64,000 nucleotides of DNA from Patescibacteria group bacterium (GTDB lineage: Bacteria > Patescibacteriota > Minisyncoccia > Minisyncoccales > PEYH01), in the NCBI GenBank assembly GCA_018900835.1, contig JAHIFQ010000004.1, positions 1-64,000 of the forward strand. The letters are read 5' to 3'. The notes under the pieces were generated by a model. It had not been told where the DNA came from and searched no databases. It was given only the letters and a program-made list of their open reading frames with translations. Both the position numbers and the translations under genes were made by a program. Of this stretch, positions 1 through 64,000 are shown one piece after another (position 1 is the stretch's first letter; the number at the start of each line of letters is the position of its first letter).

Positions 1-1
1 G

Positions 2-922
2 CAGTTAAATGTAAGAAAAAGATTCTCTACAATGGTTTCAGATGATGGCGAAGTTTTGGCTTGCGCTCTAAAAATTAATAATACGCCTGTTGAGTATATG
101 AATTTTTCCGAGTCGCCATGCAACGACTGCACTGCTTCTGTGGATTATACTTTTACTTCAAGAGGGTCTTATTCAGTATTAGCGAGATGTCTTGATAATG
201 ATGGCAATGCTAAAGAAGGAGAGCCAGTAAATATTAGCATTGGCCAAAATTGTCCAGATTGTCACGCTAATAATACTGACAGATGCGAAACTCCTCCTAA
301 ATGCGAAAAAGATTGTGGGGCTGATTCTCAATGCGATGAAAAAGAACGCAATTCCAGCTGGACATCGTCCGGCAACACTTGCAATGGCTGTGGAAATGGC
401 TGTAATTACAGCATAGACACTCAGAAACCCGAAGCATACAAATTAATAAATGATGACTGCTACTATGGCTGTAGTGTAAGCTGTGGTAGCAATGGCTGGA
501 TAAAATTGTATAGCTCTTTGGTCTGTTCAATTAACTCTTGCCCTATCACCAAAACTTCCGGCAACACTTGCTATTCTCTCCGCGGTTGCGGCATTGGCGG
601 CTGTACATATCTAAACGCAGACACGAATAAGGGATGCTCACAATCGGTTTGCGCAGAATCTGGATGGAATAACTCTGCTTGTTCGCAGTATAATAAAGAG
701 CTGTATATTACAGAAGGATTTAATAACTCCGACGATTATATAAGTGGTTATCTATTTTGCGATTCAGATCACCTTATTGTAAGCGGGGATTGTGTCCCAG
801 ATGATAATAATGATAAAATTATCTCCAATTGGCAAACTGGAAGCAGAGGTTGGTTTTGTGAATTTGAGTGTAATGGTTGGTGCACCGCAGACGGTACAAT
901 AAAAATAACTTGTAAGCCATGA
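2..922 (+). CDS. Cysteine-rich secreted protein (5'-partial; reading frame open to window start)
   Basis: The ORF 32..922 has no in-frame stop back to nt 2. It is very Cys-rich with CxC, NGCG and CGxGGC repeats and has no enzyme motifs. It is interpreted as extracellular. Confidence 0.45.
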   Translation, partial: QLNVRKRFSTMVSDDGEVLACALKINNTPVEYMNFSESPCNDCTASVDYTFTSRGSYSVLARCLDNDGNAKEGEPVNISIGQNCPDCHANNTDRCETPPKCEKDCGADSQCDEKERNSSWTSSGNTCNGCGNGCNYSIDTQKPEAYKLINDDCYYGCSVSCGSNGWIKLYSSLVCSINSCPITKTSGNTCYSLRGCGIGGCTYLNADTNKGCSQSVCAESGWNNSACSQYNKELYITEGFNNSDDYISGYLFCDSDHLIVSGDCVPDDNNDKIISNWQTGSRGWFCEFECNGWCTADGTIKITCKP

Positions 923-1055
923 CAAGGATTGTTTCGCGCGGATTGTGTGGATTGACTGCTGTGGATTGACTACTAAGTCCCTTGATCCTTTGATAGATTT
1001 GACTTTCAATTAAAATCAAGATAAAAAAAATAGGCATTTTTGTTGTTTTCTTTTT

Positions 1056-1080
1056 GCCCCCGTAGCTCAATTGGCAGAGC
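1056..1080 (+). pseudogene. tRNA 5'-half-like fragment (acceptor 5' strand + complete D-arm), no 3' half
   Basis: GCCCCCG-TA-GCTC-AATTGGCA-GAGC fits tRNA positions 1-25 and is 72% identical to the 5' end of tRNA-Lys at 2543. It is followed by 21 nt that do not form an anticodon stem, then CTCTTAAGC (1102-1110), which is identical to the anticodon-loop core of the downstream tRNA-Lys. No T-arm or CGGGGGC acceptor 3' strand lies downstream. Confidence 0.5.
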
Positions 1081-1121
1081 AAAAATGTCTGGGACGCACT
1101 ACTCTTAAGCTTCTGTTCATA

Positions 1122-1151
1122 TTGACTTCTGCACATTAAAAATCTTATAAT
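1122..1151 (+). promoter_or_regulatory. sigma70-like promoter TTGACT-18nt-TATAAT driving the first HTH/LAGLIDADG-like gene
   Basis: TTGACT at 1122-1127 and TATAAT at 1146-1151, 38 nt upstream of the ATG at 1190. Confidence 0.4.
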
Positions 1152-1189
1152 AGATATAAGGGCACAGAAAGATATATTAGCCCGTTCGC

Positions 1190-1852
1190 ATGAAACCGAA
1201 ACCAAACGAAAAAAGAATAGTACAGTGCCTCAGGAAGCAAGGATTGAGCTATAATGAAATTCTGCAAAAGGTGCCAGTGACTAAAAGTAGCATTAGTTTT
1301 TGGTGTCAGGGTGTTGAATTAACACCTGAACAAAAAGAAAGGTTAAACAAAAAACGAGAAAGAAATTTGCAAAGGATCATAATCCTTGGACCAAAAGCCA
1401 TAGCCAAGAAAAGAAAAAAAGAAATTCACAAGATAAAAATTGAGGCAAAAAAAGAAATTCACTCCCTTGCCCCTTATGAATTTAAGATAGTCGGCGCAAT
1501 GCTATATTGGGCCGAAGGCAGTAAGAGTGGTGGCGTAGAAATTACCAACTCAGACCCAAAACTAATAAAATTTATGGTTCGCTGGCTTAAACAGGTTTGT
1601 GAGGCACAACCTGAAAGATTAAAGGCACGATTAAACATCCACGCCAATCAAAATGATAAAAAGATAAAAAAATATTGGTCTGAAATTACAAATATCCCCA
1701 TATCTCAATTTGGTAAAAGTTACATTAAACCAGAAGGCACGGGTCATAGGAAAAATATTCTAGATAATGGAGTAATTAGAATAAGATTTGGAAGCGAGGA
1801 TTTGCGCCACAGAATTATGACTTGGATTAAAGTATTATATCAATCGTTATGA
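1190..1852 (+). CDS. HTH + LAGLIDADG-like homing-endonuclease-like protein (paralog 1)
   Basis: An N-terminal helix-turn-helix (GLSYNEILQKVPV..SISFWC) is followed by G-AMLYWAEGSK (LAGLIDADG-like hxhxxEGS block) and NSDPKLIKFMVRWL. It is paralogous to the next ORF, with about 45% identity throughout. Confidence 0.4.
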   Translation: MKPKPNEKRIVQCLRKQGLSYNEILQKVPVTKSSISFWCQGVELTPEQKERLNKKRERNLQRIIILGPKAIAKKRKKEIHKIKIEAKKEIHSLAPYEFKIVGAMLYWAEGSKSGGVEITNSDPKLIKFMVRWLKQVCEAQPERLKARLNIHANQNDKKIKKYWSEITNIPISQFGKSYIKPEGTGHRKNILDNGVIRIRFGSEDLRHRIMTWIKVLYQSL

Positions 1853-2499
1853 AAAAATTATGGCAACTAAGAGAAAATGCTATAAAGCTAAGGAGGTTAG
1901 GTTGGGCTTATTCTGAAATTCAGAAGAAAGTGCCTGTTCACAAAATTACACTTAGCAAATGGTGCCGAGATATTGAACTAACCTCTCGACAAATTAAATC
2001 CCATGGAGGGAGGTATGCTAATCGTCTGAAAGGCGCAAAAGCCAATTGCCTTAAAAGGCAAAAAGAAATAATAAGAATTCAGAAAAAGGCAGAGAACGAA
2101 ATTCATATTCTTACTCCTTATGAACTTAAGATAGCTGGCGCAGCCCTATATTGGGGCGAAGGAAATAAATCTCATGGCTTGGCGTTCAGTAATTCTGATC
2201 CTGAATTAGTGAAATTTATGATGAAGTGGTTTCAAGAAACTTGCGAAGTGCCAAACAAAAAAATAAGAGCGTATCTTTATCTGCATACTGGACAAAATGA
2301 GAAAAAAATGCAAAAATACTGGTCGAGAGTAACAAATATCCCCTTAAATCAATTTAATAAAACTATTTTAAAAAAGGAGGGTTCGGCTAGTCGTAAATAT
2401 AGTCAAGACAAATATAAGGGCACAATAAAGATTCAAGTTCTAAATGAAAATTTAAAGCATAGAATACTTTCCTGGATTGAACAATTTAATTTTACTTGA
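1849..2499 (+). CDS. HTH + LAGLIDADG-like homing-endonuclease-like protein (paralog 2)
   Basis: Same architecture as the preceding ORF (GAALYWGEGNKS, NSDPELVKFMMKWF). Its start overlaps the stop of ORF1 by 4 nt (ATGA). Confidence 0.4.
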   Translation: MKKLWQLRENAIKLRRLGWAYSEIQKKVPVHKITLSKWCRDIELTSRQIKSHGGRYANRLKGAKANCLKRQKEIIRIQKKAENEIHILTPYELKIAGAALYWGEGNKSHGLAFSNSDPELVKFMMKWFQETCEVPNKKIRAYLYLHTGQNEKKMQKYWSRVTNIPLNQFNKTILKKEGSASRKYSQDKYKGTIKIQVLNENLKHRILSWIEQFNFT

Positions 2500-2542
2500 G
2501 GGATAGTTCTTAATTGCCAGAATAATCCTGCATTTTGTAACC

Positions 2543-2615
2543 GCCCCCGTAACTCAACAGGTAGAGTGTCCGCCTCTTAAGCGGGTTGTTCCAGGTTCGA
2601 GTCCTGGTGGGGGCA
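2543..2615 (+). tRNA. tRNA-Lys (anticodon CTT)
   Basis: Full cloverleaf by hand: acceptor GCCCCCG/TGGGGGC, D-arm ACTC-AACAGGTA-GAGT, anticodon stem TCCGC/GCGGG with loop CTCTTAA, T-arm CCAGG-TTCGAGT-CCTGG, discriminator A. CCA is not encoded. Confidence 0.85.
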
Positions 2616-2664
2616 TATTCGCTACGCTCAAGTTAAAAATTAAAAGTTAAAAATAAAAAACAAA

Positions 2665-2692
2665 AATTACGAGACCGGGTCTCGTAATTTTC
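2665..2692 (+). terminator. Rho-independent terminator (perfect 11-bp stem ATTACGAGACC/GGTCTCGTAAT + TTTTC)
   Basis: The palindrome sits directly after the tRNA and is followed by a T-run. Confidence 0.7.
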
Positions 2693-2917
2693 TGGTTTGC
2701 TGTTGACAAAATCGTTGAGTTGATATATTATTACAATGTATTAAACATCGTGCATTACCCCCTCATCTTTTTCACCACCCGGAGTAGCTTGGGGAGGCGT
2801 CAATCCCTCCCCAGCTCTCAACTTGTTGGCGAGAAAGAAAAGGAGTTGTTCATTGTCAATTGATTTCGTTTTACACGCTCTTAGCACTGCTAAGAACGTT
2901 TTCCCTTTTAATAATCC

Positions 2918-2946
2918 TTGACACGAAAAACACCAAGCCATATAAT
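2918..2946 (+). promoter_or_regulatory. Perfect-consensus sigma70 promoter TTGACA-17nt-TATAAT
   Basis: TTGACA at 2918-2923, a 17-nt spacer, then TATAAT at 2941-2946. The predicted transcription start is about 2953. Confidence 0.6.
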
Positions 2947-2952
2947 ACAATT

Positions 2953-3122
2953 AGACATAGGGTTCCAAGAGGTTCTTTGTGGACCTTGTGCGACCTCCTT
3001 ACCAAAGACGCCCTGCTGGCAATCCCTTTCAGTTCTGCCAACTGTTTACCTGTCAGCAGTGGCGTCTCTCGCAAAGAACCAATTGCTCTTTTGTTAAGTC
3101 CTCTTCGGAGGACTTTTTCTTT
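2953..3122 (+). ncRNA. Structured ~170-nt RNA ending in a UUCG-tetraloop intrinsic terminator; candidate rpsO leader/attenuator or small RNA
   Basis: Long-range helices: GGUUCUUUG (2975-2983) pairs with CAAAGAACC (3072-3080). GACGCCCUGCUG pairs with CAGCAGUGGCGUC, 13 bp. The terminator is GUCCUC-UUCG-GAGGAC + U9 at 3098-3122. The small ORFs over this region (2741..3161, both strands) look spurious. Confidence 0.4.
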
Positions 3123-3166
3123 AAACTGTTGCTTTTTAAAAAATTTTCGTATACAATATAAAAACT

Positions 3167-3436
3167 ATGCTTACACAAAAAGACAAAGAAAAAATTATCA
3201 AGGAGCACGAGGTGCACAAGACCGACACTGGCTCACCAGAAGTCCAGTGCGCTCTTTTGACCACAGAAATCAAGCGCCTGCTTTCGCATCTTAAAAAGCA
3301 CCCAAAAGACCTGCATTCTAAGAGAGGGCTTTTGCAGATGGTTGCAAGAAGGCGGAGATTATTAAAGTATCTCCAGCAAAAAAATGTCAGGAGATACAAT
3401 GCCCTTATTAAAAAAATAGGCCTTAAGAAACGATGA
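3167..3436 (+). CDS. rpsO: 30S ribosomal protein S15
   Basis: 89 aa. Carries the S15 signature TGSPEVQ..LT..I..L..HLK.H.KD.HS.RGLL.MV.RRR.LL.YL. Confidence 0.9.
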
Positions 3437-3942
3437 AAAGCCAAAAACATCCAGACCAAAGAGTGGTTGTGTTGATAGACACTCAAAACTTGTATTACTC
3501 GGCAAAAAACTTATACCATTCTAAGGTAAATTTTGAAGAAATTTTGAAATTGGCAATAAGTGGAAGGCGGCTTGTCCGCGCTTTTGCTTATGTGGTTCAA
3601 ACCAAGACAGGAGAGGAAAAACCATTCTTTGAGGCGCTCACTGGTTTAGGTATTGAAACCAGGGTCAAACAATTGCAGGAATATTACGGAGGACTCAAAA
3701 AAGCGGACTGGGATGTTGGAATAGTGGTTGACGGCATCAGGGCATCTACTTCTGCGGATGTAATAATATTGGTTTCTGGAGACGGCGATTTTATTCCTTT
3801 TCTGGAATATCTGAAAAACCAAGGAAAAAGGGTTGAGGTAATCGCTTTCGGCCGGTCTACTTCTTCAAAAATCAAAGAAGAAGCAGACGAATTTATAGAC
3901 ATTGAAAAGGACTATAAAAAATATCTTCTTAAGAAAATTTGA
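3433..3942 (+). CDS. NYN/LabA-like (PIN-related) domain protein
   Basis: [12 protein letters not shown] ... [28 protein letters not shown] is a typical NYN-domain layout. It is inserted in the conserved rpsO-pnp pair. Confidence 0.7.
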
Positions 3943-3960
3943 ATCGATTAAAAATAAAAT

Positions 3961-6072
3961 TTGACTAATATGAAATTTAATAAAGAAATAGGAGGCAAAA
4001 ATTTTGAAGTAGAGATAGATACTTTAGCAGAGCAGGCAAATGGTAGTATTTTTGTAAGAATGGGCGATACGCTCGTTATGGCAACTGCCACAATGTCCCC
4101 CCAAGATTTGGAGGGTCTTAATTTTTTTCCTTTGACAGTTGAGTTCCAGGAAAAATTTTACGCTACTGGAAAAATATTAGGTTCAAGATTTATGAGGAGA
4201 GAAGGCAGACCATCTGAAGAATCAATCCTTACATCCCGCCTGATTGACAGGTGTATAAGACCATTATTCCCAGATGATTTAAAAAGAGAAGTTCAAATAA
4301 TTGTAAGCTGCTATTCTTTTGACAAGGAAAACGACCCTGATATCCCTGGAGTTATGGCTGCTTCATTGGCCCTCGGGATATCTGATATTCCATGGAATGG
4401 ACCAATCGCCCCAATAAGAGTGGCGAAGGTTGATAATAACCTTATCTTAAATCCAAATTACGAAGATAGGGGCAAGGGACATTTGGAAATAATGCTAAGC
4501 GGAGTTCAACAAGGAAAGAATGCTGTAATCAATATGATTGAAGCCCAAGCAAACGAAGCAAAAGAAAACGAAATTTTTGAAGCAACTGAATTTGCTGAAA
4601 AGCATCTTGGAGAAATATTGGATTTTCAAAAAGAGATTATCGCTAAGGCAGGCAAAGAAAAAATTCAAATTGAAAAAGAATCTAATCTAGAAATAGCAGC
4701 AAAGTTAAAGGAATCGTTTTCTCAAAAATTAGAAGACGCAATGACCCAACCCTTATCACTTGAAAGCAAAAGGGCTATGCAGATTCTTGAAAACGAAATT
4801 ATTGAATTCACAAAAGAAAATTTCGGAGAGGAGAAAATAGAAATAGCCAAGAGATTCATTGAAAAGGAACTTACCGAAATTCTCCACAATCTCGTTCTTG
4901 AAAAAGGAAAAAGGCCTGATGGCAGAAAACTGGACGAAGTGCGAAAAATTGATTCTATGATTGAAATTCTGCCAAGGGCTCATGGTTCAGCTGTTTTCAT
5001 AAGGGGAACAACCAAAGCGCTATCCAGCGTTACTCTCGGTCCTCCGGGCGACCAACGGTTGATTGAGGGAATGGAAATCAGTGGAAAGCAAAGATTTATG
5101 CATCACTATAATTTCCCACCTTATTGCTCTGGAGAAGTCAAACCATTAAGAGGTCCTGGCAGAAGAGAAATAGGACACGGAATGCTTGCGGAGAAAGCTC
5201 TGCTTCCACTTATTCCCAAATTTGAAGATTTTCCCTATACTATAAGAATAGTAACAGAAATTCTTTCTTCGAATGGGTCCACTTCAATGGCTTCGGTAAG
5301 CGCTGCTTCGTTGGCATTAATGGATGCTGGAGTACCGATTAAAAATACAGCTGCAGGGATTGCGATTGGCTTGATTAAATCTGACAATGATTATCGCTTG
5401 TTAACAGACATACAGGGACCAGAGGACCATTCTGGCGATATGGACTTTAAGGTTGCTGGGACGCTTGAGGGGATTACAGCAATTCAAATGGATGTTAAAA
5501 TAAATGGTATAGATTTAAACATAATAAAAGAAGCGCTTGAAAAAGCAAAACATGCCAGAGAGCAGATAATAAAAGCTATTCACAAGACCATCGCCAAACC
5601 AAAGCCGAATCTATCTCCTTACGCTCCAAAGATTTTCAGAATTAAAATCAATCCAGAAAAAATAGGCGCTGTAATCGGAACAGGCGGAAAGGTAATCAAC
5701 GAAATTATTGATGTGTGCGGAGTGACTATTGATATAGAAGATGACGGCAATGTCTTTATCTCTGCTGAATCAGAAGAGGCAGCAAAAAAAGCCATTGACT
5801 GGGTAGAAGGACTCACTCGCGAAGTTGTTGTTGGCGAGATATTTCAGGGAAAGGTTGTAAAAATTCTTGACTTCGGCGCGTTTGTGGAGATTCTGCCAGG
5901 CAAAGACGGCTTGGTTCATATATCAGAGTTAGAACAATCCCGCGTCAACAAAGTAGATGATGTGGTGAAGCTTGGCGACATAATACCTGTAAAAGTGATT
6001 TCTGTTGACGACCAAGGAAGAATCAATCTCTCCAAAAAGCAAGCCCAAGCTCAAAAAGGAGGAAAAATATAA
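3961..6072 (+). CDS. pnp: Polyribonucleotide nucleotidyltransferase (PNPase)
   Basis: 703 aa. Two RNase PH-like cores, a KH domain (GKVINEII) and a C-terminal S1 domain (GKVVKILDFGAFVEI). Confidence 0.95.
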   Translation: MTNMKFNKEIGGKNFEVEIDTLAEQANGSIFVRMGDTLVMATATMSPQDLEGLNFFPLTVEFQEKFYATGKILGSRFMRREGRPSEESILTSRLIDRCIRPLFPDDLKREVQIIVSCYSFDKENDPDIPGVMAASLALGISDIPWNGPIAPIRVAKVDNNLILNPNYEDRGKGHLEIMLSGVQQGKNAVINMIEAQANEAKENEIFEATEFAEKHLGEILDFQKEIIAKAGKEKIQIEKESNLEIAAKLKESFSQKLEDAMTQPLSLESKRAMQILENEIIEFTKENFGEEKIEIAKRFIEKELTEILHNLVLEKGKRPDGRKLDEVRKIDSMIEILPRAHGSAVFIRGTTKALSSVTLGPPGDQRLIEGMEISGKQRFMHHYNFPPYCSGEVKPLRGPGRREIGHGMLAEKALLPLIPKFEDFPYTIRIVTEILSSNGSTSMASVSAASLALMDAGVPIKNTAAGIAIGLIKSDNDYRLLTDIQGPEDHSGDMDFKVAGTLEGITAIQMDVKINGIDLNIIKEALEKAKHAREQIIKAIHKTIAKPKPNLSPYAPKIFRIKINPEKIGAVIGTGGKVINEIIDVCGVTIDIEDDGNVFISAESEEAAKKAIDWVEGLTREVVVGEIFQGKVVKILDFGAFVEILPGKDGLVHISELEQSRVNKVDDVVKLGDIIPVKVISVDDQGRINLSKKQAQAQKGGKI

Positions 6073-6169
6073 TTTATATTGGGCACGAGATGTTATTTAC
6101 TCAAAGCCCCAAATCTCATTTAGGAAACCCGTGCCTTCTTTGTTAAAAGTTTGGTGATTTTTTATTCCC

Positions 6170-8854
6170 ATGGCAGAAACAAACCACGAAAAACTAGATA
6201 TCCCGCCTGAAGCAATCCGGACAATGAAAAAGGACTTAGCTGGCATCACTCGAGGAGAGTGGGATTTGGCTTTGGCTGAAGCGGAAATTCAAGAGTTGCT
6301 TCAACAGTTCCGCGAAAGACAAAAACAAGCAGAGGCGCAGAAGCTCATGGAACAACAAAATCTAAAACCACAAAAAGAAGAGCCAAAAGAAAAAAAGGAA
6401 GAAAAAAAGCCCGAAGAACCAGTGGAGGAAGCGCCCGAAGAACCAAAAAAGAAAGAAATAAGCGCTTCAGACCAAGAAAAAATAATTGCGGAGGAAATCA
6501 AGAAACGGGCAAAGAAAAGGGAAGAAATGGTGAATCAGAGCATGGAAAAAGAGGACTTTAAAAAAGCGCTTGAACAAGAAGAAAAAGCAGATGCCCAGAC
6601 AAAAGAAAGAACAGAGAAAGAGCTTCGTGAAAAATTGGAGCGATTGCAGGAGGCGCTTAAAGAAATCCCAAATGAAAAAATCCCTCTTGAAGAAAACCAA
6701 AGTTATTACCTCAAAGACCAAGCAAAAATAGAAAAGGACTTGGAGCCAATTTTAGAAAGCGAAAAGAAAATAGAGGAGAATATAAAATTTATTGAGGGCA
6801 TTGAAAAAACTGCGATTACTCCACGCCAAAAGAAAAAAGCGGAGCAGGAAAGACAATTAGCAGAACAAGAGAGAGAAACCATAGAAAAACAAAGGTGGGA
6901 CTATGAGCAGAAAAAATTTCAAATTGAGAAACAATTAAAAGAAATAGAATTCGGCTTCCATCAACTCGCCCAAAAAGAAGCCAAGATTAAACAGGAAATT
7001 GGCTTGGTCAATCAAGAAATAGAAAAAATTGAGAAAGCCAAAGAAAAAAGAGAAATAGAAATAAAAATCAGCCAATTAGCAAAAGAAAAGGTAGAGCATG
7101 ATGTTATTAAGGCAAAGATTTTATCGCAAAGAAAAGCAATAGAAGAAAAATTGGCAGAAGTGATAATAAGAGAACAAAAGCTGGAAAAAGAATTAAGTTA
7201 TATCCAAGAAGAAGAGCGATTAGCGAGCGAAACGGAAAAACAAAGAGTAGAGCAGGAGAGATGGAAATTGGAAAAAATGCGTTCAGGCATTGAAAAAGAA
7301 AGATGGATAGTAGAAGAAGACAAGACCAAAATCCGCCTTGAAGAAAACCGAATCAATGTAAGATATCAGAAAATATTAGAACAGGAAAATCAGTACAGAA
7401 AAAGAATCCAGGATATTAATCAGATATTAGGAATTATTGTTCCAAAAGAAGTTCTTGACCCGAGAGATAGGCCAGAACCGACTATCAAGCCACAGGAAGA
7501 GCAAATAGAAAAAGATGACTATCTAGAAGAAAAACCAGCATCCGAAAGATTAAAAGAAGATAAATCGCCGACCCCCATAAAAACAGATGAAGACCAAAAG
7601 CAAGCTCCGATAGAAGAGCCAAGCGAGAAAAAGACAGCCCCAGGGCAATTAACAGAGCAGGAACAAGCCAAGGAAGAGTTAGCAAAAATTGAGGCAAAAC
7701 AAAGAAGGGAAGAATTGCTTAAAAAATTAAGGACCGTAAGGGAAAGAGAAACCCAAAACAAGGAAAAACAACTGCTCCAAAGAATCAGGCAGGGAGCGAC
7801 TATCCCTGAACCGCCTACCGAACAACAAGGCCCGACTCCACAAATCTCATCACAACACCCGCCTTTGATGAATCTCCCTTCTGAAAGAGATGTTAAAAAA
7901 TCCAAATTAAGATTATTGCTTATTGGAATTGCTGTTGTTGTTATAATCAGCATTATCGGTTTTTGGTATTGGTATGCCAAGGTGAGAGAAAAACCAGAAG
8001 CGCCTATGCCGCCACAGATAGAAACGCCTACTCCGCCAGCAACCACAACACCTTCTAATGGAACAACAACCGAGCCACTTGTCCCATCCTCAAGCTTAAT
8101 TCCTGTAAACACAACATTTCCTTTGAAAGTATCTGAACAAACAGATGTAGCATTGCTTGTCTCGCAGATTCTTAAAAATACAATTATTGAAAAAAATGTA
8201 TTTTCAAGGATTTTAATAGAAAATACTGTTGAGAAAAAATACTTATCTGTCTCTGAAATGCTCACTGCGCTCCAACTTAATCCTCCTTCCACTCTCTACG
8301 ACCAGATAGAATCAGACGCCACATTTTTTGTTTTTCCAACTGAAAATTATTCGGTCTTTGGGTTTGTTGCCAAGAGCGCCACAGATATAAGCGATAATGA
8401 AATTATGGCGACAATGAAATCATGGGAACCGACTTTAATCACAGACAGCAGGCAGTTTGGGAGTTCTCTTGCTAAAACAAATATGGTGCCTATTGCAAAC
8501 TTTCAGGAAAACAATTATAAGAATAATGTCCTGCGGTATTTGACATTAAGCCCGGCTCCGGACTGCTTCGGCGCCTGCTATGCAGCGATAGACAGCCATC
8601 TTGTCTTTAGTACTTGCTGTAATGTAATTACTAAAATTATAGACGACAAATCTTTATCCCCAACAAACACAATCAATTCGGATAAACCGCCTTCTGTCTC
8701 TGCCCCTAAAATTATCCAAAATATTGTTTCTTGGGGTTACCATACGCCCAAAAACGCCCGCTCAATAGATACAATCGTCATCCATTCTTCATATGACGCG
8801 ATAGGAAGTGATCCATACAGTACATCGGGGGTTATCGCAGAATACAAAACATAA
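6170..8854 (+). CDS. Giant coiled-coil (K/E-rich) protein with one TM helix and the start of a C-terminal amidase_2 domain (N-terminal frame of a frameshifted gene)
   Basis: About 580 aa of E/K-rich heptad-like sequence, a TM segment LLLIGIAVVVIISIIGFWYWYA, an extracellular region, then IDTIVIHSSYD (the IVIH start of the amidase_2/PGRP fold). The ORF stops at 8852-8854 inside the domain. Confidence 0.6.
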   Translation: MAETNHEKLDIPPEAIRTMKKDLAGITRGEWDLALAEAEIQELLQQFRERQKQAEAQKLMEQQNLKPQKEEPKEKKEEKKPEEPVEEAPEEPKKKEISASDQEKIIAEEIKKRAKKREEMVNQSMEKEDFKKALEQEEKADAQTKERTEKELREKLERLQEALKEIPNEKIPLEENQSYYLKDQAKIEKDLEPILESEKKIEENIKFIEGIEKTAITPRQKKKAEQERQLAEQERETIEKQRWDYEQKKFQIEKQLKEIEFGFHQLAQKEAKIKQEIGLVNQEIEKIEKAKEKREIEIKISQLAKEKVEHDVIKAKILSQRKAIEEKLAEVIIREQKLEKELSYIQEEERLASETEKQRVEQERWKLEKMRSGIEKERWIVEEDKTKIRLEENRINVRYQKILEQENQYRKRIQDINQILGIIVPKEVLDPRDRPEPTIKPQEEQIEKDDYLEEKPASERLKEDKSPTPIKTDEDQKQAPIEEPSEKKTAPGQLTEQEQAKEELAKIEAKQRREELLKKLRTVRERETQNKEKQLLQRIRQGATIPEPPTEQQGPTPQISSQHPPLMNLPSERDVKKSKLRLLLIGIAVVVIISIIGFWYWYAKVREKPEAPMPPQIETPTPPATTTPSNGTTTEPLVPSSSLIPVNTTFPLKVSEQTDVALLVSQILKNTIIEKNVFSRILIENTVEKKYLSVSEMLTALQLNPPSTLYDQIESDATFFVFPTENYSVFGFVAKSATDISDNEIMATMKSWEPTLITDSRQFGSSLAKTNMVPIANFQENNYKNNVLRYLTLSPAPDCFGACYAAIDSHLVFSTCCNVITKIIDDKSLSPTNTINSDKPPSVSAPKIIQNIVSWGYHTPKNARSIDTIVIHSSYDAIGSDPYSTSGVIAEYKT

Positions 8855-9176
8855 CGGGGTAGCTCCGCACTATTTAATTGCCCGTAATGGGGACATATAC
8901 CAACTAGTCACCGATAAGGCCGTCGCATATCATGCAGGAAACAGTAAAATGCCTGATGGGAGAACTAACGTAAATAATTTTTCTATCGGCGTTGAGTTGA
9001 TATACGCTAAAAATGATACGCCAACGGAAGTCCAATATGATTCCCTGTCTAAATTGGTTGATTATTTGGTTGATAAATACAAGATTCCATTAAAAAATAT
9101 CGTCGGGCACGAAGACATATCTCCTGCCAATAGACAAGACGATCCTGCTAATTTTGATTGGAACAAAATTTCATAA
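8808..9176 (+). CDS. N-acetylmuramoyl-L-alanine amidase (amidase_2/PGRP) domain, C-terminal part (frame-shifted continuation of 6170..8854)
   Basis: GVAPHYLIARNGDIYQLV...AYHAG...SIGVEL...IVGHEDI...DPANFDW are the conserved amidase_2 blocks. This reading frame opens at 8805, overlapping the upstream ORF by 47 nt. Confidence 0.6.
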   Translation: MIHTVHRGLSQNTKHNGVAPHYLIARNGDIYQLVTDKAVAYHAGNSKMPDGRTNVNNFSIGVELIYAKNDTPTEVQYDSLSKLVDYLVDKYKIPLKNIVGHEDISPANRQDDPANFDWNKIS

Positions 9177-9215
9177 AATTAAAAACATTTAAATCTTTAG
9201 AATAAAAATAGAAAA

Positions 9216-9593
9216 ATGAAAAAAGAGTTTATAGAAAAGCAAAGGGTGCGGTTAGAAGAAAACAAAAAAGCTCTCCAAAAGGAGCTAAGTCTTTTTGCTG
9301 AAAAAGATGAAAAAATAAAAGGCAACTGGAAGTCCTCTTTTCCTGATTTTGACAGTTCTGAAACCGGAGGAGGAAAACTGGAAATAGCCCAAGATGAAGT
9401 GGAGGAATATTTGAACCGTCTTCCAGTGGAGCATTCTATGGAAATCAAACTTCAAAACATAGATTTAGCGTTGGCAAAAGTAAAGAAAGGCACTTACGCA
9501 AAATGCAATAAATGCGGAAAAAGAATTTCCATGGACCGGCTTGAGGCCTGCCCAGAAGCGCAATTTTGCGTGGACTGCAAAGGCAAGGCGTAA
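9216..9593 (+). CDS. DksA/TraR-family C4 zinc-finger protein
   Basis: C-terminal CNKCGKRISMDRLEACPEAQFCVDC (CxxC-17-CxxC) after a coiled-coil. Confidence 0.7.
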   Translation: MKKEFIEKQRVRLEENKKALQKELSLFAEKDEKIKGNWKSSFPDFDSSETGGGKLEIAQDEVEEYLNRLPVEHSMEIKLQNIDLALAKVKKGTYAKCNKCGKRISMDRLEACPEAQFCVDCKGKA

Positions 9594-9609
9594 AAACAAA
9601 TATATCTCC

Positions 9610-9645
9610 CAAACACAAAAACCCAGCGATGGGTTTTTGTGTTTG
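9610..9645 (+). repeat. Palindromic hairpin element copy 1 (16-bp perfect stem CAAACACAAAAACCCA/TGGGTTTTTGTGTTTG, loop GCGA)
   Basis: Member of a 5-copy family with the core AAAACCC-N4-5-GGGTTTT (copies at 9610, 10448, 11305, 12124 and 13225). It acts as a terminator-like cassette boundary. Confidence 0.6.
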
Positions 9646-9671
9646 AAAAAAATAATATACAATGATTATAT

Positions 9672-10346
9672 ATGTCTACTAATATAAGAAATTATATATT
9701 CGTTGACGAATCAGGAGACCCAGGCAAGATTCATAAGATTGATTCCTCTGGGAATAAAATTTATACTGGCGCGAGTTTATTTTATATTCTCTCCGCAGTT
9801 TGTTTGAATTCAAGAGAATTATTTTTGCTAGAAAATAAGATTTTAGAAATTAAAAATAAACATGGATTTAGGAACGAAATAAAAAGCACCATTATTCCTT
9901 TAATTCTATACAAAGACCTCCTTAAAATGATTAACAAATTAGATATAAAAATATTTTATAGATTAATAGATAAAAGGAAATATAAGGGAACATTTGCCGT
10001 TAAGGGTGATAAAAGGCTACACAATGTCTTTGATGAATATAATCTTGCAAAATTAGTCTGTTTTGCTGTTAAGAAGTGTGATATGACCGGAGTAGAAGTA
10101 GTTATAGATAGAACCGACAGAAGGCTACTGGATGGTAACTTCGAGAATTTCAATGATTATCTCAAGGGCAAAATAAATACTAAAACAATCGAAAGGATAA
10201 AACATGTCACTCATGTTAATTCGGAATATGTAAATGCAATGCAGTTATCTGATTTAGTTAGTGGTGCAATAAAAGATAGTTTTACCAAAAAGAATCCATA
10301 TCTTAAAAAGATAATGGAAAAAAGGTTGTTGAAAAAGATATATTAG
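9672..10346 (+). CDS. DUF3800-family protein
   Basis: The N-terminal YIFVDESGDPG matches the DUF3800 y-i-DESG signature. The protein is about 220 aa. Confidence 0.55.
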   Translation: MSTNIRNYIFVDESGDPGKIHKIDSSGNKIYTGASLFYILSAVCLNSRELFLLENKILEIKNKHGFRNEIKSTIIPLILYKDLLKMINKLDIKIFYRLIDKRKYKGTFAVKGDKRLHNVFDEYNLAKLVCFAVKKCDMTGVEVVIDRTDRRLLDGNFENFNDYLKGKINTKTIERIKHVTHVNSEYVNAMQLSDLVSGAIKDSFTKKNPYLKKIMEKRLLKKIY

Positions 10347-10447
10347 GTTAAATAAAAAAAGAAGCGGGCGCCCAGACCTGGGACACGCTTCAATATGATA
10401 ATAGCAATCTCAAAATAATTGTCAAGTCCCCACGCAAAATACCACAC

Positions 10448-10468
10448 AAAAACCCCTGCTGGGTTTTT
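10448..10468 (+). repeat. Palindromic hairpin element copy 2 (AAAAACCC-CTGCT-GGGTTTTT)
   Basis: Same family. It sits 50 nt upstream of comM 5' fragment 1. Confidence 0.55.
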
Positions 10469-10490
10469 AAATTTGGAGAATTAAGATAAT

Positions 10491-10685
10491 ATGAAACAAG
10501 ATAAATCAATAAACAACAATATGTCTTCCAAAATATTCTCCGGAGCAGTTGTCGGTCTGGAAACCCAAATCATTGAGGTTGAATCAGATATTTCTTATGG
10601 ATTAAGGAGTTTTGAGATTGTGGGCTTGCCCGACAAAGCGGTAGAGGAGTCGACTGTCATCACAAAACATTCAAAGTGTTCTTGA
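10491..10685 (+). pseudogene. comM/yifB 5'-end fragment, copy 1 (displaced N-terminal 44 codons + unrelated tail)
   Basis: From the internal MSSKIFSGAVVGLETQIIEVESDISYGLRSFEIVGLPDKAVEES it is about 92% nt-identical to comM 13296-13427, then diverges. It carries an extra MKQDKSINNN leader. Confidence 0.75.
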
Positions 10686-10821
10686 AAACAAAACTCCTCC
10701 CGGTAGAAGAAATAATCGGGCATAGGGTTGAAGTAGAATTGATTGAAAAATAAACTTAACGCAACTTTGACAATATGCGTCTTTTTTGTCAAAATGGAAC
10801 AAATATTAATAAACTGTATAT

Positions 10822-11259
10822 ATGCCAAAAATACCCACTGGCAAATTAGCATCAATGCACATCTCTTATTCCTTTTTTCTTTATATGTTAGGGACGCAGA
10901 TTATTTTTCCCTCCTGGCCATATTTATTAAAGCTCATATTTACCATATTTATTATTCTATTATCAGTGTCTGGCTCTTTATGGTATTTCAAAAAGAGAGG
11001 ATATGTCATCGAAGAAAAACAAAAATTTCTTCGCTTGTCGGCAATTTGGTTTTTCTTGATAAATTTTAGTGTTCCAGTAATGTATACTATTTTGATAGTT
11101 TGGATAATGAGGACAGGCGCAAGTGCCACTGACCTTGCCAAAACATTTGCAATTTTCTTAGTGAGTTCAGGAATAACCACCCTTTTATTTTATTGGTTTA
11201 CTAAAAAACTCATGCCCAGAGTAGAAAGCGGTAAGAGCTTATTAAATTGGAAAAAATAA
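10822..11259 (+). CDS. 4-TM membrane protein, hypothetical (cargo between comM fragments)
   Basis: Four hydrophobic helices and no recognised motifs. Confidence 0.35.
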   Translation: MPKIPTGKLASMHISYSFFLYMLGTQIIFPSWPYLLKLIFTIFIILLSVSGSLWYFKKRGYVIEEKQKFLRLSAIWFFLINFSVPVMYTILIVWIMRTGASATDLAKTFAIFLVSSGITTLLFYWFTKKLMPRVESGKSLLNWKK

Positions 11260-11304
11260 AAAAAGGCATAGTGGAAAATAGCGCTAATTCCACTTTCTCT
11301 CTCT

Positions 11305-11328
11305 TGTCAACAACCAAAAACCCATCAC
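11305..11328 (+). repeat. Palindromic hairpin element copy 3 (CAAAAACCCA-TCAC-TGGGTTTTTG)
   Basis: Same family. Its 5' flank TTCTCTCTC..CAACAACC is shared with copy 5. Confidence 0.55.
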
Positions 11329-11383
11329 TGGGTTTTTGTGTTTAAGAAAGGCGGTTTCTCTTTTTTTTGTTATAGCGACTTTT

Positions 11384-11668
11384 TTAGCTAACAAATTCTA
11401 TTTTAATCCTTTTGTTAAATACTGAGGCAATTCTCTGAAGATTATCAGTAGTAAAATTCTGCCGCCCTGCTTCCATTCTAGCAATAACGCTTTGAGTTGT
11501 GCCAATCTTTTTAGCTAATCCCTGTTGTGATAAGTGTTTCTTCGCTCTCAATTGGACAATCTTATAAGCAACTTCAAGACGATGACATTCTTGTTTATAT
11601 CCCTTGTTGAAATTCTTATCTTTCATCTTGGCCCTAAAATGTTTTTCGTAATTAGTTAATTTAGTCAT
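11384..11668 (-). CDS. XRE-family HTH antitoxin (HigA-like)
   Basis: HTH motif LSQQGLAKKIGTTQSVIARMEAG. It lies downstream of, and overlaps by 8 nt, the RelE/HigB-like toxin gene. Confidence 0.6.
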   Translation of the reverse strand: MTKLTNYEKHFRAKMKDKNFNKGYKQECHRLEVAYKIVQLRAKKHLSQQGLAKKIGTTQSVIARMEAGRQNFTTDNLQRIASVFNKRIKIEFVS

Positions 11669-12029
11669 ATTTATTATTATTTATTAAAAAATCTCTATAA
11701 TTTTTTTCGGCTTTAATAATTTCTTTTTTTGGTGTTTTGCTTGTTTTCTTTAAAAACGCGTGTAAAAGAATAATTTTTTTGCTAACAAATGTAAAATAAA
11801 ATATTCTATGATGATTTTTGGAAAAACCAACTCTCAACTCTCTAATTTTCCCTTTAATGTGTTTTGAATACGGTTCATCCAAATATCCCTTCTTATCTTT
11901 TAATAATTCTAAATATGTAAAAACTTTTACCTGTTCTTTTTTAGACAGTTTATCAATGTATTCTTTCACGACTTCCTTTCCTTTAGAATCAATATAGTAA
12001 TAGATCCTATGGTCCCCTAAATATGTCAT
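11661..12029 (-). CDS. RelE/ParE-superfamily toxin, HigB/Gp49-like
   Basis: Blocks EPYSKHIKGKIRELR and RIFYF...IILLHAF.KK..KTP match the Gp49/HigB family. The toxin-first order matches HigBA. Confidence 0.6.
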   Translation of the reverse strand: MTYLGDHRIYYYIDSKGKEVVKEYIDKLSKKEQVKVFTYLELLKDKKGYLDEPYSKHIKGKIRELRVGFSKNHHRIFYFTFVSKKIILLHAFLKKTSKTPKKEIIKAEKNYRDFLINNNKYD

Positions 12030-12123
12030 ATTCTCTTTATAGCATATATGCTATATGCGTCAAGTATCTGCTGTGGATAACTCAACTAATATTTAAGGTA
12101 TAGTATTATCCTTATTATTTTCC

Positions 12124-12143
12124 CAAAACCCATTTCTGGGTTT
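12124..12143 (+). repeat. Palindromic hairpin element copy 4 (AAAACCCA-TTTC-TGGGTTTT)
   Basis: Same family. It sits 50 nt upstream of comM 5' fragment 2. Confidence 0.55.
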
Positions 12144-12167
12144 TTAAATTTGGAGAATTAAGATAAT

Positions 12168-12383
12168 ATGAAACAAGATAAATCAATAAACAACAATATG
12201 TCTTCCAAAATATTCTCCGGAGCTGTTGTCGGTTTGGAAACCCAAATCATTGAGGTTGAATCAGATATTTCTTATGGATTAAGGAGTTTTGAGATTGTGG
12301 GCTTGCCCGACAAAGCGGTAGAGGAATCAACTGTCGTCACAAAACATTCAAAGTGTTCTCTAAAACACAACTTCTTCCTATAG
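12168..12383 (+). pseudogene. comM/yifB 5'-end fragment, copy 2
   Basis: Same as copy 1, about 95% identical to it across roughly 320 bp including the 5' UTR. It diverges from comM after GCGGTAGAGGAATC. Confidence 0.75.
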
Positions 12384-12599
12384 CGGAAATAATCGGGCAT
12401 AAGGATGAAGCAAAATTGATTGAAAAATAGAATTGACACCACTTTTATAGGACTGAAGTAAAATTAATTGGAAAATAGACCTGACACCATTTTTCTATTT
12501 CATCATTTTCTCATCACCGTTTTTTTCATTTGATGACTGGCAGAAACAAACATGATATACTATAAAAAATTAGAGGAATAAAATTAATAAAATATATTT

Positions 12600-13100
12600 A
12601 TGAAAAATAAAACATTATTGATCGCGATAGTCGCCATTGTAGTATTGGCAATTTTAATTTTTTTAATACTTCTTATTAAGAATAAAACAGCTCCCGTAAT
12701 GTTCCCGACGGACGAGAAAGCTTGCGACGAAATACAGGGACAGAAATTGAAAGATTATTGTTATTTGGGTGCCGCTCAAGCCAAGCAAGACATGTCTATT
12801 TGTGAGATGATACAGGAGCAGTGGGTAAAAAATGACTGTTATTTAAATGTAGCTCAAGCCAAGCAAGATATCTCAATTTGTGAGAATATACAGGATCAAG
12901 AGAGGAAAGATGACTGTTATTTAAATGTAGCTCAAGTCAAGGAAGACATATCTCTTTGTGAGGGAATGCATGGACAGAACAAAAAAGATCTTTGTTATTT
13001 GCGCATTGCTCGAGCCAAGCAAGATATATCTATTTGTGAGATGATACAGGAGCAGAAGATAAAAGAAAATCTTTGTTATAGATACATAAATCCCCAATAA
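12600..13100 (+). CDS. Signal-anchored protein with four ~31-aa Cys-containing repeats (DCYLNVAQAKQDISICE..Q..K)
   Basis: An N-terminal hydrophobic anchor is followed by 4 tandem repeats, each with a conserved CYL...A.AKQD.S.CE pattern. Confidence 0.5.
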   Translation: MKNKTLLIAIVAIVVLAILIFLILLIKNKTAPVMFPTDEKACDEIQGQKLKDYCYLGAAQAKQDMSICEMIQEQWVKNDCYLNVAQAKQDISICENIQDQERKDDCYLNVAQVKEDISLCEGMHGQNKKDLCYLRIARAKQDISICEMIQEQKIKENLCYRYINPQ

Positions 13101-13224
13101 ATTCTGTTAAAATCCGCAATCGCAATTGGTATAAAAAAGTAGGCACACAGACATTGGACGCGCTTCAATATAATAGTGTTGAAAACGACATCAGGTCTAT
13201 TTTTCTCTCTCAAACAACAACCCT

Positions 13225-13245
13225 AAAACCCATCACTGGGTTTTT
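13225..13245 (+). repeat. Palindromic hairpin element copy 5 (AAAACCCA-TCAC-TGGGTTTT)
   Basis: Same family. It sits 50 nt upstream of intact comM. Confidence 0.55.
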
Positions 13246-13295
13246 GTGTTTGAAGAAAGATACATAATAGAATATTATGAATTATAATAAATATT

Positions 13296-14843
13296 ATGTC
13301 TTCCAAAATATTCTCCGGAGCTGTTGTCGGTCTGGAAACTCAAATTATTGAAGTGGAATCAGATATCTCCTATGGATTAAGGAGTTTTGAGATTGTGGGC
13401 TTGCCCGACAAAGCGGTAGAGGAATCAAAAGAAAGAATAAAATCAGCCATAAAGTCATGCGGTCTTCGTCCGCCTTTTTTAAAGCCAGAAAGAATCTTGA
13501 TTAACTTAGCGCCTGCTGATTTGAAAAAAGAAGGTTCGCTTTATGATTTACCCATTGCCATTGCTTATCTTGTAAAAAGCAAACAAATCAATGCAAATTG
13601 TGAAGGAAAGATGTTTGCCGGAGAATTATCATTAGATGGAACTCTGCGTCCCATAAAGGGAGCTCTTGCTTTTGCTCTTAAAGCCAACGAAGCAGATTTT
13701 CCTGAAATAATCCTGCCAATTGAAAATATGAAAGAAGCAACTCTGTGCCAAATCAATACCAATAAAAATAATTTAAGGATAATCGGAGTTGATTCTTTGC
13801 AAGCTGCGATAAATTATCTAGAAGGAAAAATAATCATTGAGCCAGCGATACTGGATATGAACGAGGTTGTTAAAAATAATGATTACAGGATTGGATTGGA
13901 TTGGGTAAAAGGACAAAACCATGCTAAAAGAGCTTTAATAATCGCTGCTGCCGGGGGCCACAATCTCTTACTTGTCGGGCCACCGGGCGGAGGAAAAAGC
14001 TTATTGGCAAAGTCCTTGCCTTCAATCTTGCCAGACTTATCAGCGGAAGAAATGCTTGAACTCACCAAAATCTACAGCATTTCCGGACTGCTTTCAAAAG
14101 AAGAACCGATTGTAACAAAGAGGCCTTTTCGCGCAGCCCACCACACTGCTTCCAAGGTTTCAATAATAGGGGGTGGCACTCCGATTCGGCCTGGCGAGAT
14201 TACTCTTGCCCACAGAGGAATTTTATTCTTAGACGAATTCCCGGAATTCAATAAAGATGTGCTGGAAGCGCTTAGGCAACCATTGGAAGACGGGACTATA
14301 ACTGTAATGCGGGCAGTTCAAAGAATCACATTTCCTTGCCATTTCAGTTTGATTGCTGCTGCCAATCCATGCCCTTGCGGACACTTAAACGACCCGAACA
14401 ATCCGTGCTCATGCACTCCCTCGCAAATAGCAAAATACAAACGCAAACTCTCGGGTCCGATAATTGACAGAATTGACATGGTGGTTGAATTGCCCCAAGT
14501 AGAGTTTGAAAAACTGACAGCTCCTGACAGCAATCAGGAAACAATTGAAGCAAGGGGAGAAATAGAAAAAGCAAGAAAGATTCAGAACGAGCGATTTCAA
14601 GAGAGTAAGATGATAACTAACAGCGAAATGGAGGTGCCGGAAATAAAAAAGCACTGCCAGATAAATTCATCATCAAACAATATCTTGAGGAGCTATGTTA
14701 ACTCTGGCAAACTCTCTGCCCGCGGTTATCATCGGGTATTAAAAATAGCCCGCACTATTGCGGACTTAGCAGGAACAGATGAGATTTTGCTTGAGAATCT
14801 ACACGAGGCATTAATGTATCGCCTCGCTGATATTTCTCACTAA
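13296..14843 (+). CDS. comM: Mg-chelatase-like AAA+ ATPase ComM/YifB
   Basis: 515 aa. Lon-like N-terminal domain, Walker A GPPGGGKS and the C-terminal ChlI-like region. Confidence 0.9.
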   Translation: MSSKIFSGAVVGLETQIIEVESDISYGLRSFEIVGLPDKAVEESKERIKSAIKSCGLRPPFLKPERILINLAPADLKKEGSLYDLPIAIAYLVKSKQINANCEGKMFAGELSLDGTLRPIKGALAFALKANEADFPEIILPIENMKEATLCQINTNKNNLRIIGVDSLQAAINYLEGKIIIEPAILDMNEVVKNNDYRIGLDWVKGQNHAKRALIIAAAGGHNLLLVGPPGGGKSLLAKSLPSILPDLSAEEMLELTKIYSISGLLSKEEPIVTKRPFRAAHHTASKVSIIGGGTPIRPGEITLAHRGILFLDEFPEFNKDVLEALRQPLEDGTITVMRAVQRITFPCHFSLIAAANPCPCGHLNDPNNPCSCTPSQIAKYKRKLSGPIIDRIDMVVELPQVEFEKLTAPDSNQETIEARGEIEKARKIQNERFQESKMITNSEMEVPEIKKHCQINSSSNNILRSYVNSGKLSARGYHRVLKIARTIADLAGTDEILLENLHEALMYRLADISH

Positions 14844-14884
14844 TCACTGACAATAATTATTGATTATTGATGATTGATGATTGA

Positions 14885-15940
14885 TTATTTCGCAAAAGGG
14901 TTTTTGCCTCCCCTTACATCAAAATGAAGATGACATCCTCCTGGACCAGCAGGAATAGTGTGTCCCGAATAACCAATATATCCGATTATCTGGCCTTGAG
15001 AAACTTTCTGCCCAGCGGAAACAGCAATCTTTGACATATGTCCATAAAAGGTAACTACTCCATTAGGATGTAAAATTCTTACATATCTGCCTGCTCTTGT
15101 GTCCCATCCAGTTCTCTGGATTTCTCCTTGCGCAGCAGCGAAAATAGGGGAGTCGCATTCGCCTGTTGCAAAATCAACTGCATTATACCAGTGGAGTCCT
15201 TGAGTAATCTTCCACGGAGAAGGAACTGGAACAATAAAGTATGAATTTGGTATAGCCGTAGTTGTTGGGGCTGAATATATTTTCGGCGCTGGCCTTGTTC
15301 CCCCCGGAATAATCAAAATGTCTCCAACCACAATTGCCCCATTTTCTGATAAATTGTTAAACACAATAATAGTGTCTTTTGACGCCTTGTAATCCCTTGC
15401 TATCTCGCTTATCGTGTCACCATTCTGCGTAATATGCATAGCGCCTGTTACAGGCAGAATAATCAATGTTTTACCCACAGTGAGAGTTGACTTTGTGGTT
15501 AAATTATTTGCCCAAAGTATTGTTTCTGCGCTAATATCAAATTGTTGGGCAATGCTCTTTATTGTATCGCCTTTCTGAATAACATATTCTTCAACCCCTG
15601 TTTCGTCATGGCTCGTGCCGCCGCCTGTTCCTAATGATGCTAATGCCTTGTAATCCAAAACAGTGGAAGCAGAAATAGCCAATAAGCTGTTATCTTGGAT
15701 AGAGAATAAATCAGGATAGTGTTTTTTCTCCTCTCCTTGGCAAAGAGTGGAACAAGAGGATTGCGAGGAGTTGTCTTGATTTGAAATACTTGGAATAATA
15801 ACAGAAAAATCCTTATTGCCTGCATTAGCAATAAGGATTACTATAAGAAACAAGAATAAGAAAAAACAGGGCTTAGTGTATTTCTTAAGCCAAAGGGGGA
15901 ATTTTAAATTTTTTCTGATCGTAGGAATAGCTTTTGGCAA
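14885..15940 (-). CDS. Membrane-anchored LysM x2 + M23 (LytM) peptidase
   Basis: Two LysM repeats (YVIQKGDTIKSIAQQF.., HITQNGDTISEIARDY..) and the M23 motif HLHFDV plus YIGYSGHTIPAGPGG. Confidence 0.8.
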   Translation of the reverse strand: MPKAIPTIRKNLKFPLWLKKYTKPCFFLFLFLIVILIANAGNKDFSVIIPSISNQDNSSQSSCSTLCQGEEKKHYPDLFSIQDNSLLAISASTVLDYKALASLGTGGGTSHDETGVEEYVIQKGDTIKSIAQQFDISAETILWANNLTTKSTLTVGKTLIILPVTGAMHITQNGDTISEIARDYKASKDTIIVFNNLSENGAIVVGDILIIPGGTRPAPKIYSAPTTTAIPNSYFIVPVPSPWKITQGLHWYNAVDFATGECDSPIFAAAQGEIQRTGWDTRAGRYVRILHPNGVVTFYGHMSKIAVSAGQKVSQGQIIGYIGYSGHTIPAGPGGCHLHFDVRGGKNPFAK

Positions 15941-16047
15941 ACAACTGAATCTTTGTTCAGCTGTCGCCTGTTGTCTAAACTATCAAATCTATCTACTTAT
16001 CATTTAATCCCAAAAAGCCAATTTAGTCAAGCTTTTTATCCACAAAA

Positions 16048-16872
16048 ATGGATTTGTGCTCAAAACAAACAATCAAGTCCTTATTGAAAAATAGCAATAT
16101 TTTTCCATCCAAAAAATTGGGACAGAATTTTTTAATTGACCAAGGGATTATTGAAAAAATAATCGAATCAGCTGATTTAAATAATCAAGACATAGTATTG
16201 GAAATAGGGCCAGGGCTTGGCTGTCTTACTCAAGCATTGGGGCAAAAAGCAAAAAAAGTGATTGCAATTGAAAAAGATAGACGGATGATAGAAATATTGA
16301 AAAATAATCTCAAGGAGTTCAAAAATGTAAGGATTGTTTTGGGAGATATTCTTAATATTCAAAATTCAAAATTCAAAATTCAAAATTCGTATAAGGTTGC
16401 GGCGAACTTGCCATATAATATTGCCTTGCCTGTAATCAGAAAATTCATAGAAGCGACAAATCCTCCTGAATTAATGATTTTAATGATTCAAAAAGAAGTA
16501 GCGCAGAAAATATGCGGAGAAAAATCATGCCTACCAAAAATCGCTGTTGAACTGTTCGCTAAATCCGAAATATTATTTTTTGTTCCAAAAGAATCTTTCT
16601 TTCCAGCCCCCAAAGTTGATGGCGCAGTGATTAAAGTTTCTGAAATACAAAAAAATATCCCAAATGTTAATATGGAATTGCTTTTCAGAATTGTAAAAGC
16701 TGGATTTTCTCATCCCAGAAAAACAATTTTAAATAATCTGTCAAAAAAATTAAATATATCCAGGAACGATACAGCCAAATGGCTGGAAAAGACAAATATT
16801 CCCTGTGAAAAAAGGCCTCAAGACATTAATTTAAAAGAGTGGATAAAGCTTGTTGATGGTTTTGATTTTTAA
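16048..16872 (+). CDS. rsmA: 16S rRNA (adenine1518/1519-N6)-dimethyltransferase RsmA/KsgA
   Basis: LGQNFLID, EIGPGLGCLT (SAM motif I) and NLPYNIA. It contains an in-frame (AAAATTC)x4.5 heptamer repeat. Confidence 0.85.
   Translation: MDLCSKQTIKSLLKNSNIFPSKKLGQNFLIDQGIIEKIIESADLNNQDIVLEIGPGLGCLTQALGQKAKKVIAIEKDRRMIEILKNNLKEFKNVRIVLGDILNIQNSKFKIQNSYKVAANLPYNIALPVIRKFIEATNPPELMILMIQKEVAQKICGEKSCLPKIAVELFAKSEILFFVPKESFFPAPKVDGAVIKVSEIQKNIPNVNMELLFRIVKAGFSHPRKTILNNLSKKLNISRNDTAKWLEKTNIPCEKRPQDINLKEWIKLVDGFDF
16357..16388 (+). repeat. Heptanucleotide tandem repeat ATTCAAA/AAAATTC x4.5 inside rsmA coding sequence
   Basis: attcaaaattcaaaattcaaaattcaaaattc. The unit length is not a multiple of 3. 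Confidence 0.8.
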
Positions 16873-16907
16873 TTCGTGTTAAAATTATCAAATAATCGAA
16901 TCCAAAA

Positions 16908-19256
16908 ATGAAGTTAAAAAATTTCCTCATTATATCAAAACGAAAAATACTACTTTGGCTGGTTTTTGCTTTTACAATGATTTTTATCCCATTGCATCCC
17001 ATAAGAGCGCAGTGGGGTATTGAAATCCTTACCGCCCCATTTGTTCTGCTGGCAAAACTCGTGACGTTGTGTATTGTTGGGGTTCCGGTATCTTTTTGGT
17101 GCCTCGATATAGCTCAAATATTTCTGACTTGGGCTGCCAATCCTGCTCTAGTTGGCGGAGTTACCAATAATCCTTTTGTCCTGGCGGGCTGGGCAACGAT
17201 TAGGGATTTCAGCAATCTCTTTTTTATCCTGATTATCGTGGCAATCGGAATAGCGACTGCTTTGAGAGTAAAACAATATGAGGTAAGGAAAACCCTTCCT
17301 CGCCTGATTATTGTCGCTGTATTGATAAACTTTTCTCCTGTAATCTGCGGGGTCTTCATAGACGCTGCTAATATCATTGCTAATTTCTTTTTCACTGCAG
17401 GAGCCGGGGGATTCAGCGACGTCATTACTATTGCGCAAAGTTCAAAAGGTTGGTTGGTAAGAGAACTCTCCAGTATCTCCGGCGTCTGGGCGCAGATAAG
17501 AACAGGCGAACTTTTCTTCAAGGCAATAGCTGTGTTAGTTTTCAATTTATTCGGAACTTTTGTCTTATTCCTAATGGGCATACTTTTCATAGTCAGAAAT
17601 CTTGCTTTGTGGATTTTAGTAATCTTATCTCCTCTAGCATTCCTTTCTTCCATATTCCCCAAAAATCCTGTTACTAAAAAAGCCACTCCTTTTGGTATGT
17701 GGCGAGACCAATTCGTAAAATGGACTTTTGTTGGGGTTACTGGCTCATTCTTCTTATATCTAGCCCAATTGATGATGAGAATGGGAACAAAAACGCTTCT
17801 TAATAACAATCTGCCCGCAACACATGCGTCCGATGCTGGCGGGAATATAATAACCGGCTTAATGGTAATGGCTGTGCCTTTGGTTTTCCTTGGCATAGGA
17901 TATTTTGTTACTGTTTCCAGTTCAGCAATGGGAGCAGGCGCCATCACTAATTTTGGCAAAAAAGGCCTTGCCTGGGGCAAGAGCAAAGCTGGAGGTATGG
18001 CAATAAACAGATTGAGAAAAGATATTGTAGACCCTTATAAGAGAGCAGGACAAAAGGTGGGAGAAAGAATAGCAAACAAGGCGCCAGGGGAAAGAGCAGA
18101 ACGCTACAAGCAATCTCATGGCATTGCTAAGGTTGGTAAAACAATAGCAAGAGGAGCAATTCCTTATTCAATTAGAGAATGGGGTGCTGCAAAATTAAAA
18201 CCTGGTCTAGCTGAAAGAGGTGTTTCTAATGTCGAAAAAGCAAAAGATGAAGCTGGAAAACTAAAAACAAAAGAAGGACGTCGAGCTCAATACAATAAAG
18301 CAAAAAGGGAAAAGAATAGAGAAAAGCAACTTGGAGTTGTCGTGCAAGCAATAGAAAAAGGAGAATTGGATGGATATTCAGATGGAGAAATTCAATCTGC
18401 AATAAAAGACGCTGGACAAATTAATAAAAAATTAGCAGAAGATATAATACAAGCAACTCCTAATTTAGCGCAAGAGATTTATGATGATTATCATGCTGAT
18501 AATCCGAATATAATGACTGAATATAACAACTTAAACACACAATTAACAACTGCTAACGCTGCTGGGAATCAACCATTAGCCGAAAAATTAGAAAGACAAA
18601 TGGATAGAGTTAAACAACCAGCAGATAGTCGAGGGTTATGGATGTCGCCAGAAGACATACAGCACTATGGAACTTTTGAGGCGAAAACAGTACTCACAAC
18701 AAAAGCAAAAGATATTGGAAAGCTAAGAAAAAATTATGTAAAGACAAATAGATTTATGGAAATCGCCCAAGATGCCAGCCACCAAGGCAAAAATGCATTG
18801 AGTGGAAACCATCTATCAAAAATAGCAGAAGAGTACGGAACATCTGCGGTTGATTTGTATAACGATACTTCTGACAGGATAAATCCAACTGGTAGATGGA
18901 TGGCTGATATCGCGCCTGACCGTCCTCATCCTATAAAAAGATATTTAGACACTAATCCTGGGGCTATTGCAGCAGGATATAGAATGCCAACTACAGGAGG
19001 AGGTACAGGAGGAGGAGGAGGAGGTGGTGGGACAATTTTAACACCTTCCCCAACTACTCATGTGAAAACAACTAGTCAACCAAAGATGGACGAAAGACAG
19101 AGAGCAGAAATGGAAGAAGAGCGCAGGAGAAAGAGCAGGGAGACTGGTGATAAAGGCGACCGTGGCGGTGGCGGAGAAGAATCTGATCCAAATCGTCCAG
19201 GAGGTAGACCAGGATATGGAGGAGGAAGTGGTCGTCCCGGAGGTAGACCAGGGTAG
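16908..19256 (+). CDS. VirB6/TrbL-like polytopic membrane protein with long Gly/Pro/Arg-rich C-terminal tail
   Basis: About 6 TM helices in the first 330 aa, then a hydrophilic region ending in poly-Gly and GRPG repeats. The topology and tail resemble TrbL/VirB6. The GC content is higher than in flanking genes. Confidence 0.4.
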   Translation: MKLKNFLIISKRKILLWLVFAFTMIFIPLHPIRAQWGIEILTAPFVLLAKLVTLCIVGVPVSFWCLDIAQIFLTWAANPALVGGVTNNPFVLAGWATIRDFSNLFFILIIVAIGIATALRVKQYEVRKTLPRLIIVAVLINFSPVICGVFIDAANIIANFFFTAGAGGFSDVITIAQSSKGWLVRELSSISGVWAQIRTGELFFKAIAVLVFNLFGTFVLFLMGILFIVRNLALWILVILSPLAFLSSIFPKNPVTKKATPFGMWRDQFVKWTFVGVTGSFFLYLAQLMMRMGTKTLLNNNLPATHASDAGGNIITGLMVMAVPLVFLGIGYFVTVSSSAMGAGAITNFGKKGLAWGKSKAGGMAINRLRKDIVDPYKRAGQKVGERIANKAPGERAERYKQSHGIAKVGKTIARGAIPYSIREWGAAKLKPGLAERGVSNVEKAKDEAGKLKTKEGRRAQYNKAKREKNREKQLGVVVQAIEKGELDGYSDGEIQSAIKDAGQINKKLAEDIIQATPNLAQEIYDDYHADNPNIMTEYNNLNTQLTTANAAGNQPLAEKLERQMDRVKQPADSRGLWMSPEDIQHYGTFEAKTVLTTKAKDIGKLRKNYVKTNRFMEIAQDASHQGKNALSGNHLSKIAEEYGTSAVDLYNDTSDRINPTGRWMADIAPDRPHPIKRYLDTNPGAIAAGYRMPTTGGGTGGGGGGGGTILTPSPTTHVKTTSQPKMDERQRAEMEEERRRKSRETGDKGDRGGGGEESDPNRPGGRPGYGGGSGRPGGRPG

Positions 19257-19334
19257 TAGGTGAAGCGCATTGTAAAAATAAGAGAGGTCAGGGCTTGCCC
19301 TGACCTCTTGTGTCTCTAGTGGATTTCTCCGCTA

Positions 19335-20486
19335 TCAACGCTGTTCCAACAACTCTAGTATCTTCTGAATATCAGCCTTGAGTTGGCTGATCTCTTCGGG
19401 GGTTGTTTTATCTTGTGTTTTTCCAAACACGCCTTTCAGAATCTCCGAAAGACCTGGGACTGATTGAATCGTCAAGCTCGCTGCCAAAGGCGATTTTTCG
19501 ACCGCTTCAAGCGTTCTAACGAGCTTTCCAAGGTCTCCGAAGCGTTGAATCACTTCATAAACCTTTTCAAGGCGAGCAACTTCTCCATCCGCCTCAATTG
19601 ACGCCTTTTCTCGCGTCGCTTCAGCAGTTACGATAGTTGCTTCTTTGTCCATCTCAGCATTGAACTTCTTGAGCGTAGCAGCCCGATAATCAGCAGGTGG
19701 GTCAATGCTTATAACCCCCAAGCTGATAACCTTAATTCCATACTCATTTTCTATCTCTGGAATCGGACCGCCAAGAATAGAGAGCTCGTTGAAAATGTCC
19801 TTTCCGATGTCACTCGCCTTCTTGATGTGCTCGTCGTAGGTTTTTCCTGTGACCTTGTCGCGGACAGCGGCTCGCAAGGGCTGAATAGTCAACTCCAACC
19901 AATTCTGTGCCACGAATAAGGCCTTGTATGGGTTCACCACTCGGAGCTTGAGGATGAAGTGGAGCGATAGCGGAAGCTTATTCATGTCTTCCGCGCCTTC
20001 CACGCTGAAATGGTACTGGTCATCCTTAAGGATGATGTAATCCATCCACTCGCGGGGGTGATGTTGGATAGTCCCATCTGCCTTCACCCCTGTCCACTCA
20101 AAGGTGTATATGAACAGGTCTAAAATGGGCCAAAATCCATACCAGCGCAAACCGCCCAAGAAACGCTTTTTTTCTTGGTCCGGGCCAATACTGATAACAT
20201 TGTAGTCCGCATCAAGGCCATGTCCTTTCCACTGAATTAGCGCTTTCGCAACCTGATCGCCTTTGACAATGAACTTCACCGTGCCTTCGGGCATAAATGT
20301 GAAGAACTTGTTGCGCTGGGCGAGCACGAAGTAGACCAAAGCGAGTATCCCAGCGAGAATCGCTGCAACAACAAGAATAAACACCAAGGTCGGGACAGGT
20401 CTCACAAGAAACGAAATGAAAAGAGCCACTCCAACCACTGCCAACGCTATCCACAATACTGTTCTTTTACTTATCATATCTCTCAT
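19335..20486 (-). CDS. SPFH/band-7 (stomatin/HflC-like) membrane protein
   Basis: An N-terminal TM pair, then a band-7 core and a C-terminal coiled-coil (ATIVTAEATREKASIEADGEVARLEKVYEV). Its GC content is noticeably higher than the window average. Confidence 0.7.
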   Translation of the reverse strand: MRDMISKRTVLWIALAVVGVALFISFLVRPVPTLVFILVVAAILAGILALVYFVLAQRNKFFTFMPEGTVKFIVKGDQVAKALIQWKGHGLDADYNVISIGPDQEKKRFLGGLRWYGFWPILDLFIYTFEWTGVKADGTIQHHPREWMDYIILKDDQYHFSVEGAEDMNKLPLSLHFILKLRVVNPYKALFVAQNWLELTIQPLRAAVRDKVTGKTYDEHIKKASDIGKDIFNELSILGGPIPEIENEYGIKVISLGVISIDPPADYRAATLKKFNAEMDKEATIVTAEATREKASIEADGEVARLEKVYEVIQRFGDLGKLVRTLEAVEKSPLAASLTIQSVPGLSEILKGVFGKTQDKTTPEEISQLKADIQKILELLEQR

Positions 20487-20723
20487 CTCCTTGTATCTCT
20501 TTTTTTATTCTTTTGTGAAGGTACGACTCTACTATATGTAGAAACGGAGGATTCCAATGAATCTCCTTTGTTTCTTATGTCCATATTATACCAATAAATA
20601 CTTGCTCTGTCAACTTTTTTACAGGTTCCGATTCGTGTTCTTTGCTACCTGTTAATTTCTTTCTCTTAATTGCTGTGTTAAAATGGATTAAGATAAATTA
20701 GTATGATAAAATTATAGAACTAA

Positions 20724-21140
20724 ATGTTTATGGAAGAATTATCCCGAGACCAACTTTGGGCAATTTATAATACCCTGTCTGACACTCTAAAAGATGCGAT
20801 ATTTTCAGAAGATACTGCTGATGCTATTTTTAATATCTGTAAACTCTATGAAATAGATAAAAACTCGGAAGTGGCAAAAATAGTGGGCAGAATCCTGATG
20901 GGTCTTTTGCCTCCGGAATTCTTGAAAGACACGCTTCAAGAGGAAACAGGAATAAACGAAGACATTGCGAAGAAAACAACAATGGAGATAGAGCATTTTA
21001 TTTTAAATCCAGTGAAAAAAGAATTAGATGCTCTGTATCAAGAGGTTCAAGAAAAAAAAGAAAAGCCAGCAGGCGATATAAAAGAACAACCCTTGGAGGA
21101 ATTGGAGAAAGAAGATGATTATAGAGAACCAATACAATAA
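20724..21140 (+). CDS. Acidic hypothetical protein
   Basis: 138 aa, with no motifs recognised. Confidence 0.3.
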   Translation: MFMEELSRDQLWAIYNTLSDTLKDAIFSEDTADAIFNICKLYEIDKNSEVAKIVGRILMGLLPPEFLKDTLQEETGINEDIAKKTTMEIEHFILNPVKKELDALYQEVQEKKEKPAGDIKEQPLEELEKEDDYREPIQ

Positions 21141-21169
21141 TTTTTAGTTTTTAATTTTACATTTTACAT

Positions 21170-21595
21170 TTGCGAAGCATGGAGTATCCCTTACCACAAT
21201 TTTTATCAATAAAACCAAAGGTTGCCGGGCCGTTTAATCTGGCGCAATTACTTTGGATTGTTGGCGGAGCATTAGTATCAATAATTTTCTATTTCACTGC
21301 TCCTCTTATGACTTTTGTTTTAATCGGCATTCCGATTATGATTGTTGCTTTTATTTTGGCTTTTGGCAAAAGAAAGGGCTTCCCAATTCCAACAATAATA
21401 GTCCGTTCTTTTTCGTTCATTTTTGCCAGCAAAAGATATCTTTGGAAAAAAATTGACACTCCAGCGATTATGCTTCCAAAAGCAACCAAGGCAAAACCCG
21501 TAGAACCAAAAGACGACAAAGCAATTAGTTTAAAAATTTCCGGGCAGAGCCGTTTAAAAGAAATCGGACGATTAATTGAAATCCATTCCAAGTAA
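21170..21595 (+). CDS. Small 2-TM membrane protein (possible VirB3/PrgI-like)
   Basis: Two hydrophobic helices immediately upstream of the VirB4 genes. The assignment rests on position only. Confidence 0.3.
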   Translation: MRSMEYPLPQFLSIKPKVAGPFNLAQLLWIVGGALVSIIFYFTAPLMTFVLIGIPIMIVAFILAFGKRKGFPIPTIIVRSFSFIFASKRYLWKKIDTPAIMLPKATKAKPVEPKDDKAISLKISGQSRLKEIGRLIEIHSK

Positions 21596-21607
21596 ATTTC
21601 CTATATT

Positions 21608-22246
21608 ATGAATCTATCATCACAACAATTCCTGCCATTGGAACAGATAAAAGAGGGCATTATGATATTGAAAGACCATAGCTTAAGGGGCGTAATGATG
21701 GCATCCTCTTTAAACTTTGCTCTTAAAGCAACCGAAGAACAAGAAGCAATTATCTATCAATTCCAAACATTTTTAAATGCTTTGGATTTTTCCTGCCAAA
21801 TTTTTATTGCTTCAAGAAAAGTGAACATCACCGGCTATCTGGAAAAACTGAAAGAAGTTGAAGAAAAACATGAAAATGAATTAATGGCAACACAGACAAG
21901 GGAATACCGAAAATTTATTGAAAAAATAGTGGCAGGTGGCGCTATTATGAATAAAAATTTCTATATAATCGTGCCATTTTATCTTTCAGAAATGTATGGA
22001 AGCGCTACCAAGGGCGGACTGATATCTTTAAAAGCAATCCCAACATTAACCGAAGAAATGTTCCAAAGAGCAAAGTCCCAACTTTACCAAAGAATGGAAT
22101 TCTTGTCTTTGGGATTGAGAAGGTGCGGGGTTTGGAGCGTTGCATTACAAAGCGAAGAGCTGATAGAGCTTTTCTGGAGCATGTCTCATCCAAAAGAATC
22201 GTCTATCGGTTATTATCCAGAAATCCCGCCCGAATTAATACAATAG
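21608..22246 (+). CDS. VirB4/TrbE-family ATPase, N-terminal domain (ends at in-frame TAG 12 nt before the main VirB4 ORF)
   Basis: LPLEQIKEGIMILKDHSLRGVMMASSLNFAL..EEQEAIIYQFQTFLNAL matches the VirB4/TrbE N-terminal signature (dG.ll.kdGsl...). It is in the same reading frame as 22259..25858. Confidence 0.5.
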   Translation: MNLSSQQFLPLEQIKEGIMILKDHSLRGVMMASSLNFALKATEEQEAIIYQFQTFLNALDFSCQIFIASRKVNITGYLEKLKEVEEKHENELMATQTREYRKFIEKIVAGGAIMNKNFYIIVPFYLSEMYGSATKGGLISLKAIPTLTEEMFQRAKSQLYQRMEFLSLGLRRCGVWSVALQSEELIELFWSMSHPKESSIGYYPEIPPELIQ

Positions 22247-22258
22247 CGAATAAATAAA

Positions 22259-25200
22259 ATGAAACTTTCCTTTTTAGATGGATTATTAGGAAAAAAGACA
22301 GAATATGAGGCTGGTGCAGAACCGCAAGCAATGAACTTGCTTGATTTTATAGCTCCTCCAGCGATTACAATCGGGTCTGACTATTTCCAGATAGGCGAAA
22401 AATTCGCTAAATCATACTTTATTTTCTCTTACCCGAGATATTTGAGCACTGGGTGGTTGGCGCCAATTATAAACTTGGACATTCCATTGGACATTTCTAT
22501 TTTCTTTCATCCGATTGATACTGGGCTTATTCTGAAAAAATTAAGTAAAAAGGTTACTGAAGTTCAGTCGGAAATAATGGAAAAGGAAGAAAAGGGTTTA
22601 ATAAGGGACCCTATCCTTGAGACCGCTTACAAAGACATTGAGGTATTAAGAGACCGGCTCCAAACAGCGCAGGAAAGAATGTTCAGGGTTGGAATGTATC
22701 TGACCATATATGCTGATGACAAAAAGGAGTTGGAAAAAATAGAGGGCACTGTTCGCTCAATCCTTGAATCAAAATTGGTTTATGTAAAACCAGCCCTCTA
22801 CCAACAGGATAAGGCAATGATTTCAGCGTATCCCGCTGGTATAGACCGACTTCAAGTGCATACATCTATCAATACTAGTCCTCTCTCAACAATTTTCCCA
22901 TTTGTGTCTTTTGATTTGAGTTCAAACGAAGGAATCCTTTACGGGATAAACCAGCACAACAGCTCACTAGTGTTGTTTGACAGGTTTAGCTTGGAAAATG
23001 CAAACTCAGTCGTTTTCGGTAAGAGTGGCGGAGGCAAAAGCATTTTATCATCTGAACCAGTTCTGATAAGCGAGAACGGACAAACCAAGATTGAGAACAT
23101 CGGCAAAGTTGTAGAAAGAGCAATAGAAAAACACGGGTGCCATAAAATTGACGAGGAATTAGAGGGAGCAATAAATCCATATATCAAAGTTTGGAGTTTT
23201 GATAAAAATCTTAAAGGCAGTTGGTCAACGGTGACTGTTGCTGCAAGAAAAAAAGCTCCTGAAATATTTTATAAATTCAGAACCCGAAGCGGAAGAGAGG
23301 TGAGCACAACAGGAGACCACAATATGTTAATCCTTAAAAATGGACAAATAACCGCAGAAAAAAGCTCTGAAATTAATGAAGGAGAATTTATCCCGTTGTC
23401 CAGAAGGATTTCTGAAAACTCCTCTCCAGATAAATTCATAAACTTGCTTGAATTACTAAAAAATTCCCACTTGGTTTATGTTTTCAACGCTGAAAAAATC
23501 ATCAAAAAATATTATCATCAGATAAAAAATCTTGATAGTGGTTCCTCTTTAAAAAAATATCTCTATAAATACAAAGATGGTAGAAGGATTCCTATTAAAT
23601 ACTTCCTTGAAATTATTGATTCTTTAAAAATTTCAGAAGCCGAGCTTAATGATTTAAAAATTGTTTCCAAAAATGGAGATATTGCCAATGGCTTAAATAT
23701 AATCTTGCCTATTTCAAATAATCTGTTAAAAATAATCGGATTTATAGCATCAGAAGGAACAGTTGGCGAAAACTTTATAAATATCAGTAACCAAGACGAA
23801 GAATTCATCAAAGAGTGTATGGACTCTTTCAAGAATATTGGGGTTCCGTGCTATCAAGCAGACAAAGCTATTATTTGCGCAAGCCGTATTTTCACAGAAA
23901 TCATCAAGGCATTAGGCGGAAAACAGAAGTCCGGAGATAAGACGGTTTTGCCATTTATATTTAATGCTGAAAAAGAAAAAATTGCGCAATTCCTTTCCGC
24001 TTATTTTGAGGGAGACGGCGGGGTAGAACATGATAAAATATGCGCCACAACCAAATCAAAACAGCTATCTTCTGAAATTTCTTATCTGCTTTACTATTTT
24101 GGAATCATTGCCAGAATCCAAAAGAAAATTAAATGCGCCACCAATACAGAAGAAAAAAGAAAACAAACATATTGGCAAATTTCTGTATCAGGGAAGAATG
24201 ATTTAGAAAAGTTTGCCCAAGAAATTGGATTCATTTCTCACAGGAAAATAAACAAACTAAATAGCATTATTAAAGAAAATGGGAATACAAATGTTGATAT
24301 AATCCCGGGCTTAGCTCCGTTGTTTGAAGAAATCTACAACACCTGTCCTCCGCTCCTTATGGGCATGCAAACGGTCTCTGCTCTAAAGCGCGGGATATAT
24401 AATCCTTCACCAGATAATTTAAAAAACATAATAGAAAAAATAGAAAAACGGATTACTTATTTTAAAGATAGAGGAGAACAAATAAAAGTCCTGTCAGGAT
24501 TGCCAGAAATTCAGGAATTAATTGAATACGGAGAAAACATAGACAAAGAAACAGAAGACAATCTTGATTATAATTATAGTCCACAAGTCATAATGACCGA
24601 GCAAGCAAAGCAAACCGACCGACTTATTTGGCAGGAATACCAAGAAATTTTAAGAAATGGTATTCCAAAAATTGAAAATATTATCAAACGCCTAAAAAAT
24701 CTAGCAAACTCTGATTTATTTTTTGACGAAATCGTAAATATTGAAAAAATAGCCAACAAAGATGAACAATATGTTTATGATTTAACAGTGGACAACGAAG
24801 TATTTCTCTGCGGAAACGGTGGAATGTTTGTTCACAATTCGTACGCAATTAAGTTGGAGATTTTAAGGTCTTTGATGCTTGGAATTGAATCAATTATTAT
24901 TGACCCTGAAAACGAATATAGATTCCTTTCTGACGCAGTGGGCGGGAAGTTCTATAATATTTCTTTGGCATCAGAAAGCCATATAAACCCTTTTGACCTG
25001 CCAGAACCAGTTGATGATGAAGAGCCAAAAGATGTTTTGCGCTCCAACATTATCAACTTGGTTGGGCTTATGAGAATAATGCTTGGCGGGCTCACGCCTG
25101 AAGAGGACTCTGTTATTGACCAAGCTATTAACGAAACATATGCTGCCCGCGACATCACCGCAGACACAGACCCTGGTCTATGGAAAGAAAGGGTGCCATT

Positions 25201-25858
25201 GATGTCTGATTTAGAATCAGTGCTGGAAACAATGGAAGGCGCTGAATCGCTGGTTAAACGATTAAGAAAATTCACCAAAGGCGTTTACGCGGGATTCTTT
25301 AATTATCCAACAAATGTAGTAATGGATAATGCTTTGGTTGTTTTTGGCATTAAAAATCTTGAAACAGAATTAAGGCCATTGGCAATGTTTATTGTTATGC
25401 GCTACATTTGGAACGCCATTAAAGGTGATTTAAAAAAGAGAATCTTGGTGATTGACGAAGCGTGGTGGCTGATGCAAACAGAAGACAGCGCTTCTTTCCT
25501 TTATGGAATTGTAAAAAGAGGAAGAAAATATTGGCTTGGCACAACCACAATCACACAGGATGTGAACGATTTTATGAAATCAGACTATGGCCAGCCCATA
25601 ATCACAAATTCATCTTTGCAACTCTTGATGAAACAATCTCCAGCCACTATTCAGGTTGTAAAAGAGACCTTCAATCTTACTGACCAAGAAAAATACCTGC
25701 TTTTGGAAGCGCCTATTGGCGAAGGAATATTTTTTGCCGGAGAAAAACATGTTTCTATCAGGATTGTTGCTTCCTACACAGAGGACCAAATCATAACAAC
25801 CTCGCCTGAAGAAATGTCTAAAATAAAAAAGCTTAAAAAGATAAAAGAAAATGCCTGA
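22259..25858 (+). CDS. VirB4/TrbE/TraC-family conjugative ATPase containing a ~597-aa intein in the P-loop
   Basis: The exteins carry Walker A GKSGGGKS (aa 254-261), Walker B RILVIDEAWW and a VirB4 C-terminal region. The intein starts right after the P-loop and ends FVHN|S. Confidence 0.8.
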   Translation: MKLSFLDGLLGKKTEYEAGAEPQAMNLLDFIAPPAITIGSDYFQIGEKFAKSYFIFSYPRYLSTGWLAPIINLDIPLDISIFFHPIDTGLILKKLSKKVTEVQSEIMEKEEKGLIRDPILETAYKDIEVLRDRLQTAQERMFRVGMYLTIYADDKKELEKIEGTVRSILESKLVYVKPALYQQDKAMISAYPAGIDRLQVHTSINTSPLSTIFPFVSFDLSSNEGILYGINQHNSSLVLFDRFSLENANSVVFGKSGGGKSILSSEPVLISENGQTKIENIGKVVERAIEKHGCHKIDEELEGAINPYIKVWSFDKNLKGSWSTVTVAARKKAPEIFYKFRTRSGREVSTTGDHNMLILKNGQITAEKSSEINEGEFIPLSRRISENSSPDKFINLLELLKNSHLVYVFNAEKIIKKYYHQIKNLDSGSSLKKYLYKYKDGRRIPIKYFLEIIDSLKISEAELNDLKIVSKNGDIANGLNIILPISNNLLKIIGFIASEGTVGENFINISNQDEEFIKECMDSFKNIGVPCYQADKAIICASRIFTEIIKALGGKQKSGDKTVLPFIFNAEKEKIAQFLSAYFEGDGGVEHDKICATTKSKQLSSEISYLLYYFGIIARIQKKIKCATNTEEKRKQTYWQISVSGKNDLEKFAQEIGFISHRKINKLNSIIKENGNTNVDIIPGLAPLFEEIYNTCPPLLMGMQTVSALKRGIYNPSPDNLKNIIEKIEKRITYFKDRGEQIKVLSGLPEIQELIEYGENIDKETEDNLDYNYSPQVIMTEQAKQTDRLIWQEYQEILRNGIPKIENIIKRLKNLANSDLFFDEIVNIEKIANKDEQYVYDLTVDNEVFLCGNGGMFVHNSYAIKLEILRSLMLGIESIIIDPENEYRFLSDAVGGKFYNISLASESHINPFDLPEPVDDEEPKDVLRSNIINLVGLMRIMLGGLTPEEDSVIDQAINETYAARDITADTDPGLWKERVPLMSDLESVLETMEGAESLVKRLRKFTKGVYAGFFNYPTNVVMDNALVVFGIKNLETELRPLAMFIVMRYIWNAIKGDLKKRILVIDEAWWLMQTEDSASFLYGIVKRGRKYWLGTTTITQDVNDFMKSDYGQPIITNSSLQLLMKQSPATIQVVKETFNLTDQEKYLLLEAPIGEGIFFAGEKHVSIRIVASYTEDQIITTSPEEMSKIKKLKKIKENA
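23048..24838 (+). mobile_element. Intein with LAGLIDADG (dodecapeptide) homing-endonuclease domain inside VirB4
   Basis: Block A lies after GKSGGGKSIL (S-SEPVLISENG). The LAGLIDADG blocks are KIIGFIASEGTVGE and IAQFLSAYFEGDGGVE. The C-terminal splice junction is VHN followed by the +1 Ser. The rejoined extein reads GKSGGGKSIL-SYAIKLEIL. Confidence 0.7.
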
Positions 25859-26153
25859 AACATTGTCAGCAAGAGGAATTATGAGATTGATAATCGCTAT
25901 CATTCTTGATATCTTTGGTTTCCTTTGTTCAGCCATTTCCCTTCTCGGGCTACCAGGAATGTTTATAGGCGGAGCGCTTTCGCTTATTCCAGACGGCTTA
26001 GGATTCATTTTTATAGGCGGAATGAACAGAAAAAAGGATAGGGAATTCTACCTTTCTTTCGTGGCTGAAATTATTCCTGGATTGGGAGCTCTTCCTTTTT
26101 GGACAGCATATGTTCTGCTTGGGAAAGGATATACTCCATCTGACCCTAAATAA
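25851..26153 (+). CDS. Small membrane protein (3 TM), hypothetical
   Basis: Overlaps the VirB4 stop by 8 nt. It is Gly-rich and hydrophobic. Confidence 0.3.
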   Translation: MPETLSARGIMRLIIAIILDIFGFLCSAISLLGLPGMFIGGALSLIPDGLGFIFIGGMNRKKDREFYLSFVAEIIPGLGALPFWTAYVLLGKGYTPSDPK

Positions 26154-26157
26154 AAAA

Positions 26158-28722
26158 ATGACGAATAACACGAAAAAATTTATTCTGTTTATGGGGTCAA
26201 TCTTATTGGCTGTTTTTTTGTTAACAATAGTCCATTTTTCAAGAGTAAGCGCTGCTGATTTGGAAAACATATACCCAGATGTTCCTGGAGCAATAACGCC
26301 AACAACCACTGAAACGCCTCTGCCTGTATTATTAAAATATATTTATAATCTTTCTATTATCTTGGCCGGCTTTATAGCATTTGTAGTCATGGTTTGGGGA
26401 GGTGTGAAATATATTTTAGCTGGACCAAGGCCAGGAAAATTGGCAGACGCCAAGGAACAAATCACGCTCGGATTAGTAGGCATGATGCTGATTTTCGCTT
26501 CATATATGATAGTAAACACCATAAATCCTGACTTTACTAAATTAATAACAATTCTGCCCATTACTTTTACCGATACCTTTATCCCATCAAGCGATAATCC
26601 AAGTTCAATGGATGTCGGACTTTACGAGATTCCTATCGGCTCAATCATCACCTCTGAATTCGGAGCTTCCTCTTTTTTGGCAACCACTAGTCCAGATATT
26701 GACTACGCTAATACCGAATGGCCGCCTACAATCACAAGCACTAGCACCTATGATACTGATTTTCAGGGCGCTCTTTTCGGAGCGCGCCTAAGGCGAATAC
26801 ACGAAGTTGCCAGCACCACTGTGCCAGTGGCAAAAAAATTACACGATTTGAGCAACGGGCTCCATGATTTAATAAATAAATGCACTTGCATGTTCGGATG
26901 TCATGGGAATATCCTATTAATATGCGCCGTATCTACAGATTGCGGATGCGACACAGGATATTTGTGCAGTGATGACACAAAAGACAAAATGGAAAAAAGA
27001 ATAGGGGAAATCGAATCCTTAAAAGACGCTTTTAAGGCCTTCTTAAATCCCAATTCCCTTGTAGAGGATTATTATAACAATAATCAATCAGATATTGACG
27101 GCTTGGATGATGATGAAATAAAAGACCTTATCCAGATGATGATAGAGGTAGAGAATAAGGGCGGTTATAGTCCGAAAAACGACCCGCATGAAAGAGATAT
27201 TGGGAGAAATCTGCTTGAAATGACTGCTTTTATAAATGAAATGAATAAGATGAAAAGAATGCTCAACCCCTATGACCAGGATGTGGGCTATTTAAGCTTG
27301 CTTACATTCGCCGAAGCCACCACGCTGGAAGCCAATATGGATGTAAGCTCCACTATTTATAATTATTTCGCCGCCCTTCCAGCTGGGCTGGAAAAAATTG
27401 ACGAAAAAAACGACCCTGCCACTTTTTATTCAGCAGCCACTCTTCCTTTTCCATATGGGATGCCAGACGATAGACCGTATAATCAAGATGCTCCGGAACC
27501 CGATTTTCTGCCTTATTATCCAGGAGAAAGAAAAATGTCCTATCAAAAAAACATTGCTTTCGCAGCCGTACCATTCGTTCCCCCAAATGTGCAATTTGAT
27601 TTTGACACCCCTCCAAGCACGGGCGGAACCTGTAATTATATATTGGAAATCCCTATCGGCAGAGCATTAGATGAGGCAATCAATCTCGCCCAAGCAATCA
27701 ATAAAGAATTATTTAATATATTCGTCAAAGGACATATAGAAATAATCGGCGCCAATATGCTGATAAAAGCAGCAGAAAAATTCATTGACCTGAAATGCGT
27801 CGATGCCTGCATCAAGCCAACATGTGTCGGCGAACCACCTCTCGCATTATGCGTTCCACCATTCCTCTGTATGCCGACTCTCGAAACAATATTCTTGAAT
27901 GCTCAAAGTGATATTGCCATATTCCTTATTGAATTAACAACTATCCCGGGTATGAACATTGCCATAGATGATATTGAAACTTCATTCAAAAAATTGGACT
28001 CCCAGGAACCGATTTTGATAGACCGCGTGTGTAAAGACGAAAAAGGAAATTGTCGAAAAAGGAACGGAACAATTAATAATAGTAAAGTAGAAGAAAGGGA
28101 ATATACTTTAAAAGAAAAATTAATGGAGGTTCAACTTCTGCTTAATAGGTCTAGGGAGCTCGTCGGCCAGGACAAAGAAAAAAGCGTTTACGAAATCTTG
28201 TTAGAGGATTACATTGCCCTCGGTTTTGGCAAATATTATGAAGATTTGTTAAAATATATAAGGAGGATTGACGCTATTGAAAGAACCGACCTTCAGGACT
28301 GCCACATAATATCCGGAACCATCAAGAAAATAGAGGGAGAGAATTACAGCACATCATTGATGAATTGCCGAGATGCCAAGCTCCTGGACTTGATAGATTT
28401 CTATAATGAAGACATTTGCAGTCCTAATCCTTATCTTGACGCCAATTATTATTTAAAACCCGAAGCCCGCAAGTTAAGGCCTATCAGTTGTTATTGCTAT
28501 GACGAGGATGCTGACAAAAAATACTATAATAAAAAGGATTTCCCTGAACTCTACCAAAGTATAAGCATTATTGTTCCCAGTTTTATGGCTGATATAGAAG
28601 ATTTAGACACTGATGCCCTGCATGATTTGGCGCAACAATGGCAAAATGCCCGTATAGACCTCAATCATTTCTCCGGATTCGGCAATAATTATTTTTGCTG
28701 TATTAAAAATTATGAAGAATAA
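26158..28722 (+). CDS. Large Cys-rich surface protein with pilin-like (VirB2/TrbC-like) N-terminal 2-TM module
   Basis: The start is placed at MTNNTKK, because the ORF track start at 26110 overlaps the previous gene. The N-terminal ~130 aa are homologous to the next ORF (YIYN..II.AG.IA......GG..Y..AG.P....DA.EQI..GLVG.....SYMI.N.INPD). Roughly 700 aa of Cys-rich extracellular domain follow. Confidence 0.45.
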   Translation: MTNNTKKFILFMGSILLAVFLLTIVHFSRVSAADLENIYPDVPGAITPTTTETPLPVLLKYIYNLSIILAGFIAFVVMVWGGVKYILAGPRPGKLADAKEQITLGLVGMMLIFASYMIVNTINPDFTKLITILPITFTDTFIPSSDNPSSMDVGLYEIPIGSIITSEFGASSFLATTSPDIDYANTEWPPTITSTSTYDTDFQGALFGARLRRIHEVASTTVPVAKKLHDLSNGLHDLINKCTCMFGCHGNILLICAVSTDCGCDTGYLCSDDTKDKMEKRIGEIESLKDAFKAFLNPNSLVEDYYNNNQSDIDGLDDDEIKDLIQMMIEVENKGGYSPKNDPHERDIGRNLLEMTAFINEMNKMKRMLNPYDQDVGYLSLLTFAEATTLEANMDVSSTIYNYFAALPAGLEKIDEKNDPATFYSAATLPFPYGMPDDRPYNQDAPEPDFLPYYPGERKMSYQKNIAFAAVPFVPPNVQFDFDTPPSTGGTCNYILEIPIGRALDEAINLAQAINKELFNIFVKGHIEIIGANMLIKAAEKFIDLKCVDACIKPTCVGEPPLALCVPPFLCMPTLETIFLNAQSDIAIFLIELTTIPGMNIAIDDIETSFKKLDSQEPILIDRVCKDEKGNCRKRNGTINNSKVEEREYTLKEKLMEVQLLLNRSRELVGQDKEKSVYEILLEDYIALGFGKYYEDLLKYIRRIDAIERTDLQDCHIISGTIKKIEGENYSTSLMNCRDAKLLDLIDFYNEDICSPNPYLDANYYLKPEARKLRPISCYCYDEDADKKYYNKKDFPELYQSISIIVPSFMADIEDLDTDALHDLAQQWQNARIDLNHFSGFGNNYFCCIKNYEE

Positions 28723-30256
28723 AGAGATGAAAAAAATCATATTAATAATAAGTGTTTTGGTTGTCCTCTCTTGCGCAGGACTAATATACGCCCTTGAAGT
28801 AGAATATCCAACTGTAGGCGGTATGCAGGGCCCACAGGATACTGGAGTCAAATTAACAACCTATATCCGTTATATCTATAACTTTGCCATTATAAGCGGA
28901 GGACTGATTGCTTTATTGGCTTTAATTTACGGCGGATTCAGATTTTTGACTTCAGCTGGCAATCCAAGCGCTATCACAGACGCAAGAGAACAAATCTTAG
29001 CAGGACTTTTGGGATTGGTTGTTATTTTGGGTTCATATATAATACTAAACGAACTGAATCCTGACTTAGTGTCATTGAGAATCCCGGGGATTGACGCAAA
29101 CAGAAAGGGAATAATTTTATATAGTCAGGCCGGTTGCGGTGGATTGAGCGATGATGACGCTTCTATGCCCGAGGTTGCTGATATCCCTGACGGCCTGCTT
29201 TACAAAGCAATGAACAGCAGCGGATCAATAACAGATCAAGACGGAAACAGTTTTCTTCCTGTGTCTCTGTTTTCTTTTCAGGATTCAAAAGATTTAATAA
29301 TACAATTTTATTCCAATGACAAATGCGAAGGAAACACGGTTCCAGCGCCACAACTTAATTCTAACCAATGTTTAGATATCAGCGCTTCTAATCTTAAGTG
29401 CATAAAGTTCATTTGGTACAAGCCCGGGGTCTGGGTCTTCAACCAATTAGAAAATGGAGCTAATGTGCCTGACCCCGGTGACCTGCCTCTTGGATGGGAA
29501 GAAGGAAAAGAATATATAGTATTCCAGAGCAATCAAGAATCTTTACCAAACAACTTCCACGACCAAATTGTGGCTCTGGTAATCGTGCCCAGTAAAGAGT
29601 CCGAGGAAGGATTGGGGAAAAACTACGGCGTAATCGCCCACAATATCCCCGGACCCATGCTCAAAGAAAAAGGTTGGGCCCATATTTATCTGCCGGGAAA
29701 CGGTTCTGCTTCGGGTTGCCGATTATCTGGAGAGATAACTAAGTGCGGACCATTTGAAAATAATTCTTCTGATATTTCTTCGTTAACAATATTCAATATG
29801 CCCAAAGAAGGAACAGCCACTAAGGCAATAAAGGTTTGCCGAAATGACAGATGCGAGCCGCAGAGAGTCGGAGATGACTTCTTTGATGTTTATAAAGAAT
29901 ATTTTCCGGGAAGCGGACTTCAAGAAAGAACCAGTGTTTTCGGAGGAGCGGTGTCTCCCTATAACCTCGGAAGCGGAATAGTGTATGGTAAAAATCTTAA
30001 TGGTGAAAATTGGGATACTGGCAATCCTATTGTTCTTGGCAGGAATCAGGCAGACGGGGTTTCAGCTATTGAAATAGATGAAGGAGCCCGTTATCTGACG
30101 CTCCTTTACGACGAATATCTTGATTTTTCCAATATTAATACTAACACTTCGGCTGACGCAGCCATTATCAATATTTCTATGCCATCTTTGAGAACAATTC
30201 AAATGGATGGTAGAGTTGGGACAATTATAGTTATCCGAGTGGGGACAGAAGATTAA
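28712..30256 (+). CDS. Second surface protein with the same pilin-like N-terminal module, different C-terminal domain
   Basis: N-terminal motifs YIYNFAIISGGLIALLALIYGGFRFLTSAGNPSAITDAREQILAGLLGLVVILGSYIILNELNPD. Its start overlaps the upstream gene by 11 nt. Confidence 0.45.
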   Translation: MKNKEMKKIILIISVLVVLSCAGLIYALEVEYPTVGGMQGPQDTGVKLTTYIRYIYNFAIISGGLIALLALIYGGFRFLTSAGNPSAITDAREQILAGLLGLVVILGSYIILNELNPDLVSLRIPGIDANRKGIILYSQAGCGGLSDDDASMPEVADIPDGLLYKAMNSSGSITDQDGNSFLPVSLFSFQDSKDLIIQFYSNDKCEGNTVPAPQLNSNQCLDISASNLKCIKFIWYKPGVWVFNQLENGANVPDPGDLPLGWEEGKEYIVFQSNQESLPNNFHDQIVALVIVPSKESEEGLGKNYGVIAHNIPGPMLKEKGWAHIYLPGNGSASGCRLSGEITKCGPFENNSSDISSLTIFNMPKEGTATKAIKVCRNDRCEPQRVGDDFFDVYKEYFPGSGLQERTSVFGGAVSPYNLGSGIVYGKNLNGENWDTGNPIVLGRNQADGVSAIEIDEGARYLTLLYDEYLDFSNINTNTSADAAIINISMPSLRTIQMDGRVGTIIVIRVGTED

Positions 30257-30715
30257 TTAAACTGGTTTGATGATGATTTTACGGTAAGGGTCTGCGCCAA
30301 TGCTTTCGGTTTTGACATCGCTCCTATCTTTGAGTTCTATATGAACAATTCTTCTTTCATAAGCTGACATTGGTTTCAGCTCTTTTTCTTGTCTGGAAAG
30401 AGCGACATCATCAGCATAACTTTTAGCAGTATCTTTTAAATAATCAAGTTTCTTTTTCTTGTAATCATTGATATCCAAATCAATATAAAACTCTTCTTTA
30501 AATTTTTTTCTTAAAAACTTGTTCAACAGGTTCTGGATTTCAAAAAGAGTCCTGCCATTTTCGCCAATCAGGATTTGCGGTTCTTCCATTTGAATCAAAA
30601 CCGGCATTGATGAGTCAGTCATTTCCTCAACCTCTACTTTTGTTTCAAGGGTGGTTTTTTTAAAAAATTCCTGAACTGCTTTTCTCACTTTTTGGCTTAG
30701 TTTCCTTTCAAACAT
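30257..30715 (-). CDS. jag: Jag/KhpB-like KH + R3H RNA-binding protein
   Basis: KH-like ILIGENGRTLFEIQNLL and R3H MSAYERRIVHIELKDRSDVKTESIG. It sits in the conserved position after yidC. Confidence 0.65.
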   Translation of the reverse strand: MFERKLSQKVRKAVQEFFKKTTLETKVEVEEMTDSSMPVLIQMEEPQILIGENGRTLFEIQNLLNKFLRKKFKEEFYIDLDINDYKKKKLDYLKDTAKSYADDVALSRQEKELKPMSAYERRIVHIELKDRSDVKTESIGADPYRKIIIKPV

Positions 30716-30716
30716 A

Positions 30717-31445
30717 TTATTTTTTCGTTAAATAATATTTTTTTCTTATGAAAAACTGCTGGCCTGCCATAAATATCCCTGCCACGAGTAAATAAAGCCC
30801 GAGCGCAGATGGCAAACGAAAAAGAATAACAGTAATCAGGATAGGGAACAGGAATAACATTTGTTTCTGGAACATATCTGCGAAACCCGGTTTTTTGGAG
30901 GACTGCTCTTCTGATTTGTCTTTTTTAGGCATAGCAAATTTGCTTTGGAGAAAAAAGGTTATCCCTGCTATCACAGCCAAAATCGGGGACGGCTCGTTCA
31001 AATTAATTCCGAGAAACATAGGATTAATCACTTCTGGCCTCTGGACAAAACTATAAAGATAAACAAAACTTTCTTCCTGTATGCCCTGCCAAAACATCCT
31101 GTAAAGAATAAATAAAATCGGCAACTGAACAAGGGTAACAAAAAACGCTGAAAAAGGATTAATTTTTTCGGTCTTATAAAGCCCCATCATTGCTTTTGCC
31201 TGCTCCTCTTTATTGTTTTTGTATTTTGCCTGAATCTCTTTCAGTTTTGGCTGTAATGCCTGCATTGCCAACTGGGACTTGCTTGCCTTATCTTGCAAAG
31301 GATATAAAATAATCCTGATAAGCAGGGTTAAGGTGATAATTGCCACTCCAAGATTATGGCCAGGCAAATAATAACAAAGCAAAATCAAGAGATTAAACAA
31401 GGGCTGCCACAATATTACATGAAAAAAATTGGTAAAAGCATTCAT
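30717..31445 (-). CDS. yidC: Membrane protein insertase YidC (short form)
   Basis: Five TM helices and a conserved 60-kDa inner-membrane-protein core. Sits in the rpmH-rnpA-yidC order. Confidence 0.85.
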   Translation of the reverse strand: MNAFTNFFHVILWQPLFNLLILLCYYLPGHNLGVAIITLTLLIRIILYPLQDKASKSQLAMQALQPKLKEIQAKYKNNKEEQAKAMMGLYKTEKINPFSAFFVTLVQLPILFILYRMFWQGIQEESFVYLYSFVQRPEVINPMFLGINLNEPSPILAVIAGITFFLQSKFAMPKKDKSEEQSSKKPGFADMFQKQMLFLFPILITVILFRLPSALGLYLLVAGIFMAGQQFFIRKKYYLTKK

Positions 31446-31449
31446 TGGT

Positions 31450-31800
31450 TTATTTCTTTTTAATAATCCCTGATTTTAATAATAGTTCTCCGATGGTTTT
31501 TTTTATTGTCTGAAAATCAATTGTCTTGTTAACTCCGTTCAAGGCGCTGATAATAATATCTTGCCCCGGGCTTATGGCTGAAAGCATTTCTTTAATTGCT
31601 CCCCTGATTCTTCTTTTAATCAAATTTCTTTCCGTTGCTTTTGAAGCAATCTTTTTACTCACCACAATCCCTATCCGTGAAACATTGGAATCATTTGTTG
31701 TAAATTTTAAAAATAAAAAATCCTGCTTAAAGCCCTTGCCTTTTTTATAAACCCTTTCAAAATCATTTTTCTTTTTAAGACGATGGATTCTTGGCAACAT
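31450..31800 (-). CDS. rnpA: RNase P protein component
   Basis: 116 aa. Carries RIGIVVSKKI...KATERNLIKRRIR (RnpA RNR motif). Confidence 0.85.
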   Translation of the reverse strand: MLPRIHRLKKKNDFERVYKKGKGFKQDFLFLKFTTNDSNVSRIGIVVSKKIASKATERNLIKRRIRGAIKEMLSAISPGQDIIISALNGVNKTIDFQTIKKTIGELLLKSGIIKKK

Positions 31801-31809
31801 TTTATACAG

Positions 31810-31944
31810 TTATACGGTGATTCTTTTTCTTCCTTTTTTCCTTCTATTTTGCAGAATTTTCCTGCCGTCGCTTGTCGCTGACCGCTTCAAAAAGCCATGT
31901 TTTTTCTTCCTTTTCTTTTTGTTTTGTTTGTAAGTAATCGCCAT
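31810..31944 (-). CDS. rpmH: 50S ribosomal protein L34 (44 aa; below ORF-track length cutoff)
   Basis: Hand translation of the minus strand gives MAITYKQNKKKRKKKHGFLKRSATSDGRKILQNRRKKGRKRITV. It matches L34 (..K.HGF..R....GR..L..RR.KGRK.L.V) and lies upstream of rnpA. Confidence 0.8.
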   Translation of the reverse strand: MAITYKQNKKKRKKKHGFLKRSATSDGRKILQNRRKKGRKRITV

Positions 31945-32127
31945 AAATTAGTTTCATTAAAATTAATTTGTATTTTGTTTAACCAGTATAATCATTAAAG
32001 ACACATAAGTCAACCGATTTCTTCCACCCATAATCCCCATTTTATCCCCATCTTTTCAACACCATGCTTTGATTTATGCGGTAAACCATTGATTTGCCTT
32101 TTAAAAAAATATAGCATAGTATGAGAA
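31945..32127 (+). promoter_or_regulatory. rpmH-dnaA divergent intergenic region with DnaA-box-like sites (dnaA promoter region)
   Basis: TTATCCCCA (1 mismatch to TTATCCACA) near 32040 and AT-rich flanks. Confidence 0.3.
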
Positions 32128-33507
32128 TTGAGATTAACCCTCCCAAACATTATGAACAAAGAAGAGCTCTGGCAAGCTATCCTGTCCCAAATCCAGTTCA
32201 ATATATCCCAGGCGAATTTTAGCACCTGGTTTAAGAACACATACATTCTTTCAAACGATAACGGGACAATAATAATAGCTGTGCCAAACAATTTTTCAAA
32301 AGAATGGTTGGAAAGAAAATATAACAAGCTTATTTTAAATGGGTTAGAGGAATTAAATGAAAGAGTTAAGGTAATAGAATATAGGGTAGTGAATGTCCCT
32401 GCCCCCCAGATGCCAAAAAAATCTGTGAAAGCAGAAATAGCTGATATAAACCAGTTAGAATTGGAGGAACTGGCGCTTGATAAATATACTAATCTTAATC
32501 CTAGATACACTTTTGATAATTTTGTAGTCGGCCCATTTAATGAATTAGCGCATGCCGCTGGGTGGGCAGTGAGCCAAAAGCCGGGATTGGTATATAATCC
32601 ATTTTTTGTTTATGGCGGAGTAGGACTTGGTAAGACCCATCTGCTTCAAGCAATAGGGAATAAGGTCTATGGACAGTCCGCCAAAAAGAAAATTAAATAT
32701 GTTTCTTCTGAAAGATTCATATCCGGCATTATTAATTCTATAAGAAATCAAACTATTGATGAATTTAAAAACACTTACCGTGATTTTGATATGCTGATAA
32801 TTGATGATATCCAATTTCTGGCAGGCAAAGAAAAGACCCAAGAAGAATTCTTTCATCTTTTCAATATCCTATATGAATCCAATAAACAAATCATCATCTC
32901 ATCCGACAGGCCACCTAAAGCGATTTCAGCGCTGGAAGAGCGATTGCGTTCGAGATTTGAAGGCGGGATGATAACAGATATAGGAACTCCTGATTTTGAA
33001 AGCAGAATCGCGATTTTAAAACAGAAAATTCAAGAAAAAAAGGCAGGTATAAGCGGAGAGGTTTTAGAGTATATCGCCTCAAACATACAAAAGAATGTAA
33101 GGGAACTTGAGGGCGCCTTGAAATCCTTAGCTGCATGGAAACAGCTCCACAACCAAGACATTGACCTTGATTTGGCAAAAAAGGTTTTGAAAAGAACTAT
33201 AAACCCGCAACCCAAAGGACTTAATTTTCAGAAAATAATCAACACAGTGGCGGAGTTCTATAATATGAAAGATAAGGACTTGTATGTTAGCTCAAGAAAA
33301 AAAGAAATCGTTAGACCACGACAGATAGCTATGTATTTTTTGAGGGAAGAATTGAAGAGTTCTTTTCCGTTTATTGGTAAAAAATTCGGGGGCAAGGACC
33401 ACACCACAGCCATTTATGCCTGTGAAAAAATTTCAAAAGAAATAATTGAAAATGAACAATTCGCAGAAGAAATAATTCTTATCAAGGAAAAGATTTACTC
33501 TTATTAG
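32128..33507 (+). CDS. dnaA: Chromosomal replication initiator DnaA
   Basis: AAA+ Walker A GGVGLGKTHL, the sensor motifs and the C-terminal DNA-binding domain (IGKKFGGKDHTT). Confidence 0.95.
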   Translation: MRLTLPNIMNKEELWQAILSQIQFNISQANFSTWFKNTYILSNDNGTIIIAVPNNFSKEWLERKYNKLILNGLEELNERVKVIEYRVVNVPAPQMPKKSVKAEIADINQLELEELALDKYTNLNPRYTFDNFVVGPFNELAHAAGWAVSQKPGLVYNPFFVYGGVGLGKTHLLQAIGNKVYGQSAKKKIKYVSSERFISGIINSIRNQTIDEFKNTYRDFDMLIIDDIQFLAGKEKTQEEFFHLFNILYESNKQIIISSDRPPKAISALEERLRSRFEGGMITDIGTPDFESRIAILKQKIQEKKAGISGEVLEYIASNIQKNVRELEGALKSLAAWKQLHNQDIDLDLAKKVLKRTINPQPKGLNFQKIINTVAEFYNMKDKDLYVSSRKKEIVRPRQIAMYFLREELKSSFPFIGKKFGGKDHTTAIYACEKISKEIIENEQFAEEIILIKEKIYSY

Positions 33508-33768
33508 GAGAATTAACTGATGTGAATAATCTGTTAAGAAACACTGAAAAACCATGGGATAAGCGATTGGATAACAAGTGGACAAAACAAGACCTTTAAA
33601 AACCTAAAAAATTATCCAAATCTAATTAAGGGGTTATCAACTGATATATCAACTAAGTTATCAACTTTTTCTCCCCAAAACTAACCCTTGCGCAACTTAA
33701 AGAAACAATTAAAATAGAGTCGTAAACTAGACGCATAGTAGTAATAATTAATGTATTAATTAAATAAT
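33508..33768 (+). promoter_or_regulatory. Candidate oriC (dnaA-dnaN intergenic): cluster of DnaA-box-like 9-mers + AT-rich unwinding region
   Basis: ATTGGATAA (8/9 to TGTGGATAA), TTATCCAAA (8/9), three tandem (G/A)TTATCAACT repeats at about 33630-33670, and AGTGGACAA. The 3' 80 nt are more than 80% A+T. Confidence 0.5.
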
Positions 33769-34902
33769 ATGAAGATAATAATACTTAAAGAAAAATTGGC
33801 TAAAGGATTAAGTATGGTTGAGAAAATAACTGGAAGAAACTTTACTCTTCCGATTTTAAATAATGTTTTGATTTCTGCTGAAGATAACTCATTGAAATTA
33901 TCAACCACTGACCTTGAATTAGGGATTAGCTATTGGGGACTTGCGAAGGTAGAAGAAAAAGGAGAAATCACTATCCCAGTGAAAACCCTTTCTAGTTTTG
34001 TCTCTCTTATTGGAGAAGAGAAAGTGACAATAGAGAGCAAGGAAAAAACACTTTATTTAAAGGGAGAAAATTATAAGACACAGATAAAGGGGCTTGAAGC
34101 AAAGGATTTTCCAATTATCCCGGAAGTTGTTTCAGATAAATGGATTGAATTTGACGCAACTACATTTTGTAAAGGGATAATGCTTGTAATGGATTTTTGC
34201 GCACTCACTCAAGTAAGGCCTGAACTCTCTGGCTTATATTTTGTTTTTCAAAAAAATTCGGCTAAAATCGTGGCTACCGACAGTTTTCGTTTAGCGGAAA
34301 AAAGCATTGCTTTAGATGGGGCTACTCAAGGAATAGACGGTCCACAGTCATTTATTCTTCCAAGAAATGCTGCCAGGGAATTAGTCAATATTTTTTCAGA
34401 GCACAATGGAAAAATCAAGTTTTATTTATCTCCGAGTCAAATTATGGTTGAAAGCTATGTTGACGAAACCAAAAACCCACAAGCGCGCTTAGTTTCCCGT
34501 TTGATTGAAGGTGAATACCCTGATTATGAAGCAGTGATTCCAAAAGAGTTTAAAACACGGCTCACTCTTTCCAGGGAAGAATTCTCAAACCAGATTAAAA
34601 TTGCCAGTTTATTCAGCGGAAGAACGAATGAAGTAAAATTGGAAATAAGCCCTAAAAAAGGAAATGTTTTGATATCTTCGCAAAGCGTTGATTTGGGGGA
34701 AACAGAATCCAAAATGGCGATAGACGCAAGCGGAGATGATGTGGAGATAAGCTTTAATTACAAGTTTTTGTCTGAAGGATTGAATCAAATAAAATCAGAA
34801 AAAATCGTTCTTGAGCTTAATGGTCAAGACGGACCTGGTGTTTTAAAATCCAGTGACGATTCAACTTATATTTATGTAATAATGCCGATTAAGGCATCTT
34901 GA
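33769..34902 (+). CDS. dnaN: DNA polymerase III beta sliding clamp
   Basis: 377 aa with a three-domain clamp layout and the N-terminal MKIIILKEKL...NFTLPILNNVLI. Confidence 0.9.
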   Translation: MKIIILKEKLAKGLSMVEKITGRNFTLPILNNVLISAEDNSLKLSTTDLELGISYWGLAKVEEKGEITIPVKTLSSFVSLIGEEKVTIESKEKTLYLKGENYKTQIKGLEAKDFPIIPEVVSDKWIEFDATTFCKGIMLVMDFCALTQVRPELSGLYFVFQKNSAKIVATDSFRLAEKSIALDGATQGIDGPQSFILPRNAARELVNIFSEHNGKIKFYLSPSQIMVESYVDETKNPQARLVSRLIEGEYPDYEAVIPKEFKTRLTLSREEFSNQIKIASLFSGRTNEVKLEISPKKGNVLISSQSVDLGETESKMAIDASGDDVEISFNYKFLSEGLNQIKSEKIVLELNGQDGPGVLKSSDDSTYIYVIMPIKAS

Positions 34903-35195
34903 TGTTTGAGCCAATATCAAGAATTATAAGCAAGAGGGCAGACCGCTTCTCTTTTAAAAGGGAAATTTTGGCAGTAGAGGTTTGCCAGATATGGCCAAAA
35001 ATCATAGCGCGATTATTTAACAAAGAAACAGTTGATTACACTAAAGCCCTGTCTTTTAGAGATGGGGTTTTAATTGTGAGAGTCCAGAGCCCGGCATTGA
35101 TGCAGGAGTTCCAAATAGAGAATGAAAATATAATCGCTTCCCTGAACAGGGAAGCCAGAAAAAACATTATCCAGAAAATTATTTATAAGATGTGA
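34899..35195 (+). CDS. DUF721-like small protein (DciA-like?) downstream of dnaN
   Basis: About 100 aa, basic, in the dnaA-dnaN neighbourhood where DUF721/DciA genes commonly sit. The call rests on weak sequence signal only. Confidence 0.35.
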   Translation: MMFEPISRIISKRADRFSFKREILAVEVCQIWPKIIARLFNKETVDYTKALSFRDGVLIVRVQSPALMQEFQIENENIIASLNREARKNIIQKIIYKM

Positions 35196-35275
35196 AGCAG
35201 AGAATTGCTAATCAGTGTAATATATTTAGTTCAGAAGTATAGGTTGGAATAAGTGGCGATGGGGATATGTAGTCA

Positions 35276-35911
35276 TTGACAACTGTATGCTGCAGACATA
35301 CAATTGTATGTAGTGAGCAAACATTTGATATGTCTCTAAATTTTACTAAAAATCAAACATTAATTCTTGGAATCCTTTTTAATCATCCAGAAAAATCCTA
35401 TTATTTAAGAGAAATAGGCAGGTTGGTAGGGAAAGAACCGGGTGTTTTTCAAAAAGATATTAACAAATTGGTTGAGAGCGGCATTTTGACCAGCGAATAT
35501 CGCGCAAAAAGCCGCTTTTTTGCGTTAAATAAGCTGCATCCCCTATATAAAGAGTACAAAAGCATTTTTTTCAAAACAATTGGCGCGGAAGGACAACTGA
35601 AATTAATTTTGAAAAATATTGAAAATATTAAAGTAGCTTTTATCTATGGCTCATTTGCTACCGGAAAAGAAGATGCTTTTTCAGATATTGATTTGATGAT
35701 AATCGGAAATCCCGATGAAGATGTTTTAATCAGAAAAATTTCTTTACTGGAAAGAAAAATAGACAGAGAAATTAATTATAATATTTTTTCACCAACAGAT
35801 ATTAGGAATAATTTATTAAATAATGAAATTTTCCTAAAAGAAATAATGGAAAGACCCAAGGCATTCATTATCGGAGACCAAAATGAACTGGAAGAAATTA
35901 TTGGAAAATAA
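35276..35911 (+). CDS. wHTH-fused minimal nucleotidyltransferase (MNT-type antitoxin)
   Basis: wHTH (LREIGRLVGKEPGVFQKDINKLVESGIL) plus the NTase motif FIYGSFATGKEDAFSDIDLMIIG (GS...D.D). Confidence 0.6.
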   Translation: MTTVCCRHTIVCSEQTFDMSLNFTKNQTLILGILFNHPEKSYYLREIGRLVGKEPGVFQKDINKLVESGILTSEYRAKSRFFALNKLHPLYKEYKSIFFKTIGAEGQLKLILKNIENIKVAFIYGSFATGKEDAFSDIDLMIIGNPDEDVLIRKISLLERKIDREINYNIFSPTDIRNNLLNNEIFLKEIMERPKAFIIGDQNELEEIIGK

Positions 35912-36335
35912 AAGCTTACAGAAAAAAAGAATCAGCTTCCAAGAAGTGGGAGGGGTTTTAGTAAAGGCGGAGAAATGTCTTAGGGCGGCAGAGTTGCTAT
36001 TGGCAAAAGATGTAGATGAGTCGGTTTTTAAAGAAGCTTATGACTCTATGATTTTAGCTGGGCGGGCGTTAATGTTTTCTTTAGGGTTAAAGCCGCGTAC
36101 CATTGGATCGCACACCATAACCATTGATTTCTGCTCCGATTATTTAGGAAATGATTTTAAGACATTGACCGAAAAGTTTAGAAAAATGAAGAAGAAAAGA
36201 AACTATTTGATTTATGGCATCGGGTTAATCGTTTCCAAGACTGAAGCAGAGAATGCGCTCAAAACCGCGAAAGAATTTGTTGATAAAATCTCAAAATTTA
36301 TTCAAGCAAAAAATCCTCAGAAAAAGTTAGTTTAA
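35883..36335 (+). CDS. HEPN-domain protein (putative toxin partner of MNT)
   Basis: An all-alpha ~150-aa protein overlapping the MNT gene by 29 nt, with an R-x4-6-H-like motif (KKKRNYLIYG). The HEPN/MNT pairing is an established TA architecture. Confidence 0.5.
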   Translation: MNWKKLLENKSLQKKRISFQEVGGVLVKAEKCLRAAELLLAKDVDESVFKEAYDSMILAGRALMFSLGLKPRTIGSHTITIDFCSDYLGNDFKTLTEKFRKMKKKRNYLIYGIGLIVSKTEAENALKTAKEFVDKISKFIQAKNPQKKLV

Positions 36336-36355
36336 GCACCAAGACAAAAATATTA

Positions 36356-38284
36356 TTAGTAGTTAATTAGTGTAAGGGCTTTTTGGAAAAAGTTGCGCCA
36401 AATTGGTCCGGCTATCACAATACCGGGCATTTTTGCTATAGCGCTATTGTTGTTATTCCCCGTCCAAACACCAACAGCTAAGTCAGAAGTATAGCCAATG
36501 GTCCAGGCGTCCCTATATTGGTCAGTTGTTCCTGTTTTTGCGGAAACTTCGTAGCCAGGGAAATATAAAAGTGAGCGCGGCCCAAACATAGGAGTTCGGG
36601 CGACATTATCAGAAAGAACGTTGGTTATCATCTGACAGACCTCCTCGCTTATCACTCTTCTGGTTGCGCTTTTGTTTTCTTCAATAATATTTCCATCATT
36701 ATCTTCTATTTTTAATATCGCAGTAGGTTGTACCCGCAACCCATTATTGGCAAATACTCCATAAGCAGAGACCATATCTATCAATTTTACCTCTCCTGAC
36801 CCTAAGACCAGCGATGGACCGTAAAAACTGGAGCCCTGATTAAGGGTTGTGATGCCCATGTTATGGGCAGTGGCTATTGTATCAGCAATACCAGCTGCCA
36901 AGAGCACCTTAATTGACGGAATATTCAATGATTGAGCTAACGCCTGTCTAAGGGTAACCGAGCCCCTGTACAACCCATCATAGTTTTCAGGGACATAATC
37001 CTGGTCTCCCCATTTTCCAAAATTTGTTTTTTCATCAACTACGACATCGTCAGGAGTATAGCCCTTTTTAAAAGCAGTGGCATAAGCAAATGGCTTAAAA
37101 GCAGAACCAGGTTGTTGTCCTTCCCCATATGTTGCTACATTTACCTTTGGCTCAAACTTGCAATTAAGCCCAGGGACACATGCTTTTGGATATGACTCTC
37201 CAAAATAATCTTTTGACCCGACCATTGCCATTATTTCCCCGTTTTTCGGGCTTATTGCCACTAATGCTGCATTATATGACCCGTATGATTCGTTTATCTT
37301 CACGCCTTCTTTAACCGCTTTCTCTGCCGATGCCTGCAGTTCCAAATCAAGAGTTGTGTAGACCTTCAATCCATGTTCTTTAAGAAAGTCGCCACCATAT
37401 TTTTGATATAGATAGTTTTCTACGAAAAGAATAAAATGAGGAGCATCTTTAAAAGCAGAATCAAGGCCCACAAATTCGACCACTGCCTGAATTGTCTCAT
37501 CGTATAACTCTTCTGAAATATATTTTTCATCCAACATTCTTTTGAGGATAAAGTTTTTTCTTCTTAAAAGCGCGTCTTGGTGTTCTCCATAAGGGTAATA
37601 ATAGCTTGGCGCTTGGATAAGGGAGGCGATAACAGCTGCTTCCGGTAGAGTGATGTCTTGGATTGATTTTCCGAAATAAATACGGCTTGCTTCGCCTATG
37701 CCGTAGATATTCGGACCAAATGGAATCTGGTTCAGATACCATTCCAAGATTTGGTCTTTAGAATAACGCCTCTCAAGCTCTAATGTAAGGACCAATTCTC
37801 GTATTTTTCTCTTTGCGCTTTTTTCAAGCGATAAAAATGTTGAGCGGATAAGTTGTTGGGTTATAGTGGAAGCGCCTTGTGCTGGCTTTCTAAGCTTTAA
37901 ATCAATAAGTATAGCTCTTGCAATTCCAGCGAAGTCCACTCCGTGATGGTTATAAAAATTATCATCTTCAGCTGCCAATACTGCCTTAATCAAATGGTCT
38001 GGAACATCGCTTAAAGCCACGAGTTCTCTTTTTTCTTCTCCGTAAATTGTTCTTAATAATGTTTCTCCTGTGCGGTCATAGATTCGTGTAGGCATCACTT
38101 GTTCTCTTTCTGTGAAGACCTCGGGCCTTGGCAGGTCTTTCGCAAAATAAATAAAAACAGATAATCCAATAAAGCTAAAACCGATAATTGAAAATAAAAA
38201 AATCCGCCCCATTTTCTTTAAAATGCGCTTTGACCTGGAATTATCTCCATATGTTTGGTGATGATAAATTTTTAAGAACATCAT
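36356..38284 (-). CDS. Class A penicillin-binding protein (PBP1A; GT51 transglycosylase + transpeptidase)
   Basis: GT51 motifs (EDDNFYNHHGVD, RKPAQGASTITQQL) and the transpeptidase motifs SAFKPF, SLN and KTGT. Confidence 0.85.
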   Translation of the reverse strand: MMFLKIYHHQTYGDNSRSKRILKKMGRIFLFSIIGFSFIGLSVFIYFAKDLPRPEVFTEREQVMPTRIYDRTGETLLRTIYGEEKRELVALSDVPDHLIKAVLAAEDDNFYNHHGVDFAGIARAILIDLKLRKPAQGASTITQQLIRSTFLSLEKSAKRKIRELVLTLELERRYSKDQILEWYLNQIPFGPNIYGIGEASRIYFGKSIQDITLPEAAVIASLIQAPSYYYPYGEHQDALLRRKNFILKRMLDEKYISEELYDETIQAVVEFVGLDSAFKDAPHFILFVENYLYQKYGGDFLKEHGLKVYTTLDLELQASAEKAVKEGVKINESYGSYNAALVAISPKNGEIMAMVGSKDYFGESYPKACVPGLNCKFEPKVNVATYGEGQQPGSAFKPFAYATAFKKGYTPDDVVVDEKTNFGKWGDQDYVPENYDGLYRGSVTLRQALAQSLNIPSIKVLLAAGIADTIATAHNMGITTLNQGSSFYGPSLVLGSGEVKLIDMVSAYGVFANNGLRVQPTAILKIEDNDGNIIEENKSATRRVISEEVCQMITNVLSDNVARTPMFGPRSLLYFPGYEVSAKTGTTDQYRDAWTIGYTSDLAVGVWTGNNNNSAIAKMPGIVIAGPIWRNFFQKALTLINY

Positions 38285-38323
38285 AAGACAAAACCCCTGC
38301 CAGAAGGCAGGGGTTTTGAGGAA

Positions 38324-38515
38324 TTAAACTTCTTCTTCATCAAGATTCTCTTCTGTTCCGCCTTCCTCTGTGGTCTCTTCTTCCACAGGAGCCTCTTCTA
38401 CTTCCGCTCCTTCTTCCACGCCCTCTTCAACTGGCAGACCTTCTTCTACGCCTCCCAATTCTTCCTCTTCTTCCTGATTGGTCAAGATGTTAACGCTTTT
38501 ATCTTCGTATTCCAT
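38324..38515 (-). CDS. Small highly acidic (E/V/G-repeat) protein, hypothetical
   Basis: 63 aa of low complexity. It could be a spurious ORF. Confidence 0.2.
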   Translation of the reverse strand: MEYEDKSVNILTNQEEEEELGGVEEGLPVEEGVEEGAEVEEAPVEEETTEEGGTEENLDEEEV

Positions 38516-38597
38516 AATTGATTAAACTTAATTTACATTGGAAAATGAACGACCTTTTTAAATTGATATGCTCATTATAATTTTATCAAGTCGTTTG

Positions 38598-39092
38598 TCA
38601 AGCTTTTTTCGGAAATCTTTTAGATTCTAGGAGATATACGCAACAAATAGCCAGACCCAAGGCATCGGCAGCGTCGTCTGATTTGGGCACCTCATCCAAG
38701 TCCAAAAGTTTTTTAATCATTTTTTGCATTTGCATTTTTTGAGCTCTGCCATAACCGACAATATTCATTTTAACCTCCAAAGGAGTGAATTCGTAGATAG
38801 GTATTTTTTTTCTTTCTCCTGCCAACAATATAACTCCACGGGCCTGACTTACAGGAATGGCGGTCTTGGCATTTTTAAAGAAAAACAATCTTTCTACAGA
38901 CAAAGCATCTGGAGAAAAATCCTTTATCAAACCATTAACTTGGTTAAAAATTTGATTCAGTCGATTCTCTGGGGAATCATCTGGGGATGTCTTAATGCAT
39001 CCGCATGCAACAAAATCTATTCCTCTTTGAGATTTTCTAACAACCCCGTAGCCAGTCCTTGCCGTTCCGGGGTCTATTCCTAAAATAATCAT
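38598..39092 (-). CDS. ruvC: Holliday junction resolvase RuvC
   Basis: MIILGIDPGTARTGYGVV and the catalytic D/E residues. Confidence 0.9.
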   Translation of the reverse strand: MIILGIDPGTARTGYGVVRKSQRGIDFVACGCIKTSPDDSPENRLNQIFNQVNGLIKDFSPDALSVERLFFFKNAKTAIPVSQARGVILLAGERKKIPIYEFTPLEVKMNIVGYGRAQKMQMQKMIKKLLDLDEVPKSDDAADALGLAICCVYLLESKRFPKKA

Positions 39093-39101
39093 GAGTAGAA
39101 A

Positions 39102-39821
39102 TTATAATTTTATATTTGAGTAAATATCTTGCACATCATCATTATCATCAAGCGCCTCGAAAAGCCTTCCTATTGATGCCTTTTCTTTTTCATCAACATC
39201 TATCTCTTCTTTTGCTATCCACCCTAAATTGACTGATTCTATATTAAATTTCTTTTCTTCAAGAGCCCTTTTTACGGTTTCTAAATCTTCTGGCTTGGTG
39301 CAAACCTCAATAAGGTCATTTATTTTTTTGATATCCTCGGCGCCTGCTTCAATGATTGCCATTTCCAAATCATTTTCTTCCATTGCTTCAGGGATTTCTA
39401 AAATAATAATTCCCATATTTTCAAACTGCCATTTTACCGAACCTTCGTTTGCTAACTTAGCATTATTGTGAGATAAAAGTTGCTTTATATCAGTAAGAGT
39501 TCTGTTCTTGTTATTAGTAATTCCAGTGATTATAAGAGCGCTTTTAGCTGGCCCATAGGCCTCAAAACAAAATTCTTCCAATATCTCGTCCTGTAATTCG
39601 CCAATGCCTTTTTTGATTGCCCTTTCAATATTCTCGCTTGGCATATTAGCTTTTTTCGCTTGTTCAACAGCAATCCTTAGGCTTGGGTTCATTTGAGGGT
39701 CTCCTCCTATTTTTGCGGCAACTGAAATAACCCGGGATAATTTTGAAAAAATCTGCGCCCGTTTCCGGTCTTCTGCTTCTTTGCCTCTTTTAATTGTAGC
39801 CCAATGGCTGTGCCCACTCAT
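39102..39821 (-). CDS. yebC: YebC/PmpR-family transcriptional regulator
   Basis: MSGHSHWATIKRGKEAEDRKRAQIFSKL is the invariant N-terminus of the family. Confidence 0.9.
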   Translation of the reverse strand: MSGHSHWATIKRGKEAEDRKRAQIFSKLSRVISVAAKIGGDPQMNPSLRIAVEQAKKANMPSENIERAIKKGIGELQDEILEEFCFEAYGPAKSALIITGITNNKNRTLTDIKQLLSHNNAKLANEGSVKWQFENMGIIILEIPEAMEENDLEMAIIEAGAEDIKKINDLIEVCTKPEDLETVKRALEEKKFNIESVNLGWIAKEEIDVDEKEKASIGRLFEALDDNDDVQDIYSNIKL

Positions 39822-39870
39822 AAATATTAATTACTTATTACTAATCACTCGTCTGCCTCGGGCGGATTAA

Positions 39871-40494
39871 TCATTGATATTTTATCTTACTTGATTTTTT
39901 CCTTATTTTCAACCAAATTGCAGAAAAAACAACAGAAATACAAGCAGAAGCGCCTATGCTGATTGACAATACAGGAGCAAATTTTGAGCTCTTATAATTT
40001 TTGTCAGAAATAATAAGCTCTTTTTTAGGAACAATATTTTCATTTGGGCTGTTTTCTGATTTTGGCGTGCCTCCTGGGCTCTGGCTTGTTTTCCAATTGT
40101 TAGGGTCAGACCCTAACACATGAGAAACAATTCTTTCCATTGTTTTTTTATTCTCATTGTTTCCAGCAAACCATCCTAAAGAACAATCAATATTATCAAC
40201 AACTTGACCAATATTATCTAAAAGCAAAAGCTGTTTTCCCTGATTATTTAATCCGCCCTTGTATATGATGTCAGCAATGATTTCAGGTATTGTTGAATCA
40301 TCTGTCCGCTCAAGCAGAAAATATGATTTTGCCCCAATGCTTCCTGATAATTTTATTTTCAGCGATTCATCTTTTGTTTGAATAGTCCAAGCATCCAGAT
40401 TTACAGGATAATCGCCTGGGTTATAAAGTTCAATCCATTCGTCATTAAAAGAGTTCTCTGTGCCCATCCATGCCAGCTCATTTATAACAACCAT
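39871..40494 (-). CDS. Lamin-tail-domain (LTD) protein with C-terminal TM anchor
   Basis: VINELAWMGTENSFNDEWIELYNPGDYPVNLDAWTIQ matches the LTD signature (INE.......EWIELYN.....DLSGW.L). A C-terminal hydrophobic helix is present. Confidence 0.5.
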   Translation of the reverse strand: MVVINELAWMGTENSFNDEWIELYNPGDYPVNLDAWTIQTKDESLKIKLSGSIGAKSYFLLERTDDSTIPEIIADIIYKGGLNNQGKQLLLLDNIGQVVDNIDCSLGWFAGNNENKKTMERIVSHVLGSDPNNWKTSQSPGGTPKSENSPNENIVPKKELIISDKNYKSSKFAPVLSISIGASACISVVFSAIWLKIRKKSSKIKYQ

Positions 40495-40562
40495 CGGGTT
40501 TTCCTTGGCTAAAACAAAATTGGTTGCGCTGAAGCAAGCAGTTAGAAAAAGAAATTCAAAAA

Positions 40563-41618
40563 CTATAATAATTTTGTATTTTGTATTTTTGATTTTGGAT
40601 TTATCCCAAGGTGCTCGTATGCCTTTTGGGTGGCTATTCTTCCCTTGGGGCTTCTTATAATCAAGCCGAGTTGCAGTAAATATGGCTCGTAGACCGCCAA
40701 GATATTGTCTTGTTCTTCGTTGGTTGAAGCAGCCAATGCCTGTAAACCAACTGGACCGCCATCAAATTTCCGAATTAGTATTTCAAGAATTTTTCTATCC
40801 TGCGGCTCCAGCCCCATTTTATCTATTTCTAATGCTGATAATCCCAATTCAGTTATTTCCTTGTTGATTCTTTTCATTCCTTCTACTTGGGCAAAATCCC
40901 GGATTCTTTTAAGGAGTCGGTTGGCTATGCGCGGAGTGAATCTTGAGCATTGGCTTATGAGCATTATTGCTTCATCGTCTATTTCTAAGCATAAAATATT
41001 AGCAGACCTTTTTATGATTTTTTGGACATCATCTTCAGAGTAGAACTCAACCTGAAAAGTGGCTCCAAACCGGTCTCTCAATGGAGAAGTGAGTAGTCCA
41101 ACCCTTGTTGTTGCTCCTATAAGAGTGAATGGGGGAAGGTCTATTTCTAAAGTTCTTGCCATTGGTCCAGTGCCTGTTATAATATGCAGCTTAAAGTCCT
41201 CCATAGCTGGATAGATAATTTCTTCGCATGTTTTATTTAAACGGTGAATTTCATCAACAAAAAGAACATCTCTTTCAGATAGAGATGTTAGAATTGCTGC
41301 CAAGTCACCTGGCCTTTGAATCGCAGGGCCGGTTATAATTCTTATATTAGAGCCAATACTTTTGGCAACTAAGCGCGATAAAGTTGATTTTCCAAGACCA
41401 GGTCCGCCGCAAAAAAGAAGGTGGTCAACCGCTTCTTTTCTTTCTTGGGCTGCTTGCAGGATAATCTGGATATTTTTTTTTATTCTCTCTTGCCCGATAA
41501 AGTCCCCCCATTGTTTTGGTCGCAGAGTTTGGTCTAATGTTTCTTCTTCTTTTGAATCAACATTGTTAAGCAATGTTTTCTTTTTTTGAGCAAATTCACG
41601 AGAGGGGTTGACAATCAT
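40563..41618 (-). CDS. ruvB: Holliday junction helicase RuvB
   Basis: AAA+ with GPPGLGKSTL, DEIHRL and a C-terminal winged helix. Confidence 0.95.
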   Translation of the reverse strand: MIVNPSREFAQKKKTLLNNVDSKEEETLDQTLRPKQWGDFIGQERIKKNIQIILQAAQERKEAVDHLLFCGGPGLGKSTLSRLVAKSIGSNIRIITGPAIQRPGDLAAILTSLSERDVLFVDEIHRLNKTCEEIIYPAMEDFKLHIITGTGPMARTLEIDLPPFTLIGATTRVGLLTSPLRDRFGATFQVEFYSEDDVQKIIKRSANILCLEIDDEAIMLISQCSRFTPRIANRLLKRIRDFAQVEGMKRINKEITELGLSALEIDKMGLEPQDRKILEILIRKFDGGPVGLQALAASTNEEQDNILAVYEPYLLQLGLIIRSPKGRIATQKAYEHLGINPKSKIQNTKLL

Positions 41619-41753
41619 TTTGTTATTTGTTATAATAAAAGCGATCCCTGGCTGCTTAGGGGTTTTTCTTAGCCCGGGTAAACTGGCTCCGGCTGGGTTA
41701 TTCCTCGGAAAAATTCTGGTCTTTGTTGCCTACGAAGATATGTAGTCAGGGAT

Positions 41754-43055
41754 TTAGTTTTCACTAGTGACTCTTTTCACTTCTTCTATTGTGGTTATTT
41801 GTTCGAGAACTTTTATCATTCCATCTTGGAACATCGTAATCATTCCGTTTTCGGCAATGATTTTTTTAATTTCAGGAACAGCTGGTTTTTTCACAATAAG
41901 GGACTCAAGCTGGTCATTGATTAAAAATGCTTCAAATATACCCTGCCGGCCCTTGTATCCGGTAAAACTGCATTCTTTACATCCTTTTATAACAGCCATT
42001 TTTATCGGCTCCTGAACAATGGAATTAGGAATATTTTTCATCACCCTTTTTATTTCTTCTGATTCTTCCGGTGTTGCCTCTCTTATCCCAGCGCATTTCT
42101 TACAAACCCTTCTAACTAATCGCTGGGCGATTACCATATTTATGGCTGGGCCGATATTAATAGGGTCAGACCCCAAAGATATCAAGCGGGGGATGGCTCC
42201 AGCTGCGTCGTTTGTATGCAGGGTAGAAAAAACGAGGTGTCCAGTGAGGGCTGCTTGAAGGGATATTTTTGCTGTTTCTAAATCCCTGATTTCTCCGACC
42301 AAGATTACATCAGGGTCTTGTCTTACTATAGAACGCAGTCCGCTCGCAAAATCATATCCTTGGCTAGGATTAACTTCTGTTTGAGAAGTGCCGTCAAGCC
42401 GATACTCAATAGGGTCTTCAATGGTGATGATTTTGATTTCTGGATTTTGAATATATTTTAAAAAAGCGTAAAGAGTGGTGGTTTTGCCAGACCCGGTCGG
42501 TCCTGTAACAATTATCATCCCATTTGGTTTTTTGATTTCTTTTTTGAACGACTCCAACAAATCCTGCCTTAACCCAAGTTCTTCCATGCTTTTTAAACTT
42601 TCTGGATTTAGAATTCTCATCACAACCGATTCTCCGAAATCCGCTGGCAGGGCTGATGTTCTGATTTCTATCTCCTGCTCTTTATTTGTTTTTGTTTGTA
42701 TGGCGATAGAGAAGCTCCCGTCTTGCGGCTTATTATGGACATTTAGTTTAAGGCCTGCAAGAAGTTTTATTCTGGAAAGAAGTAAGCGGTATGTTTCTGG
42801 GGGAAAAAACATTACATCATGGAGCATGCCGTCTAACCGTATCCGCAGACGGATATCTTCTTCTCTGGGCTCAAAATGAATATCAGAAGCAGATAAAGAA
42901 ATTGCGCCTAACAAAACCTTTTCAATAATTTTTGTTGTCTCTTCATTTATATTTTTTTCTAATTCTGCCTTAAAATCAGCCGTTGATTTTATCGCTTTTT
43001 GCATTTGTTCGGATATTTGAAGAGGTATTATGATTTTGTCAGTGATTTTTACCAT
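41754..43055 (-). CDS. pilB: Type IV pilus/type II secretion assembly ATPase (PilB/GspE family)
   Basis: Walker A VTGPTGSGKTTTLYAF, Asp/His boxes and a C-terminal tetracysteine (CKKC...CKEC). Confidence 0.85.
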   Translation of the reverse strand: MVKITDKIIIPLQISEQMQKAIKSTADFKAELEKNINEETTKIIEKVLLGAISLSASDIHFEPREEDIRLRIRLDGMLHDVMFFPPETYRLLLSRIKLLAGLKLNVHNKPQDGSFSIAIQTKTNKEQEIEIRTSALPADFGESVVMRILNPESLKSMEELGLRQDLLESFKKEIKKPNGMIIVTGPTGSGKTTTLYAFLKYIQNPEIKIITIEDPIEYRLDGTSQTEVNPSQGYDFASGLRSIVRQDPDVILVGEIRDLETAKISLQAALTGHLVFSTLHTNDAAGAIPRLISLGSDPINIGPAINMVIAQRLVRRVCKKCAGIREATPEESEEIKRVMKNIPNSIVQEPIKMAVIKGCKECSFTGYKGRQGIFEAFLINDQLESLIVKKPAVPEIKKIIAENGMITMFQDGMIKVLEQITTIEEVKRVTSEN

Positions 43056-43065
43056 AAATAAAATG

Positions 43066-44157
43066 CTAAAAAATGATTTCCATTATTTTTTCTTTTATAT
43101 CATTTATCTTACCATTTTTTGATTTAAATATAATACCCTTGCCCTTGCGTTCTCCATTAAATGCCTCAAGTATCTTGCTCCCAGAGTAGGGCTTGGAAGA
43201 ATAAAAAACGCCACTTATGGTGGTTTGGTTGTCTTGACTTTCCCACAGAAGGAGAAGAGAAGGAAATTGCAGGAGATTGCTTGTGAGTTCTTTTAATATA
43301 AAAATTAAGTCCCTCGCATTAGCTCCTGATTCTTGAAAATCTTTTTTCATCAAAGAAATAGAAGGAAGTCGTTTGTCTCTGCGGAATTCGATTTTTTTCA
43401 AAGCGATTTCTAGGATTTTAAGCTGTTGAGCGCTGCCATTGTTCGCAAAAAGATTTAGCAATTCTTTATATTGAATATTAGGCGTTATCAGCTCTAAAAC
43501 ATTGTCCATTATTTCTTGATTAAAGCCATTGTCTTTGGAAAAAGCGATTATTCCAGCCAAAATCCATGTTTTAATATTTTGGTCTATTTGACCCTGAAGC
43601 AATTCAAGCAGTTGGTTGGATATTAAGGCCATTGGCAGGTTTTCAGAAATTAGATTTATGTTGCCAAACTTGTTGTTTGTCGTTTGATTATCTATATTCA
43701 GTATGGTGGTCTGATAAAAAAGCTTGAAATTTTTTTCATAGAAGTCCCCTAATCTTTCTAACCTATCTATCCCTATTGTTATCAGGAGGTCTGGCTCTGT
43801 TTCTGACAATTTTTGAAAATCGTCAAATATTATATCATCCTTGGTAATTTTTTTGCCCCGTGGACTCAAAAATATTTTGAGTATCTGTTTTTCCTTTTCA
43901 TAATACAACTCGGAGATTTCTTTGCCTTTGATAGAAATAACAAACCTATTTGGATTAGCGGTTTGAGGAAACAGTAAGGCATATTTTTGGGGTATTGCAT
44001 GAGGATGCAAATTTACAATCTTGCCTTTATTGTTTAAAGTATAAGAGAGGGAAACAGCCGATGCCAATGAATCAATGTTCGAATTTTGAGAAGTGAGCAC
44101 TAAAATATTTTTAGCGCCATCAATAAGTTTTTTTGCTTGGTATAGGCCTTCAGTCAT
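43066..44157 (-). CDS. DHH/NrnA-like fold protein with degenerate catalytic motifs
   Basis: The N-terminus ILVLTSQNSNIDSLASAVSLSYTL aligns to the DHH motif I-II region (HxNPDGDalgS), but the Asp/His residues are replaced. Confidence 0.3.
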   Translation of the reverse strand: MTEGLYQAKKLIDGAKNILVLTSQNSNIDSLASAVSLSYTLNNKGKIVNLHPHAIPQKYALLFPQTANPNRFVISIKGKEISELYYEKEKQILKIFLSPRGKKITKDDIIFDDFQKLSETEPDLLITIGIDRLERLGDFYEKNFKLFYQTTILNIDNQTTNNKFGNINLISENLPMALISNQLLELLQGQIDQNIKTWILAGIIAFSKDNGFNQEIMDNVLELITPNIQYKELLNLFANNGSAQQLKILEIALKKIEFRRDKRLPSISLMKKDFQESGANARDLIFILKELTSNLLQFPSLLLLWESQDNQTTISGVFYSSKPYSGSKILEAFNGERKGKGIIFKSKNGKINDIKEKIMEIIF

Positions 44158-44191
44158 TAATTCAATCTATATTTTATCAATTTAAAAGTCA

Positions 44192-44653
44192 ATGAGAAAA
44201 AAGATACAAACAAATTCCCATATCAAAACCCAGCATTTAGCGGAGAATATCGCTAAAAAATGCCTTAAAACTGGTCCTGATTTTGAAAATAATCAAGCGA
44301 TGGTTTTTGCTATGCATGGCGACTTGGGGAGCGGAAAAACGACTTTTACTCAAGGCTTTGCAAAAGGGCTGGGGGTTGTGGATAAAATTTTGAGTCCAAC
44401 ATTCGTAATTCTTAAAAAATTCCAAATTCCAAACTCTGAATTTCAATATCTTTATCACATTGATTGTTATAGAATAAATGATTCGCGAGAAATTCAGGAC
44501 TTGGGCTTCAAAGAAATAATTTCTGACCCGAAAAATATAATTATTATTGAATGGGCAGAAAAGATTGAAAAAGCCCTGCCAAAATATATTACAATTATTA
44601 ATTTTGAGTTTAAGCATAAGAATATCCGAGAAATTATTATTAAAAGCAAATAA
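44192..44653 (+). CDS. tsaE: tRNA t6A37 biosynthesis ATPase TsaE (YjeE)
   Basis: P-loop GDLGSGKTTFTQG and SPTFVILKKF (TsaE SPTF motif). Confidence 0.75.
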   Translation: MRKKIQTNSHIKTQHLAENIAKKCLKTGPDFENNQAMVFAMHGDLGSGKTTFTQGFAKGLGVVDKILSPTFVILKKFQIPNSEFQYLYHIDCYRINDSREIQDLGFKEIISDPKNIIIIEWAEKIEKALPKYITIINFEFKHKNIREIIIKSK

Positions 44654-44654
44654 A

Positions 44655-45581
44655 ATGTTGGATAAAAAACGATTAGTTATAATTGACAGCAATGCCTTGG
44701 TTCATAGGGCGTTTCATGCCCTACCTCCCCTTACCTCTCCTAAGGGGGAGTTAGTAAATGCTGTTTACGGATTTCTCTTGGTCTTTTTGAAGGCGCTTAA
44801 AGATATGAGGCCTGATTGCGTGGCTGCGACATTTGATTTGCCAGGCCCTACTTTTAGAGACAAGATATACGAGGAATATAAGGCAAAAAGAGTAAAAGCG
44901 CCGGATGAGCTTTATAACCAGATTCCGATAATAAAAAGAGTGCTTGAGGCGTTTGGAGTTCCTGTTTTTGAGAAACAAGGATTTGAAGCCGATGATGTGA
45001 TAGGCACCATAGCAAAGCATGCCAAAAGAAAGCAGATAATCCCAGAGATAGAAGTGATTATTGTTACCGGAGATTTGGATGCCTTGCGTTTGGTTGATAA
45101 AAATACAAAGGTTTATACTCTTAAAAGGGGCCTTTCTGATACAGTGATTTATGATGAGCAATTAGTCAGAGAAAGGTACGATGGATTAGCCCCCGAGCAA
45201 TTGACAGATTATCGCGCATTGAGGGGAGACCCATCTGACAATATACCTGGCGTGACAGGCATTGGCCCAAAGACAGCCATAGGGCTGTTAAAAGAATTTG
45301 GGTCTGTGGACAATATCTACAAAGCGATTGAGAGCGGAGAAAGCAAGGATTTAATCTCGCTTCGCATTAAAGAAAAACTTATTGCCTATAAAGAGCAAGC
45401 GCTTTTTTCAAGGGCGCTGGCGGAGATAAACACCGATGTTCCGATTGATTTTGTTCTTGAGCAATGCCAATGCCGACCGCTGGATAGAGAAAAAATAATA
45501 AAAATTTTTCAGGAGCTTGGATTTTACAGTTTGATTAAAAGATTACCAGAGTCGCATCAGACAAAATTAGGAGATTTTTGA
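44655..45581 (+). CDS. 5'-3' exonuclease (Pol I N-terminal/FEN-like, ExoIX-type)
   Basis: The start is placed at MLDKKRLVIIDSNALVHRAFHAL. The 36-codon extension in the ORF track overlaps tsaE and is rejected. An H3TH region (GDPSDNIPGVTGIGPKTA) is present. Confidence 0.8.
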   Translation: MLDKKRLVIIDSNALVHRAFHALPPLTSPKGELVNAVYGFLLVFLKALKDMRPDCVAATFDLPGPTFRDKIYEEYKAKRVKAPDELYNQIPIIKRVLEAFGVPVFEKQGFEADDVIGTIAKHAKRKQIIPEIEVIIVTGDLDALRLVDKNTKVYTLKRGLSDTVIYDEQLVRERYDGLAPEQLTDYRALRGDPSDNIPGVTGIGPKTAIGLLKEFGSVDNIYKAIESGESKDLISLRIKEKLIAYKEQALFSRALAEINTDVPIDFVLEQCQCRPLDREKIIKIFQELGFYSLIKRLPESHQTKLGDF

Positions 45582-45666
45582 TTTTAACGGTTCAAATCAC
45601 TTTATATTCTCAATCAAAATTCCTTTCAATGGAATAAATTGTTATAATAAATGAATTAAAAAAATA

Positions 45667-46614
45667 TTGATGGCAAAAGAGCTTAAAAAAGAAAGCCAAA
45701 TTAAGTCAACTATATTAGAAAACCTGGGCAAAGAGAAGGAGCGCAGAAAATATATTATTTTGGGGGTAATTGCGCTTTTTTTAGTAATGAGAATCATACT
45801 CAAACCATTCCCTTATTTTTATCATATAATTGGCGGTTATTTGATAGTTCTTTTTTTAATAATCCCAATTACATCATACTTAAGCAACCGTCCCAATATA
45901 GGACTAAAGATGGCCAGATTGATTGTGGGGCTTATGGTCTTCGCAGAGTTAATGGCATTGAGCGCAGTTCTATACCTCTTTATGCCGGTTGCTGTTTTTT
46001 ATCAAATGCGCATTTCCATTATCTCTATTCCGTTTTTCTTATTATACGCTGTTTTGATTCATCCCTTGCTTATTTCCAAGAGGGTAAATGATTTTTTCTA
46101 CCTTTTTTCATTAGCAATTTTAATCACCCTGTCAATATTGGAATATACGGGTAGGTATCCTGCTTATTCTAACTATCCTATTCTTGAGAGCCCTCTCCAA
46201 CATTTGCGTGTGGCGATTATCCCTGTCGCTATTGCGCTATTCGTTTTTTTAATAATTAGAAGTTCAATAGACCAATTTTGGGGGCGGTTCAGCAGGGCGA
46301 ACATTGAACTCAAGGACATAAATGTTGGACTTGAAGAAAAAGTGAAAGAAAGGACAATAGAATTGCAGAAAAAATCAGAAGAATTAGGTGAGGCGAAAAA
46401 TGTTTTAGAAATCAGGGTTGCTGCAAGAACCAGGGAGTTGAAAGAATTTGCCGAAAAATTAGAGGAAAACATTGAATTGAGAACCAGAGAATTACAGGAA
46501 AGGATAGACGAATTAGAGACATTCCATAAACTTACTGTTGGCCGGGAATTAAAGATGATTGAACTCAAGGAAGAGATAAGCGGCCTAAAAGAACAATTAA
46601 TGAAAAAATTATAA
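45667..46614 (+). CDS. Polytopic membrane (sensor-like) protein with C-terminal coiled-coil; possible detached sensor module of the downstream kinase
   Basis: About 7 TM segments, then a coiled-coil ending ..ELETFHKLTVGRELKMIELKEEI. It stops 1 nt before the histidine-kinase ATG. Confidence 0.35.
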   Translation: MMAKELKKESQIKSTILENLGKEKERRKYIILGVIALFLVMRIILKPFPYFYHIIGGYLIVLFLIIPITSYLSNRPNIGLKMARLIVGLMVFAELMALSAVLYLFMPVAVFYQMRISIISIPFFLLYAVLIHPLLISKRVNDFFYLFSLAILITLSILEYTGRYPAYSNYPILESPLQHLRVAIIPVAIALFVFLIIRSSIDQFWGRFSRANIELKDINVGLEEKVKERTIELQKKSEELGEAKNVLEIRVAARTRELKEFAEKLEENIELRTRELQERIDELETFHKLTVGRELKMIELKEEISGLKEQLMKKL

Positions 46615-46615
46615 A

Positions 46616-48175
46616 ATGGTTCGACAGGCAGAAAAAGAGATAAAGAGATTGAAGCAAGACCTGAATGAGGTGACTGCTTATTTGGATGATTTTCTTGCTT
46701 TTTTGCCTTTGTCAATTTGCGATGTAAGCCCGACCGGGATGATAAGCAATATTAACAAGGCATTTGAAAAACTAACTAACTTTCGCTTCAGCGAGGTGGT
46801 TGGAGAATATTTATATAGTTTTTTTACTGAAAAAAGCGATATTAATGAGTGTCTTAATTCGTCAAAACAAGATAGCGTGGTCAAGAATAAAGAATTATCT
46901 TTGATAGTTAAAGGCAAAGGGAAAATACCGGTGAGCGCATCATTCGCAGCGAAGAGAGACAGTAAGGGGGAATTGACAGGATATTTTGTAGGGATTACAG
47001 ATATTACCATTTTGAAGGGTCTGCAAACTAAGACAGAGGAAAGAATCAAAGCGAGAACAAAGGATTTAGAGAACTCAAGAACCGCCTTGCTTAATATGCT
47101 TGAGGATACCGAAGCAGCTAAACAGCAAATAGAAAAAACAAAAAATAGAAGTCAGGTAATTTTTAACAATTTTATTGACGGATTGTTGATATTTGATTCT
47201 GCGGGAGAATTGGAGTTGTTGAACCCGCGGGCAGAGGAACTTTTAAAAATAAAACAAGATGTTCTTATTGGGAAAACAATCGCTGAATTAGCAAATTGGT
47301 CGCAGGCAAAAGATTTGGCAAAAATACTTGAAGCTAGGAAGAAAGATGTTTTTAGGGAAGAATTGCCTTTCAAAGAAGGAGAATTGGTTGTAGAGGTTAC
47401 GACACAGACGTTGAATCCAGGGGAAGAAGACGCTTCTACTTTGGTTATTCTTCATGACATTTCCAGAGAAAAGGTTATAGAGCGCTTAAAGAGCCAGTTT
47501 GTTTCAGTGGCAGCCCATCAGTTAAGGACACCTCTTTCAATTATAAAATGGTCATTATCTATGATTTTGGAGGGAGAGATGGGAACTCTTAATTCTGAAC
47601 AAAAAGAGATGTTGTCCCGCGCTAATCAGACGAATGAAAGAATGATTCGCCTGATTAATGATTTATTAAATGTTGCTAGGATAGAAGAAGGAAGATTTAT
47701 GTATAAACCGACAATAATAGATTTTGGGGAGCTTGTAGAGTCAATGATTGTCTCGCTGAAGCCATTAGCGCAAAAGAAAGGCGTAAAGTTTATTTTTAAA
47801 ACTTCTAAGACCAAAGCCCCGAAAGTCATTAGGGCGGATATTGAAAAATTGACCCTTGCTGTCAAAAATATTATTGAAAATGCTATATTTTATACTGATT
47901 TGGGAGGTAGCGTAGAAATTTCCCTGACCAGAAAGAAAAACGAAGTAGAGTTGTCTATTAAAGACAGCGGAATAGGCATTCCCAAAGACCAACACGACAG
48001 AGTTTTTACCAAATTTTTCAGGGCTGATAATGCTGTGAGAAAAGAGACCGAAGGCACTGGATTAGGTTTATTTATTGCAAAGAATGTTGTAGAATCACAC
48101 AAGGGCAGGATTTTATTCGTTTCAGAAGAGAAAAAAGGCACCACATTTACTATTTTTCTGCCAGCCATAGGATAA
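46616..48175 (+). CDS. PAS-domain sensor histidine kinase (HisKA + HATPase_c), no TM segment
   Basis: H-box SVAAHQLRTPLS and the N, G1 (DSGIGI) and G2 (GTGLGL) boxes. Confidence 0.85.
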   Translation: MVRQAEKEIKRLKQDLNEVTAYLDDFLAFLPLSICDVSPTGMISNINKAFEKLTNFRFSEVVGEYLYSFFTEKSDINECLNSSKQDSVVKNKELSLIVKGKGKIPVSASFAAKRDSKGELTGYFVGITDITILKGLQTKTEERIKARTKDLENSRTALLNMLEDTEAAKQQIEKTKNRSQVIFNNFIDGLLIFDSAGELELLNPRAEELLKIKQDVLIGKTIAELANWSQAKDLAKILEARKKDVFREELPFKEGELVVEVTTQTLNPGEEDASTLVILHDISREKVIERLKSQFVSVAAHQLRTPLSIIKWSLSMILEGEMGTLNSEQKEMLSRANQTNERMIRLINDLLNVARIEEGRFMYKPTIIDFGELVESMIVSLKPLAQKKGVKFIFKTSKTKAPKVIRADIEKLTLAVKNIIENAIFYTDLGGSVEISLTRKKNEVELSIKDSGIGIPKDQHDRVFTKFFRADNAVRKETEGTGLGLFIAKNVVESHKGRILFVSEEKKGTTFTIFLPAIG

Positions 48176-48279
48176 GATGGTAAAAATAATGTGTTCGTTA
48201 TAAAATAAGAAAAAGGGGTTTGCGTTTGACAGTCCCTGTCAAATGGTTAAAATAGATATAGAATTAAAATCCAAAAAAT

Positions 48280-48663
48280 ATGGCTAAGAAAATTTTAATT
48301 ATAGAAGACGAAGAATTGCTTTTGAATCTATTAAAAAAGAAGTTGAGTGAATTGGGTTACGAGGTTTTTACGGCTATTGACGGATTGCAAGGACTGGAAG
48401 GAATTAAAGAAATTGTGCCTGATTTAATATTGTTGGATATAGTTATGCCAAAAATGGGAGGATTTGAGCTTTTGGAGAAAAAACAGGAAGACGATTCCAT
48501 AAAAAATATCCCAGTGATTATTATTTCCAACTCTGGACAGCCGGTGGAATTGGAAAAAGCGAAACAATTAGGGGCCAATGATTGGCTTGTTAAAACAGAG
48601 TTTGACCCAGTGGAAGTGGTGGAAAAAGTTATAAAACAAATCGGAGACAGCAACAATAATTAA
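48280..48663 (+). CDS. Single-domain response regulator (CheY-like receiver)
   Basis: ILIIEDE ... DLILLDIVMPKMGGFELL ... K (the receiver D-D-T-K pattern). Confidence 0.8.
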   Translation: MAKKILIIEDEELLLNLLKKKLSELGYEVFTAIDGLQGLEGIKEIVPDLILLDIVMPKMGGFELLEKKQEDDSIKNIPVIIISNSGQPVELEKAKQLGANDWLVKTEFDPVEVVEKVIKQIGDSNNN

Positions 48664-48668
48664 GTTAA

Positions 48669-49076
48669 TTGAGTAAAATTATGCAAGAACATATTCTCGT
48701 TATAGAAGATGATAAATTCCTAAGAGAGCTTATATCAAGAAAGCTTTTAAGCGAGGGATTTAAAATAGATGAAGCAATAGACGGAGAAGAGGGCTTGAGA
48801 AAAATAGAGGAGGCAAAACCGGACTTGGTTTTGCTTGACCTCATTCTGCCGGGACTTGATGGCTTTGAGGTGTTAGAGAGGATAAAAGACAATCCGAGCA
48901 CAAATATAGTGCCTGTGCTTATACTTTCAAATCTGGGGCAAAGAGACGAGATAGAGAGGGGGCTGAAATTGGGGGCAGTTGATTTCCTGGTAAAGGCGCA
49001 TTTTACACCAGAGGAAATAGTGGAAAAGATTAAAAACATTTTTGAGAAGAAATCCGCGCCCAGCAAAAGCGAATAG
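48669..49076 (+). CDS. Single-domain response regulator (CheY-like receiver), second copy
   Basis: ILVIEDD ... DLVLLDLILPGLDGFEVL. Confidence 0.8.
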   Translation: MSKIMQEHILVIEDDKFLRELISRKLLSEGFKIDEAIDGEEGLRKIEEAKPDLVLLDLILPGLDGFEVLERIKDNPSTNIVPVLILSNLGQRDEIERGLKLGAVDFLVKAHFTPEEIVEKIKNIFEKKSAPSKSE

Positions 49077-49081
49077 TTCCA

Positions 49082-50080
49082 TTGGTCTTGGCAAGAATAA
49101 TCTCGAGGAAAGTCCTGAGCAAGGACTTTTCTTCGCGCAATATGCTTGTTTTAATTTTTGGAAAAGATACTTATAGGGCATGGCAAAAACTAAAAGAGAT
49201 AGTTAGCGCTTTTGAAAAGGAAAATAAGATTTCTTTGTCTTTGGATTCGCTTGGGGATGAAGTTGTTACAATAGAAGATTTAAAAAACGAGTTAAGGCAT
49301 AGCTCAATGTTTGAAAAGAAAAAAATAGTTATCCTAAGGAATGTTCTTGGCAATGCGAATTTTAAAGAAGGAATTATAAAAGAAATTAAAAGCTTATCAG
49401 GGAACGAAGATGTCTCAATAATTTTTTATGAAGAAGGCAATGCGTCTATTGATGCGGATTTTCTAAAACTTTTAAAGAAACAAGGCACTGTTTATAAATT
49501 TGACCTTTTAAAAGCAGAGGATTCAAAAAAATGGATTAAAGAAGAATTATCTTTACTTGGAGCGACCATTAAGCCGGATGCGCTTGTTTTATTGGTCAAT
49601 TCAACAGGTGGCGATTTGTGGCGATTATCATCAGAAATCAAAAAGCTCGTTGCTTATAAGGCGGAAAAAAAGAGCATTGAAAAAAAGGATGTGGAATTAT
49701 TGGTAAGACCGAACATTGAAGCCGTGATTTTTAAGACCATTGATGCAATTGCTTCGGGAAACAAAAAAATTGCGCTTGATTTGCTATACAAACATTTGGG
49801 AAAAGGCGATTCCCCGTTCTATATCTTTTCAATGATAATATATCAATTTAGAAATTTATTGATTGTCAAAGAATTAGAGAGCAGTTCTTTTGAGGAAAAA
49901 GTGAAGATTTTAAGGCCCATGCATCCTTTTGTTGTAAAAAAAAGCTCTTGGCTTGCCAACGAGTTTTCTTTGGTTCAACTGAAAGATATTTATTTAAAAA
50001 TTTTTAAAATGGATTTGGCAGTTAAAACAGGAAAAATAAAACCAGAGACAGCTCTGGAATTATTGATTGCAGATATTTAG
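49082..50080 (+). CDS. DNA polymerase III delta subunit-like (HolA-like)
   Basis: An N-terminal LVLIFGKDTY (the i-y-l-l-y-G-e-e-y-l pattern) and an all-alpha C-terminal half. Sequence signal is weak. Confidence 0.4.
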   Translation: MVLARIISRKVLSKDFSSRNMLVLIFGKDTYRAWQKLKEIVSAFEKENKISLSLDSLGDEVVTIEDLKNELRHSSMFEKKKIVILRNVLGNANFKEGIIKEIKSLSGNEDVSIIFYEEGNASIDADFLKLLKKQGTVYKFDLLKAEDSKKWIKEELSLLGATIKPDALVLLVNSTGGDLWRLSSEIKKLVAYKAEKKSIEKKDVELLVRPNIEAVIFKTIDAIASGNKKIALDLLYKHLGKGDSPFYIFSMIIYQFRNLLIVKELESSSFEEKVKILRPMHPFVVKKSSWLANEFSLVQLKDIYLKIFKMDLAVKTGKIKPETALELLIADI

Positions 50081-50086
50081 AGGATT

Positions 50087-50341
50087 TTACTTTAGAATCC
50101 GGGTGACGCTGGATTTTTTTCTATTAGCAGTATTTTTCTTGATGACATTTTCTTTTGCCGCCTTATCAACTGCTTTGTAATACTTGGGAAGCAATTCTAA
50201 CGCTTCCTTTATTTTGTTTTCTTTTTTTAAAGAAAGGATTTGTTTCTGCAAGTCCTTAATTGTTTTTTTATAACGCAAATTAGACGCCCTGTTCCTGCGT
50301 TCTTTTCTTAGTGACTTGATGGCTGCTTTTTTAATAGGCAT
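50087..50341 (-). CDS. rpsT: 30S ribosomal protein S20
   Basis: The start is placed at MPIKKAAIKSLRKERRNRASNLRYKKTIKDL. The 20-codon upstream extension in the ORF track, which runs through the heptamer repeat, is rejected. Confidence 0.85.
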   Translation of the reverse strand: MPIKKAAIKSLRKERRNRASNLRYKKTIKDLQKQILSLKKENKIKEALELLPKYYKAVDKAAKENVIKKNTANRKKSSVTRILK

Positions 50342-50350
50342 ATTCTTTTT

Positions 50351-50384
50351 AGTAAAATTAAAAATGAAAAATGAAAAATGAAAA
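50351..50384 (+). repeat. Heptanucleotide tandem repeat (AAAAATG)x4.5, 10-43 nt upstream of the rpsT start codon (minus strand CATTTTT)
   Basis: aaaatgaaaaatgaaaaatgaaaaatgaaaaata. Confidence 0.8.
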
Positions 50385-50470
50385 ATGAAAAATAGAAACA
50401 AGATATCTCCTTATAATTTCTTGTGATTGATACAATATCATATCTTGATTTTTGTTTCAAGTCCAAATGA

Positions 50471-50812
50471 TTGAAAAGAGACGAGGAATGGGGTAATATT
50501 AAAGCAGATATGGAAAAAATACCCCAATTTTTGCAGAAATATTTTTGGGATGTGGAATTTTTAACCCTGGACATAAAAAAGCACTCACAATTTGTTATTG
50601 AGAGGATTTTAGAATATGGAGACAAAAAATCAATAAAATGGATGGAAGATAATTTTCCTTCAGAAGAAATTAAAAATACCCTTTCTATTTCCAAAAACCT
50701 TTCGCAAAAATCAGCCAATTTTTGGCAGCTTATTTTTGATTTAGATAAGAATAAAATTTTATGCTTGAACAAATCATTTCAAAAAAAACACAAAGCAATC
50801 TGGAGATATTAA
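50471..50812 (+). CDS. Hypothetical protein overlapping the AbiEii-like gene start; candidate cognate antitoxin
   Basis: 113 aa with no HTH recognised. The assignment rests on the 52-nt overlap with the downstream NTase gene. Confidence 0.25.
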   Translation: MKRDEEWGNIKADMEKIPQFLQKYFWDVEFLTLDIKKHSQFVIERILEYGDKKSIKWMEDNFPSEEIKNTLSISKNLSQKSANFWQLIFDLDKNKILCLNKSFQKKHKAIWRY

Positions 50813-51378
50813 AAAAATCAGGCCTGATTGCAAATTTTTATCTTGTTGGCGGCACAGGGTTGGCTTTATATTTAAAGCATCGCATTTCTGTTGATTTGGA
50901 TTTTTTCAGCAAAAAAGAGTTCAACAGCCAATCAATGATTCAGAAGATTAAAAAGTTAGGTAAATTTTCAATCGCAAAAGAATCAGAAAATACTTTGACA
51001 GGAGTTTTTAATGACACAAAAATCGCTTTTTTGACATACGATTATCCGCTTCTTTTTCCGTTGAAAAAAATTGGCAATATTAATGTTGCTGACATAAAAG
51101 ATATCGCTTGTATGAAAATTTCTGCGATTTCTTCCCGTGGAAGCAAGAAGGACTTTATTGATTTATACTTTATTTGCCAGCAGGGCATTTCATTAAAACA
51201 GGCATTAGTATTGTTTGAAAAGAAATATAAGAGCATTGATTATAATATGGTGCATATTTTGAAAAGTTTGGTCTTTTTTGATGATGCTCACAATGACCCT
51301 ATGCCAAAAATGTTAGTTCCCGTTATGTGGGAACAGGTTAAGAGATTTTTTCAAGAAAAAGTAAAAACGAGTCAATGA
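50761..51378 (+). CDS. AbiEii/AbiGii-family nucleotidyltransferase (type IV TA toxin-like)
   Basis: NFYLVGGTGLALYLKHRISVDLDFF matches the GG.AL....HR.S.D.D signature of the AbiEii NTase family. Confidence 0.55.
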   Translation: MLEQIISKKTQSNLEILKKSGLIANFYLVGGTGLALYLKHRISVDLDFFSKKEFNSQSMIQKIKKLGKFSIAKESENTLTGVFNDTKIAFLTYDYPLLFPLKKIGNINVADIKDIACMKISAISSRGSKKDFIDLYFICQQGISLKQALVLFEKKYKSIDYNMVHILKSLVFFDDAHNDPMPKMLVPVMWEQVKRFFQEKVKTSQ

Positions 51379-51500
51379 TTTCTTTTATCAGGGGTAAAAT
51401 AAAAGCAAAAGATGAAGAATTTGTTATTGTTGAAAACAATGATATTGGTTTTAAGGTTTTTGTTTCCCCAAAGACCTTGGAAAAATTAAATATAGGAGAG
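51375..51500 (+). pseudogene. ruvA 5'-end fragment (first 42 codons), 100% identical to the start of intact ruvA at 53298
   Basis: 128-bp perfect direct repeat 51373-51500 = 53296-53423. The ORF 51375..51575 reads through into unrelated GC-rich sequence. Confidence 0.8.
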
Positions 51501-51689
51501 GTCGGGTTCGACGCGTACAGGGTCGGCTATGCCTATCAGCACTGTGGGTCGGCGTCCGGCTTTCTCCCGCAGTAGCGCTTTGTACTCTTGAGACTTTTGA
51601 ACCCTTTTGGGGGTTTGATTCCTTGTCTCCGGAGCGAAAAACATGAACGAGGGCTGGCCACACATGGTGGACAGCCCTCCTCCTCTTTT
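51501..51689 (+). ncRNA. GC-rich (~58% versus ~35% window) structured-RNA-like segment ending in an intrinsic terminator; identity unknown
   Basis: Starts GTCGGGTTCGACGCG (resembling the tmRNA 5' GGAUUCGACGGG motif). Contains GUCCGGCUUUCUCC and the hairpin GGGCUG-GCCACACAUGGUGGA-CAGCCC followed by UCCUCCUCUUUU. Confidence 0.3.
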
Positions 51690-51957
51690 AAAATATGTAT
51701 AGATTTGATATACTGATAAATGAGTATAGGCTAATGTATAGCAGTTTACGGATTGCTATCGCCGAACTCTCTCTTCAATAAAGAAAGAGAAAAAACAACC
51801 AGAATCTTGACGACTACGGTTTTCAAGAGCGAGTTGTCTTGAGGAGATACTGCTTGCTTCTGTCTATGGTAGATGTCCTGAGTTTATTAATGGGCTGCTA
51901 CCGAATAAAATACAGGAAGAAGTAGAGAAATTAGGGACGTGTAGCATTTTACTTAAA

Positions 51958-53004
51958 TTGTTAAAAATAAATATGAATAATTTTAAAAATTATTTAATAG
52001 CACAAATCAAAAAATTAACTAGCAATAAAAAAAATGTATGGATAACTGGCATTGTTATATTAATTTTAATTATTTCAATAGGAGCATGGAAAGTACTGAG
52101 CAATAAAACGCCTCTTGATATAAACTCGTCAATTGAAGAAGTATCCTTGGGCACGGATAAGACTGAACACTCTCAAGGCGAAGAAAAAGTAACCTTGGTC
52201 ACAGATAAGACAGAATATGCTCAAGGTGAAAGCGTGAAAATTGATATTTCTAATTTAACAACGAAAAATATTGAATATAGTCCAAGTTTCTCGCCATGTT
52301 GCGGCGGTGTTTTTATAGATAAAAAGAATAGTGAAAATGTATGGAAACGTATTTATACTTCAATTGCTGAGCCACGAATAGGACCATCTTCGTCAGAAGA
52401 AAGAATGAATGAGGGCTGGCTCTTGCTAGAACCAAAGATACAAATACAAATAGAATCGGACATGTTGGTACAAGTCGAAGGATCAAGAATTCAAGCTCCA
52501 GCTGGCATTTATCGAATTGGATTTAGATGGTATTATTCGTCTTCAGAAGACGGCAATGTGTCTTATTCTAACGAGTTTATGATTGAAGGAGATGAGAAAA
52601 TGAGTTTTAACAAACAACCAACTGTTTCAACAAATAAATTAGAGTATGTACAAGGCGAAGAAATTATAATAAAAATACACAATCAAGGTACGCCTATTTT
52701 TTATCAGCCCAATCTTTGTCAACCAGAGTGTTGCTTTGCTCAAAAAACTATAAATGGAAGATTTAGAGTAGTAGATATATCACCATGCCTATCACCACCC
52801 CAAGCTCCACCTGGCGTAGACTTCGAAAGGATTCCTAGCAAGATAGAATCTGGGGAAGAAATTATTGAAATATTAGAAACAAATCCAGAATGGGAAGATG
52901 AAATAGAAGTTGGCACCTATAGACTCTTTTTTTATTATTCACGTAACGAAGAAATGCAAGATAGCCATGCTGTATACTCTAACGAGTTTACAATTAGTCA
53001 ATAG
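51958..53004 (+). CDS. Signal-anchored protein with three internal ~90-aa repeats (..KTEY.QGE..KI.I.N.....YSNEF.I)
   Basis: An N-terminal TM (VWITGIVILILIISIGAW). The repeats end in YSNEFMIEG and YSNEFTISQ, each with conserved CC and QPEC pairs. Confidence 0.45.
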   Translation: MLKINMNNFKNYLIAQIKKLTSNKKNVWITGIVILILIISIGAWKVLSNKTPLDINSSIEEVSLGTDKTEHSQGEEKVTLVTDKTEYAQGESVKIDISNLTTKNIEYSPSFSPCCGGVFIDKKNSENVWKRIYTSIAEPRIGPSSSEERMNEGWLLLEPKIQIQIESDMLVQVEGSRIQAPAGIYRIGFRWYYSSSEDGNVSYSNEFMIEGDEKMSFNKQPTVSTNKLEYVQGEEIIIKIHNQGTPIFYQPNLCQPECCFAQKTINGRFRVVDISPCLSPPQAPPGVDFERIPSKIESGEEIIEILETNPEWEDEIEVGTYRLFFYYSRNEEMQDSHAVYSNEFTISQ

Positions 53005-53297
53005 TTATAGCAAATTAGGCAAATTAGAGACGTGTACCATTTTACCCATTTTACTGAATGCGTTCAACAAGGGGAGCTGTTCCAAAAACCCTCTATTCAT
53101 GAGGGTTTTTGAATCATTTGGCGTAGGATGTTAGAACTTTTTCAATTGGTCCATCCCGCGCAAAACATTATGTCGCCTCCTTGTGTGCGGTTTTTTTACA
53201 TTGAGCGTGATATAAAGTCAAATTTTGAAAATAATTGTTTGAAAATGATAGCGAGTGGGTAGTTGAAAACAGGCGGGGAATAGGGTAATATTAAACA

Positions 53298-53867
53298 ATG
53301 ATTTCTTTTATCAGGGGTAAAATAAAAGCAAAAGATGAAGAATTTGTTATTGTTGAAAACAATGATATTGGTTTTAAGGTTTTTGTTTCCCCAAAGACCT
53401 TGGAAAAATTAAATATAGGAGAGATAGTAGAGTTTTTTATTTTTTTCGCTATTCGCAATGAAAAGCCGGAATTATACGGGCTTTTGACGCAGGAAGAATT
53501 AAGGGTCTTTGAAATTATAGAAAAAGTTTCAGGAATCGGGCCCAAAGGAGCAATGCTTATCGCCTCATTGGGAACATTTGACGAGCTTAAAGAAGCCATA
53601 GAAATCCAGGATTTTGGTTTTTTCTCCAAAATTAAAGGAATCGGGAAAAAGAAAATTCAGAAGATTATCTTGGAATTAGGGGGCAGCATAAAAAGAATCG
53701 AGGAAATAAAAGATAAAAGTCCGCAACAAGACGAGGCATTCAGGGGCTTGGTAGCATTAGGGTTTTCTCAAAAAGAAGCGAAAGAGGCGTTATCAAATGT
53801 GCCAATGGAAGTCAAAGACACGAGTCAAAGAGTCCAACAGGCGTTAAGACAATTCACAAAGAAATGA
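53298..53867 (+). CDS. ruvA: Holliday junction DNA helicase RuvA
   Basis: OB-fold N-terminus, HhH motifs (GIGPKGA, IKGIGKK) and a C-terminal domain III. Confidence 0.9.
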   Translation: MISFIRGKIKAKDEEFVIVENNDIGFKVFVSPKTLEKLNIGEIVEFFIFFAIRNEKPELYGLLTQEELRVFEIIEKVSGIGPKGAMLIASLGTFDELKEAIEIQDFGFFSKIKGIGKKKIQKIILELGGSIKRIEEIKDKSPQQDEAFRGLVALGFSQKEAKEALSNVPMEVKDTSQRVQQALRQFTKK

Positions 53868-55174
53868 TAAAAAGAATCCTAAAAAAGATTTTTCCGCAAT
53901 TTCTTCTGAACTGGTATTACCAGTTTTTTCCTCTATTAGGCGCTGTTTTATATAGATTCCCGTCAAGAAAAATAGTGGTGGTTGGAGTGACTGGAACTAA
54001 TGGAAAATCCACGACAATTCAGCTAATTTCGGATATTCTAAGGCAAGCGGGATTTATGGTTGCTTCGCTTTCTTCAATTCGTTTCCAAATAGGAGATAAA
54101 ACAAGACAGAATAAACTTAAAATGACAATGCCGGGCCGGCTTAAGATGCATCATTTTTTAAGACAAGCGGTAAATAAAGGATGTCAATACGCTGTGCTGG
54201 AGGTAACATCTGAAGGAATCAAGCAGTTTCGTCATAAGTTTATCAATTTTGACGCGGTGATTTTCACCAATTTAGAGAAAGAACATATTGAATCCCATGG
54301 TTCATTTGAAAAATATCAACAAGCCAAAGAAAAGTTGTTCCAAGTCCGCGGGATTAAGAGCTCTATAGTTAATTTAGACGACAGGTATGCCAATGGTTTT
54401 CTGAAATTTCCAATTGAGGAGAAATGGGGATATATGATAAAGCCAAAAGCCAAAAGCCAAAAACTAGAAACAGAAAGCCAAAAGCCAAAAACAGAAACAA
54501 AGGGAATAAATATTGTAAGCGGAGAAGCAATAAGATTATTTGATGACCATTCGGAATTTTCTGTAAAAGGACAGGGATTTTTCATTCCTTTGGTCGGAGA
54601 GTTTAATATTTATAACGCTCTGGCAGCTGTTTCTTTCGGGATGTCCCAGGGTATAGATTTAAATGTGATGGCAGAGGCCTTGAAGAAAACAGAATCTATT
54701 CCGGGTAGGATGGAATTCGTGATAAAAGAGCCGTTTAAAGTAGTGGTTGATTATGCCCATACGCCTAAAGCTCTTGAAAGCGTATATAAAACGCTTTCTA
54801 TGGGAAAACAGCAGAACGCAGAAAAGAAATTAATATGTGTTTTAGGTTCTTGCGGGGGCGGTAGGGATAAATGGAAAAGACCGGCTTTCGGGTCTTTAGC
54901 AGGCCAATATTGCGATAAGATTATTTTAACCAATGAAGACCCTTATGACGAAGACCCGATTCAAATTATTGAAGAAGTTGAGGCAGGCGTTCCCCAGAGC
55001 GCTAATTGCGAGAAGATTTTTGACAGACGAGAGGCGATTAGGAGGGCGCTGTCCTTAGCCAACCCCGGGGACACAGTGGCGATTACAGGCAAAGGGGGCG
55101 AGCCCTGGATTTGTGCGGCTGGAGGGAAAAAGATTTCCTGGGATGACAGGCAGGTAGCAAGAGAGGAAATGTAA
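53864..55174 (+). CDS. Mur ligase family protein (MurE-like) with in-frame heptamer-repeat-encoded KPKAKSQK linker
   Basis: VVGVTGTNGKSTT (Mur ligase P-loop), TNLEKEHIESHGSFEKYQQAK and C-terminal GKGGEPW. Confidence 0.7.
   Translation: MIKRILKKIFPQFLLNWYYQFFPLLGAVLYRFPSRKIVVVGVTGTNGKSTTIQLISDILRQAGFMVASLSSIRFQIGDKTRQNKLKMTMPGRLKMHHFLRQAVNKGCQYAVLEVTSEGIKQFRHKFINFDAVIFTNLEKEHIESHGSFEKYQQAKEKLFQVRGIKSSIVNLDDRYANGFLKFPIEEKWGYMIKPKAKSQKLETESQKPKTETKGINIVSGEAIRLFDDHSEFSVKGQGFFIPLVGEFNIYNALAAVSFGMSQGIDLNVMAEALKKTESIPGRMEFVIKEPFKVVVDYAHTPKALESVYKTLSMGKQQNAEKKLICVLGSCGGGRDKWKRPAFGSLAGQYCDKIILTNEDPYDEDPIQIIEEVEAGVPQSANCEKIFDRREAIRRALSLANPGDTVAITGKGGEPWICAAGGKKISWDDRQVAREEM
54441..54489 (+). repeat. 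Heptanucleotide repeats (AGCCAAA)x3 ... (AGCCAAA)x2 inside the Mur ligase gene
   Basis: agccaaaagccaaaagccaaa-aactagaaacagaa-agccaaaagccaaa. Confidence 0.8.
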
Positions 55175-55195
55175 TTTTTGAAATAATTTCTAAAT

Positions 55196-56632
55196 ATGGT
55201 TAAAGATGCATTCAAAAAAATAGACCAATATTTATGGGAATTACCAGCGTCTTTTAGGCAAGGAATGAGGGTGGGCGTTAGAATCTATTCTTCTGATAAA
55301 TTATGGGCGCAAATAGAAGAAGAGTCCTTAGAGCAATTGATGAATTGCGCTTTTTTGCCGGGAATTATTGGTTACGCTTTTGGTATGCCTGATATCCATT
55401 CTGGTTATGGTCCGCCGATTGGAGGAGTTGGAGCAATGGAGATAAGCCAAGGAGTAATTTCTCCTGGATTTGTAGGGTTTGACGAAAATTGTGGGGTGCG
55501 TTTGCTTAAATCGCAACTTAATCAAAAGGAGATTGAGCCATATTTAGAAAAGTTGGCAGACAGAATTGAAAAGGAAATTCCTTCGGGATTGGGCAGAGGC
55601 AGAAAAACAAAATTAAGCATTAACCAAATAAATAAAGTGCTTGATAATGGTGTGCCATGGTTAGTAGAGCAGGGTTATGGCGTAGAACAAGATATTGAAA
55701 ATTGTGAAGAAGGGGGATGTATGCGCGATGCTGATTCCGCATTCGTTTCAGACAGAGCAAAAAATCGCGGGAGAGACCAGCTCGGAACCTTGGGAAGCGG
55801 AAATCATTTTTTAGAAATTCAAACAGTGGAAGAAATTTATGACAAACAAGTAGCTGAAACATTTGGATTATTTACCGGACAAATAGTGGCAATGATTCAT
55901 ACTGGTTCGCGGGGTTTGGGACATCAGAATTGTTCTGATTATTTAAAATCTGCTTTACAAGCAATGCCAAAGTATAAGATTAGTGTGCCAGACAAGGAAT
56001 TGGCTTGCACCCCGTTTAATTCTCCAGAAGGTCAAAATTTTCTGAAAGCAATGTATGCTGTTTGTAATTTTGCTTGGGCAAATAGGCAGATTGTCACCCA
56101 TTATGCCCGCAAGGCGTTTAAGGAAATAATTGGCAATTCCAATGACCTTGTTCTTTTGTATGATGTGGCTCATAATATTGTTAAAATTGAGGAACACGAA
56201 GTTAATGGCGGAATTATGAAGTTAATAGTTCATCGCAAAGGTGCAACAAGAGCTTTCCCAGCTGGGCATTCCGGGATTCCGGAAAGATATAAGTCGGCTG
56301 GACAGCCGGTTCTTATCCCTGGTTCTATGGGAACATCTTCTTATGTCTGCGTGGGCACGGAAAAGTCAAAAGAGGCCTGGCATACAGTAAATCACGGGGC
56401 AGGGAGAGCAATGTCCAGGCATGCGGCAATTAACCAAATCAGGGGGGAAGATGTTGTTAATCACTTGCAAAAACAGGGAATTTTGGTAAAGTGTCATTCA
56501 GCGAGGAATATTGCCGAAGAAGCACCTTTGGCTTATAAAAATATTAATGATGTAGTAGATGTAGTTCAGGGAGCAGGGCTTGCCAGAAAAGTTGCTCGAT
56601 TGAAACCATTGGCAGTTATAAAGGGAGAATAA
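55196..56632 (+). CDS. rtcB: RNA 3'-phosphate/2',3'-cyclic-phosphate ligase RtcB
   Basis: GSGNHFLEIQ, HNHAG-equivalent VNHGAGR, the Cys/His metal ligands and the lysyl region. Confidence 0.9.
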   Translation: MVKDAFKKIDQYLWELPASFRQGMRVGVRIYSSDKLWAQIEEESLEQLMNCAFLPGIIGYAFGMPDIHSGYGPPIGGVGAMEISQGVISPGFVGFDENCGVRLLKSQLNQKEIEPYLEKLADRIEKEIPSGLGRGRKTKLSINQINKVLDNGVPWLVEQGYGVEQDIENCEEGGCMRDADSAFVSDRAKNRGRDQLGTLGSGNHFLEIQTVEEIYDKQVAETFGLFTGQIVAMIHTGSRGLGHQNCSDYLKSALQAMPKYKISVPDKELACTPFNSPEGQNFLKAMYAVCNFAWANRQIVTHYARKAFKEIIGNSNDLVLLYDVAHNIVKIEEHEVNGGIMKLIVHRKGATRAFPAGHSGIPERYKSAGQPVLIPGSMGTSSYVCVGTEKSKEAWHTVNHGAGRAMSRHAAINQIRGEDVVNHLQKQGILVKCHSARNIAEEAPLAYKNINDVVDVVQGAGLARKVARLKPLAVIKGE

Positions 56633-56635
56633 AAA

Positions 56636-56860
56636 TTGAAAAATTTTATGAATAAAAAATTAAATAAAAGCGCTCGCAAACATATCCGTCAGGAAAAAGC
56701 TCGTATTCGCCGGGGGACTTCAGATATTAGTAAAAGAGAAGATATGATTAAACAGTTGTATGCCAAATTTGATAATACAGCGCAAAAAGAGGTGGCTCCA
56801 AAGATATTGAAAAAATCAAAAACTTTAAAAAAACCTAAAACAGTAAAAGTTTCTGAATAA
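56636..56860 (+). CDS. Small basic protein, hypothetical
   Basis: 74 aa, K/R-rich. Confidence 0.25.
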   Translation: MKNFMNKKLNKSARKHIRQEKARIRRGTSDISKREDMIKQLYAKFDNTAQKEVAPKILKKSKTLKKPKTVKVSE

Positions 56861-57807
56861 TGAAAATACAAGACATTCATGATTTAGCAGTTCAGATGGC
56901 TATGACTGCTGACCTCCGAGGCAGAGAGGCAGTAGAAAAGTTTTTAAGCAAAAAACAGCGCGATTATGAAAATTTTTCTGAAAAAGAAAAACAGGACTTT
57001 GATTTAGAAATGCTTAAAAATCCATACTCTGATTCTCGCATTTTAAACATATCTGAAGACAAGGAAATAAAAAAGATTTTAATCGGTATAGATATAGACC
57101 CGGCCGAGCTTTTGATGGCAAAAGAAATTGGGAATATTGATTTGATTATTTCTCATCATCCATTAGGAAAAGCGTTAGCAACTCTTCATGAAGTAATGAA
57201 TCTCCAATGCGAAGTTCTTGCCAAATACGGAGTCCCGATAAATATAGCAGAGGGGCTGATGAGAGAGAAAATATCAGAAGTGGCCCGCGGCTTAAACAAG
57301 CCAAATTCTCAAAGAACAGTTGACGCAGCTAAGCTTTTGAAATCCAATTTAATCTGTCTCCATACTGTTTGTGATAATTTGGCAGCCGATTTCCTCAAAA
57401 AAATTGTTGAAAGCAAAAAACCGGAGACAGTGGGAGAACTGTTGGATATTATAGAAAAAATTCCCGAATATAAATTATCAATCAAAAATGGAATTGGACC
57501 CAAGATTTTTGTAGGCAAAAAAGACAGTCATTGCGGAAGAATCGCTTTTACAGAGATTACCGGAGGCACAGAGGGCTCGCCAAAGCTTTATGAAAAAATG
57601 GCGCAGGCAGGGGTTGGAACCATTGTAGGAATGCATGTTTCAGAAGAGCATAAAAGAGAAGCGGAATCAGCTCATATTAATATGGTGATAGCCGGACATA
57701 TGGCTTCCGATTCCCTTGGCGTGAATCTCTTTTTAGACGAATTGGAGAAAAAAGGGATTGAAATCGTGCCTTGCTCCGGCTTGATTAGGGTCTCCCGGAA
57801 TCAATAA
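56860..57807 (+). CDS. NIF3-like (YqfO/YbgI) dinuclear metal-centre protein
   Basis: IISHHPL and AGHMASDSLG correspond to the two NIF3 metal-binding blocks. Confidence 0.45.
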   Translation: MKIQDIHDLAVQMAMTADLRGREAVEKFLSKKQRDYENFSEKEKQDFDLEMLKNPYSDSRILNISEDKEIKKILIGIDIDPAELLMAKEIGNIDLIISHHPLGKALATLHEVMNLQCEVLAKYGVPINIAEGLMREKISEVARGLNKPNSQRTVDAAKLLKSNLICLHTVCDNLAADFLKKIVESKKPETVGELLDIIEKIPEYKLSIKNGIGPKIFVGKKDSHCGRIAFTEITGGTEGSPKLYEKMAQAGVGTIVGMHVSEEHKREAESAHINMVIAGHMASDSLGVNLFLDELEKKGIEIVPCSGLIRVSRNQ

Positions 57808-57953
57808 TCAATTATGTATGAAAAAATATTTTTCCAAACAAGCGAAAAAAGGAAAAGCAGGTAATACTGCTTTTAGAACTCCATCTCCCTTTATAGGCAG
57901 AAAGTGCCAAATAAAACGCAAAATAATCCAAGGAAAGTAAAATCAAGGCAGAT

Positions 57954-59555
57954 TTATTGCAGTTTTTTTATCATATAAGTTTGCTTCAGTCCATATCCTA
58001 ATTTTCTGTAATAACCCCTCACTCCAACTCCGGATATCACAGCGATATTTTTCAAGCCGAATTCTTTTTTAATAATTCTTTCTGCTTCCTGCATCAATTT
58101 TTTACCAAGCCCTCGGTGCTGGGGAGCTTTTATTTTTCGGGATATTGGCACTAATTTTCCGTAAGTGTGAATTTCCCTTACAATGCCTGAATTTTTTAGA
58201 ACAGGCAAAACAATCTCGCCAGGTATTCTTAACCGCAACAAGCTGTGGAGCAGAGTTCGGTTTTTATTCTCAAAACTTAAAAATATTTCTTTTCCATTAG
58301 ACGCTTCATAATCAGTTCGGAAAAGATATATTTTTTCTTTTGGATTGTAGTTGTCTTTAACTTCCCTGCACCTAATGCACTTACATTGCCATCCTTGCTG
58401 TTTTGATATTTTTTCTATCATCTGCCTTAAATTAGATGTTTTAGTTCCGCCCTGTATTATATATTGGGACGGAATATCCCTAATAATTCTTTGTATCCGA
58501 CAGTAATATGGGACTGTCTTTTTGATTGCGATTATGATTTCCAAAAGTTGTTTTTCTGTGTAGGGCTTATATTCTCGTTCTTCCCAGATATCATACAAAG
58601 GAGCTTCTCTTAATAATGCGCAGGGATATATTTTTAAATAATCAGGCCTAAAATCTGGATTTGAGAAAAGTTGTTCAAACATCTCAACATCCTTGTTCGG
58701 GTCAGACCCCAACAGGTTTGGCATCATCTGAAAACAAATTTTAAATCCAGCGTCTTTTAAGAGTTGAGTTGCCTTTATTGTTGCGTCAATATTATGCCCC
58801 CTTTTATTTATTTTTAAAATATTGTCATAGATGCTCTGAACTCCGAGCTCAACCCTGGTCATCCCAAGTTCCCTTAATCGTTTTATTTCTTTTTTATCAA
58901 TAAAGTCCGGTCTTGTTTCAATTGTAATTCCGATTATCCTGTGTCCCGCCTTTTCATTTTCTTTTTGTATTTGTTTTAGGTTTTTATTTTTTGCATGTGG
59001 TTTTGGCTTTTGGTTTTTTTGTTTTTGATTGTAGTTGTTCGCTCCCTTAAAACATTCTTTAATAAACCAATTTTGATAATTTTTCGGGTAAAACGACCAT
59101 GTTCCGCCGATAATTCTTAAATCAATTTTATCTGTTGGGTGGCCGATTGCCTCAAGCGCGCGAATCCGCAATTGAACTTGTTTATATGGGTTATATTCGC
59201 ATCTAATCGCCCTTGCCACTGCTGGCTCTTCTTTAAGATAGCTTTTCGGCGCATTAGCTTGGGAAGGGCAGTAAATACATTTTCCCGGACAAGGAAATGG
59301 TTTTGTAAGGACAGAAACAATAACTATCCCTGAAAGCGACCGGATTTTTTTAATCCGCAAAGCTTCCTCAATTTTCTGGCTTGGCCTTATTCTTTTATCT
59401 TTGATTAAGGTGTGATAAGCTTCTAATAATTGGGAGTTTGGAATCATTTTCGCGCTTTTTTTCTTGGAATAAGAACGCTTCAATGAACTCAAAATCTCGG
59501 GGCTTAAATCCTTTTCTTTAAAAAGAGCGATAATGATTTCTTTTGCCAATTCCAT
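57954..59555 (-). CDS. Elp3-family radical-SAM/GNAT protein (tRNA cm5U34 synthase homologue)
   Basis: Radical SAM CPGKCIYCP, a central Elp3 region and a C-terminal GNAT (HRGLGKKLMQEAERI..GVRGYYRKLGY). Confidence 0.8.
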   Translation of the reverse strand: MELAKEIIIALFKEKDLSPEILSSLKRSYSKKKSAKMIPNSQLLEAYHTLIKDKRIRPSQKIEEALRIKKIRSLSGIVIVSVLTKPFPCPGKCIYCPSQANAPKSYLKEEPAVARAIRCEYNPYKQVQLRIRALEAIGHPTDKIDLRIIGGTWSFYPKNYQNWFIKECFKGANNYNQKQKNQKPKPHAKNKNLKQIQKENEKAGHRIIGITIETRPDFIDKKEIKRLRELGMTRVELGVQSIYDNILKINKRGHNIDATIKATQLLKDAGFKICFQMMPNLLGSDPNKDVEMFEQLFSNPDFRPDYLKIYPCALLREAPLYDIWEEREYKPYTEKQLLEIIIAIKKTVPYYCRIQRIIRDIPSQYIIQGGTKTSNLRQMIEKISKQQGWQCKCIRCREVKDNYNPKEKIYLFRTDYEASNGKEIFLSFENKNRTLLHSLLRLRIPGEIVLPVLKNSGIVREIHTYGKLVPISRKIKAPQHRGLGKKLMQEAERIIKKEFGLKNIAVISGVGVRGYYRKLGYGLKQTYMIKKLQ

Positions 59556-59558
59556 ATT

Positions 59559-60260
59559 ATGAAAAAAGATTTTGCTGAATATTTATTGGATAAGACAAGG
59601 CAGGACTATGATGTGATTGCAGATGATTTTGATAAAAAGCGAGATTATATTCCTCCTGATTTTGCGATTTTACAGGACTATATTAATGAAGGAGACAAGA
59701 TTCTGGATTTAGGATGCGGAAATGGGCGGTTCAAGGAAGTGGTCGGGGATAATGTTGATTATCGCGGAGTTGATGTTTCCGGCGCCTTAATACGAATCGC
59801 TAAAGCCAAATATCCAGATGCCAAGTTTTTTGTCAGCAAGCCATTATCTCTGCCTTTTGAGGATAATTTTTTTGACAAAGTATTTTGCTTGGCTGTTTTC
59901 CATCATATCCCGTCAAGCGCTATAAGAAAAGAGTTTTTAAAGGAAGTGAGGCGGGTTTTAAGACCAGAAGGCAGGATTGTCTTAACTGTTTGGGATTTAA
60001 ATGATAACAAGAAAGCGAGACGACTTTTATTAAAATATATTTTGCTTAAATTAATAGGCAGAACAAAGCTTGATTTCAAAGATATTTTTTATCCTTGGAA
60101 AAACAGCGCTGGCAAGCTTGTTATAAACAGATATATTCATATTTTTTCAGAAAAGGAGTTGGAAAAGATTATTGAAAGCGCGGGATTTGTAATAAAAGAA
60201 AAAGGAATTTTAGAAAGAAGCAAAAAAGGAAAAAACATTTTCATAATCGCCCAAAAATAA
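59559..60260 (+). CDS. Class I SAM-dependent methyltransferase
   Basis: Motif I ILDLGCGNGRF and motif post-I DYRGVDVS. It is divergent from the Elp3 gene. Confidence 0.7.
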   Translation: MKKDFAEYLLDKTRQDYDVIADDFDKKRDYIPPDFAILQDYINEGDKILDLGCGNGRFKEVVGDNVDYRGVDVSGALIRIAKAKYPDAKFFVSKPLSLPFEDNFFDKVFCLAVFHHIPSSAIRKEFLKEVRRVLRPEGRIVLTVWDLNDNKKARRLLLKYILLKLIGRTKLDFKDIFYPWKNSAGKLVINRYIHIFSEKELEKIIESAGFVIKEKGILERSKKGKNIFIIAQK

Positions 60261-60290
60261 TTTTGGAAACCAGGTTTCCAAAATGATTTA

Positions 60291-60362
60291 GTCCCTGTGG
60301 TTCAATGGATAAAACACCTCCCTCCGGAGGAGGAAATGGCTGTTCGAATCAGCCCAGGGACA
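60291..60362 (+). tRNA. tRNA-Arg (anticodon CCG)
   Basis: Acceptor GTCCCTG/CAGGGAC, anticodon arm CCTCC-CTCCGGA-GGAGG, T-arm GGCTG-TTCGAAT-CAGCC, discriminator A. Confidence 0.8.
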
Positions 60363-60429
60363 CAAGATTCGAACCCTACCCCCGGAGCAATATTTGACAC
60401 AATCTTTGTAGTTAATATATAATAAAAAT

Positions 60430-60678
60430 ATGTTAACCCAAGAAGATATACAAAAAATAGCAGAAGTCTGTGCTACGAAAGAGGATATAAAAGAGATGAG
60501 AGAAGATATTAATGGGCTGAGAGAATCAGTACAATTTTTAGTAATTTCCGTAGATGGTTTAGTAAAAGCTATCTCTGATTTGAAGACAGAATATATTAGC
60601 ATAACTTCTCAAATAGATAGACACGATAAGTGGATTCAATTATTAGCCGAGAAATTAAATCTGAAGTTAGAATATTAG
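60430..60678 (+). CDS. Small coiled-coil protein, hypothetical
   Basis: 82 aa. It is followed by a 230-nt GC-richer untranslated region ending in the terminator AGAAGC-GAGA-GCTTCT + T8 (60888-60912). Confidence 0.25.
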   Translation: MLTQEDIQKIAEVCATKEDIKEMREDINGLRESVQFLVISVDGLVKAISDLKTEYISITSQIDRHDKWIQLLAEKLNLKLEY

Positions 60679-60968
60679 TTAAAGGACCACTATTTTAGTG
60701 TTTTTTTATTTTTATGAACGCATAAAATAATTCTAACATCGTCTAATCTGCGGAGCTGATAAAAACAATAGTGAGTGGCAGGGTGGAGTAGATTAGGGAG
60801 CAGTCAAAGTTGGTATCTCAAACCACTCTTTTGTGGTCTGCCAGTAGGTTCGAACGTCGTCCGCTTCCCGGAGCCAATGTGTACAGATAGAAGCGAGAGC
60901 TTCTGTTTTTTTTAAAAACTGTCACGGATGGAAAAATCTACAAAAATCAATTATTGAAATAATTTAGT

Positions 60969-62759
60969 TTATTTATTTCTGCTTGCCTTAGTTCTTCCGT
61001 TTTCGGTTAGAAATTGTTTTCTTAAACGAATGTTAAGTGGAGTAATTTCTAAGTATTCATCTTGGTTCATAATCCCAATGCCTTTCTCGAGCGTTAGTTT
61101 CACTGGAGGCGTTAAAGTAATTGCCTCGTCAGATCCTGAAGCGCGCATATTTGATAATTCTTTCCCTTTTGTTGGATTTACAGTTAAGTCATGTCCCTTC
61201 GCCGTGTTTCCAATAACCATTCCTTCATATACCTCTGTGCTCGGCTTAATATATAAAGTTCCTCTATTTTGAAGATTAAAAAGAGAGAACCCAAGAGTTT
61301 TTCCGGTTGCCATTGAAATCATTGACCCCATATCATTTTTTTTGATATCTCCAACATAGGGCTTAAATCCTATGATTTGAGCATAAATAATCCCTTCGCC
61401 TCTAGTATCAACTATAAATTCATTGCGATATCCAAGTAATCCCCTGACTGGAATCTCAAAAATAATTTTTACATTACTACGCTTGGACATTATTTTAATC
61501 ATTTTGCCGCATCGACTCGAAAGTTTTTTAATAACAGTTCCAGACATTTCTTTGGGCACAATGATGGTAACCTCTTCAAACGGTTCCAGCTTTATGCCAT
61601 CTTTTTCTTTGATAATTACATGTGGTTGTGATATTTGCATTTCATAACCTTCGCGACGCATATTTTCAAGCAGGATTGCGATATGCATTTCACCCCTGCC
61701 ATAGATTTTATAATAATCAAGAGCAGAAAAGTCAATTTTTAAACCAACATTAACCTCTAATTCTTTTATTAATCTTTTTTTAAGTTGGTTATTTGTGACA
61801 TATTTTCCGTCTTGCCCAGCAAACGGGGAGTTGTTTACCAATAAATTTAACGAGATTGTTGGTTCGTCAATACTAATAGCTGGCAAAGCTTTTTGTTCCA
61901 CATCCACGCAAATAGTTTCTCCAATAAATATATTAGGAAGACCGGCAATCATTATGATGTCTCCGGTAAAACCTTCTTCAATTTCTTTTCTTTTTAATCC
62001 CTCAAAAGTAAACAATTTTGTGATTTTGCCTTCACGAGTTTCACCCTTTATATCTTTAATGATTATATTAGAGTTGTTTTTTATTTTTCCTTCATAAATT
62101 CTTCCAATCGCGAGTCGTCCCATAAAGTTATCATAAGCAAGATTAAAGGGTTGCATGCGAAGAGGTTTATTTCTTGCTTTTTCATTGGAAGAGATAGATA
62201 CTTCTTTCAAAATTGTATCTAGGAGGGGAGTCAAATCTTTAGAATCATCATCTATCCCTATTTTGGCAATGCCATCTCGAGCGATAGCATAAATTGTAGT
62301 AAATTCCAGCTGTTCATCGCTTGCTTCTAAATCAAGGAAAAGCTCATAAATCATTTCTTGCACAATATCGGGTCTTGCTGCAGGCTTATCTATTTTATTC
62401 AGCACTACAATTGGTTTCAGTCCCAATTCAAGTGATTTTTTCAAAACAAATTTTGTTTGAGGCATTGGGCCTTCTTGGGCGTCAACTACTAAAATGACAG
62501 AATCTATAGAACGCAAAACACGCTCAACTTCTGAACCAAAGTCAGCGTGGCCTGGCGTATCCACAATATTTATCTTTGTATTCTTGTAATAAACAGAGGT
62601 ATTTTTTGAATAGATTGTCATTCCTCTTTCCTTTTCAAGAACATCACTATCCATGCTGTCCCCGATCTCTGACATTCCTGTTTGCCGCATTAATGCGTCA
62701 GTAAGGGCTGTCTTGCCGTGGTCAACATGAGCGATAATTGCAATATTTCTTATTTCCAT
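60969..62759 (-). CDS. typA: Translational GTPase TypA/BipA
   Basis: [22 protein letters not shown] and a C-terminal BipA-specific domain. Confidence 0.9.
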
Positions 62760-62950
62760 AAAAATTAAAACCGCCTTTATAAAGCGGTAAAACAGCTTTA
62801 AATTATGCGAATCTCTATACTTTATTTATACTACAAAATTTTTAAAAGGTCAATCTCTTCCATTTTTTAAAATGGCGTTAACTCTGGTTTTTGACACTAT
62901 TTTTTATTATAATATACAAATATGGCAAGATTATTAAGAATAACTCTTCC

Positions 62951-63005
62951 AAAATTAGCTCAATATCCGGAGTAGGAGATAGCTGTTCGAATCAGCCAAG
63001 AGACA
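62951..63005 (+). pseudogene. tRNA-like fragment: D-arm-like TAGCTCAAT + 3' half (anticodon-loop TCCGGAG through T-arm GCTGTTCGAATCAGCC and acceptor 3' strand) resembling tRNA-Arg(CCG)
   Basis: TCCGGAGTAGGAGATAGCTGTTCGAATCAGCCAAGAGACA compared with tRNA-Arg TCCGGAGGAGGAAATGGCTGTTCGAATCAGCCCAGGGACA (33/40). No matching 5' acceptor strand is present. Confidence 0.4.
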
Positions 63006-63042
63006 CAACTAAATTAGAGATGTTTATTATTTTTGTTTAAAT

Positions 63043-63774
63043 ATGATCATAAGAGAGGTTCGGCCAAAAACCATTTTATCTAAATCCAAAATTTTCCCTT
63101 ATGTTATTAATCCATATGTTGGCTGTGAGCATAGTTGTTCGTATTGCTATGCTCGTTTTATGAAAAGGTTTACAGGATACAAGGAACCATGGGGCCAATT
63201 TGTTGATGTTAAAATTAATGCCCCTGATTTGTTGAGGTCGGAAGTTGGCAGGAAAAAACAAGACAAGGTTTGGATAAGCGGAGTATGCGACCCATATCAG
63301 CCAATAGAAGAGAAATACAAGCTTACGCGCCAATGTTTAGAGATATTGGCGTGTGCTGGCTGGCCAGTGGTGATTCAGACAAAATCCCTTTTAGTTTTGC
63401 GGGACATGGATATTTTGAAAAAAGGGAAAAATTTTGAGGTTGGTTTCAGTATTGCCACAGCTGATGATAGTGTTAGAAGAATTTTTGAACCTCAAGCCCC
63501 TCCAATAAAAGACAGAATTAGGGCGCTTGATAAATTGCATAGCGCTGGCATAAGGACCTATGTTATGATTGCGCCGATACTTCCGGGGACAGTAGGCCTT
63601 CCAGAAATGCTCGCAGGAAAAGTTGACTATGCGATAATTGATAGAATGAATTATCATTATGCTGATTGGGTATATTCGAAATACGGATTGGAAAACAAAA
63701 TGACTGACGACTTTTTTTGCCAGACAGAGCAGAATCTTTCTTCAACATTTGCGAAATTGGGAATCAGTTGTTGA
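63043..63774 (+). CDS. SPL/SplB-like radical SAM protein (DNA-repair photolyase family)
   Basis: The N-terminal INPYVGCEHSCSYCYA (CxxxCxxC) is typical of SPL-family radical SAM proteins. Confidence 0.65.
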   Translation: MIIREVRPKTILSKSKIFPYVINPYVGCEHSCSYCYARFMKRFTGYKEPWGQFVDVKINAPDLLRSEVGRKKQDKVWISGVCDPYQPIEEKYKLTRQCLEILACAGWPVVIQTKSLLVLRDMDILKKGKNFEVGFSIATADDSVRRIFEPQAPPIKDRIRALDKLHSAGIRTYVMIAPILPGTVGLPEMLAGKVDYAIIDRMNYHYADWVYSKYGLENKMTDDFFCQTEQNLSSTFAKLGISC

Positions 63775-64000
63775 AATACGCTTTATTTACAATGAGTTTG
63801 CAACGAGACCCGGCCTCGTTGCGAGTTTGGAAACCAGGTTTCCAAGATGAGGCTTCCAAAATGATAGATACAAAGAATCGCTTTTTGAGCGTATATGTCT
63901 AAGAGGTTTATTGAATGACTAGAATAGATTAATAACCCAGCCCCAAATCTTCAAAATATTAAAATCAGGTCAAAACCGTGAAAAACTATCAAAAATCGTA

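Follow-up and report, generated by a model that had tools for sequence, protein, structure and literature searches.

Displaced gene 5' ends at ruvA, comM and tRNA-Lys in a Patescibacteria group bacterium: probable scars of separate recombination events

Examination of a 64-kb stretch of DNA (the window) from the small genome of a Patescibacteria group bacterium reveals that the housekeeping genes ruvA, comM and tRNA-Lys each have a leftover copy of their own 5' end upstream of inserted accessory genes. The topology recognized in a preliminary description, namely a displaced 5' fragment, then inserted DNA, then the gene rebuilt by a second 5' copy, holds at all three loci, and ancestral or empty states of each were found in relatives (designated by L-numbers below). 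The suggestion that the inserts supply replacement promoters is likewise consistent with a new leader, promoter-like by sequence, ahead of every rebuilt gene. The pattern is real, yet it reflects three unrelated recombination histories and not one new kind of mobile element. No sequence common to the three inserts was found and each has a different history, which speaks against the single element family proposed earlier; a single dedicated 5'-targeting mechanism fits no better, given that the ruvA joint is arbitrary and illegitimate, the comM scaffold is inherited and the tRNA-Lys ORF pair is syntenic in relatives. The reported lack of a recombinase ORF was borne out by a Pfam search of the cargo ORFs of all three inserts, in which no recombinase, integrase or transposase domain was detected. 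Furthermore, the same window contains a mirror-image scar that had been overlooked, a tRNA-Arg 3' half (62966-63008, 88%) downstream of tRNA-Arg (60291-60363), evidence that 5' ends are not alone in bearing such scars. We consider it probable that the loci are independent scars, i.e. a displacement array at comM, a haplotype join at ruvA and an insertion at tRNA-Lys, rather than copies of one element. At each, recombination would have set accessory DNA immediately ahead of a conserved gene, the incoming DNA bringing its own copy of the target's 5' end while the older one stayed; the alternative raised earlier, Campbell-type or homologous recombination, is near what the data favor. The length of about 130 nt in both protein-gene fragments is not accounted for by this reading, although it may be a coincidence (n=2).

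At ruvA, the reported perfect duplication is confirmed: copy 1 (51373-51500, nt -2 to 126, within a chimeric ORF at 51375-51575) and copy 2 (53296-53423, part of the intact ruvA at 53298-53867) are identical at 128/128 positions and begin 2 nt before the ATG (here and below, features other than hairpins lie on the forward strand unless stated otherwise). Upstream of copy 1 are a promoter copy P' beside rpsT (50471-50503, 88% identical to 53263-53295) and a DUF6922 and AbiEii toxin-antitoxin pair (50510-51378) whose stop codon overlaps the ruvA ATG, an AbiEii|ruvA junction of the same form as in L003 and L005. The insert itself is unique to this genome and opens inside the truncated variable repeat (VR) of a diversity-generating retroelement (DGR). 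This target-gene remnant (51499-51921) comprises the 3' two-thirds of the VR, its own stop (51573-51575) and the downstream region, and is 81-91% identical to positions 6849-7304 of L005, where the DGR is intact (bAvd and RT, with 15/15 TR-to-VR mismatches at adenines). TR, Avd and RT are absent from the copy in the window, which is therefore a dead remnant. It is followed by ORF348 (51973-53004, 343-348 aa, two internal repeats, no family match), flanked by a 25-nt direct repeat (51928-51952 and 53021-53045; 0 matches expected by chance), and by an L005-like segment (53181-53295) that includes promoter P (53263-53291) and is homologous to the RT-DUF6922 interval of L005. A tandem motif related to the 25-nt repeat is also present in L015 and L021.

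Relatives display the simpler states of this interval: rpsT|P|ruvA in L044, the empty state, where P meets ruvA in the same way as in the window; rpsT|P|DUF6922|AbiEii|ruvA in L003 and L004; and rpsT|P'|DGR|P|DUF6922|AbiEii|ruvA in L005. We propose that one recent illegitimate join occurred between two rpsT-ruvA haplotypes, P-DUF6922-AbiEii-ruvA and a DGR followed by P-ruvA, so that ruvA nt 126 now runs directly into the central part of the variable repeat. The joint has 2 nt of shared microhomology (AG) and no recognizable site, and the route could have been homology-facilitated illegitimate recombination or else unequal exchange. The DGR-plus-P-ruvA haplotype lacking the toxin pair, which a one-step model needs, was not observed among the relatives. 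It might be argued that the duplications are chimeras of co-occurring strains, joined in assembly where their sequences agree, given that the sources are metagenome assemblies of strain-variable populations and that the ruvA repeat is perfect over 128 nt. However, the k141_ contig names point to an assembly k-mer of 141, which exceeds the repeat, so that each ruvA copy would be bridged with its unique flanks; moreover, the identical structure occurs in three deposited assemblies, graph traversal alone cannot create the novel joint between ruvA nt 126 and the VR, and, across different projects, dozens of independent contigs share the comM architecture. An artefactual origin is hence unlikely, indeed extremely so.

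At tRNA-Lys, positions 1056-1081, left uncalled by tRNA prediction, hold a relic of the 5' half (acceptor and D arm). It agrees at 25/26 positions with the corresponding half of the canonical tRNA-Lys(CTT) in L008 and L041, and 20 nt beyond it lies an anticodon-loop-like octamer, CTCTTAAG. Together these identify it as a real tRNA-Lys relic, in keeping with the preliminary description, although its match to the window's own tRNA-Lys (2543-2615) is only about 20/26. It also matches at 24/26 the tRNA-Lys(TTT) that occupies the same slot in L041, and its origin is accordingly not fully certain. A consensus-type promoter-like site (TTGACT-18-TATAAT, 1122-1151, 11/12 matches) precedes two paralogous ORFs sharing 43% identity, namely ORF1 (1190-1852, 220 aa), with an N-terminal HTH and a single LAGLIDADG-like domain, and ORF2 (1849-2499, 216 aa). 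The intact tRNA-Lys(CTT) beyond them (64 bits) has a divergent 5' half and a T arm and 3' flank as in L008, which represents the state without the ORF pair. Synteny of the LAGLIDADG-like pair extends to relatives at as little as 57% identity, and the pair probably represents an old insertion that arrived together with a variant tRNA 5' half.

At comM, as previously claimed, nt 1 to about 133 of the gene are present three times, at 10520-10648, 12197-12330 and 13295-13428, the first two being 94.6% and 94.8% identical to the third. The array is bordered on the left by a dksA/traR-type zinc-finger gene (9216-9593), followed by a terminator-like hairpin, AAACCCAnnnnTGGGTTT (9605-9650), with further copies at 10447-10469, 11317-11336, 12125-12144 and 13225-13244; within the window this motif is confined to the comM locus, and it bounds cassettes in L008, L010 and L015. 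A DUF3800 cassette gene (9672-10346; Pfam E 2e-12; PADLOC candidate PDC-M04A) precedes 5' fragment A (10521-10648, codons 1 to about 43, in ORF 10491-10685), its conserved tail (10649-10768, after the comM nt 133 junction) and a gene for a 145-aa membrane protein with no family match (10822-11259). A reverse-strand toxin-antitoxin cassette (11384-12029; HTH_3 antitoxin 11384-11668, Gp49/HigB-like toxin 11661-12029) then leads to fragment B (12198-12330, in ORF 12168-12383), its tail (12331-12445) and a gene for a 166-aa protein with 78-nt tandem repeats (12600-13100). The similarity of A and B extends into their flanks (10459-10768 against 12136-12445, 310 nt, 92.6%). Finally, a leader with a promoter-like consensus match (TTGAAG-17-TATTAT, 13250-13278), of a type common to the window, L008 and L010, precedes intact comM (13296-14843), which codes for a YifB-type Mg-chelatase-like AAA ATPase (Mg_chelatase E 6e-91).

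All relatives examined, including those whose ComM is only 57% identical, have toxin-antitoxin, defence-like and small genes in a variable array between the displaced native comM 5' end and the restored gene. Most copies in the window, L008, L010, L015 and L016 break at comM nt ~130-133 and continue into the conserved tail (L008_c being the exception), as do 14 of the 16 motif-bearing metagenome contigs. Of the tail, the first ~45 nt persist even where ComM is only 57-60% identical and, at about 85-90% across lineages, are better conserved than the adjacent comM coding DNA; a search for a parent gene of the tail found none. In distant relatives the displaced fragment directly follows a dksA-like gene (within 3 nt), pointing to an ancestral dksA-comM operon. 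Between the window and L010, identity is 82.4% for the HigBA-hairpin-leader-fragment-tail block, 82.6% for comM and 83% for pnp, and the window toxin-antitoxin block has an orthologue in L015 at 85%; with a divergence equal to that of core genes (82% vs 83%), the scaffold appears inherited and not recently mobile. Within a genome the fragments resemble the live gene: mismatches of fragment A to comM fall on third codon positions in 8/8 cases (8/8, 13/14, 13/15 and 14/15 in four fragment-versus-resident comparisons), and fragment B is 94% identical to its own genome's comM as against 84% to its positional orthologue. Decay is visible in some fragments: the ATG is gone, 60 nt have been inserted, or the copy stops at nt 95 and has no tail. 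Leader types are not tied to a given position or genome but are shuffled across both.

In light of these observations, we propose that comM carries an old N-terminal displacement array, in which a native dksA-comM operon was split at comM nt ~130-133 by incoming DNA with its own leader and its own copy of nt 1-133. Given that displaced fragments stay homologous to the live comM start, homologous recombination could reshuffle the cassettes, and, including uptake of relatives' DNA (natural transformation being assumed), would stack, swap and delete them, while gene conversion or allele replacement would keep the fragments gene-like. The tail's conservation above that of comM and the constancy of the junction down to 57% ComM identity weigh against purely passive relics, which would be expected to decay faster, and fit either a recombinase-recognized site or a selected product. 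The former would make the cassettes non-autonomous integrative units, mobilized by a tyrosine, Xer-like or integron-like recombinase encoded elsewhere, with a core at comM nt ~126-133 (GARGAATC) recombined with the tail as cassette attachment arm; with every integration the resident 5' end would be pushed aside and a fresh one put in its place. This is the model of the preliminary description restricted to comM. The constant junction and near-invariant first ~45 nt of the tail across lineages at 57% to 100% ComM identity agree with this, as do a fragment that is lineage-specific left of the junction next to a tail that is not, and a cargo of toxin-antitoxin pairs and small orphan genes like that of chromosomal integrons. 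In L020 and L029, moreover, Ser45 is AGC in resident comM and TCR in the fragment, placing GAATCRACTG on the cassette side. We nevertheless regard it as doubtful: no recombinase was found in about 12 distinct comM arrays (Pfam for the window, translations read by eye for the others) or among the searched window ORFs, cassettes shared between genomes are no more alike than core genes, no cassette polymorphism was seen among close assemblies, the tail was not found in viral contigs, and instead of a conserved right-end site there are only terminator-like hairpins specific to one sub-clade. The L008_c duplication, which stops at nt 95 and has no tail, indicates that the locus also forms 5' duplications independently of the putative site.

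Less probable still is that fragment and tail form a functional small gene, encoding the ComM N-terminus (44 aa) and a conserved tail peptide, possibly via a -1 ribosomal slip at an invariant CAAAAC, and retained by selection, for instance for modulating ComM and hence DNA uptake or recombination; selection on the product would then account for its conservation and repetition. Reading frames are intact in the fragments and differences from comM are nearly all synonymous, a pattern that gene conversion from live comM also explains. Tail substitutions suit frame 0 before CAAAAC (S-T-V-[IVL]-T-K) and third positions of the -1 frame after it (K-T-F-K-V-F-L-K-T-x-L-L-P), where changes per codon position are 15:6:4, enriched at every third base, but this periodicity is modest (estimated p about 0.02, with non-independent sequences). 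Furthermore, L015 and L016 fragments have no start codon, L023-L025 carry the tail but no fragment, beyond LLP the peptide is constant in neither length nor sequence, and both a canonical slippery heptamer and a conserved stimulatory structure are absent (alifold -1.2 kcal/mol).

[quoted passage not shown] 2017, PMC5361080, citing Jackson et al. 2009) and which offer a precedent for displacement arrays formed without an integrase. In both, recombination is anchored in part of a conserved gene, older modules are displaced by newer ones and retain a piece of that gene, no integrase is involved, and arrays once formed spread through ordinary homologous recombination. Those arrays, however, displace 3' ends (toxin tips and immunity genes) downstream, whereas here 5' ends of a housekeeping gene, comM, and their leaders are displaced upstream; in the comM array, moreover, the cargo is unrelated to the gene, and one junction and a conserved 45-nt tail are reused clade-wide. 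SXT/R391 ICEs, as described in PMC2791158 (citing Hochhut & Waldor 1999), also occupy the 5' end of prfC, a conserved gene that remains functional, but by that account they are characterized by a tyrosine integrase of their own and by short attL/attR repeats, while the present loci have no integrase. Genomic islands targeted to tRNAs, including degenerate remnants with partial tRNAs (tycheposon preprint, 10.1101/2020.12.28.424599), likewise show tandem accretion at one site, with older insertions further from the gene and partial copies as scars; theirs, however, result from element-encoded integrases, whereas here neither an integrase nor its remnant is present and the gene's 5' part is replaced. 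For the ruvA insert alone there is a likeness to DGRs, with 51499-51575 homologous to the VR of the complete L005 element, although only the truncated VR and downstream region are represented. Sedentary chromosomal integrons resemble the comM array in consisting of small cassettes in which toxin-antitoxin and orphan genes abound, with hairpin-forming repeats between them, but the latter has no intI, attI or recognizable attC, is anchored in coding sequence, and many of its cassettes appear to carry their own promoters and to run in both orientations. Of the three loci only comM is unusual, in that its cassette array is conserved throughout an entire clade.

Duplicated gene starts exist at all three of ruvA, comM and tRNA-Lys, as comparison of the window with itself and, for the tRNA relic, with relatives confirmed. 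The start of ruvA (nt -2 to 126) is present twice, at 51373-51500 and 53296-53423, identical over 128 nt, and that of comM three times, at 10520-10648, 12197-12330 and 13295-13428 (identity 94.6% and 94.8%), the two displaced copies having a longer unit of 310 nt in common. Flanking direct repeats derived from the target gene are present at both ruvA (128 nt, 100%) and comM (~130 nt, 94-95%). An assembly artefact is an unlikely source of these duplications, given that k = 141, inferred from contig names, exceeds the 128-nt repeat, that three assemblies contain the same structure and that numerous independent contigs show the comM architecture. The window sequence is also present in the Patescibacteria MAG GCA_018898995.1 and in equivalent ENA contigs.

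The preliminary description had further reported that no integrase, transposase or recombinase ORF is visible in the three inserts, and searches of the window ORFs with Pfam, NCBIfam, PADLOC and PHROGs agree with it. No tyrosine or serine recombinase was detected by Pfam in any cargo ORF of the three inserts or in the flanking genes. Likewise, none was seen in about 12 distinct comM arrays, for which Pfam and PADLOC were applied to the window cargo and the others were inspected by eye from translations rather than by profile search, and no integrase, intI included, lies beside the comM array in the window or in its relatives L008, L010 and L015. Comparison of 14 related loci with themselves recovered gene-start repeats essentially at comM only, which argues against a genome-wide 5'-targeting activity. 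Of the single architecture proposed for the three loci the topology is real, but the common agent is not upheld: the topology reflects a common outcome, in which accessory DNA would have come in beside a conserved gene along with that gene's own start.

The origin of the ruvA insert can be followed in relatives collected via RuvA homologues. In L044 (RuvA 80% identical) the order is rpsT, the promoter P that directly precedes ruvA in the window (53263-53291), and ruvA, with the P-caATG junction as at the right-hand copy in the window. In L003 and L004 (87%) the order is rpsT, P, DUF6922, AbiEii and ruvA, and the toxin stop codon overlaps the ruvA ATG exactly as it does in the window at 51375. 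L005 and L006 (85%) have the L003-type order, in which a complete diversity-generating retroelement (DGR) separates P from a second copy of the promoter. This DGR in L005 combines a reverse transcriptase (RVT_1), the accessory protein bAvd and a template/variable repeat pair (TR/VR) in which 15/15 TR-to-VR mismatches fall at template adenines; the window has a truncated VR only. The L005 element (5801-9129) comprises a 300-aa target gene, VR (~6808-6926), TR (~7363-7480), bAvd and the RT, and has a copy of the ruvA-operon promoter on either side (5801-5833 and 9097-9129). Window positions 51499-51921 are homologous to L005 6849-7304, which covers the last two-thirds of the VR and the region downstream, and 53181-53295 is the counterpart of the segment ahead of DUF6922 in L005. 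The reading frame of the ruvA fragment runs on into the final 24 codons of the DGR target gene and uses the stop codon of that gene, and the joint between ruvA nt 126 and the VR has a 2-nt microhomology. The GC-rich stretch after the first ruvA copy was considered as a known RNA, since it folds well (z = -3.2), but it has no Rfam match and is the DGR VR remnant. In the window the place of TR-Avd-RT is occupied by ORF348 (51973-53004). A 25-nt direct repeat, AAATTAGRGACGTGTASCATTTTAC, exactly flanks this ORF (51928-51952 and 53021-53045), and tandem copies of a related motif, AAATAGGGACGTTTACCATTTTT, are found within a comM array elsewhere (L015 ~6640-6690, L021 2081-2125); such sequences could mark cassette ends or have a regulatory role.

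The comM relatives were collected via ComM homologues. Those with ComM identities of 90, 89 and 83% each possess, between a dksA-like gene and comM, a variable array of 3.5-5.5 kb. Each genome has from one to three 5' fragments of comM, arranged in tandem and in the orientation of the gene. In the window these are fragments A (10521-10648) and B (12198-12330), which precede the intact gene (13296-14843). With the exception of L008_c, a fragment in L008, the aligned fragments end at one place (…GARGARTC, nt ~130-133) and continue into a conserved tail, RACTGTCNTSRCAAAACATTCAARGTRTTYYTRAAAAC… (10649-10768 after A and 12331-12445 after B). A scan of metagenomes for the tail recovered 16 contigs, several of them from far more distant Patescibacteria (ComM 57-60% identical); the candidate contig L031 was rejected, as it appears to be a chance match within an unrelated ORF. 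In the distant relatives the fragment begins 3 nt after the dksA stop and is followed by the tail, 1.5-2.5 kb of cargo, a new leader and the intact comM, indicating that the ancestral state was a dksA-comM operon. The displaced copy is hence the native 5' end of comM and the first ~130 nt of the live gene arrived with the insert, in agreement with the original proposal.

The cargo of the arrays includes toxin-antitoxin pairs, NYN, DUF3800, SocA-like and membrane proteins. A cassette gene at 12600-13100 contains four 78-nt tandem repeats (12722-13064, 69-80% identical), which encode a Cys-containing 26-aa repeat after a signal or TM segment. Leader types are mixed among positions and genomes. 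The 'type 1' leader (10491-10520 and 12168-12197) has a short upstream ORF that reads MKQDKSINNN in frame with the window fragments and MKQSKTIK-stop before the intact comM in L010 and L015, a possible regulatory leader peptide. The hairpins of the array (AAACCCAnnnnTGGGTTT) resemble intrinsic terminators and are confined to one sub-clade.

Several features count against active mobile elements at comM. The block comprising HigA, HigB, hairpin, leader, fragment B and tail shows 82.4% identity between the copies of the window and L010, as against 82.6% for comM and 83% for pnp, and this core-like divergence implies that the scaffold was inherited. Fragment B is 94% identical to the comM of its own genome and 84% to its positional orthologue, and mismatches between fragment and gene fall almost exclusively at third codon positions (8/8, 13/14, 13/15 and 14/15), a pattern pointing to functional genes as the source, through gene conversion or repeated replacement of alleles. 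Decay, or a different origin, is evident in some fragments: those of L015 lack an ATG, L008_a in L008 has a 60-nt insertion, L008_c stops at nt 95 without a tail, and the second tail of L032 is degenerate.

Across lineages, conservation of the initial ~45 nt of the tail exceeds that of the adjoining coding DNA, and the Ser45 codon in L020 and L029 places GAATCRACTG on the tail side of the junction. Substitutions before an invariant CAAAAC fit frame 0, and those after it fall mostly on every third base in the -1 frame (15:6:4), a switch that suggests either a -1 frameshift or the relic of a coding sequence. In the window (10649-10700 and 12331-12380) and in the L019-L037 tails, frame 0 reads S-T-V-[IVL]-T-K and the -1 frame continues K-T-F-K-V-F-L-K-T-x-L-L-P. 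A search for a parent gene, by tblastn on all loci and by phmmer against 1.84 billion representatives, yielded fragments only; among GTDB genomes the tail occurs in just 3 species representatives, and no copies were found on viral contigs. No conserved RNA structure was detected in the tail, and Rfam searches of the comM array returned no match. The tail might conceivably be a recombination site for a trans-acting enzyme or part of a small frameshifted product; in the latter case, fragment plus tail might be expressed as a small protein that acts on ComM.

At tRNA-Lys, a 26-nt piece (1056-1081) matches the tRNA-Lys of the window itself at ~20/26 positions and the 5' half of the canonical tRNA-Lys(CTT) of relatives at 25/26. 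L008 lacks the ORF pair found here (ORF1 1190-1852 and ORF2 1849-2499, both LAGLIDADG-like) and has a canonical tRNA-Lys(CTT). In L011, L038 and L041 the pair occupies the syntenic position ahead of tRNA-Lys(CTT)-rpsO. The tRNA adjoining the pair is divergent in its 5' half but keeps the common T arm and 3' flank in three cases (the window, L011 and L038); the window and L038 also preserve a canonical 5' relic ahead of the pair, the corresponding region of L011 not having been recovered. The HTH and LAGLIDADG-like family to which 1190-2499 belongs numbers over 460 homologues, from Patescibacteria and Omnitrophota and frequently on very short contigs, and has no Pfam or NCBIfam model; within the clade of the window these proteins are tandem paralogue pairs adjoining tRNA-Lys. 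The VirB4/TraG-like ATPase of the conserved type IV secretion cluster (22259-25858, 1199 aa) contains an intein with a LAGLIDADG_3 endonuclease; the protein has 1263 aa in L008 and L016, and the L010 orthologue (599 aa) is without the intein, which is therefore polymorphic.

A further duplication involves tRNA-Arg(CCG) (60291-60363), of which an 88% copy of the 3' half (43 nt) lies 2.6 kb downstream at 62966-63008, with an 82-aa coiled-coil ORF and a full-length typA/bipA on the minus strand between them. This is a classical 3' scar, the mirror of the 5'-fragment pattern. The region 3' of this tRNA is unlike that in L003 and L005, and an Rfam search of the tRNA-Arg region gave no match. A relatively GC-rich intergenic stretch at 60740-60915, with a hairpin and T-run at its end and a tRNA-like GGTTCGAAC…CCGGAGCCA segment, is without an Rfam or ARAGORN match. 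Together with the promoter duplicated around the L005 DGR, the tRNA-Arg scar points to the same process at other kinds of gene ends.

In weighing how these arrangements arose, we note that integration into gene 5' ends is already known, as with SXT/R391 in prfC (PMC2791158). At ruvA, empty sites are present in L003 and L044, and the left end of the insert is a truncated gene rather than an element end. Given that the insert begins in a DGR remnant at a 2-base joint, it has no defined element ends and appears to be the product of an illegitimate join, plausibly of a P-toxin-ruvA haplotype with a DGR-P-ruvA haplotype. A single homology-facilitated illegitimate recombination event would be enough for this, with the duplicated 5' end as its by-product, whereas an intragenomic route would require three steps, one of which must remove the toxin pair precisely. 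The tRNA-Lys arrangement is old, and nuclease-triggered one-sided repair is a reasonable putative origin; alternatively, the relic may be a decayed upstream tRNA, since L041 has an intact tRNA-Lys(TTT) at this position instead.

None of the relatives examined showed an empty comM site. The homology of each fragment to the start of the live gene means that double crossovers, the left within nt 1-133 and the right within the gene body, could insert, stack or delete units without a dedicated enzyme, and the recurrent nt-133/tail joint would be one event, later propagated. Tandem co-oriented fragments of the anchor gene at comM and low-homology joints at ruvA126|VR and L008_c are as expected of displacement arrays, which have been described for Rhs, CDI and T6SS loci (PMC5361080), and we regard the comM array as their 5' counterpart. 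It is rather improbable that the array is instead an undescribed Patescibacteria cassette system, in which a trans-acting recombinase or nuclease-triggered copying inserts integrase-less cassettes at nt ~130-133. Such a system would resemble an integron-like platform anchored within a recombination gene, with the ~45-nt tail as the cassette-side site and the gene rebuilt from a cassette-borne 5' end. A 5'-biased gradient of mismatches between fragment and gene, considered as a test between models, does not separate them, since comM nt 1-133 is itself unevenly conserved.

The genes dnaA and dnaN lie mid-window (32128-34902), so that the three loci are within ~30 kb on either side of the probable replication origin. 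Of genes relevant to the uptake and recombination of DNA, comM, ruvA and ruvB alone were seen in the window.

These observations caution that a shared topology alone does not justify inferring a mobile-element family. The part deserving further attention is the comM junction with its conserved tail, and fragment plus tail can serve as a marker for such hotspots in metagenomes. If the tail is a recombination site or encodes a product, it would point to a new mechanism of cassette capture, in the very gene that promotes recombination during transformation. If recombination at the level of haplotypes and gene starts is the right reading, the comM array would widen the concept of displacement arrays beyond toxin 3' tips to include a core gene's 5' end, and the ultra-small, integrase-poor genomes of Patescibacteria would acquire and shuffle toxin-antitoxin and defence genes via recombination anchored in housekeeping genes, of which gene-start scars would be the trace.

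Follow-up and report, generated by a model that had tools for sequence, protein, structure and literature searches.

Organization of the rpsO Locus

The window analysed here is a 64-kb stretch of a metagenome-assembled genome from a member of the Patescibacteria (CPR, Parcubacteria-like). The part of it under study runs from a tRNA gene for lysine to rpsO, which encodes ribosomal protein S15 and is followed by an NYN-domain gene and by pnp. The spacer between the tRNA and rpsO measures 551 nt and is filled by two tandem units, RNA A and RNA B, the second of which is the subject of this analysis. The features of the locus are the following:

1190-2499, plus strand: two paralogous ORFs of unknown family
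2543-2615, plus strand: tRNA-Lys(CUU)
2662-2692: bidirectional terminator hairpin
2703-2731, plus strand: promoter P1 (TTGACA-17-TATTAT), which drives RNA A
~2738-2910, plus strand: RNA A, the neighbouring unit (fold z -4.2)
2875-2899, plus strand: hairpin at the end of RNA A, followed by a U-rich run
2918-2946, plus strand: promoter P2 (-35 TTGACA at 2918-2923, 17-nt spacer, -10 TATAAT at 2941-2946; 12/12 match to the consensus)
~2953-3122, plus strand: RNA B, a predicted transcript of ~165-170 nt (~167 nt) defined by its promoter, fold and terminator
3129-3157, plus strand: rpsO promoter (-35 TTGCTT at 3129-3134, 17-nt spacer, -10 TACAAT at 3152-3157), 9 nt before the ATG at 3167
3167-3436, plus strand: rpsO (ribosomal protein S15), with its ATG at 3167
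3433-3942, plus strand: NYN-domain gene
from 3961, plus strand: pnp

The two paralogous ORFs at 1190-2499 gave no family or PDB match, and a search of the whole window with Rfam 15 at the gathering score returned two tRNAs only. An exact look-up of the S15 protein retrieved three public assemblies, including GCA_018898995.1 (contig JAHIJA010000002.1), and the sequence of the RNA B region is the same in all three assemblies that carry it.

Promoter, Fold and Terminator of RNA B

Promoter P2 reproduces both consensus hexamers at a spacing of exactly 17 nt, and from this spacing transcription is predicted to start at about A2953/G2954. The original prediction had described P2 as the strongest promoter match in the window; its match is indeed perfect, 12/12, but it is tied with two other perfect TTGACA-17-TATAAT sites, one at 20585-20613 on the minus strand and one at 41608-41636 on the plus strand, so that three lie in the 64-kb window with P2 included. 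When up to one mismatch is tolerated, the window holds five promoter sites against 0.96 expected, a number that was reached in one of 100 shuffles.

The RNA that would be made from P2 folds far more stably than its base composition would suggest: over ~2953-3122, the minimum free energy (MFE) is -63.6 kcal/mol, with z between -5.5 and -5.8, and none of 200 shuffled sequences is equally stable. The proposal of a strongly structured RNA of ~170 nt is thus borne out, at ~167 nt, by an MFE of -63.6 kcal/mol and a z of about -5.5. The fold consists of the following elements, all on the plus strand:

2954-2982: 5' strand of the closing stem, with a pairing probability of ~1 for 2971-2981
2983-3005: one-sided internal loop, facing the single nucleotide 3068 and carrying ACCUCCUUA at 2993-3001
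3006-3067: inner 16-bp helix, 3006-3021 with 3051-3067 and a bulged U3060, with pairing probabilities of ~1
3030-3034 with 3040-3044: 5-bp apical hairpin which, with an internal loop, caps the inner helix
3069-3095: 3' strand of the closing stem, including CAAAGAACC at 3072-3080
3096-3122: intrinsic terminator, made of a stem (3096-3103 with 3108-3115), a UUCG loop and a U-tract (3116-3122)

The core of the closing stem is formed by 12 bp, 2971-2982 (GGUUCUUUGUGG) with 3069-3080. The 9-bp helix GGUUCUUUG/CAAAGAACC recognized earlier, 2971-2979 with 3072-3080, lies within it and extends to these 12 bp. The second helix, reported as 13 bp long, is present as well, but that stretch amounts to 12 bp plus the bulged U3060 rather than 13 bp, and the helix extends to 16 bp in all; the hairpin at its tip ends in the apical loop CUGCC. 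Between the two helices lies the large asymmetric internal loop that had been noticed from the start, with 23 nt (2983-3005) on one side and 1 nt (3068) on the other; within its ACCUCCUUA motif, the ACCUCC portion has a probability of ~0.9 of being unpaired and the UUA end a probability of 0.5-0.9.

The transcript is closed by AAGUCCUC-UUCG-GAGGACUU at 3096-3115, an 8-bp hairpin of -11.2 kcal/mol whose probability of formation is ~1.0, followed by UUUUUCUUU. The description of this 8-bp UUCG hairpin and its U-tract as a textbook intrinsic terminator is fully upheld at -11.2 kcal/mol, as is the 45-nt gap to rpsO, the U-tract ending at 3122 and the ATG standing at 3167. The reverse strand of RNA B folds nearly as stably (-62.1 kcal/mol); since both strands fold alike, it is the promoter and the U-tract, and not the fold, that place RNA B on the plus strand.

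Distribution of RNA B and Plasticity of the tRNA-Lys/rpsO Spacer

Homologous loci were collected by searching GTDB species genomes and JGI metagenomes with S15 as the anchor, which gave 152 loci, and closer lineages were added through an S15 search of 5.8 billion proteins, followed by retrieval of contigs by their S15 or NYN proteins. Among 176 loci searched with nhmmer and a covariance model, RNA B was present only in the species of the window itself. The locus P0001 (S15 97%) represents the window's own population, with a local frame error. A covariance model built on the single RNA B sequence matched no relative over 357 kb, and a second copy was sought without success in the window (64 kb) and in related loci amounting to ~600 kb. 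No RNA B was found in relatives at 88-92% S15 identity: in L002/L074/L161-166 and in L157-160 (S15 88-89% identical), the rpsO promoter comes immediately after RNA A, and in L074 and L159 the sequences that flank RNA B are joined without it. Phages and plasmids (blastn) gave nothing but short chance matches, and scans of viral contigs with exact 19-mers and 16-mers gave matches in coding regions that did not extend. The comparison of homologous rpsO upstream regions, suggested earlier as a check on the helices, thus finds the element missing there and its carriers identical, so that they hold no covariation signal.

The spacer in which RNA B resides is itself variable. At least 22 related loci have tRNA-Lys(CUU) ahead of rpsO; the two genes are separated by 7 to ~570 nt (median near 95), and the spacer of the window is among the largest. 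RNA A occurs in two other species, represented by L002 and P0004, where it is recognized with an HMM E of about 1e-42 and is not accompanied by RNA B. The terminal hairpin of RNA A shows some compensatory changes among the three species and its apical hairpin is lineage-specific; in L156 and L176, nothing of RNA A beyond its 5' end is kept. RNA A and RNA B share the spacer, the strand, a near-consensus promoter and a structured body of ~170 nt, and both are C-rich in their 5' part and end in a hairpin followed by a U-rich tail. In contrast, the two have no sequence similarity, and RNA A is found in three species while RNA B is found in one.

Small insertions have left traces in several of these spacers. 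In the species of L002, a 60-bp palindromic MITE-like insertion flanked by duplicated GTTGAC splits the -35 of P1 in most, not all, strains; this element was not found in the window. In L174, a repeat insertion is flanked by duplicated AAAAACT. The left junction of L074 keeps 'cTGACAtcg', which indicates that part of the -35 predates or outlasts RNA B. The spacer is a fast-changing hot spot in which small insertions are active.

The closest relative, L001 (S15 92%, NYN 95%), has between a P1-type promoter and a CCUCC-containing terminator a different structured RNA of ~190 nt. This RNA was considered as an orthologue of RNA B and rejected as a case of demonstrable homology, the alignment scores of the bodies falling within the shuffle distribution and the covariance model missing the L001 RNA; by eye, only the terminator and the flank formed by the rpsO promoter look homologous. 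Four-fold sites of rpsO and of the NYN gene are still about 58% identical between L001 and the window; that the RNA bodies are unalignable at this level of divergence means that they were replaced and did not merely drift. As a separate observation made by eye, RNA B and the L001 RNA have in common the islands CUGCUGGCA and AAUUGCUC, the motif CCUCCUU and a similar terminator.

The rpsO Promoter

The promoter assigned to rpsO begins 7 nt past the U-tract of the RNA B terminator. The arrangement TTGC(T/C)T-17-TA(C/T)AAT-9 nt-ATG is kept in nine lineages (W, L001, L156, L074, L159, L176, L169, L171 and L075) despite quite different upstream content, and in some of them only the tRNA terminator precedes the promoter. 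In the more distant L017 and L024, TTGCTT/TTGCAT-17-TATAAT/TAAGAT is found 6-7 nt before the rpsO ATG, and other distant relatives have a TATAAT box 16-27 nt upstream of rpsO. A conserved promoter that ends 9 nt before the ATG implies an essentially leaderless mRNA, and it is thus probable, judging from these sequences, that rpsO is transcribed throughout the clade from this proximal promoter as a leaderless or near-leaderless message. As rpsO would then be transcribed separately from its own promoter, RNA B is not the S15 leader.

Competing Explanations for RNA B

This arrangement bears directly on the possibility that RNA B is a transcription attenuator or leader of rpsO, maybe sensing S15, in which transcripts from P2 would either stop at 3118-3122 or read through by means of an alternative fold. 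RNA B does lie on the strand of rpsO, 45 nt upstream of it; the CCUCC of its loop can pair with the GGAGG of the terminator over 5 bp; and in the unrelated L001 RNA, which occupies the same position, CCUCCUU is likewise exposed and the terminator likewise contains CCUCC. However, the antiterminator-like pairing of GACCUCC with GGAGGAC suggested earlier, which is possible over only 5 contiguous base pairs (CCUCC/GGAGG), is negligible: when it is forced, the fold rises from -63.6 to -55.3 kcal/mol, a cost of 8.3 kcal/mol, its ensemble probability is ~3e-6, and the loop would have to capture the terminator by its 3' arm, a kinetically unfavourable route. The S15 leaders described elsewhere (the pseudoknot of E. 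coli, the three-way junctions of Geobacillus and Thermus, and others in Rfam) are, like RNA B, structured, upstream of rpsO and on its strand, but RNA B is cut off from rpsO by a terminator and a conserved promoter, has no overlap with the start codon and is not conserved with rpsO, and the Rfam S15-leader models do not match it, either at the gathering score or at E<=10. Known S15 leaders, moreover, control translation and not termination. Neither the MFE nor the centroid fold of RNA B contains a three-way junction. The S15 site in helix 22 of the 16S rRNA has the motif G-U/G-C; the sole GG/UC step in RNA B (G3018-C3054, G3019-U3053), on inspection, has the opposite order. With RNA B missing from relatives at 88-92% S15 identity, with a negligible antiterminator and with a promoter belonging to rpsO itself, a cis-acting attenuator, one of the two functions originally put forward, is very unlikely; in the orthologous rpsO upstream regions examined, it is the whole element, and with it every one of its helices, that is missing.

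The other function put forward, a stand-alone small RNA of the 6S or SRP size class, separates into two parts, of which the family affinity found no support. A housekeeping protein-binding RNA, whether a 6S-like polymerase decoy or an SRP-like RNA, could have diverged too far for the Rfam models, all the more so as the RNAs of Patescibacteria are generally thinly covered in Rfam, and with its ~167 nt, its long interrupted hairpin and its strong promoter RNA B resembles 6S genes in outline: 6S RNA is about 170-190 nt long, forms an extended hairpin with a large loop and is strongly expressed from a housekeeping promoter. By comparison with 6S RNA, in which both strands of the bubble are required to be open, the loop of RNA B opens just one of the two strands, with 23 nt facing 1 nt; its fold contains no GNRA-capped helix of the SRP domain-IV type; and no 6S, SRP or other Rfam covariance model matches it even at E<=10. 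The Rfam/Infernal search proposed for SRP, 6S and S15 leaders was thus run and gave no family match, and over 2620-3200 it yielded, at E<=10, chance matches only (AbsR25 and CRISPR-DR46, on the terminators). A housekeeping RNA would moreover be expected in close relatives, sister species included, and RNA B is missing there, which leaves this explanation with slightly less credit still than attenuation. Least probable of all, to the point of being hardly credible, is a small protein encoded in the region, either by a 60-aa ORF starting at GTG 2979 on the plus strand or by a 67-aa ORF at 3074-2871 on the minus strand. The former is preceded at 6 nt by AAGAGG and is the sole ORF with a Shine-Dalgarno (SD)-like start, and the latter has a hydrophobic stretch and a weak TMEM171 match (E 0.06). 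Against them, none of the ORFs overlapping RNA B has a significant Pfam match, no gene is called at RNA B in the NCBI, ENA or Logan annotations of the three public assemblies, the plus-strand ORF runs through the RNA B terminator and has its SD-like motif buried in the closing stem, the genome hardly uses SD sequences, no minus-strand promoter was found, and there is no homologous DNA in relatives. The earlier judgement that the region is non-coding therefore stands, on the Pfam result, on the lack of a gene call in the three assemblies and on ORFs that cross the terminator.

The main rival to an independent small RNA, improbable in itself yet well above the explanations just considered, is a recent insertion: RNA B would be a function-less or selfish, imperfect palindrome of ~200 bp that landed beside a pre-existing -35-like hexamer and that is transcribed because promoter- and terminator-like sequences are present. 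Several properties of the locus are consistent with such an event, namely the restriction of RNA B to one species, the plasticity of the spacer (7 to ~570 nt in 22 loci), the polymorphic 60-bp MITE-like element with duplicated GTTGAC in the P1 -35 of the L002 species, the L174 repeat with its duplicated AAAAACT, the 'cTGACAtcg' of L074, by which part of the -35 is older or longer-lived than RNA B, and a fold that is equally good on both strands, as that of a DNA palindrome would be. On the other hand, RNA B has no further copy across the 64 kb of the window and ~600 kb of related loci, the junctions show by eye neither clear terminal inverted repeats nor a duplicated target site, and a perfect 12/12 promoter with an exact 17-nt spacing and a UUCG terminator are more than an accidental insertion should carry. 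In particular, the classification of RNA B as a MITE was tried and rejected for lack of a second copy, of inverted repeats and of a junction duplication; the only symmetry at its ends is a 6-nt GAAAAA/TTTTTC.

A Probable Independent Small RNA and its Possible Mode of Action

RNA B is best read, with moderate confidence, as an independent, species-specific small RNA and not as a regulator of rpsO. The stand-alone part of the original alternative is the one that fits the anatomy: the consensus promoter and the intrinsic terminator belong to the element itself, none of its ORFs is credible, and rpsO has another promoter downstream. What the sequences themselves establish is the promoter, terminator and fold of RNA B, the conservation of the rpsO promoter, and the lack of an antiterminator and of homologues. 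The sigma-70-type promoter P2 would drive a stable structured non-coding RNA of ~167 nt, ended by a strong intrinsic terminator, and this RNA is predicted to be made and to accumulate. The restriction of RNA B to one species, which is part of the description of this small RNA, would be expected as well of a young and possibly function-less insertion.

This raises the question as to what such an RNA might do. In functional terms, its exposed loop is the single feature that stands out. It may act in trans, most plausibly through the exposed C-rich loop ACCUCCUUA, by analogy with the C-rich-loop or anti-Shine-Dalgarno small RNAs of Firmicutes, in which case the loop would pair with GGAGG-type sequences. 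ACCUCCUUA is the same as the motif of the anti-Shine-Dalgarno 3' tail of 16S rRNA, which we take to be as in E. coli, the host 16S gene lying outside the window; and the unrelated RNA of L001 has CCUCCUUU in a hairpin loop. The closest counterparts of RNA B are stand-alone small-RNA genes with a sigma-70 promoter and a Rho-independent terminator of their own, in particular the streptococcal csRNAs and RsaE/RoxS; the resemblance in design consists in an intergenic position, the lack of coding capacity, a consensus promoter, a terminator hairpin within the RNA, and an exposed C-rich motif, ACCUCCUUA in RNA B, able to pair with GGAGG-type ribosome-binding sites. In comparison with the csRNAs, RNA B is about twice as long; in comparison with the C-rich-loop small RNAs in general, its motif lies in a one-sided internal loop and not between two hairpins, its host rarely uses SD sequences, and it is present in one species only; neither its sequence nor the covariance models link it to any family in Rfam.

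Pairing to Shine-Dalgarno sequences as the mechanism is only weakly favoured and takes up about a quarter of the confidence placed in an independent small RNA. SD-like motifs precede the first ATG in just 4 of 70 long ORFs, and their rarity in the genome weakens the idea. One gene is clearly SD-led, with AAGGAG at ~20476 on the minus strand, behind the perfect promoter at 20585 on the same strand. When the loop was scanned for duplexes throughout the window, the matches were chance-like, no target stood out, and rpsO was not among them; a pairing of the loop with codons 15-18 of rpsO, spotted by eye as a 12-bp bulged duplex, falls outside the best window-wide duplex matches and was discarded. 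Independently of any target, the third perfect promoter of the window (41608-41636, plus strand) drives a second orphan structured RNA, at 41640-41755, from which it appears that units composed of a perfect promoter and an orphan structured RNA are a feature of this organism.

Significance

RNA B is an orphan example of a familiar kind of small-RNA gene, reaching from a promoter to a terminator, and its status as an orphan candidate limits its value. If it is expressed, it would join a very short list of candidate regulatory small RNAs from Patescibacteria (CPR), a group with reduced genomes in which regulation is thought to be sparse, and the locus would show concretely how rapidly small-RNA genes can be gained and lost beside a tRNA. 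A search of the literature on leaderless mRNAs in Patescibacteria and on small RNA or 6S RNA in CPR found nothing directly relevant.

A broader reading, which we regard as doubtful, is that the spacer of this Parcubacteria clade is a site of birth and turnover for small-RNA genes and that RNA B and its L001 counterpart converged as 'anti-Shine-Dalgarno mimic' RNAs that silence the few SD-led mRNAs. The turnover in this reading rests on unrelated, strongly structured RNAs with consensus promoters, namely RNA A in three species, RNA B in one and a third RNA in L001, and the mimicry on CCUCCUU, which resembles the 16S tail and is displayed by both RNA B and the L001 RNA, in one case by an exposed loop and in the other by the terminator. 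Such mimics, if real, would amount to selective silencing in an organism in which most genes are SD-less or leaderless.

Of more use are the negative and contextual results: a probably leaderless rpsO with a conserved promoter in this clade, no S15-type leader at this locus and an SD-poor genome. Further informative by-products are RNA A with its occurrence in three species, the other orphan RNA (41640-41755) and the way in which elements come and go next to tRNA-Lys.

RNA A and the spacer between tRNA-Lys and rpsO

RNA B, the predicted structured RNA of about 167 nt just 5' of rpsO, shares its spacer with a neighbouring unit, RNA A.

Window 2703-2912, + strand: RNA A unit, running from promoter P1 to a terminal hairpin, immediately 5' of RNA B

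RNA A, whose promoter P1 reads TTGACA-17-TATTAT, is structured and about 170 nt long (z -4.2) and, in contrast to RNA B, is kept by two further species, the L002/L074 and L157-160 lineages of the S15-anchored searches. Across the species that carry RNA A the base helix is conserved, the apical hairpins are lineage-specific and the terminal hairpin shows a compensatory change; comparison of these species revealed no conserved ORF across it. An alternative pairing could form between the apical-hairpin arm GGGGAGG and the C-rich 5' end CCCCCUC.

Relatives carry other sequences in this spacer.

L001 893-1086 (identical in sequence to L073 875-1068): structured RNA of about 190 nt, where the window has RNA A and RNA B
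L074 1194-1253 (also L002 2694-2753, L161 and L163-L166): MITE-like element, inside the P1 -35 hexamer
L174 about 1225-1295 (also L175): tandem-repeat insertion, between the rpsO promoter and ATG
L019 2740-3000 and L020 340-700: duplicated tRNA-Lys 3' halves, upstream of rpsO

The RNA of L001, the closest relative (MFE -67.2, z -3.4), is unrelated to RNA A and RNA B; it holds CCUCCUUU within a hairpin loop, and its terminator contains CCUCC, similar to the RNA B terminator. The MITE-like element is a 60-bp palindrome with perfect 12-bp terminal inverted repeats (CCCGTTAGAAAA...TTTTCTAACGGG), flanked on either side by a duplicated GTTGAC; it is missing from L162, is polymorphic among strains of one species and has no copy in the window. 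The L174 insertion, of about 70 nt, consists of two tandem copies of GAGGACGGACCUCGGGGGAGG bordered by duplicated AAAAACT. The duplicated 3' halves are a signature of integration or excision at tRNA-Lys, which fits the view of the spacer as an insertion hot spot.

On the other side of tRNA-Lys lie two tandem paralogous ORFs, both retained 5' of the tRNA gene in the L002 species.

Window 1190-1852, + strand: ORF of 220 aa
Window 1849-2499, + strand: ORF of 216 aa

Neither matches an entry in Pfam, NCBIfam or PDB; their common motif, LYWAEGSK / LYWGEGNK, suggests a possible resemblance to LAGLIDADG-type endonucleases.

Translation initiation at rpsO and in the window

Window 3129-3169, + strand: rpsO promoter, TTGCTT-17-TACAAT, ending 9 nt 5' of ATG, and start codon

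This region contains no Shine-Dalgarno (SD) sequence ahead of rpsO, its promoter is kept in nine lineages, and rpsO is probably leaderless in the clade. Over the whole window, an SD-like motif precedes the first ATG in 4 of the 70 ORFs of at least 120 codons; this rarity, together with AT-rich upstream regions in which TATAAT- or TACAAT-like boxes often lie near the start, suggests that SD-less or leaderless initiation is widespread among the window's genes.

Other perfect promoters

Window 41608-41755, + strand: orphan structured RNA candidate, downstream of the third perfect TTGACA-17-TATAAT promoter
Window 20613-20470, - strand: perfect promoter and 5' UTR, 5' of a membrane-protein gene

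The orphan candidate (about 115 nt, MFE -50.6, z -3.65) folds into a closing helix, AUCCCUGGCUGC/GUAGUCAGGGAU, with three inner hairpins, and has no Rfam match at E<=10. The membrane-protein gene has AAGGAG, among the window's few clear SD sites, and its 5' UTR of ~110 nt contains the hairpin GGAGAUUC-AUUG-GAAUCCUCC, which may be a cis-regulatory element.

Follow-up and report, generated by a model that had tools for sequence, protein, structure and literature searches.

The minimal mobile elements of Neisseria are variable genes that lie between conserved flanks and are moved by transformation and homologous recombination, and the SCC composite islands at rlmH (orfX) of staphylococci are tandem elements at one gene end, some of them without recombinase genes, that are bounded by target repeats. 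The dusA-specific genomic islands, which carry DAI integrases, enter a conserved housekeeping gene at one fixed point in its 5' part; since they bring a new 5' end and promoter with them, the gene remains intact, and its old 5' end persists at the other junction (Farrugia et al. 2015, PMC4482086). The tycheposon arrays in the genomic islands of Prochlorococcus, a streamlined host, grow by successive insertions at one site that push older units inwards, and partial copies of the tRNA target and cargo-only remnants without a recombinase are found in the islands (Hackl et al., bioRxiv 2020.12.28.424599). In this report, we describe an array of small gene units between dksA and comM in a contig of a Patescibacteria group bacterium, analyzed over a window of 64,000 nucleotides, and we favor, with modest confidence, an explanation whereby this interval is an insertion hotspot with swappable cargo that is rebuilt by recombination between repeated scaffold modules.

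A hairpin of the form AAAACCC-N3-6-GGGTTTT occurs five times in the window (0.00 expected from shuffles), and a looser pattern (AAACCC-N3-7-GGGTTT; 0.02 expected) finds the identical five sites, with cores at 9618, 10449, 11317, 12125 and 13225, all on the + strand, all within 3.6 kb and none elsewhere in the 64 kb. The sequence-only reading had recognized these five sites, and only two of its starting positions need correction: the core of copy 1 lies at 9618 within a long stem spanning 9610-9645, and that of copy 3 at 11317 rather than 11305. The 16-bp perfect stem that it described is borne out for copy 1 (-24.1 kcal/mol), the stems of copies 2-5 having 8-13 bp (-9 to -14 kcal/mol), and the flanks that it found to be shared are real, with TTTCTCTCTC..AACAACC 5' of copies 3 and 5 and GTGTTTGAAGAAAG-like sequence 3' of copies 1, 3 and 5. 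The arms form a perfect palindrome (A5C3/G3T5) around a spacer of 4-6 nt and variable sequence, and all copies point in one direction, to judge from their flanks. Across the window and its relatives the stem is invariant and the loop variable; the loop class AGCRRT is that of native dksA terminators and typical of first copies, and the downstream hairpins belong to a separate, ATCACT-like class common to several genomes, which suggests that the scaffold itself has travelled and counts against the explanation favored here.

The hairpins are predicted intrinsic (rho-independent) terminators, in which an A-tract, a stem and a T-tract form stem-loops of -9 to -24 kcal/mol with GGGTTTTT tails. Hairpins 1, 2, 3 and 5 lie 24-125 nt past stop codons, hairpin 3 lies additionally 48 nt past the convergent higA, hairpin 4 has no co-directional gene upstream of it, and a terminator scan flags hairpins 1, 2 and 5. 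Anatomy and position after genes therefore fit the earlier proposal that the hairpins can act as terminators. Over the 64 kb and ~80 kb of loci from close relatives, the hairpin does not occur outside the dksA-comM interval, which supports the view that it is not a generic genome-wide terminator; it is present in one copy in the empty-site relative L004 and in two to five in occupied relatives, following the number of cargo units. We read the hairpins as the terminator portions of five scaffold copies, of which one is the native dksA terminator and the other four accompany one cargo unit each, and most likely not as free-standing recombination sites. Their conservation, which had been taken to exceed the requirement of unrelated terminators, is explained by co-duplication with the comM promoter and the comM 5' end.

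Hairpins, promoter and comM codons 1-44 form one duplicated scaffold, arranged in the order hairpin, promoter/leader and, in three copies, comM codons 1-44. A module of ~300 nt comprising hairpin, leader, comM codons 1-44 and tail is present twice (10447-10746 and 12124-12423, 93% identity), and intact comM begins with a third, partial copy of it; this repeat, far longer than the hairpin, had been overlooked previously. The conserved left flank of the hotspot is a dksA/traR-type zinc-finger gene (9216-9593, + strand; Pfam zf-dskA_traR), which is syntenic in L002, L003, L004, L073, L083, L093, L095 and L102. Its native terminator is hairpin 1 (9606-9649, core 9618-9637, + strand; 16-bp stem, loop AGCGAT), which is followed by promoter-like TTGTGTTTGAAAAAAATAATATACAAT up to ~9668 and has a single equivalent between dksA and comM in L004. 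Hairpin 2 and a leader of type b (10447-10520, hairpin 10449-10467, + strand; leader TTTAAATTTGGAGAATTAAGATAAT ATGAAACAAGAT...) start the 300-nt repeat D1 and lead into comM 5' copy 1 (codons 1-44, 10521-10652, + strand, within a mini-ORF at 10491-10685), which matches the start of intact comM at 93% identity, its nine differences all being synonymous. The region of hairpin 3 (11272-11350, + strand) consists of an M-like motif (11272-11296), a CT-rich tract, the hairpin (11317-11336), 14 nt of a leader of type a and AAGAAAG. At this AAGAAAG microhomology (11344-11350), 14 nt past the hairpin, the type a leader is fused to the 3' flank of higA, and the junction is, by its sequence, a microhomology deletion scar. 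Hairpin 4 with a leader of type b (12124-12197, hairpin 12125-12144, + strand) belongs to the second 300-nt repeat and precedes comM 5' copy 2 (codons 1-44, 12198-12329, + strand, within a mini-ORF at 12168-12383), which has seven differences from intact comM, again all synonymous. Finally, hairpin 5 with a leader of type a (13225-13295, hairpin 13225-13244, + strand) provides a promoter-like site at 13250-13278 for intact comM (13296-14843, + strand; Pfam ChlI, Mg_chelatase and Mg_chelatase_C), whose codons 1-44 (13296-13427) are the third repeat copy, with the junction position after 13427.

Both comM fragments break at the identical base, directly after codon 44, and continue into a tail that is foreign to comM and bears no relation to the downstream comM sequence. 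Tail copy 1 (10653-10755, + strand) starts with ACTGTC..ACAAAACATTCAAAGTGTTCTTGAAAAC, and tail copy 2 extends to ~12430 within a region (12330-12493, + strand) that includes two M(+) motifs (12421-12445 and 12469-12493; AAAATAGACCTGACACCATTTT). Over its first ~37 nt the tail is ~85-90% conserved across lineages, far above neighboring non-coding DNA, and it is coding-like in the -1 frame (in copy 1, VDCHHKTFKVFLKTKLLPVEEIIGHRVEVELIEK followed by a stop), with a conservation pattern of period 3 rather than one resembling a binding site. The 3' cargo flanks before hairpin 2 (10358-10446, + strand; D6 motif and a degenerate M(-) motif) and before hairpin 5 (13133-13224, + strand; D6, M(-) at 13182-13203 and a CT-rich/AACAAC tract) are also related, the two D6 copies (10358-10400 and 13133-13175) being 79% identical; M(-) at 13182-13203 is an inverted copy of 12472-12493.

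Four cargo units are framed by these elements, and the ORFs and Pfam domains agree with the series listed earlier (dksA-like gene, DUF3800, comM fragment with membrane protein, reverse-strand HigBA-like pair, comM fragment with Cys-repeat protein, comM). The first, a DUF3800 gene (9672-10346, + strand; Pfam DUF3800, PADLOC candidate PDC-M04A), lies directly behind the hairpin-1 promoter, and in L002 a DUF3800 gene with a homologous 5' end lies behind the same hairpin and promoter. The second is an ORF for a predicted membrane protein of 145 aa (10822-11259, + strand) with no family match in Pfam or PADLOC. The third (11384-12029, - strand) pairs a HigA-like HTH antitoxin (11384-11668; Pfam HTH_3) with a Gp49/HigB-like toxin (11661-12029; Pfam Gp49) and is collinear with L003 (82% over 1054 nt) and L079 (83%). 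The fourth is a signal/TM-anchored protein of 166 aa (12600-13100, + strand) with four 26-aa Cys-containing repeats and 78-nt tandem repeats at 12722-13064.

A comparison with relatives supports the earlier description of a cassette-like array at a variable locus. The site is empty in L004-L007, where dksA, one hairpin and comM follow one another, and one to four other cargo units lie between dksA and comM in occupied relatives, with differing cargo at the same junction in L002, L003, L073, L079/L102, L083, L086, L093, L095 and L097. Arrays comparable to that of the window, with its three comM 5' copies and five scaffold copies, are found in L002, L003 and L079/L102. The 54-aa junction mini-ORF is represented by ~33 protein clusters, and the codon-44 junction is invariant even across lineages in which ComM is only ~58% identical. 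Without any mobility, such a locus would have to result from local tandem duplication of the dksA-comM intergenic region and vertical divergence, the hairpins being ordinary retained terminators. Their terminator anatomy is in line with this, as are a nearest-neighbor table in which the comM 5' copies are closest to others in their own genome and the stability of the L003-type array, which is identical in ~24 contigs from many samples and implies that turnover is not rapid. However, the empty site is nested among occupied genomes, the cargo genes are mutually unrelated and differ between close relatives, identical units occupy differing positions and orders among relatives, and the tail is foreign to comM. 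Above all, the cargo of L003 and L079 is 95-100% identical, whereas identity is 77% in the core and 40-92% in the scaffold; this contrast already largely refutes an origin without mobility, which we consider very improbable. Together with the end of the high-identity block ~20 nt upstream of a hairpin, it indicates that cargo moves horizontally.

Our data suggest a model whereby the ancestral locus would have consisted of dksA, one terminator hairpin, a promoter and comM, and in the occupied locus cargo units would be lined up between these two genes, with a repeated scaffold of terminator hairpin, promoter/leader and usually comM codons 1-44 framing each of them. The comM copy before a unit would always be cut after codon 44 and followed by the conserved foreign tail, and the next scaffold copy downstream would re-create an intact, expressed comM; the hairpins, located just before the promoter of the next gene, may insulate adjacent units. 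Cargo would be exchanged horizontally between genomes into the resident scaffold, at present most likely by RecA-type recombination between the repeated scaffold modules. After DNA uptake, units would be replaced or inserted with the comM 5' copy, the tail and the hairpin-promoter as homology arms; loop-out and re-insertion between direct repeats may also occur, and microhomology deletions would erode the array. A single event, or a few rare ones, would have created the codon-44 junction, which would then have spread. Indirect hints of homology-based transfer come from the host-like repeats, as the comM 5' copies track their host (93-98.5% identity within a genome versus 71% between genomes), and from two closed-unit contigs, L106 and L109, which seem to switch between repeat copies inside a 165-nt identical block, away from the junction and somewhere 3' of the hairpin loop. 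Both contigs may, instead of being real circles or duplications, reflect cycles of the assembly graph through the shared block. Similar to minimal mobile elements, alternative small gene sets without mobility genes occupy one slot between the same flanking genes, exchange would proceed via flanking homology, and, with comM itself, the host lineage possesses competence machinery; in contrast, minimal mobile elements lack the internal duplicated target fragment, the conserved junction and tail and the stacking in terminator-promoter modules, all of which are seen here.

Homologous recombination leaves the origin of the junction unexplained, and an invariant junction with a conserved tail core is also what a site-specific system would give. 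The main rival explanation, which we regard as possible but doubtful, is that the array consists of tandem, mostly decayed or non-autonomous integrative elements inserted by a site-specific recombinase whose gene would lie at another place in the genome or on a helper element. The attB site would span comM codon 44, and attP would comprise the tail and a replacement arm of hairpin, promoter and comM codons 1-44; with each integration, the old comM 5' end would become a fragment (attL) and the new comM start would again contain attB, and arrays would thereby grow by accretion. The location of the junction, which does not shift by a single base among copies and lineages, and the conservation of the tail core far beyond neighboring non-coding DNA favor this explanation, as do the loop class shared by downstream hairpins across genomes and the 128 synonymous versus 29 nonsynonymous changes between comM fragments and functional copies, expected if each fragment was once a working 5' end. 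There are published precedents, namely replacement of a 5' end in the dusA islands (PMC4482086) and, in tycheposons, accretion that leaves partial att remnants behind (bioRxiv 2020.12.28.424599). Similar to the dusA islands, two comM 5' remnants with the same codon-44 break lie upstream of an intact comM that adjoins dksA in the empty L004; similar to tycheposons, tandem units are separated by scattered partial target copies (here the comM 5' end), with recombinase-free remnants in a streamlined host genome; and similar to SCC, tandem elements at one gene end are bounded by target repeats.

In contrast, each of these systems uses a recombinase, and the sequence-only reading had likewise raised a cognate enzyme (IntI-like or REP-associated). 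No recombinase or transposase was found among the ~50 ORFs of the window, including by a Phage_integrase domain search, nor any recombinase beside the junction in the fetched loci of relatives (ten contexts), and scans of viral contigs gave no match. The only recombinase met in such islands, a serine recombinase in L086, belongs to a nested tRNA-targeting element with its own tRNA-type att. The dusA islands have a tyrosine integrase beside the junction and 21-bp semi-conserved att repeats, whereas here no integrase adjoins the junction in the ten contexts, the repeat is host-like and 132-230 nt long, and the units are only 0.7-4 kb and stacked. Tycheposons target tRNA 3' ends, are defined by a family of tyrosine recombinases and are readily found in copies that bear the integrase; here the target is the 5' end of a protein-coding gene, and neither that family nor another cognate recombinase was seen in the ten contexts. 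The CcrAB/CcrC serine recombinases, the gene 3' end and the 15-18-bp repeats of SCC are likewise not seen here. In addition, the conservation of the tail is coding-like rather than that of a binding site, neither the junction nor the comM copies fall within the recent L003/L079 exchange block, and the crossovers of the closed-unit contigs lie elsewhere than at the junction.

Simple tyrosine-recombinase sites have an arm-spacer-arm geometry, which the hairpin resembles, and its 7-16-bp arms and 4-6-nt spacer could make it a site for a host tyrosine recombinase (Xer/pdif- or attC-like), with cargo exchanged from hairpin to hairpin. In accordance with this, the DUF3800 and HigBA units have hairpins on both sides and no comM|tail junction on the left, the L003/L079 block ends close to a hairpin, one hairpin of L079 is interrupted within its loop by foreign DNA, and the crossover of the closed contigs lies 3' of the loop. 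Nevertheless, we judge such a site improbable, because the more distant lineages L093 and L095 (direct repeats of 132-135 nt, comM codons only) and also L086 have hotspot, junction and duplication with no hairpin in the repeat, the hairpin-3|higA junction lies in microhomology past the hairpin, no hairpin marks the left end of the exchange block, and the single empty-site hairpin is simply the dksA terminator. The pdif sites are 28 bp long, with distinct XerC and XerD arms around a 6-bp spacer, and modules lie between oppositely oriented sites; the hairpin has perfectly palindromic arms, a spacer of 4-6 nt and, to judge from the flanks, one orientation. A comparison with attC, REP and MITE models fails for all three. 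Similar to integron arrays, ordered, promoter-proximal, mostly single-gene cassettes, including toxin-antitoxin pairs, are separated by palindromes; in contrast, the cassettes here are equipped with promoters of their own, the palindrome, a short terminator, is missing from the repeat of related lineages, and no IntI-type tyrosine recombinase with attI and Pc was found in the window or in the arrays of relatives. A regex search for attC boxes (RYYYAAC...GTTRRRY) on both strands gave one match per strand in the window, none spanning a hairpin and hence no R''/R' consensus across any. A REP/BIME assignment was rejected, since the five copies occupy 3.6 kb of the 64 kb and those of relatives all lie in the dksA-comM interval, whereas REP elements are dispersed over a genome in tens to hundreds of intergenic copies, and no Y1 (IS200/IS605-like) transposase was found in the window; a MITE was rejected for a hairpin of 20-44 nt without target-site duplication at one locus only.

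Across the window and its relatives, the cargo is either defense- or toxin-antitoxin-like (DUF3800, HigBA, NYN, TIR) or consists of small membrane proteins, and the dksA-comM interval of this Patescibacteria lineage is best read as an insertion hotspot.

The palindrome AAAACCC-N3-6-GGGTTTT occurs at five sites in the window, all on the + strand (9618, 10449, 11317, 12125 and 13225), whereas shuffled sequence gives an expected count of 0.00, and a looser hairpin pattern returned the same five sites only. The five hairpins described in the sequence-only reading are thus real, and the shared flanks and cargo gene list given there are also correct. Copy 1 forms a perfect 16-bp stem (-24.1 kcal/mol) and copies 2-5 form stems of 8-13 bp (-9 to -14 kcal/mol). 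Across copies the stem is constant and the loop variable: the first hairpin of each genome, the dksA terminator, has a loop of the AGCRRT type, and later copies belong to an ATCACT-like loop class common to several genomes. Because the stems of the window's other terminator-like sites are unrelated to it, this hairpin is not the generic terminator of the genome; in all close relatives it is confined to the dksA-comM interval. No known RNA family was found in this region of the window, with only a sub-threshold miRNA chance match.

The hairpins belong to a larger repeat. A module of about 300 nt, comprising hairpin, leader, comM codons 1-44 and a foreign tail of about 100 nt, is present twice in the window (10447-10746 and 12124-12423, 93% identity), and a third, partial copy at 13222 is the start of the intact comM gene. 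Both truncated comM copies break at the same base, after ...GTAGAGGA(A/G)TC(A/G) at the end of codon 44; past the break they read ACTGTC..ACAAAACATTCAAAGTGTTCTTGAAAAC, and intact comM reads AAAGAAAGAATAAAATC. The hairpin and a following TTGGTTTGAAGAAAATAGGATACAAT-like element stand before native comM, before comM fragments and before DUF3800 cargo genes, and on sequence grounds the pair is a predicted terminator-promoter module. In more distant lineages, the direct repeat that flanks cargo consists of comM codons 1-44 alone (132-135 nt, 98-99% identity, in L093 and L095) or is a 189-nt repeat with a different hairpin (L083), which indicates that the hairpin is an optional, lineage-specific part of the scaffold and not a conserved recombination feature. 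Integron attC sites were considered, and no attC boundary consensus spans any of the hairpins; the proposal that they are sites of the attC, REP or MITE type failed on integron, REP and MITE grounds alike. The earlier picture of a cassette array therefore survives in part, as an array at a comM insertion hotspot, with the hairpins as predicted terminators of a duplicated terminator-promoter-comM-5' scaffold and not as attC/REP-like sites. In the L079/L102 array, the leaders between hairpin and comM copy also carry a repeated perfect palindrome, GGAAACCTGGTTTCC, up to two per leader (L079: 1180-1210, 2210-2235, 2262-2280 and 4245-4316), which may be an operator-like site and is absent from the leaders of the window.

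Comparison with related genomes defines the hotspot. L004, whose comM is 85% identical, has an empty site consisting of dksA, a single hairpin and comM, and comM is likewise undisrupted in L005-L007. The corresponding intervals of L003, L002, L073 and L079/L102 are occupied, with two to five hairpins, one to three comM 5' fragments and variable cargo (HigBA, two kinds of NYN/LabA-like genes, DUF3800, and lipoproteins or membrane proteins). A search with the 54-aa mini-ORF ('comM 1-44 + STVxTKHSxxS') retrieved 38 proteins, which fall into about 33 clusters; almost every one is exactly 54 aa long. The codon-44 junction also occurs in more distant lineages, where the cargo consists of three small genes (L083), small unknown genes (L093), SufS/SufE and a two-component system (L095), a beta-propeller protein (L097) or TIR/ThsB-like genes (L086). 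PADLOC tied several cargo proteins to defence candidates, and our literature searches turned up no account of a Patescibacteria comM hotspot. We place high confidence in the scaffold architecture and the hotspot, which we regard as very probably correct.

Several other features of the window are recorded here. The Cys-repeat cargo protein consists of four tandem 78-nt (26-aa) repeats (12722-13064) with 69-80% identity and the pattern …C.E.IQ.Q..K.DCYL..AQAKQDISIC…, and has no family match in Pfam or PADLOC. An N-acetylmuramoyl-L-alanine amidase domain (8650-9176) is split, with one part in the C-terminal extension of a coiled-coil/membrane protein of 894 aa (6170-8854) and the other in an ORF that overlaps it (8808-9176); the counterparts of the large protein in L002, L003 and L004 are about 830-850 aa long and are directly followed by dksA with no amidase, which suggests a second lineage-specific insertion or a frameshifted gene just 5' of the hotspot. 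Further small genes of the defence or toxin-antitoxin type lie outside the array, namely a nucleotidyltransferase/HEPN pair adjoining dnaN (35276-36335) and an AbiEii-family toxin gene (50761-51378), and the hairpin motif is found at neither locus.

The movement of cargo is best seen in a 2.1-kb unit shared by L003 and L079. The whole unit is 89.6% identical, compared with 77.4% for the core genes of these two genomes and 73-82% for the core genes flanking the hotspot among the compared genomes. Within the unit, the cargo (a membrane gene, an NYN gene and a 3' flank that includes the short motif M(-)) is 95-100% identical, the comM fragment and tail 72-92%, and the leader only about 40%, and the hairpin loops are unlike. 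On its right side the high-identity block ends about 20 nt upstream of a hairpin; its left edge, which is less sharp, lies about 170-185 nt past the comM-tail junction. This contrast and the position of the edges indicate that cargo enters and leaves a slower-evolving resident scaffold. The units carrying HigBA, NYN1 with the membrane gene, NYN2 and DUF3800 also occupy different positions in different arrays. Our confidence in horizontal exchange of cargo is likewise high, a little below that in the scaffold itself. Inverted repeats bracket cargo in L083 (10328-10381 and 11607-11660, 54 nt, 94%), as does an inverted M(+)/M(-) pair in the window (12472-12493 and 13182-13203, 22 nt, 82%), and the M(-) copy of L003 and L079 moves along with the recently exchanged cargo.

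The tail that replaces comM after codon 44 has an unusual pattern of constraint. It is not a diverged continuation of comM, since global alignment with comM codons 45-85 was no better than with shuffles (z -1.7 to +0.1), and ARAGORN and Rfam gave no sign of a tRNA or tmRNA origin. Copies lie at 10653-10755 and 12330-12430 in the window, and the same signature is found at the junctions of L002, L003, L073, L079, L083, L086, L093, L095 and L097. In 14 DNA copies, the first 18 or so tail codons show period-3, synonymous-type variation in the -1 frame relative to comM, with 256/148/424 pairwise differences at the three codon positions; leucine in this frame is written as TTG, CTG, CTA and TTA, and the encoded peptide is ..DC[HR][HD]KTFKVFLKTxLLP... 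The 33 mini-ORF clusters give the same picture: past an invariant Lys, the frame-0 residues alternate between H/L, S/L, K/R, C/Y/F and S/F, all of which are third-position changes of the -1 frame, and upstream of a perfectly conserved ACAAAAC run the frame-0 variation is conservative. This run thus seems to be the place where frame-0 constraint yields to -1-frame constraint. The -1 frame has no start codon and meets an in-frame stop 12 codons upstream; RNAalifold (-1.7 kcal/mol, no covariation) gave no support to a conserved RNA structure or frameshift stimulator. Searches for a longer intact gene containing the peptide were negative: none of 5.8 billion sequences was a word-sharing protein, and 1.84 billion representatives yielded just two tiny ORFs and a spurious repeat protein. 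No in-frame comM-tail fusion was present among the atypical mini-ORF clusters. The 42-aa ORF P0160 has the peptide in frame after a different N-terminus, and one copy in L086 has an ATG start. The signature could reflect recoding or a small ORF of an unconventional kind: the tail may be read through a -1 shift or from an unconventional start of its own, or may only be selected elsewhere.

An invariant junction and a conserved tail are what a site-specific enzyme moving cargo at the comM junction would leave, and we regard such an enzyme as a serious rival to recombination between the scaffold repeats. Against it, the approximately 50 ORFs of the window include none with a recombinase or transposase domain, and the arrays of the relatives encode no recombinase, with the sole exception of L086/L098, where a large serine recombinase lies within the syntenic interval. 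The L086 enzyme was rejected as a cognate integrase: the sequence common to its loci is a tRNA 3' fragment and its own element terminus, not the tail, its module adjoins a complete tRNA gene in L091 and L092, and no tail or comM fragment occurs at other loci of this recombinase type. The tRNA-type terminus and these other loci indicate that it is part of a tRNA-targeting element that lies nested within the island. Members of this family (L086:1593-2903, - strand, and L087-L092) are highly conserved (74-91% identity) and number thousands across Patescibacteria lineages; each pairs as a module with a small membrane-protein gene, and the module end adjoins a tRNA gene or tRNA 3' fragment (…GGTTCGARTCCAAGCCCCGCAGCCA|ACACATGCTAAGTCAGGTGACTGAG). 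The module is apparently an integrative element that targets tRNA genes and is widespread among CPR bacteria. A free phage- or plasmid-like form was also sought, but neither the tail core nor the exact hairpin nor the mini-ORF had a match in viral contigs. The window itself is core chromosome, with dnaA, dnaN, ruvABC, a PBP and a T4SS-like cluster (20.7-30.3 kb; PrgI-like, TraC-like and T4SS pilin genes). Precomputed Pfam matches place an intein bearing a LAGLIDADG homing-endonuclease domain in the 1199-aa TraG/VirD4-like coupling-protein gene of this cluster (22259-25858).

The repeats themselves resemble host sequence. Within a genome the comM 5' copies share 93-98.5% identity, as against an average of 71% between genomes, and their differences are 128 synonymous and 29 nonsynonymous, where 23% synonymous would be expected by chance; this host tracking and synonymous excess give the fragments the look of comM 5' ends that are in use or under continual conversion. 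The hairpin-3-higA junction of the window lies 14 nt past the hairpin within an AAGAAAG microhomology and, judged against the fuller arrangement in L003 and L079, is a deletion scar. Two short contigs from different metagenomes, L106 (2163 nt) and L109 (2072 nt), each comprise a single cargo unit of 2,036 nt that closes on itself; the contig ends overlap by 127 and 36 nt, respectively. Their flanking repeat types switch inside an identical 165-nt block (hairpin 3' half, promoter and comM codons 1-19) and not at the comM-tail junction. Such a crossover fits loop-out or tandem duplication through homologous recombination; we give it limited weight, because assembly-graph cycles through the shared block can produce the same contigs with no excised circle or tandem duplication. 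Change of the arrays is not rapid, since the L003-type array does not differ across about 24 contigs. With no recombinase found, host-like repeats and a microhomology scar, we favour recombination between scaffold repeats as a working mechanism, and hold a mechanism of the homologous-recombination type with moderate confidence, at about an even chance of being right.

Among known systems, dusA islands replace the 5' end of their target gene and leave the old 5' end behind (PMC4482086), and tycheposon islands insert repeatedly at one site, yielding partial target copies and recombinase-less remnants (bioRxiv 2020.12.28.424599). The comM locus resembles the former in 5'-end replacement and the latter in one-site stacking, but lacks the integrase that defines each, and as a whole it does not conform to an integron, REP or MITE. 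It fits best as a recombinase-less 'slot' like the minimal mobile elements of Neisseria, with the unusual addition of a duplicated, self-restoring comM 5' scaffold.

Genomes in the Candidate Phyla Radiation are tiny and contain few mobile elements that can be recognised, and the way in which these bacteria gain defence and accessory genes is poorly understood; the product of comM is a helicase that drives recombination in natural transformation. An extended reading, which we consider rather unlikely, is that Patescibacteria possess a recombinase-free or host-recombinase-driven cassette system anchored at comM, with the scaffold as an interspecies landing pad and a functional chimeric micro-protein. 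In such a system, the portable scaffold may comprise the terminator hairpin, promoter, comM codons 1-44 and conserved tail, and small defence and accessory genes may pass between species by way of it. Its first gene may encode a chimera of the ComM N-terminus and the tail, with the frame change at the conserved ACA-AAA-C, and this micro-protein may, for example, modulate the ComM helicase and hence transformation-driven gain and loss of cassettes. The comM locus is a concrete slot of wide distribution, with about 33 clusters of the junction and no fewer than ten genomic contexts, in which small cargo is swapped between species (toxin-antitoxin pairs, DUF3800, NYN, TIR and even SufS/SufE with a two-component system) and the disrupted comM is always rebuilt. 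Because the target gene encodes the helicase of transformation recombination, the system may influence its own mobility by feedback. If exchange proceeds by homologous recombination or a host enzyme and not by an element-borne integrase, the slot would represent a minimal route of gene flow in streamlined genomes, and would also give genetic studies of these organisms a natural landing pad.
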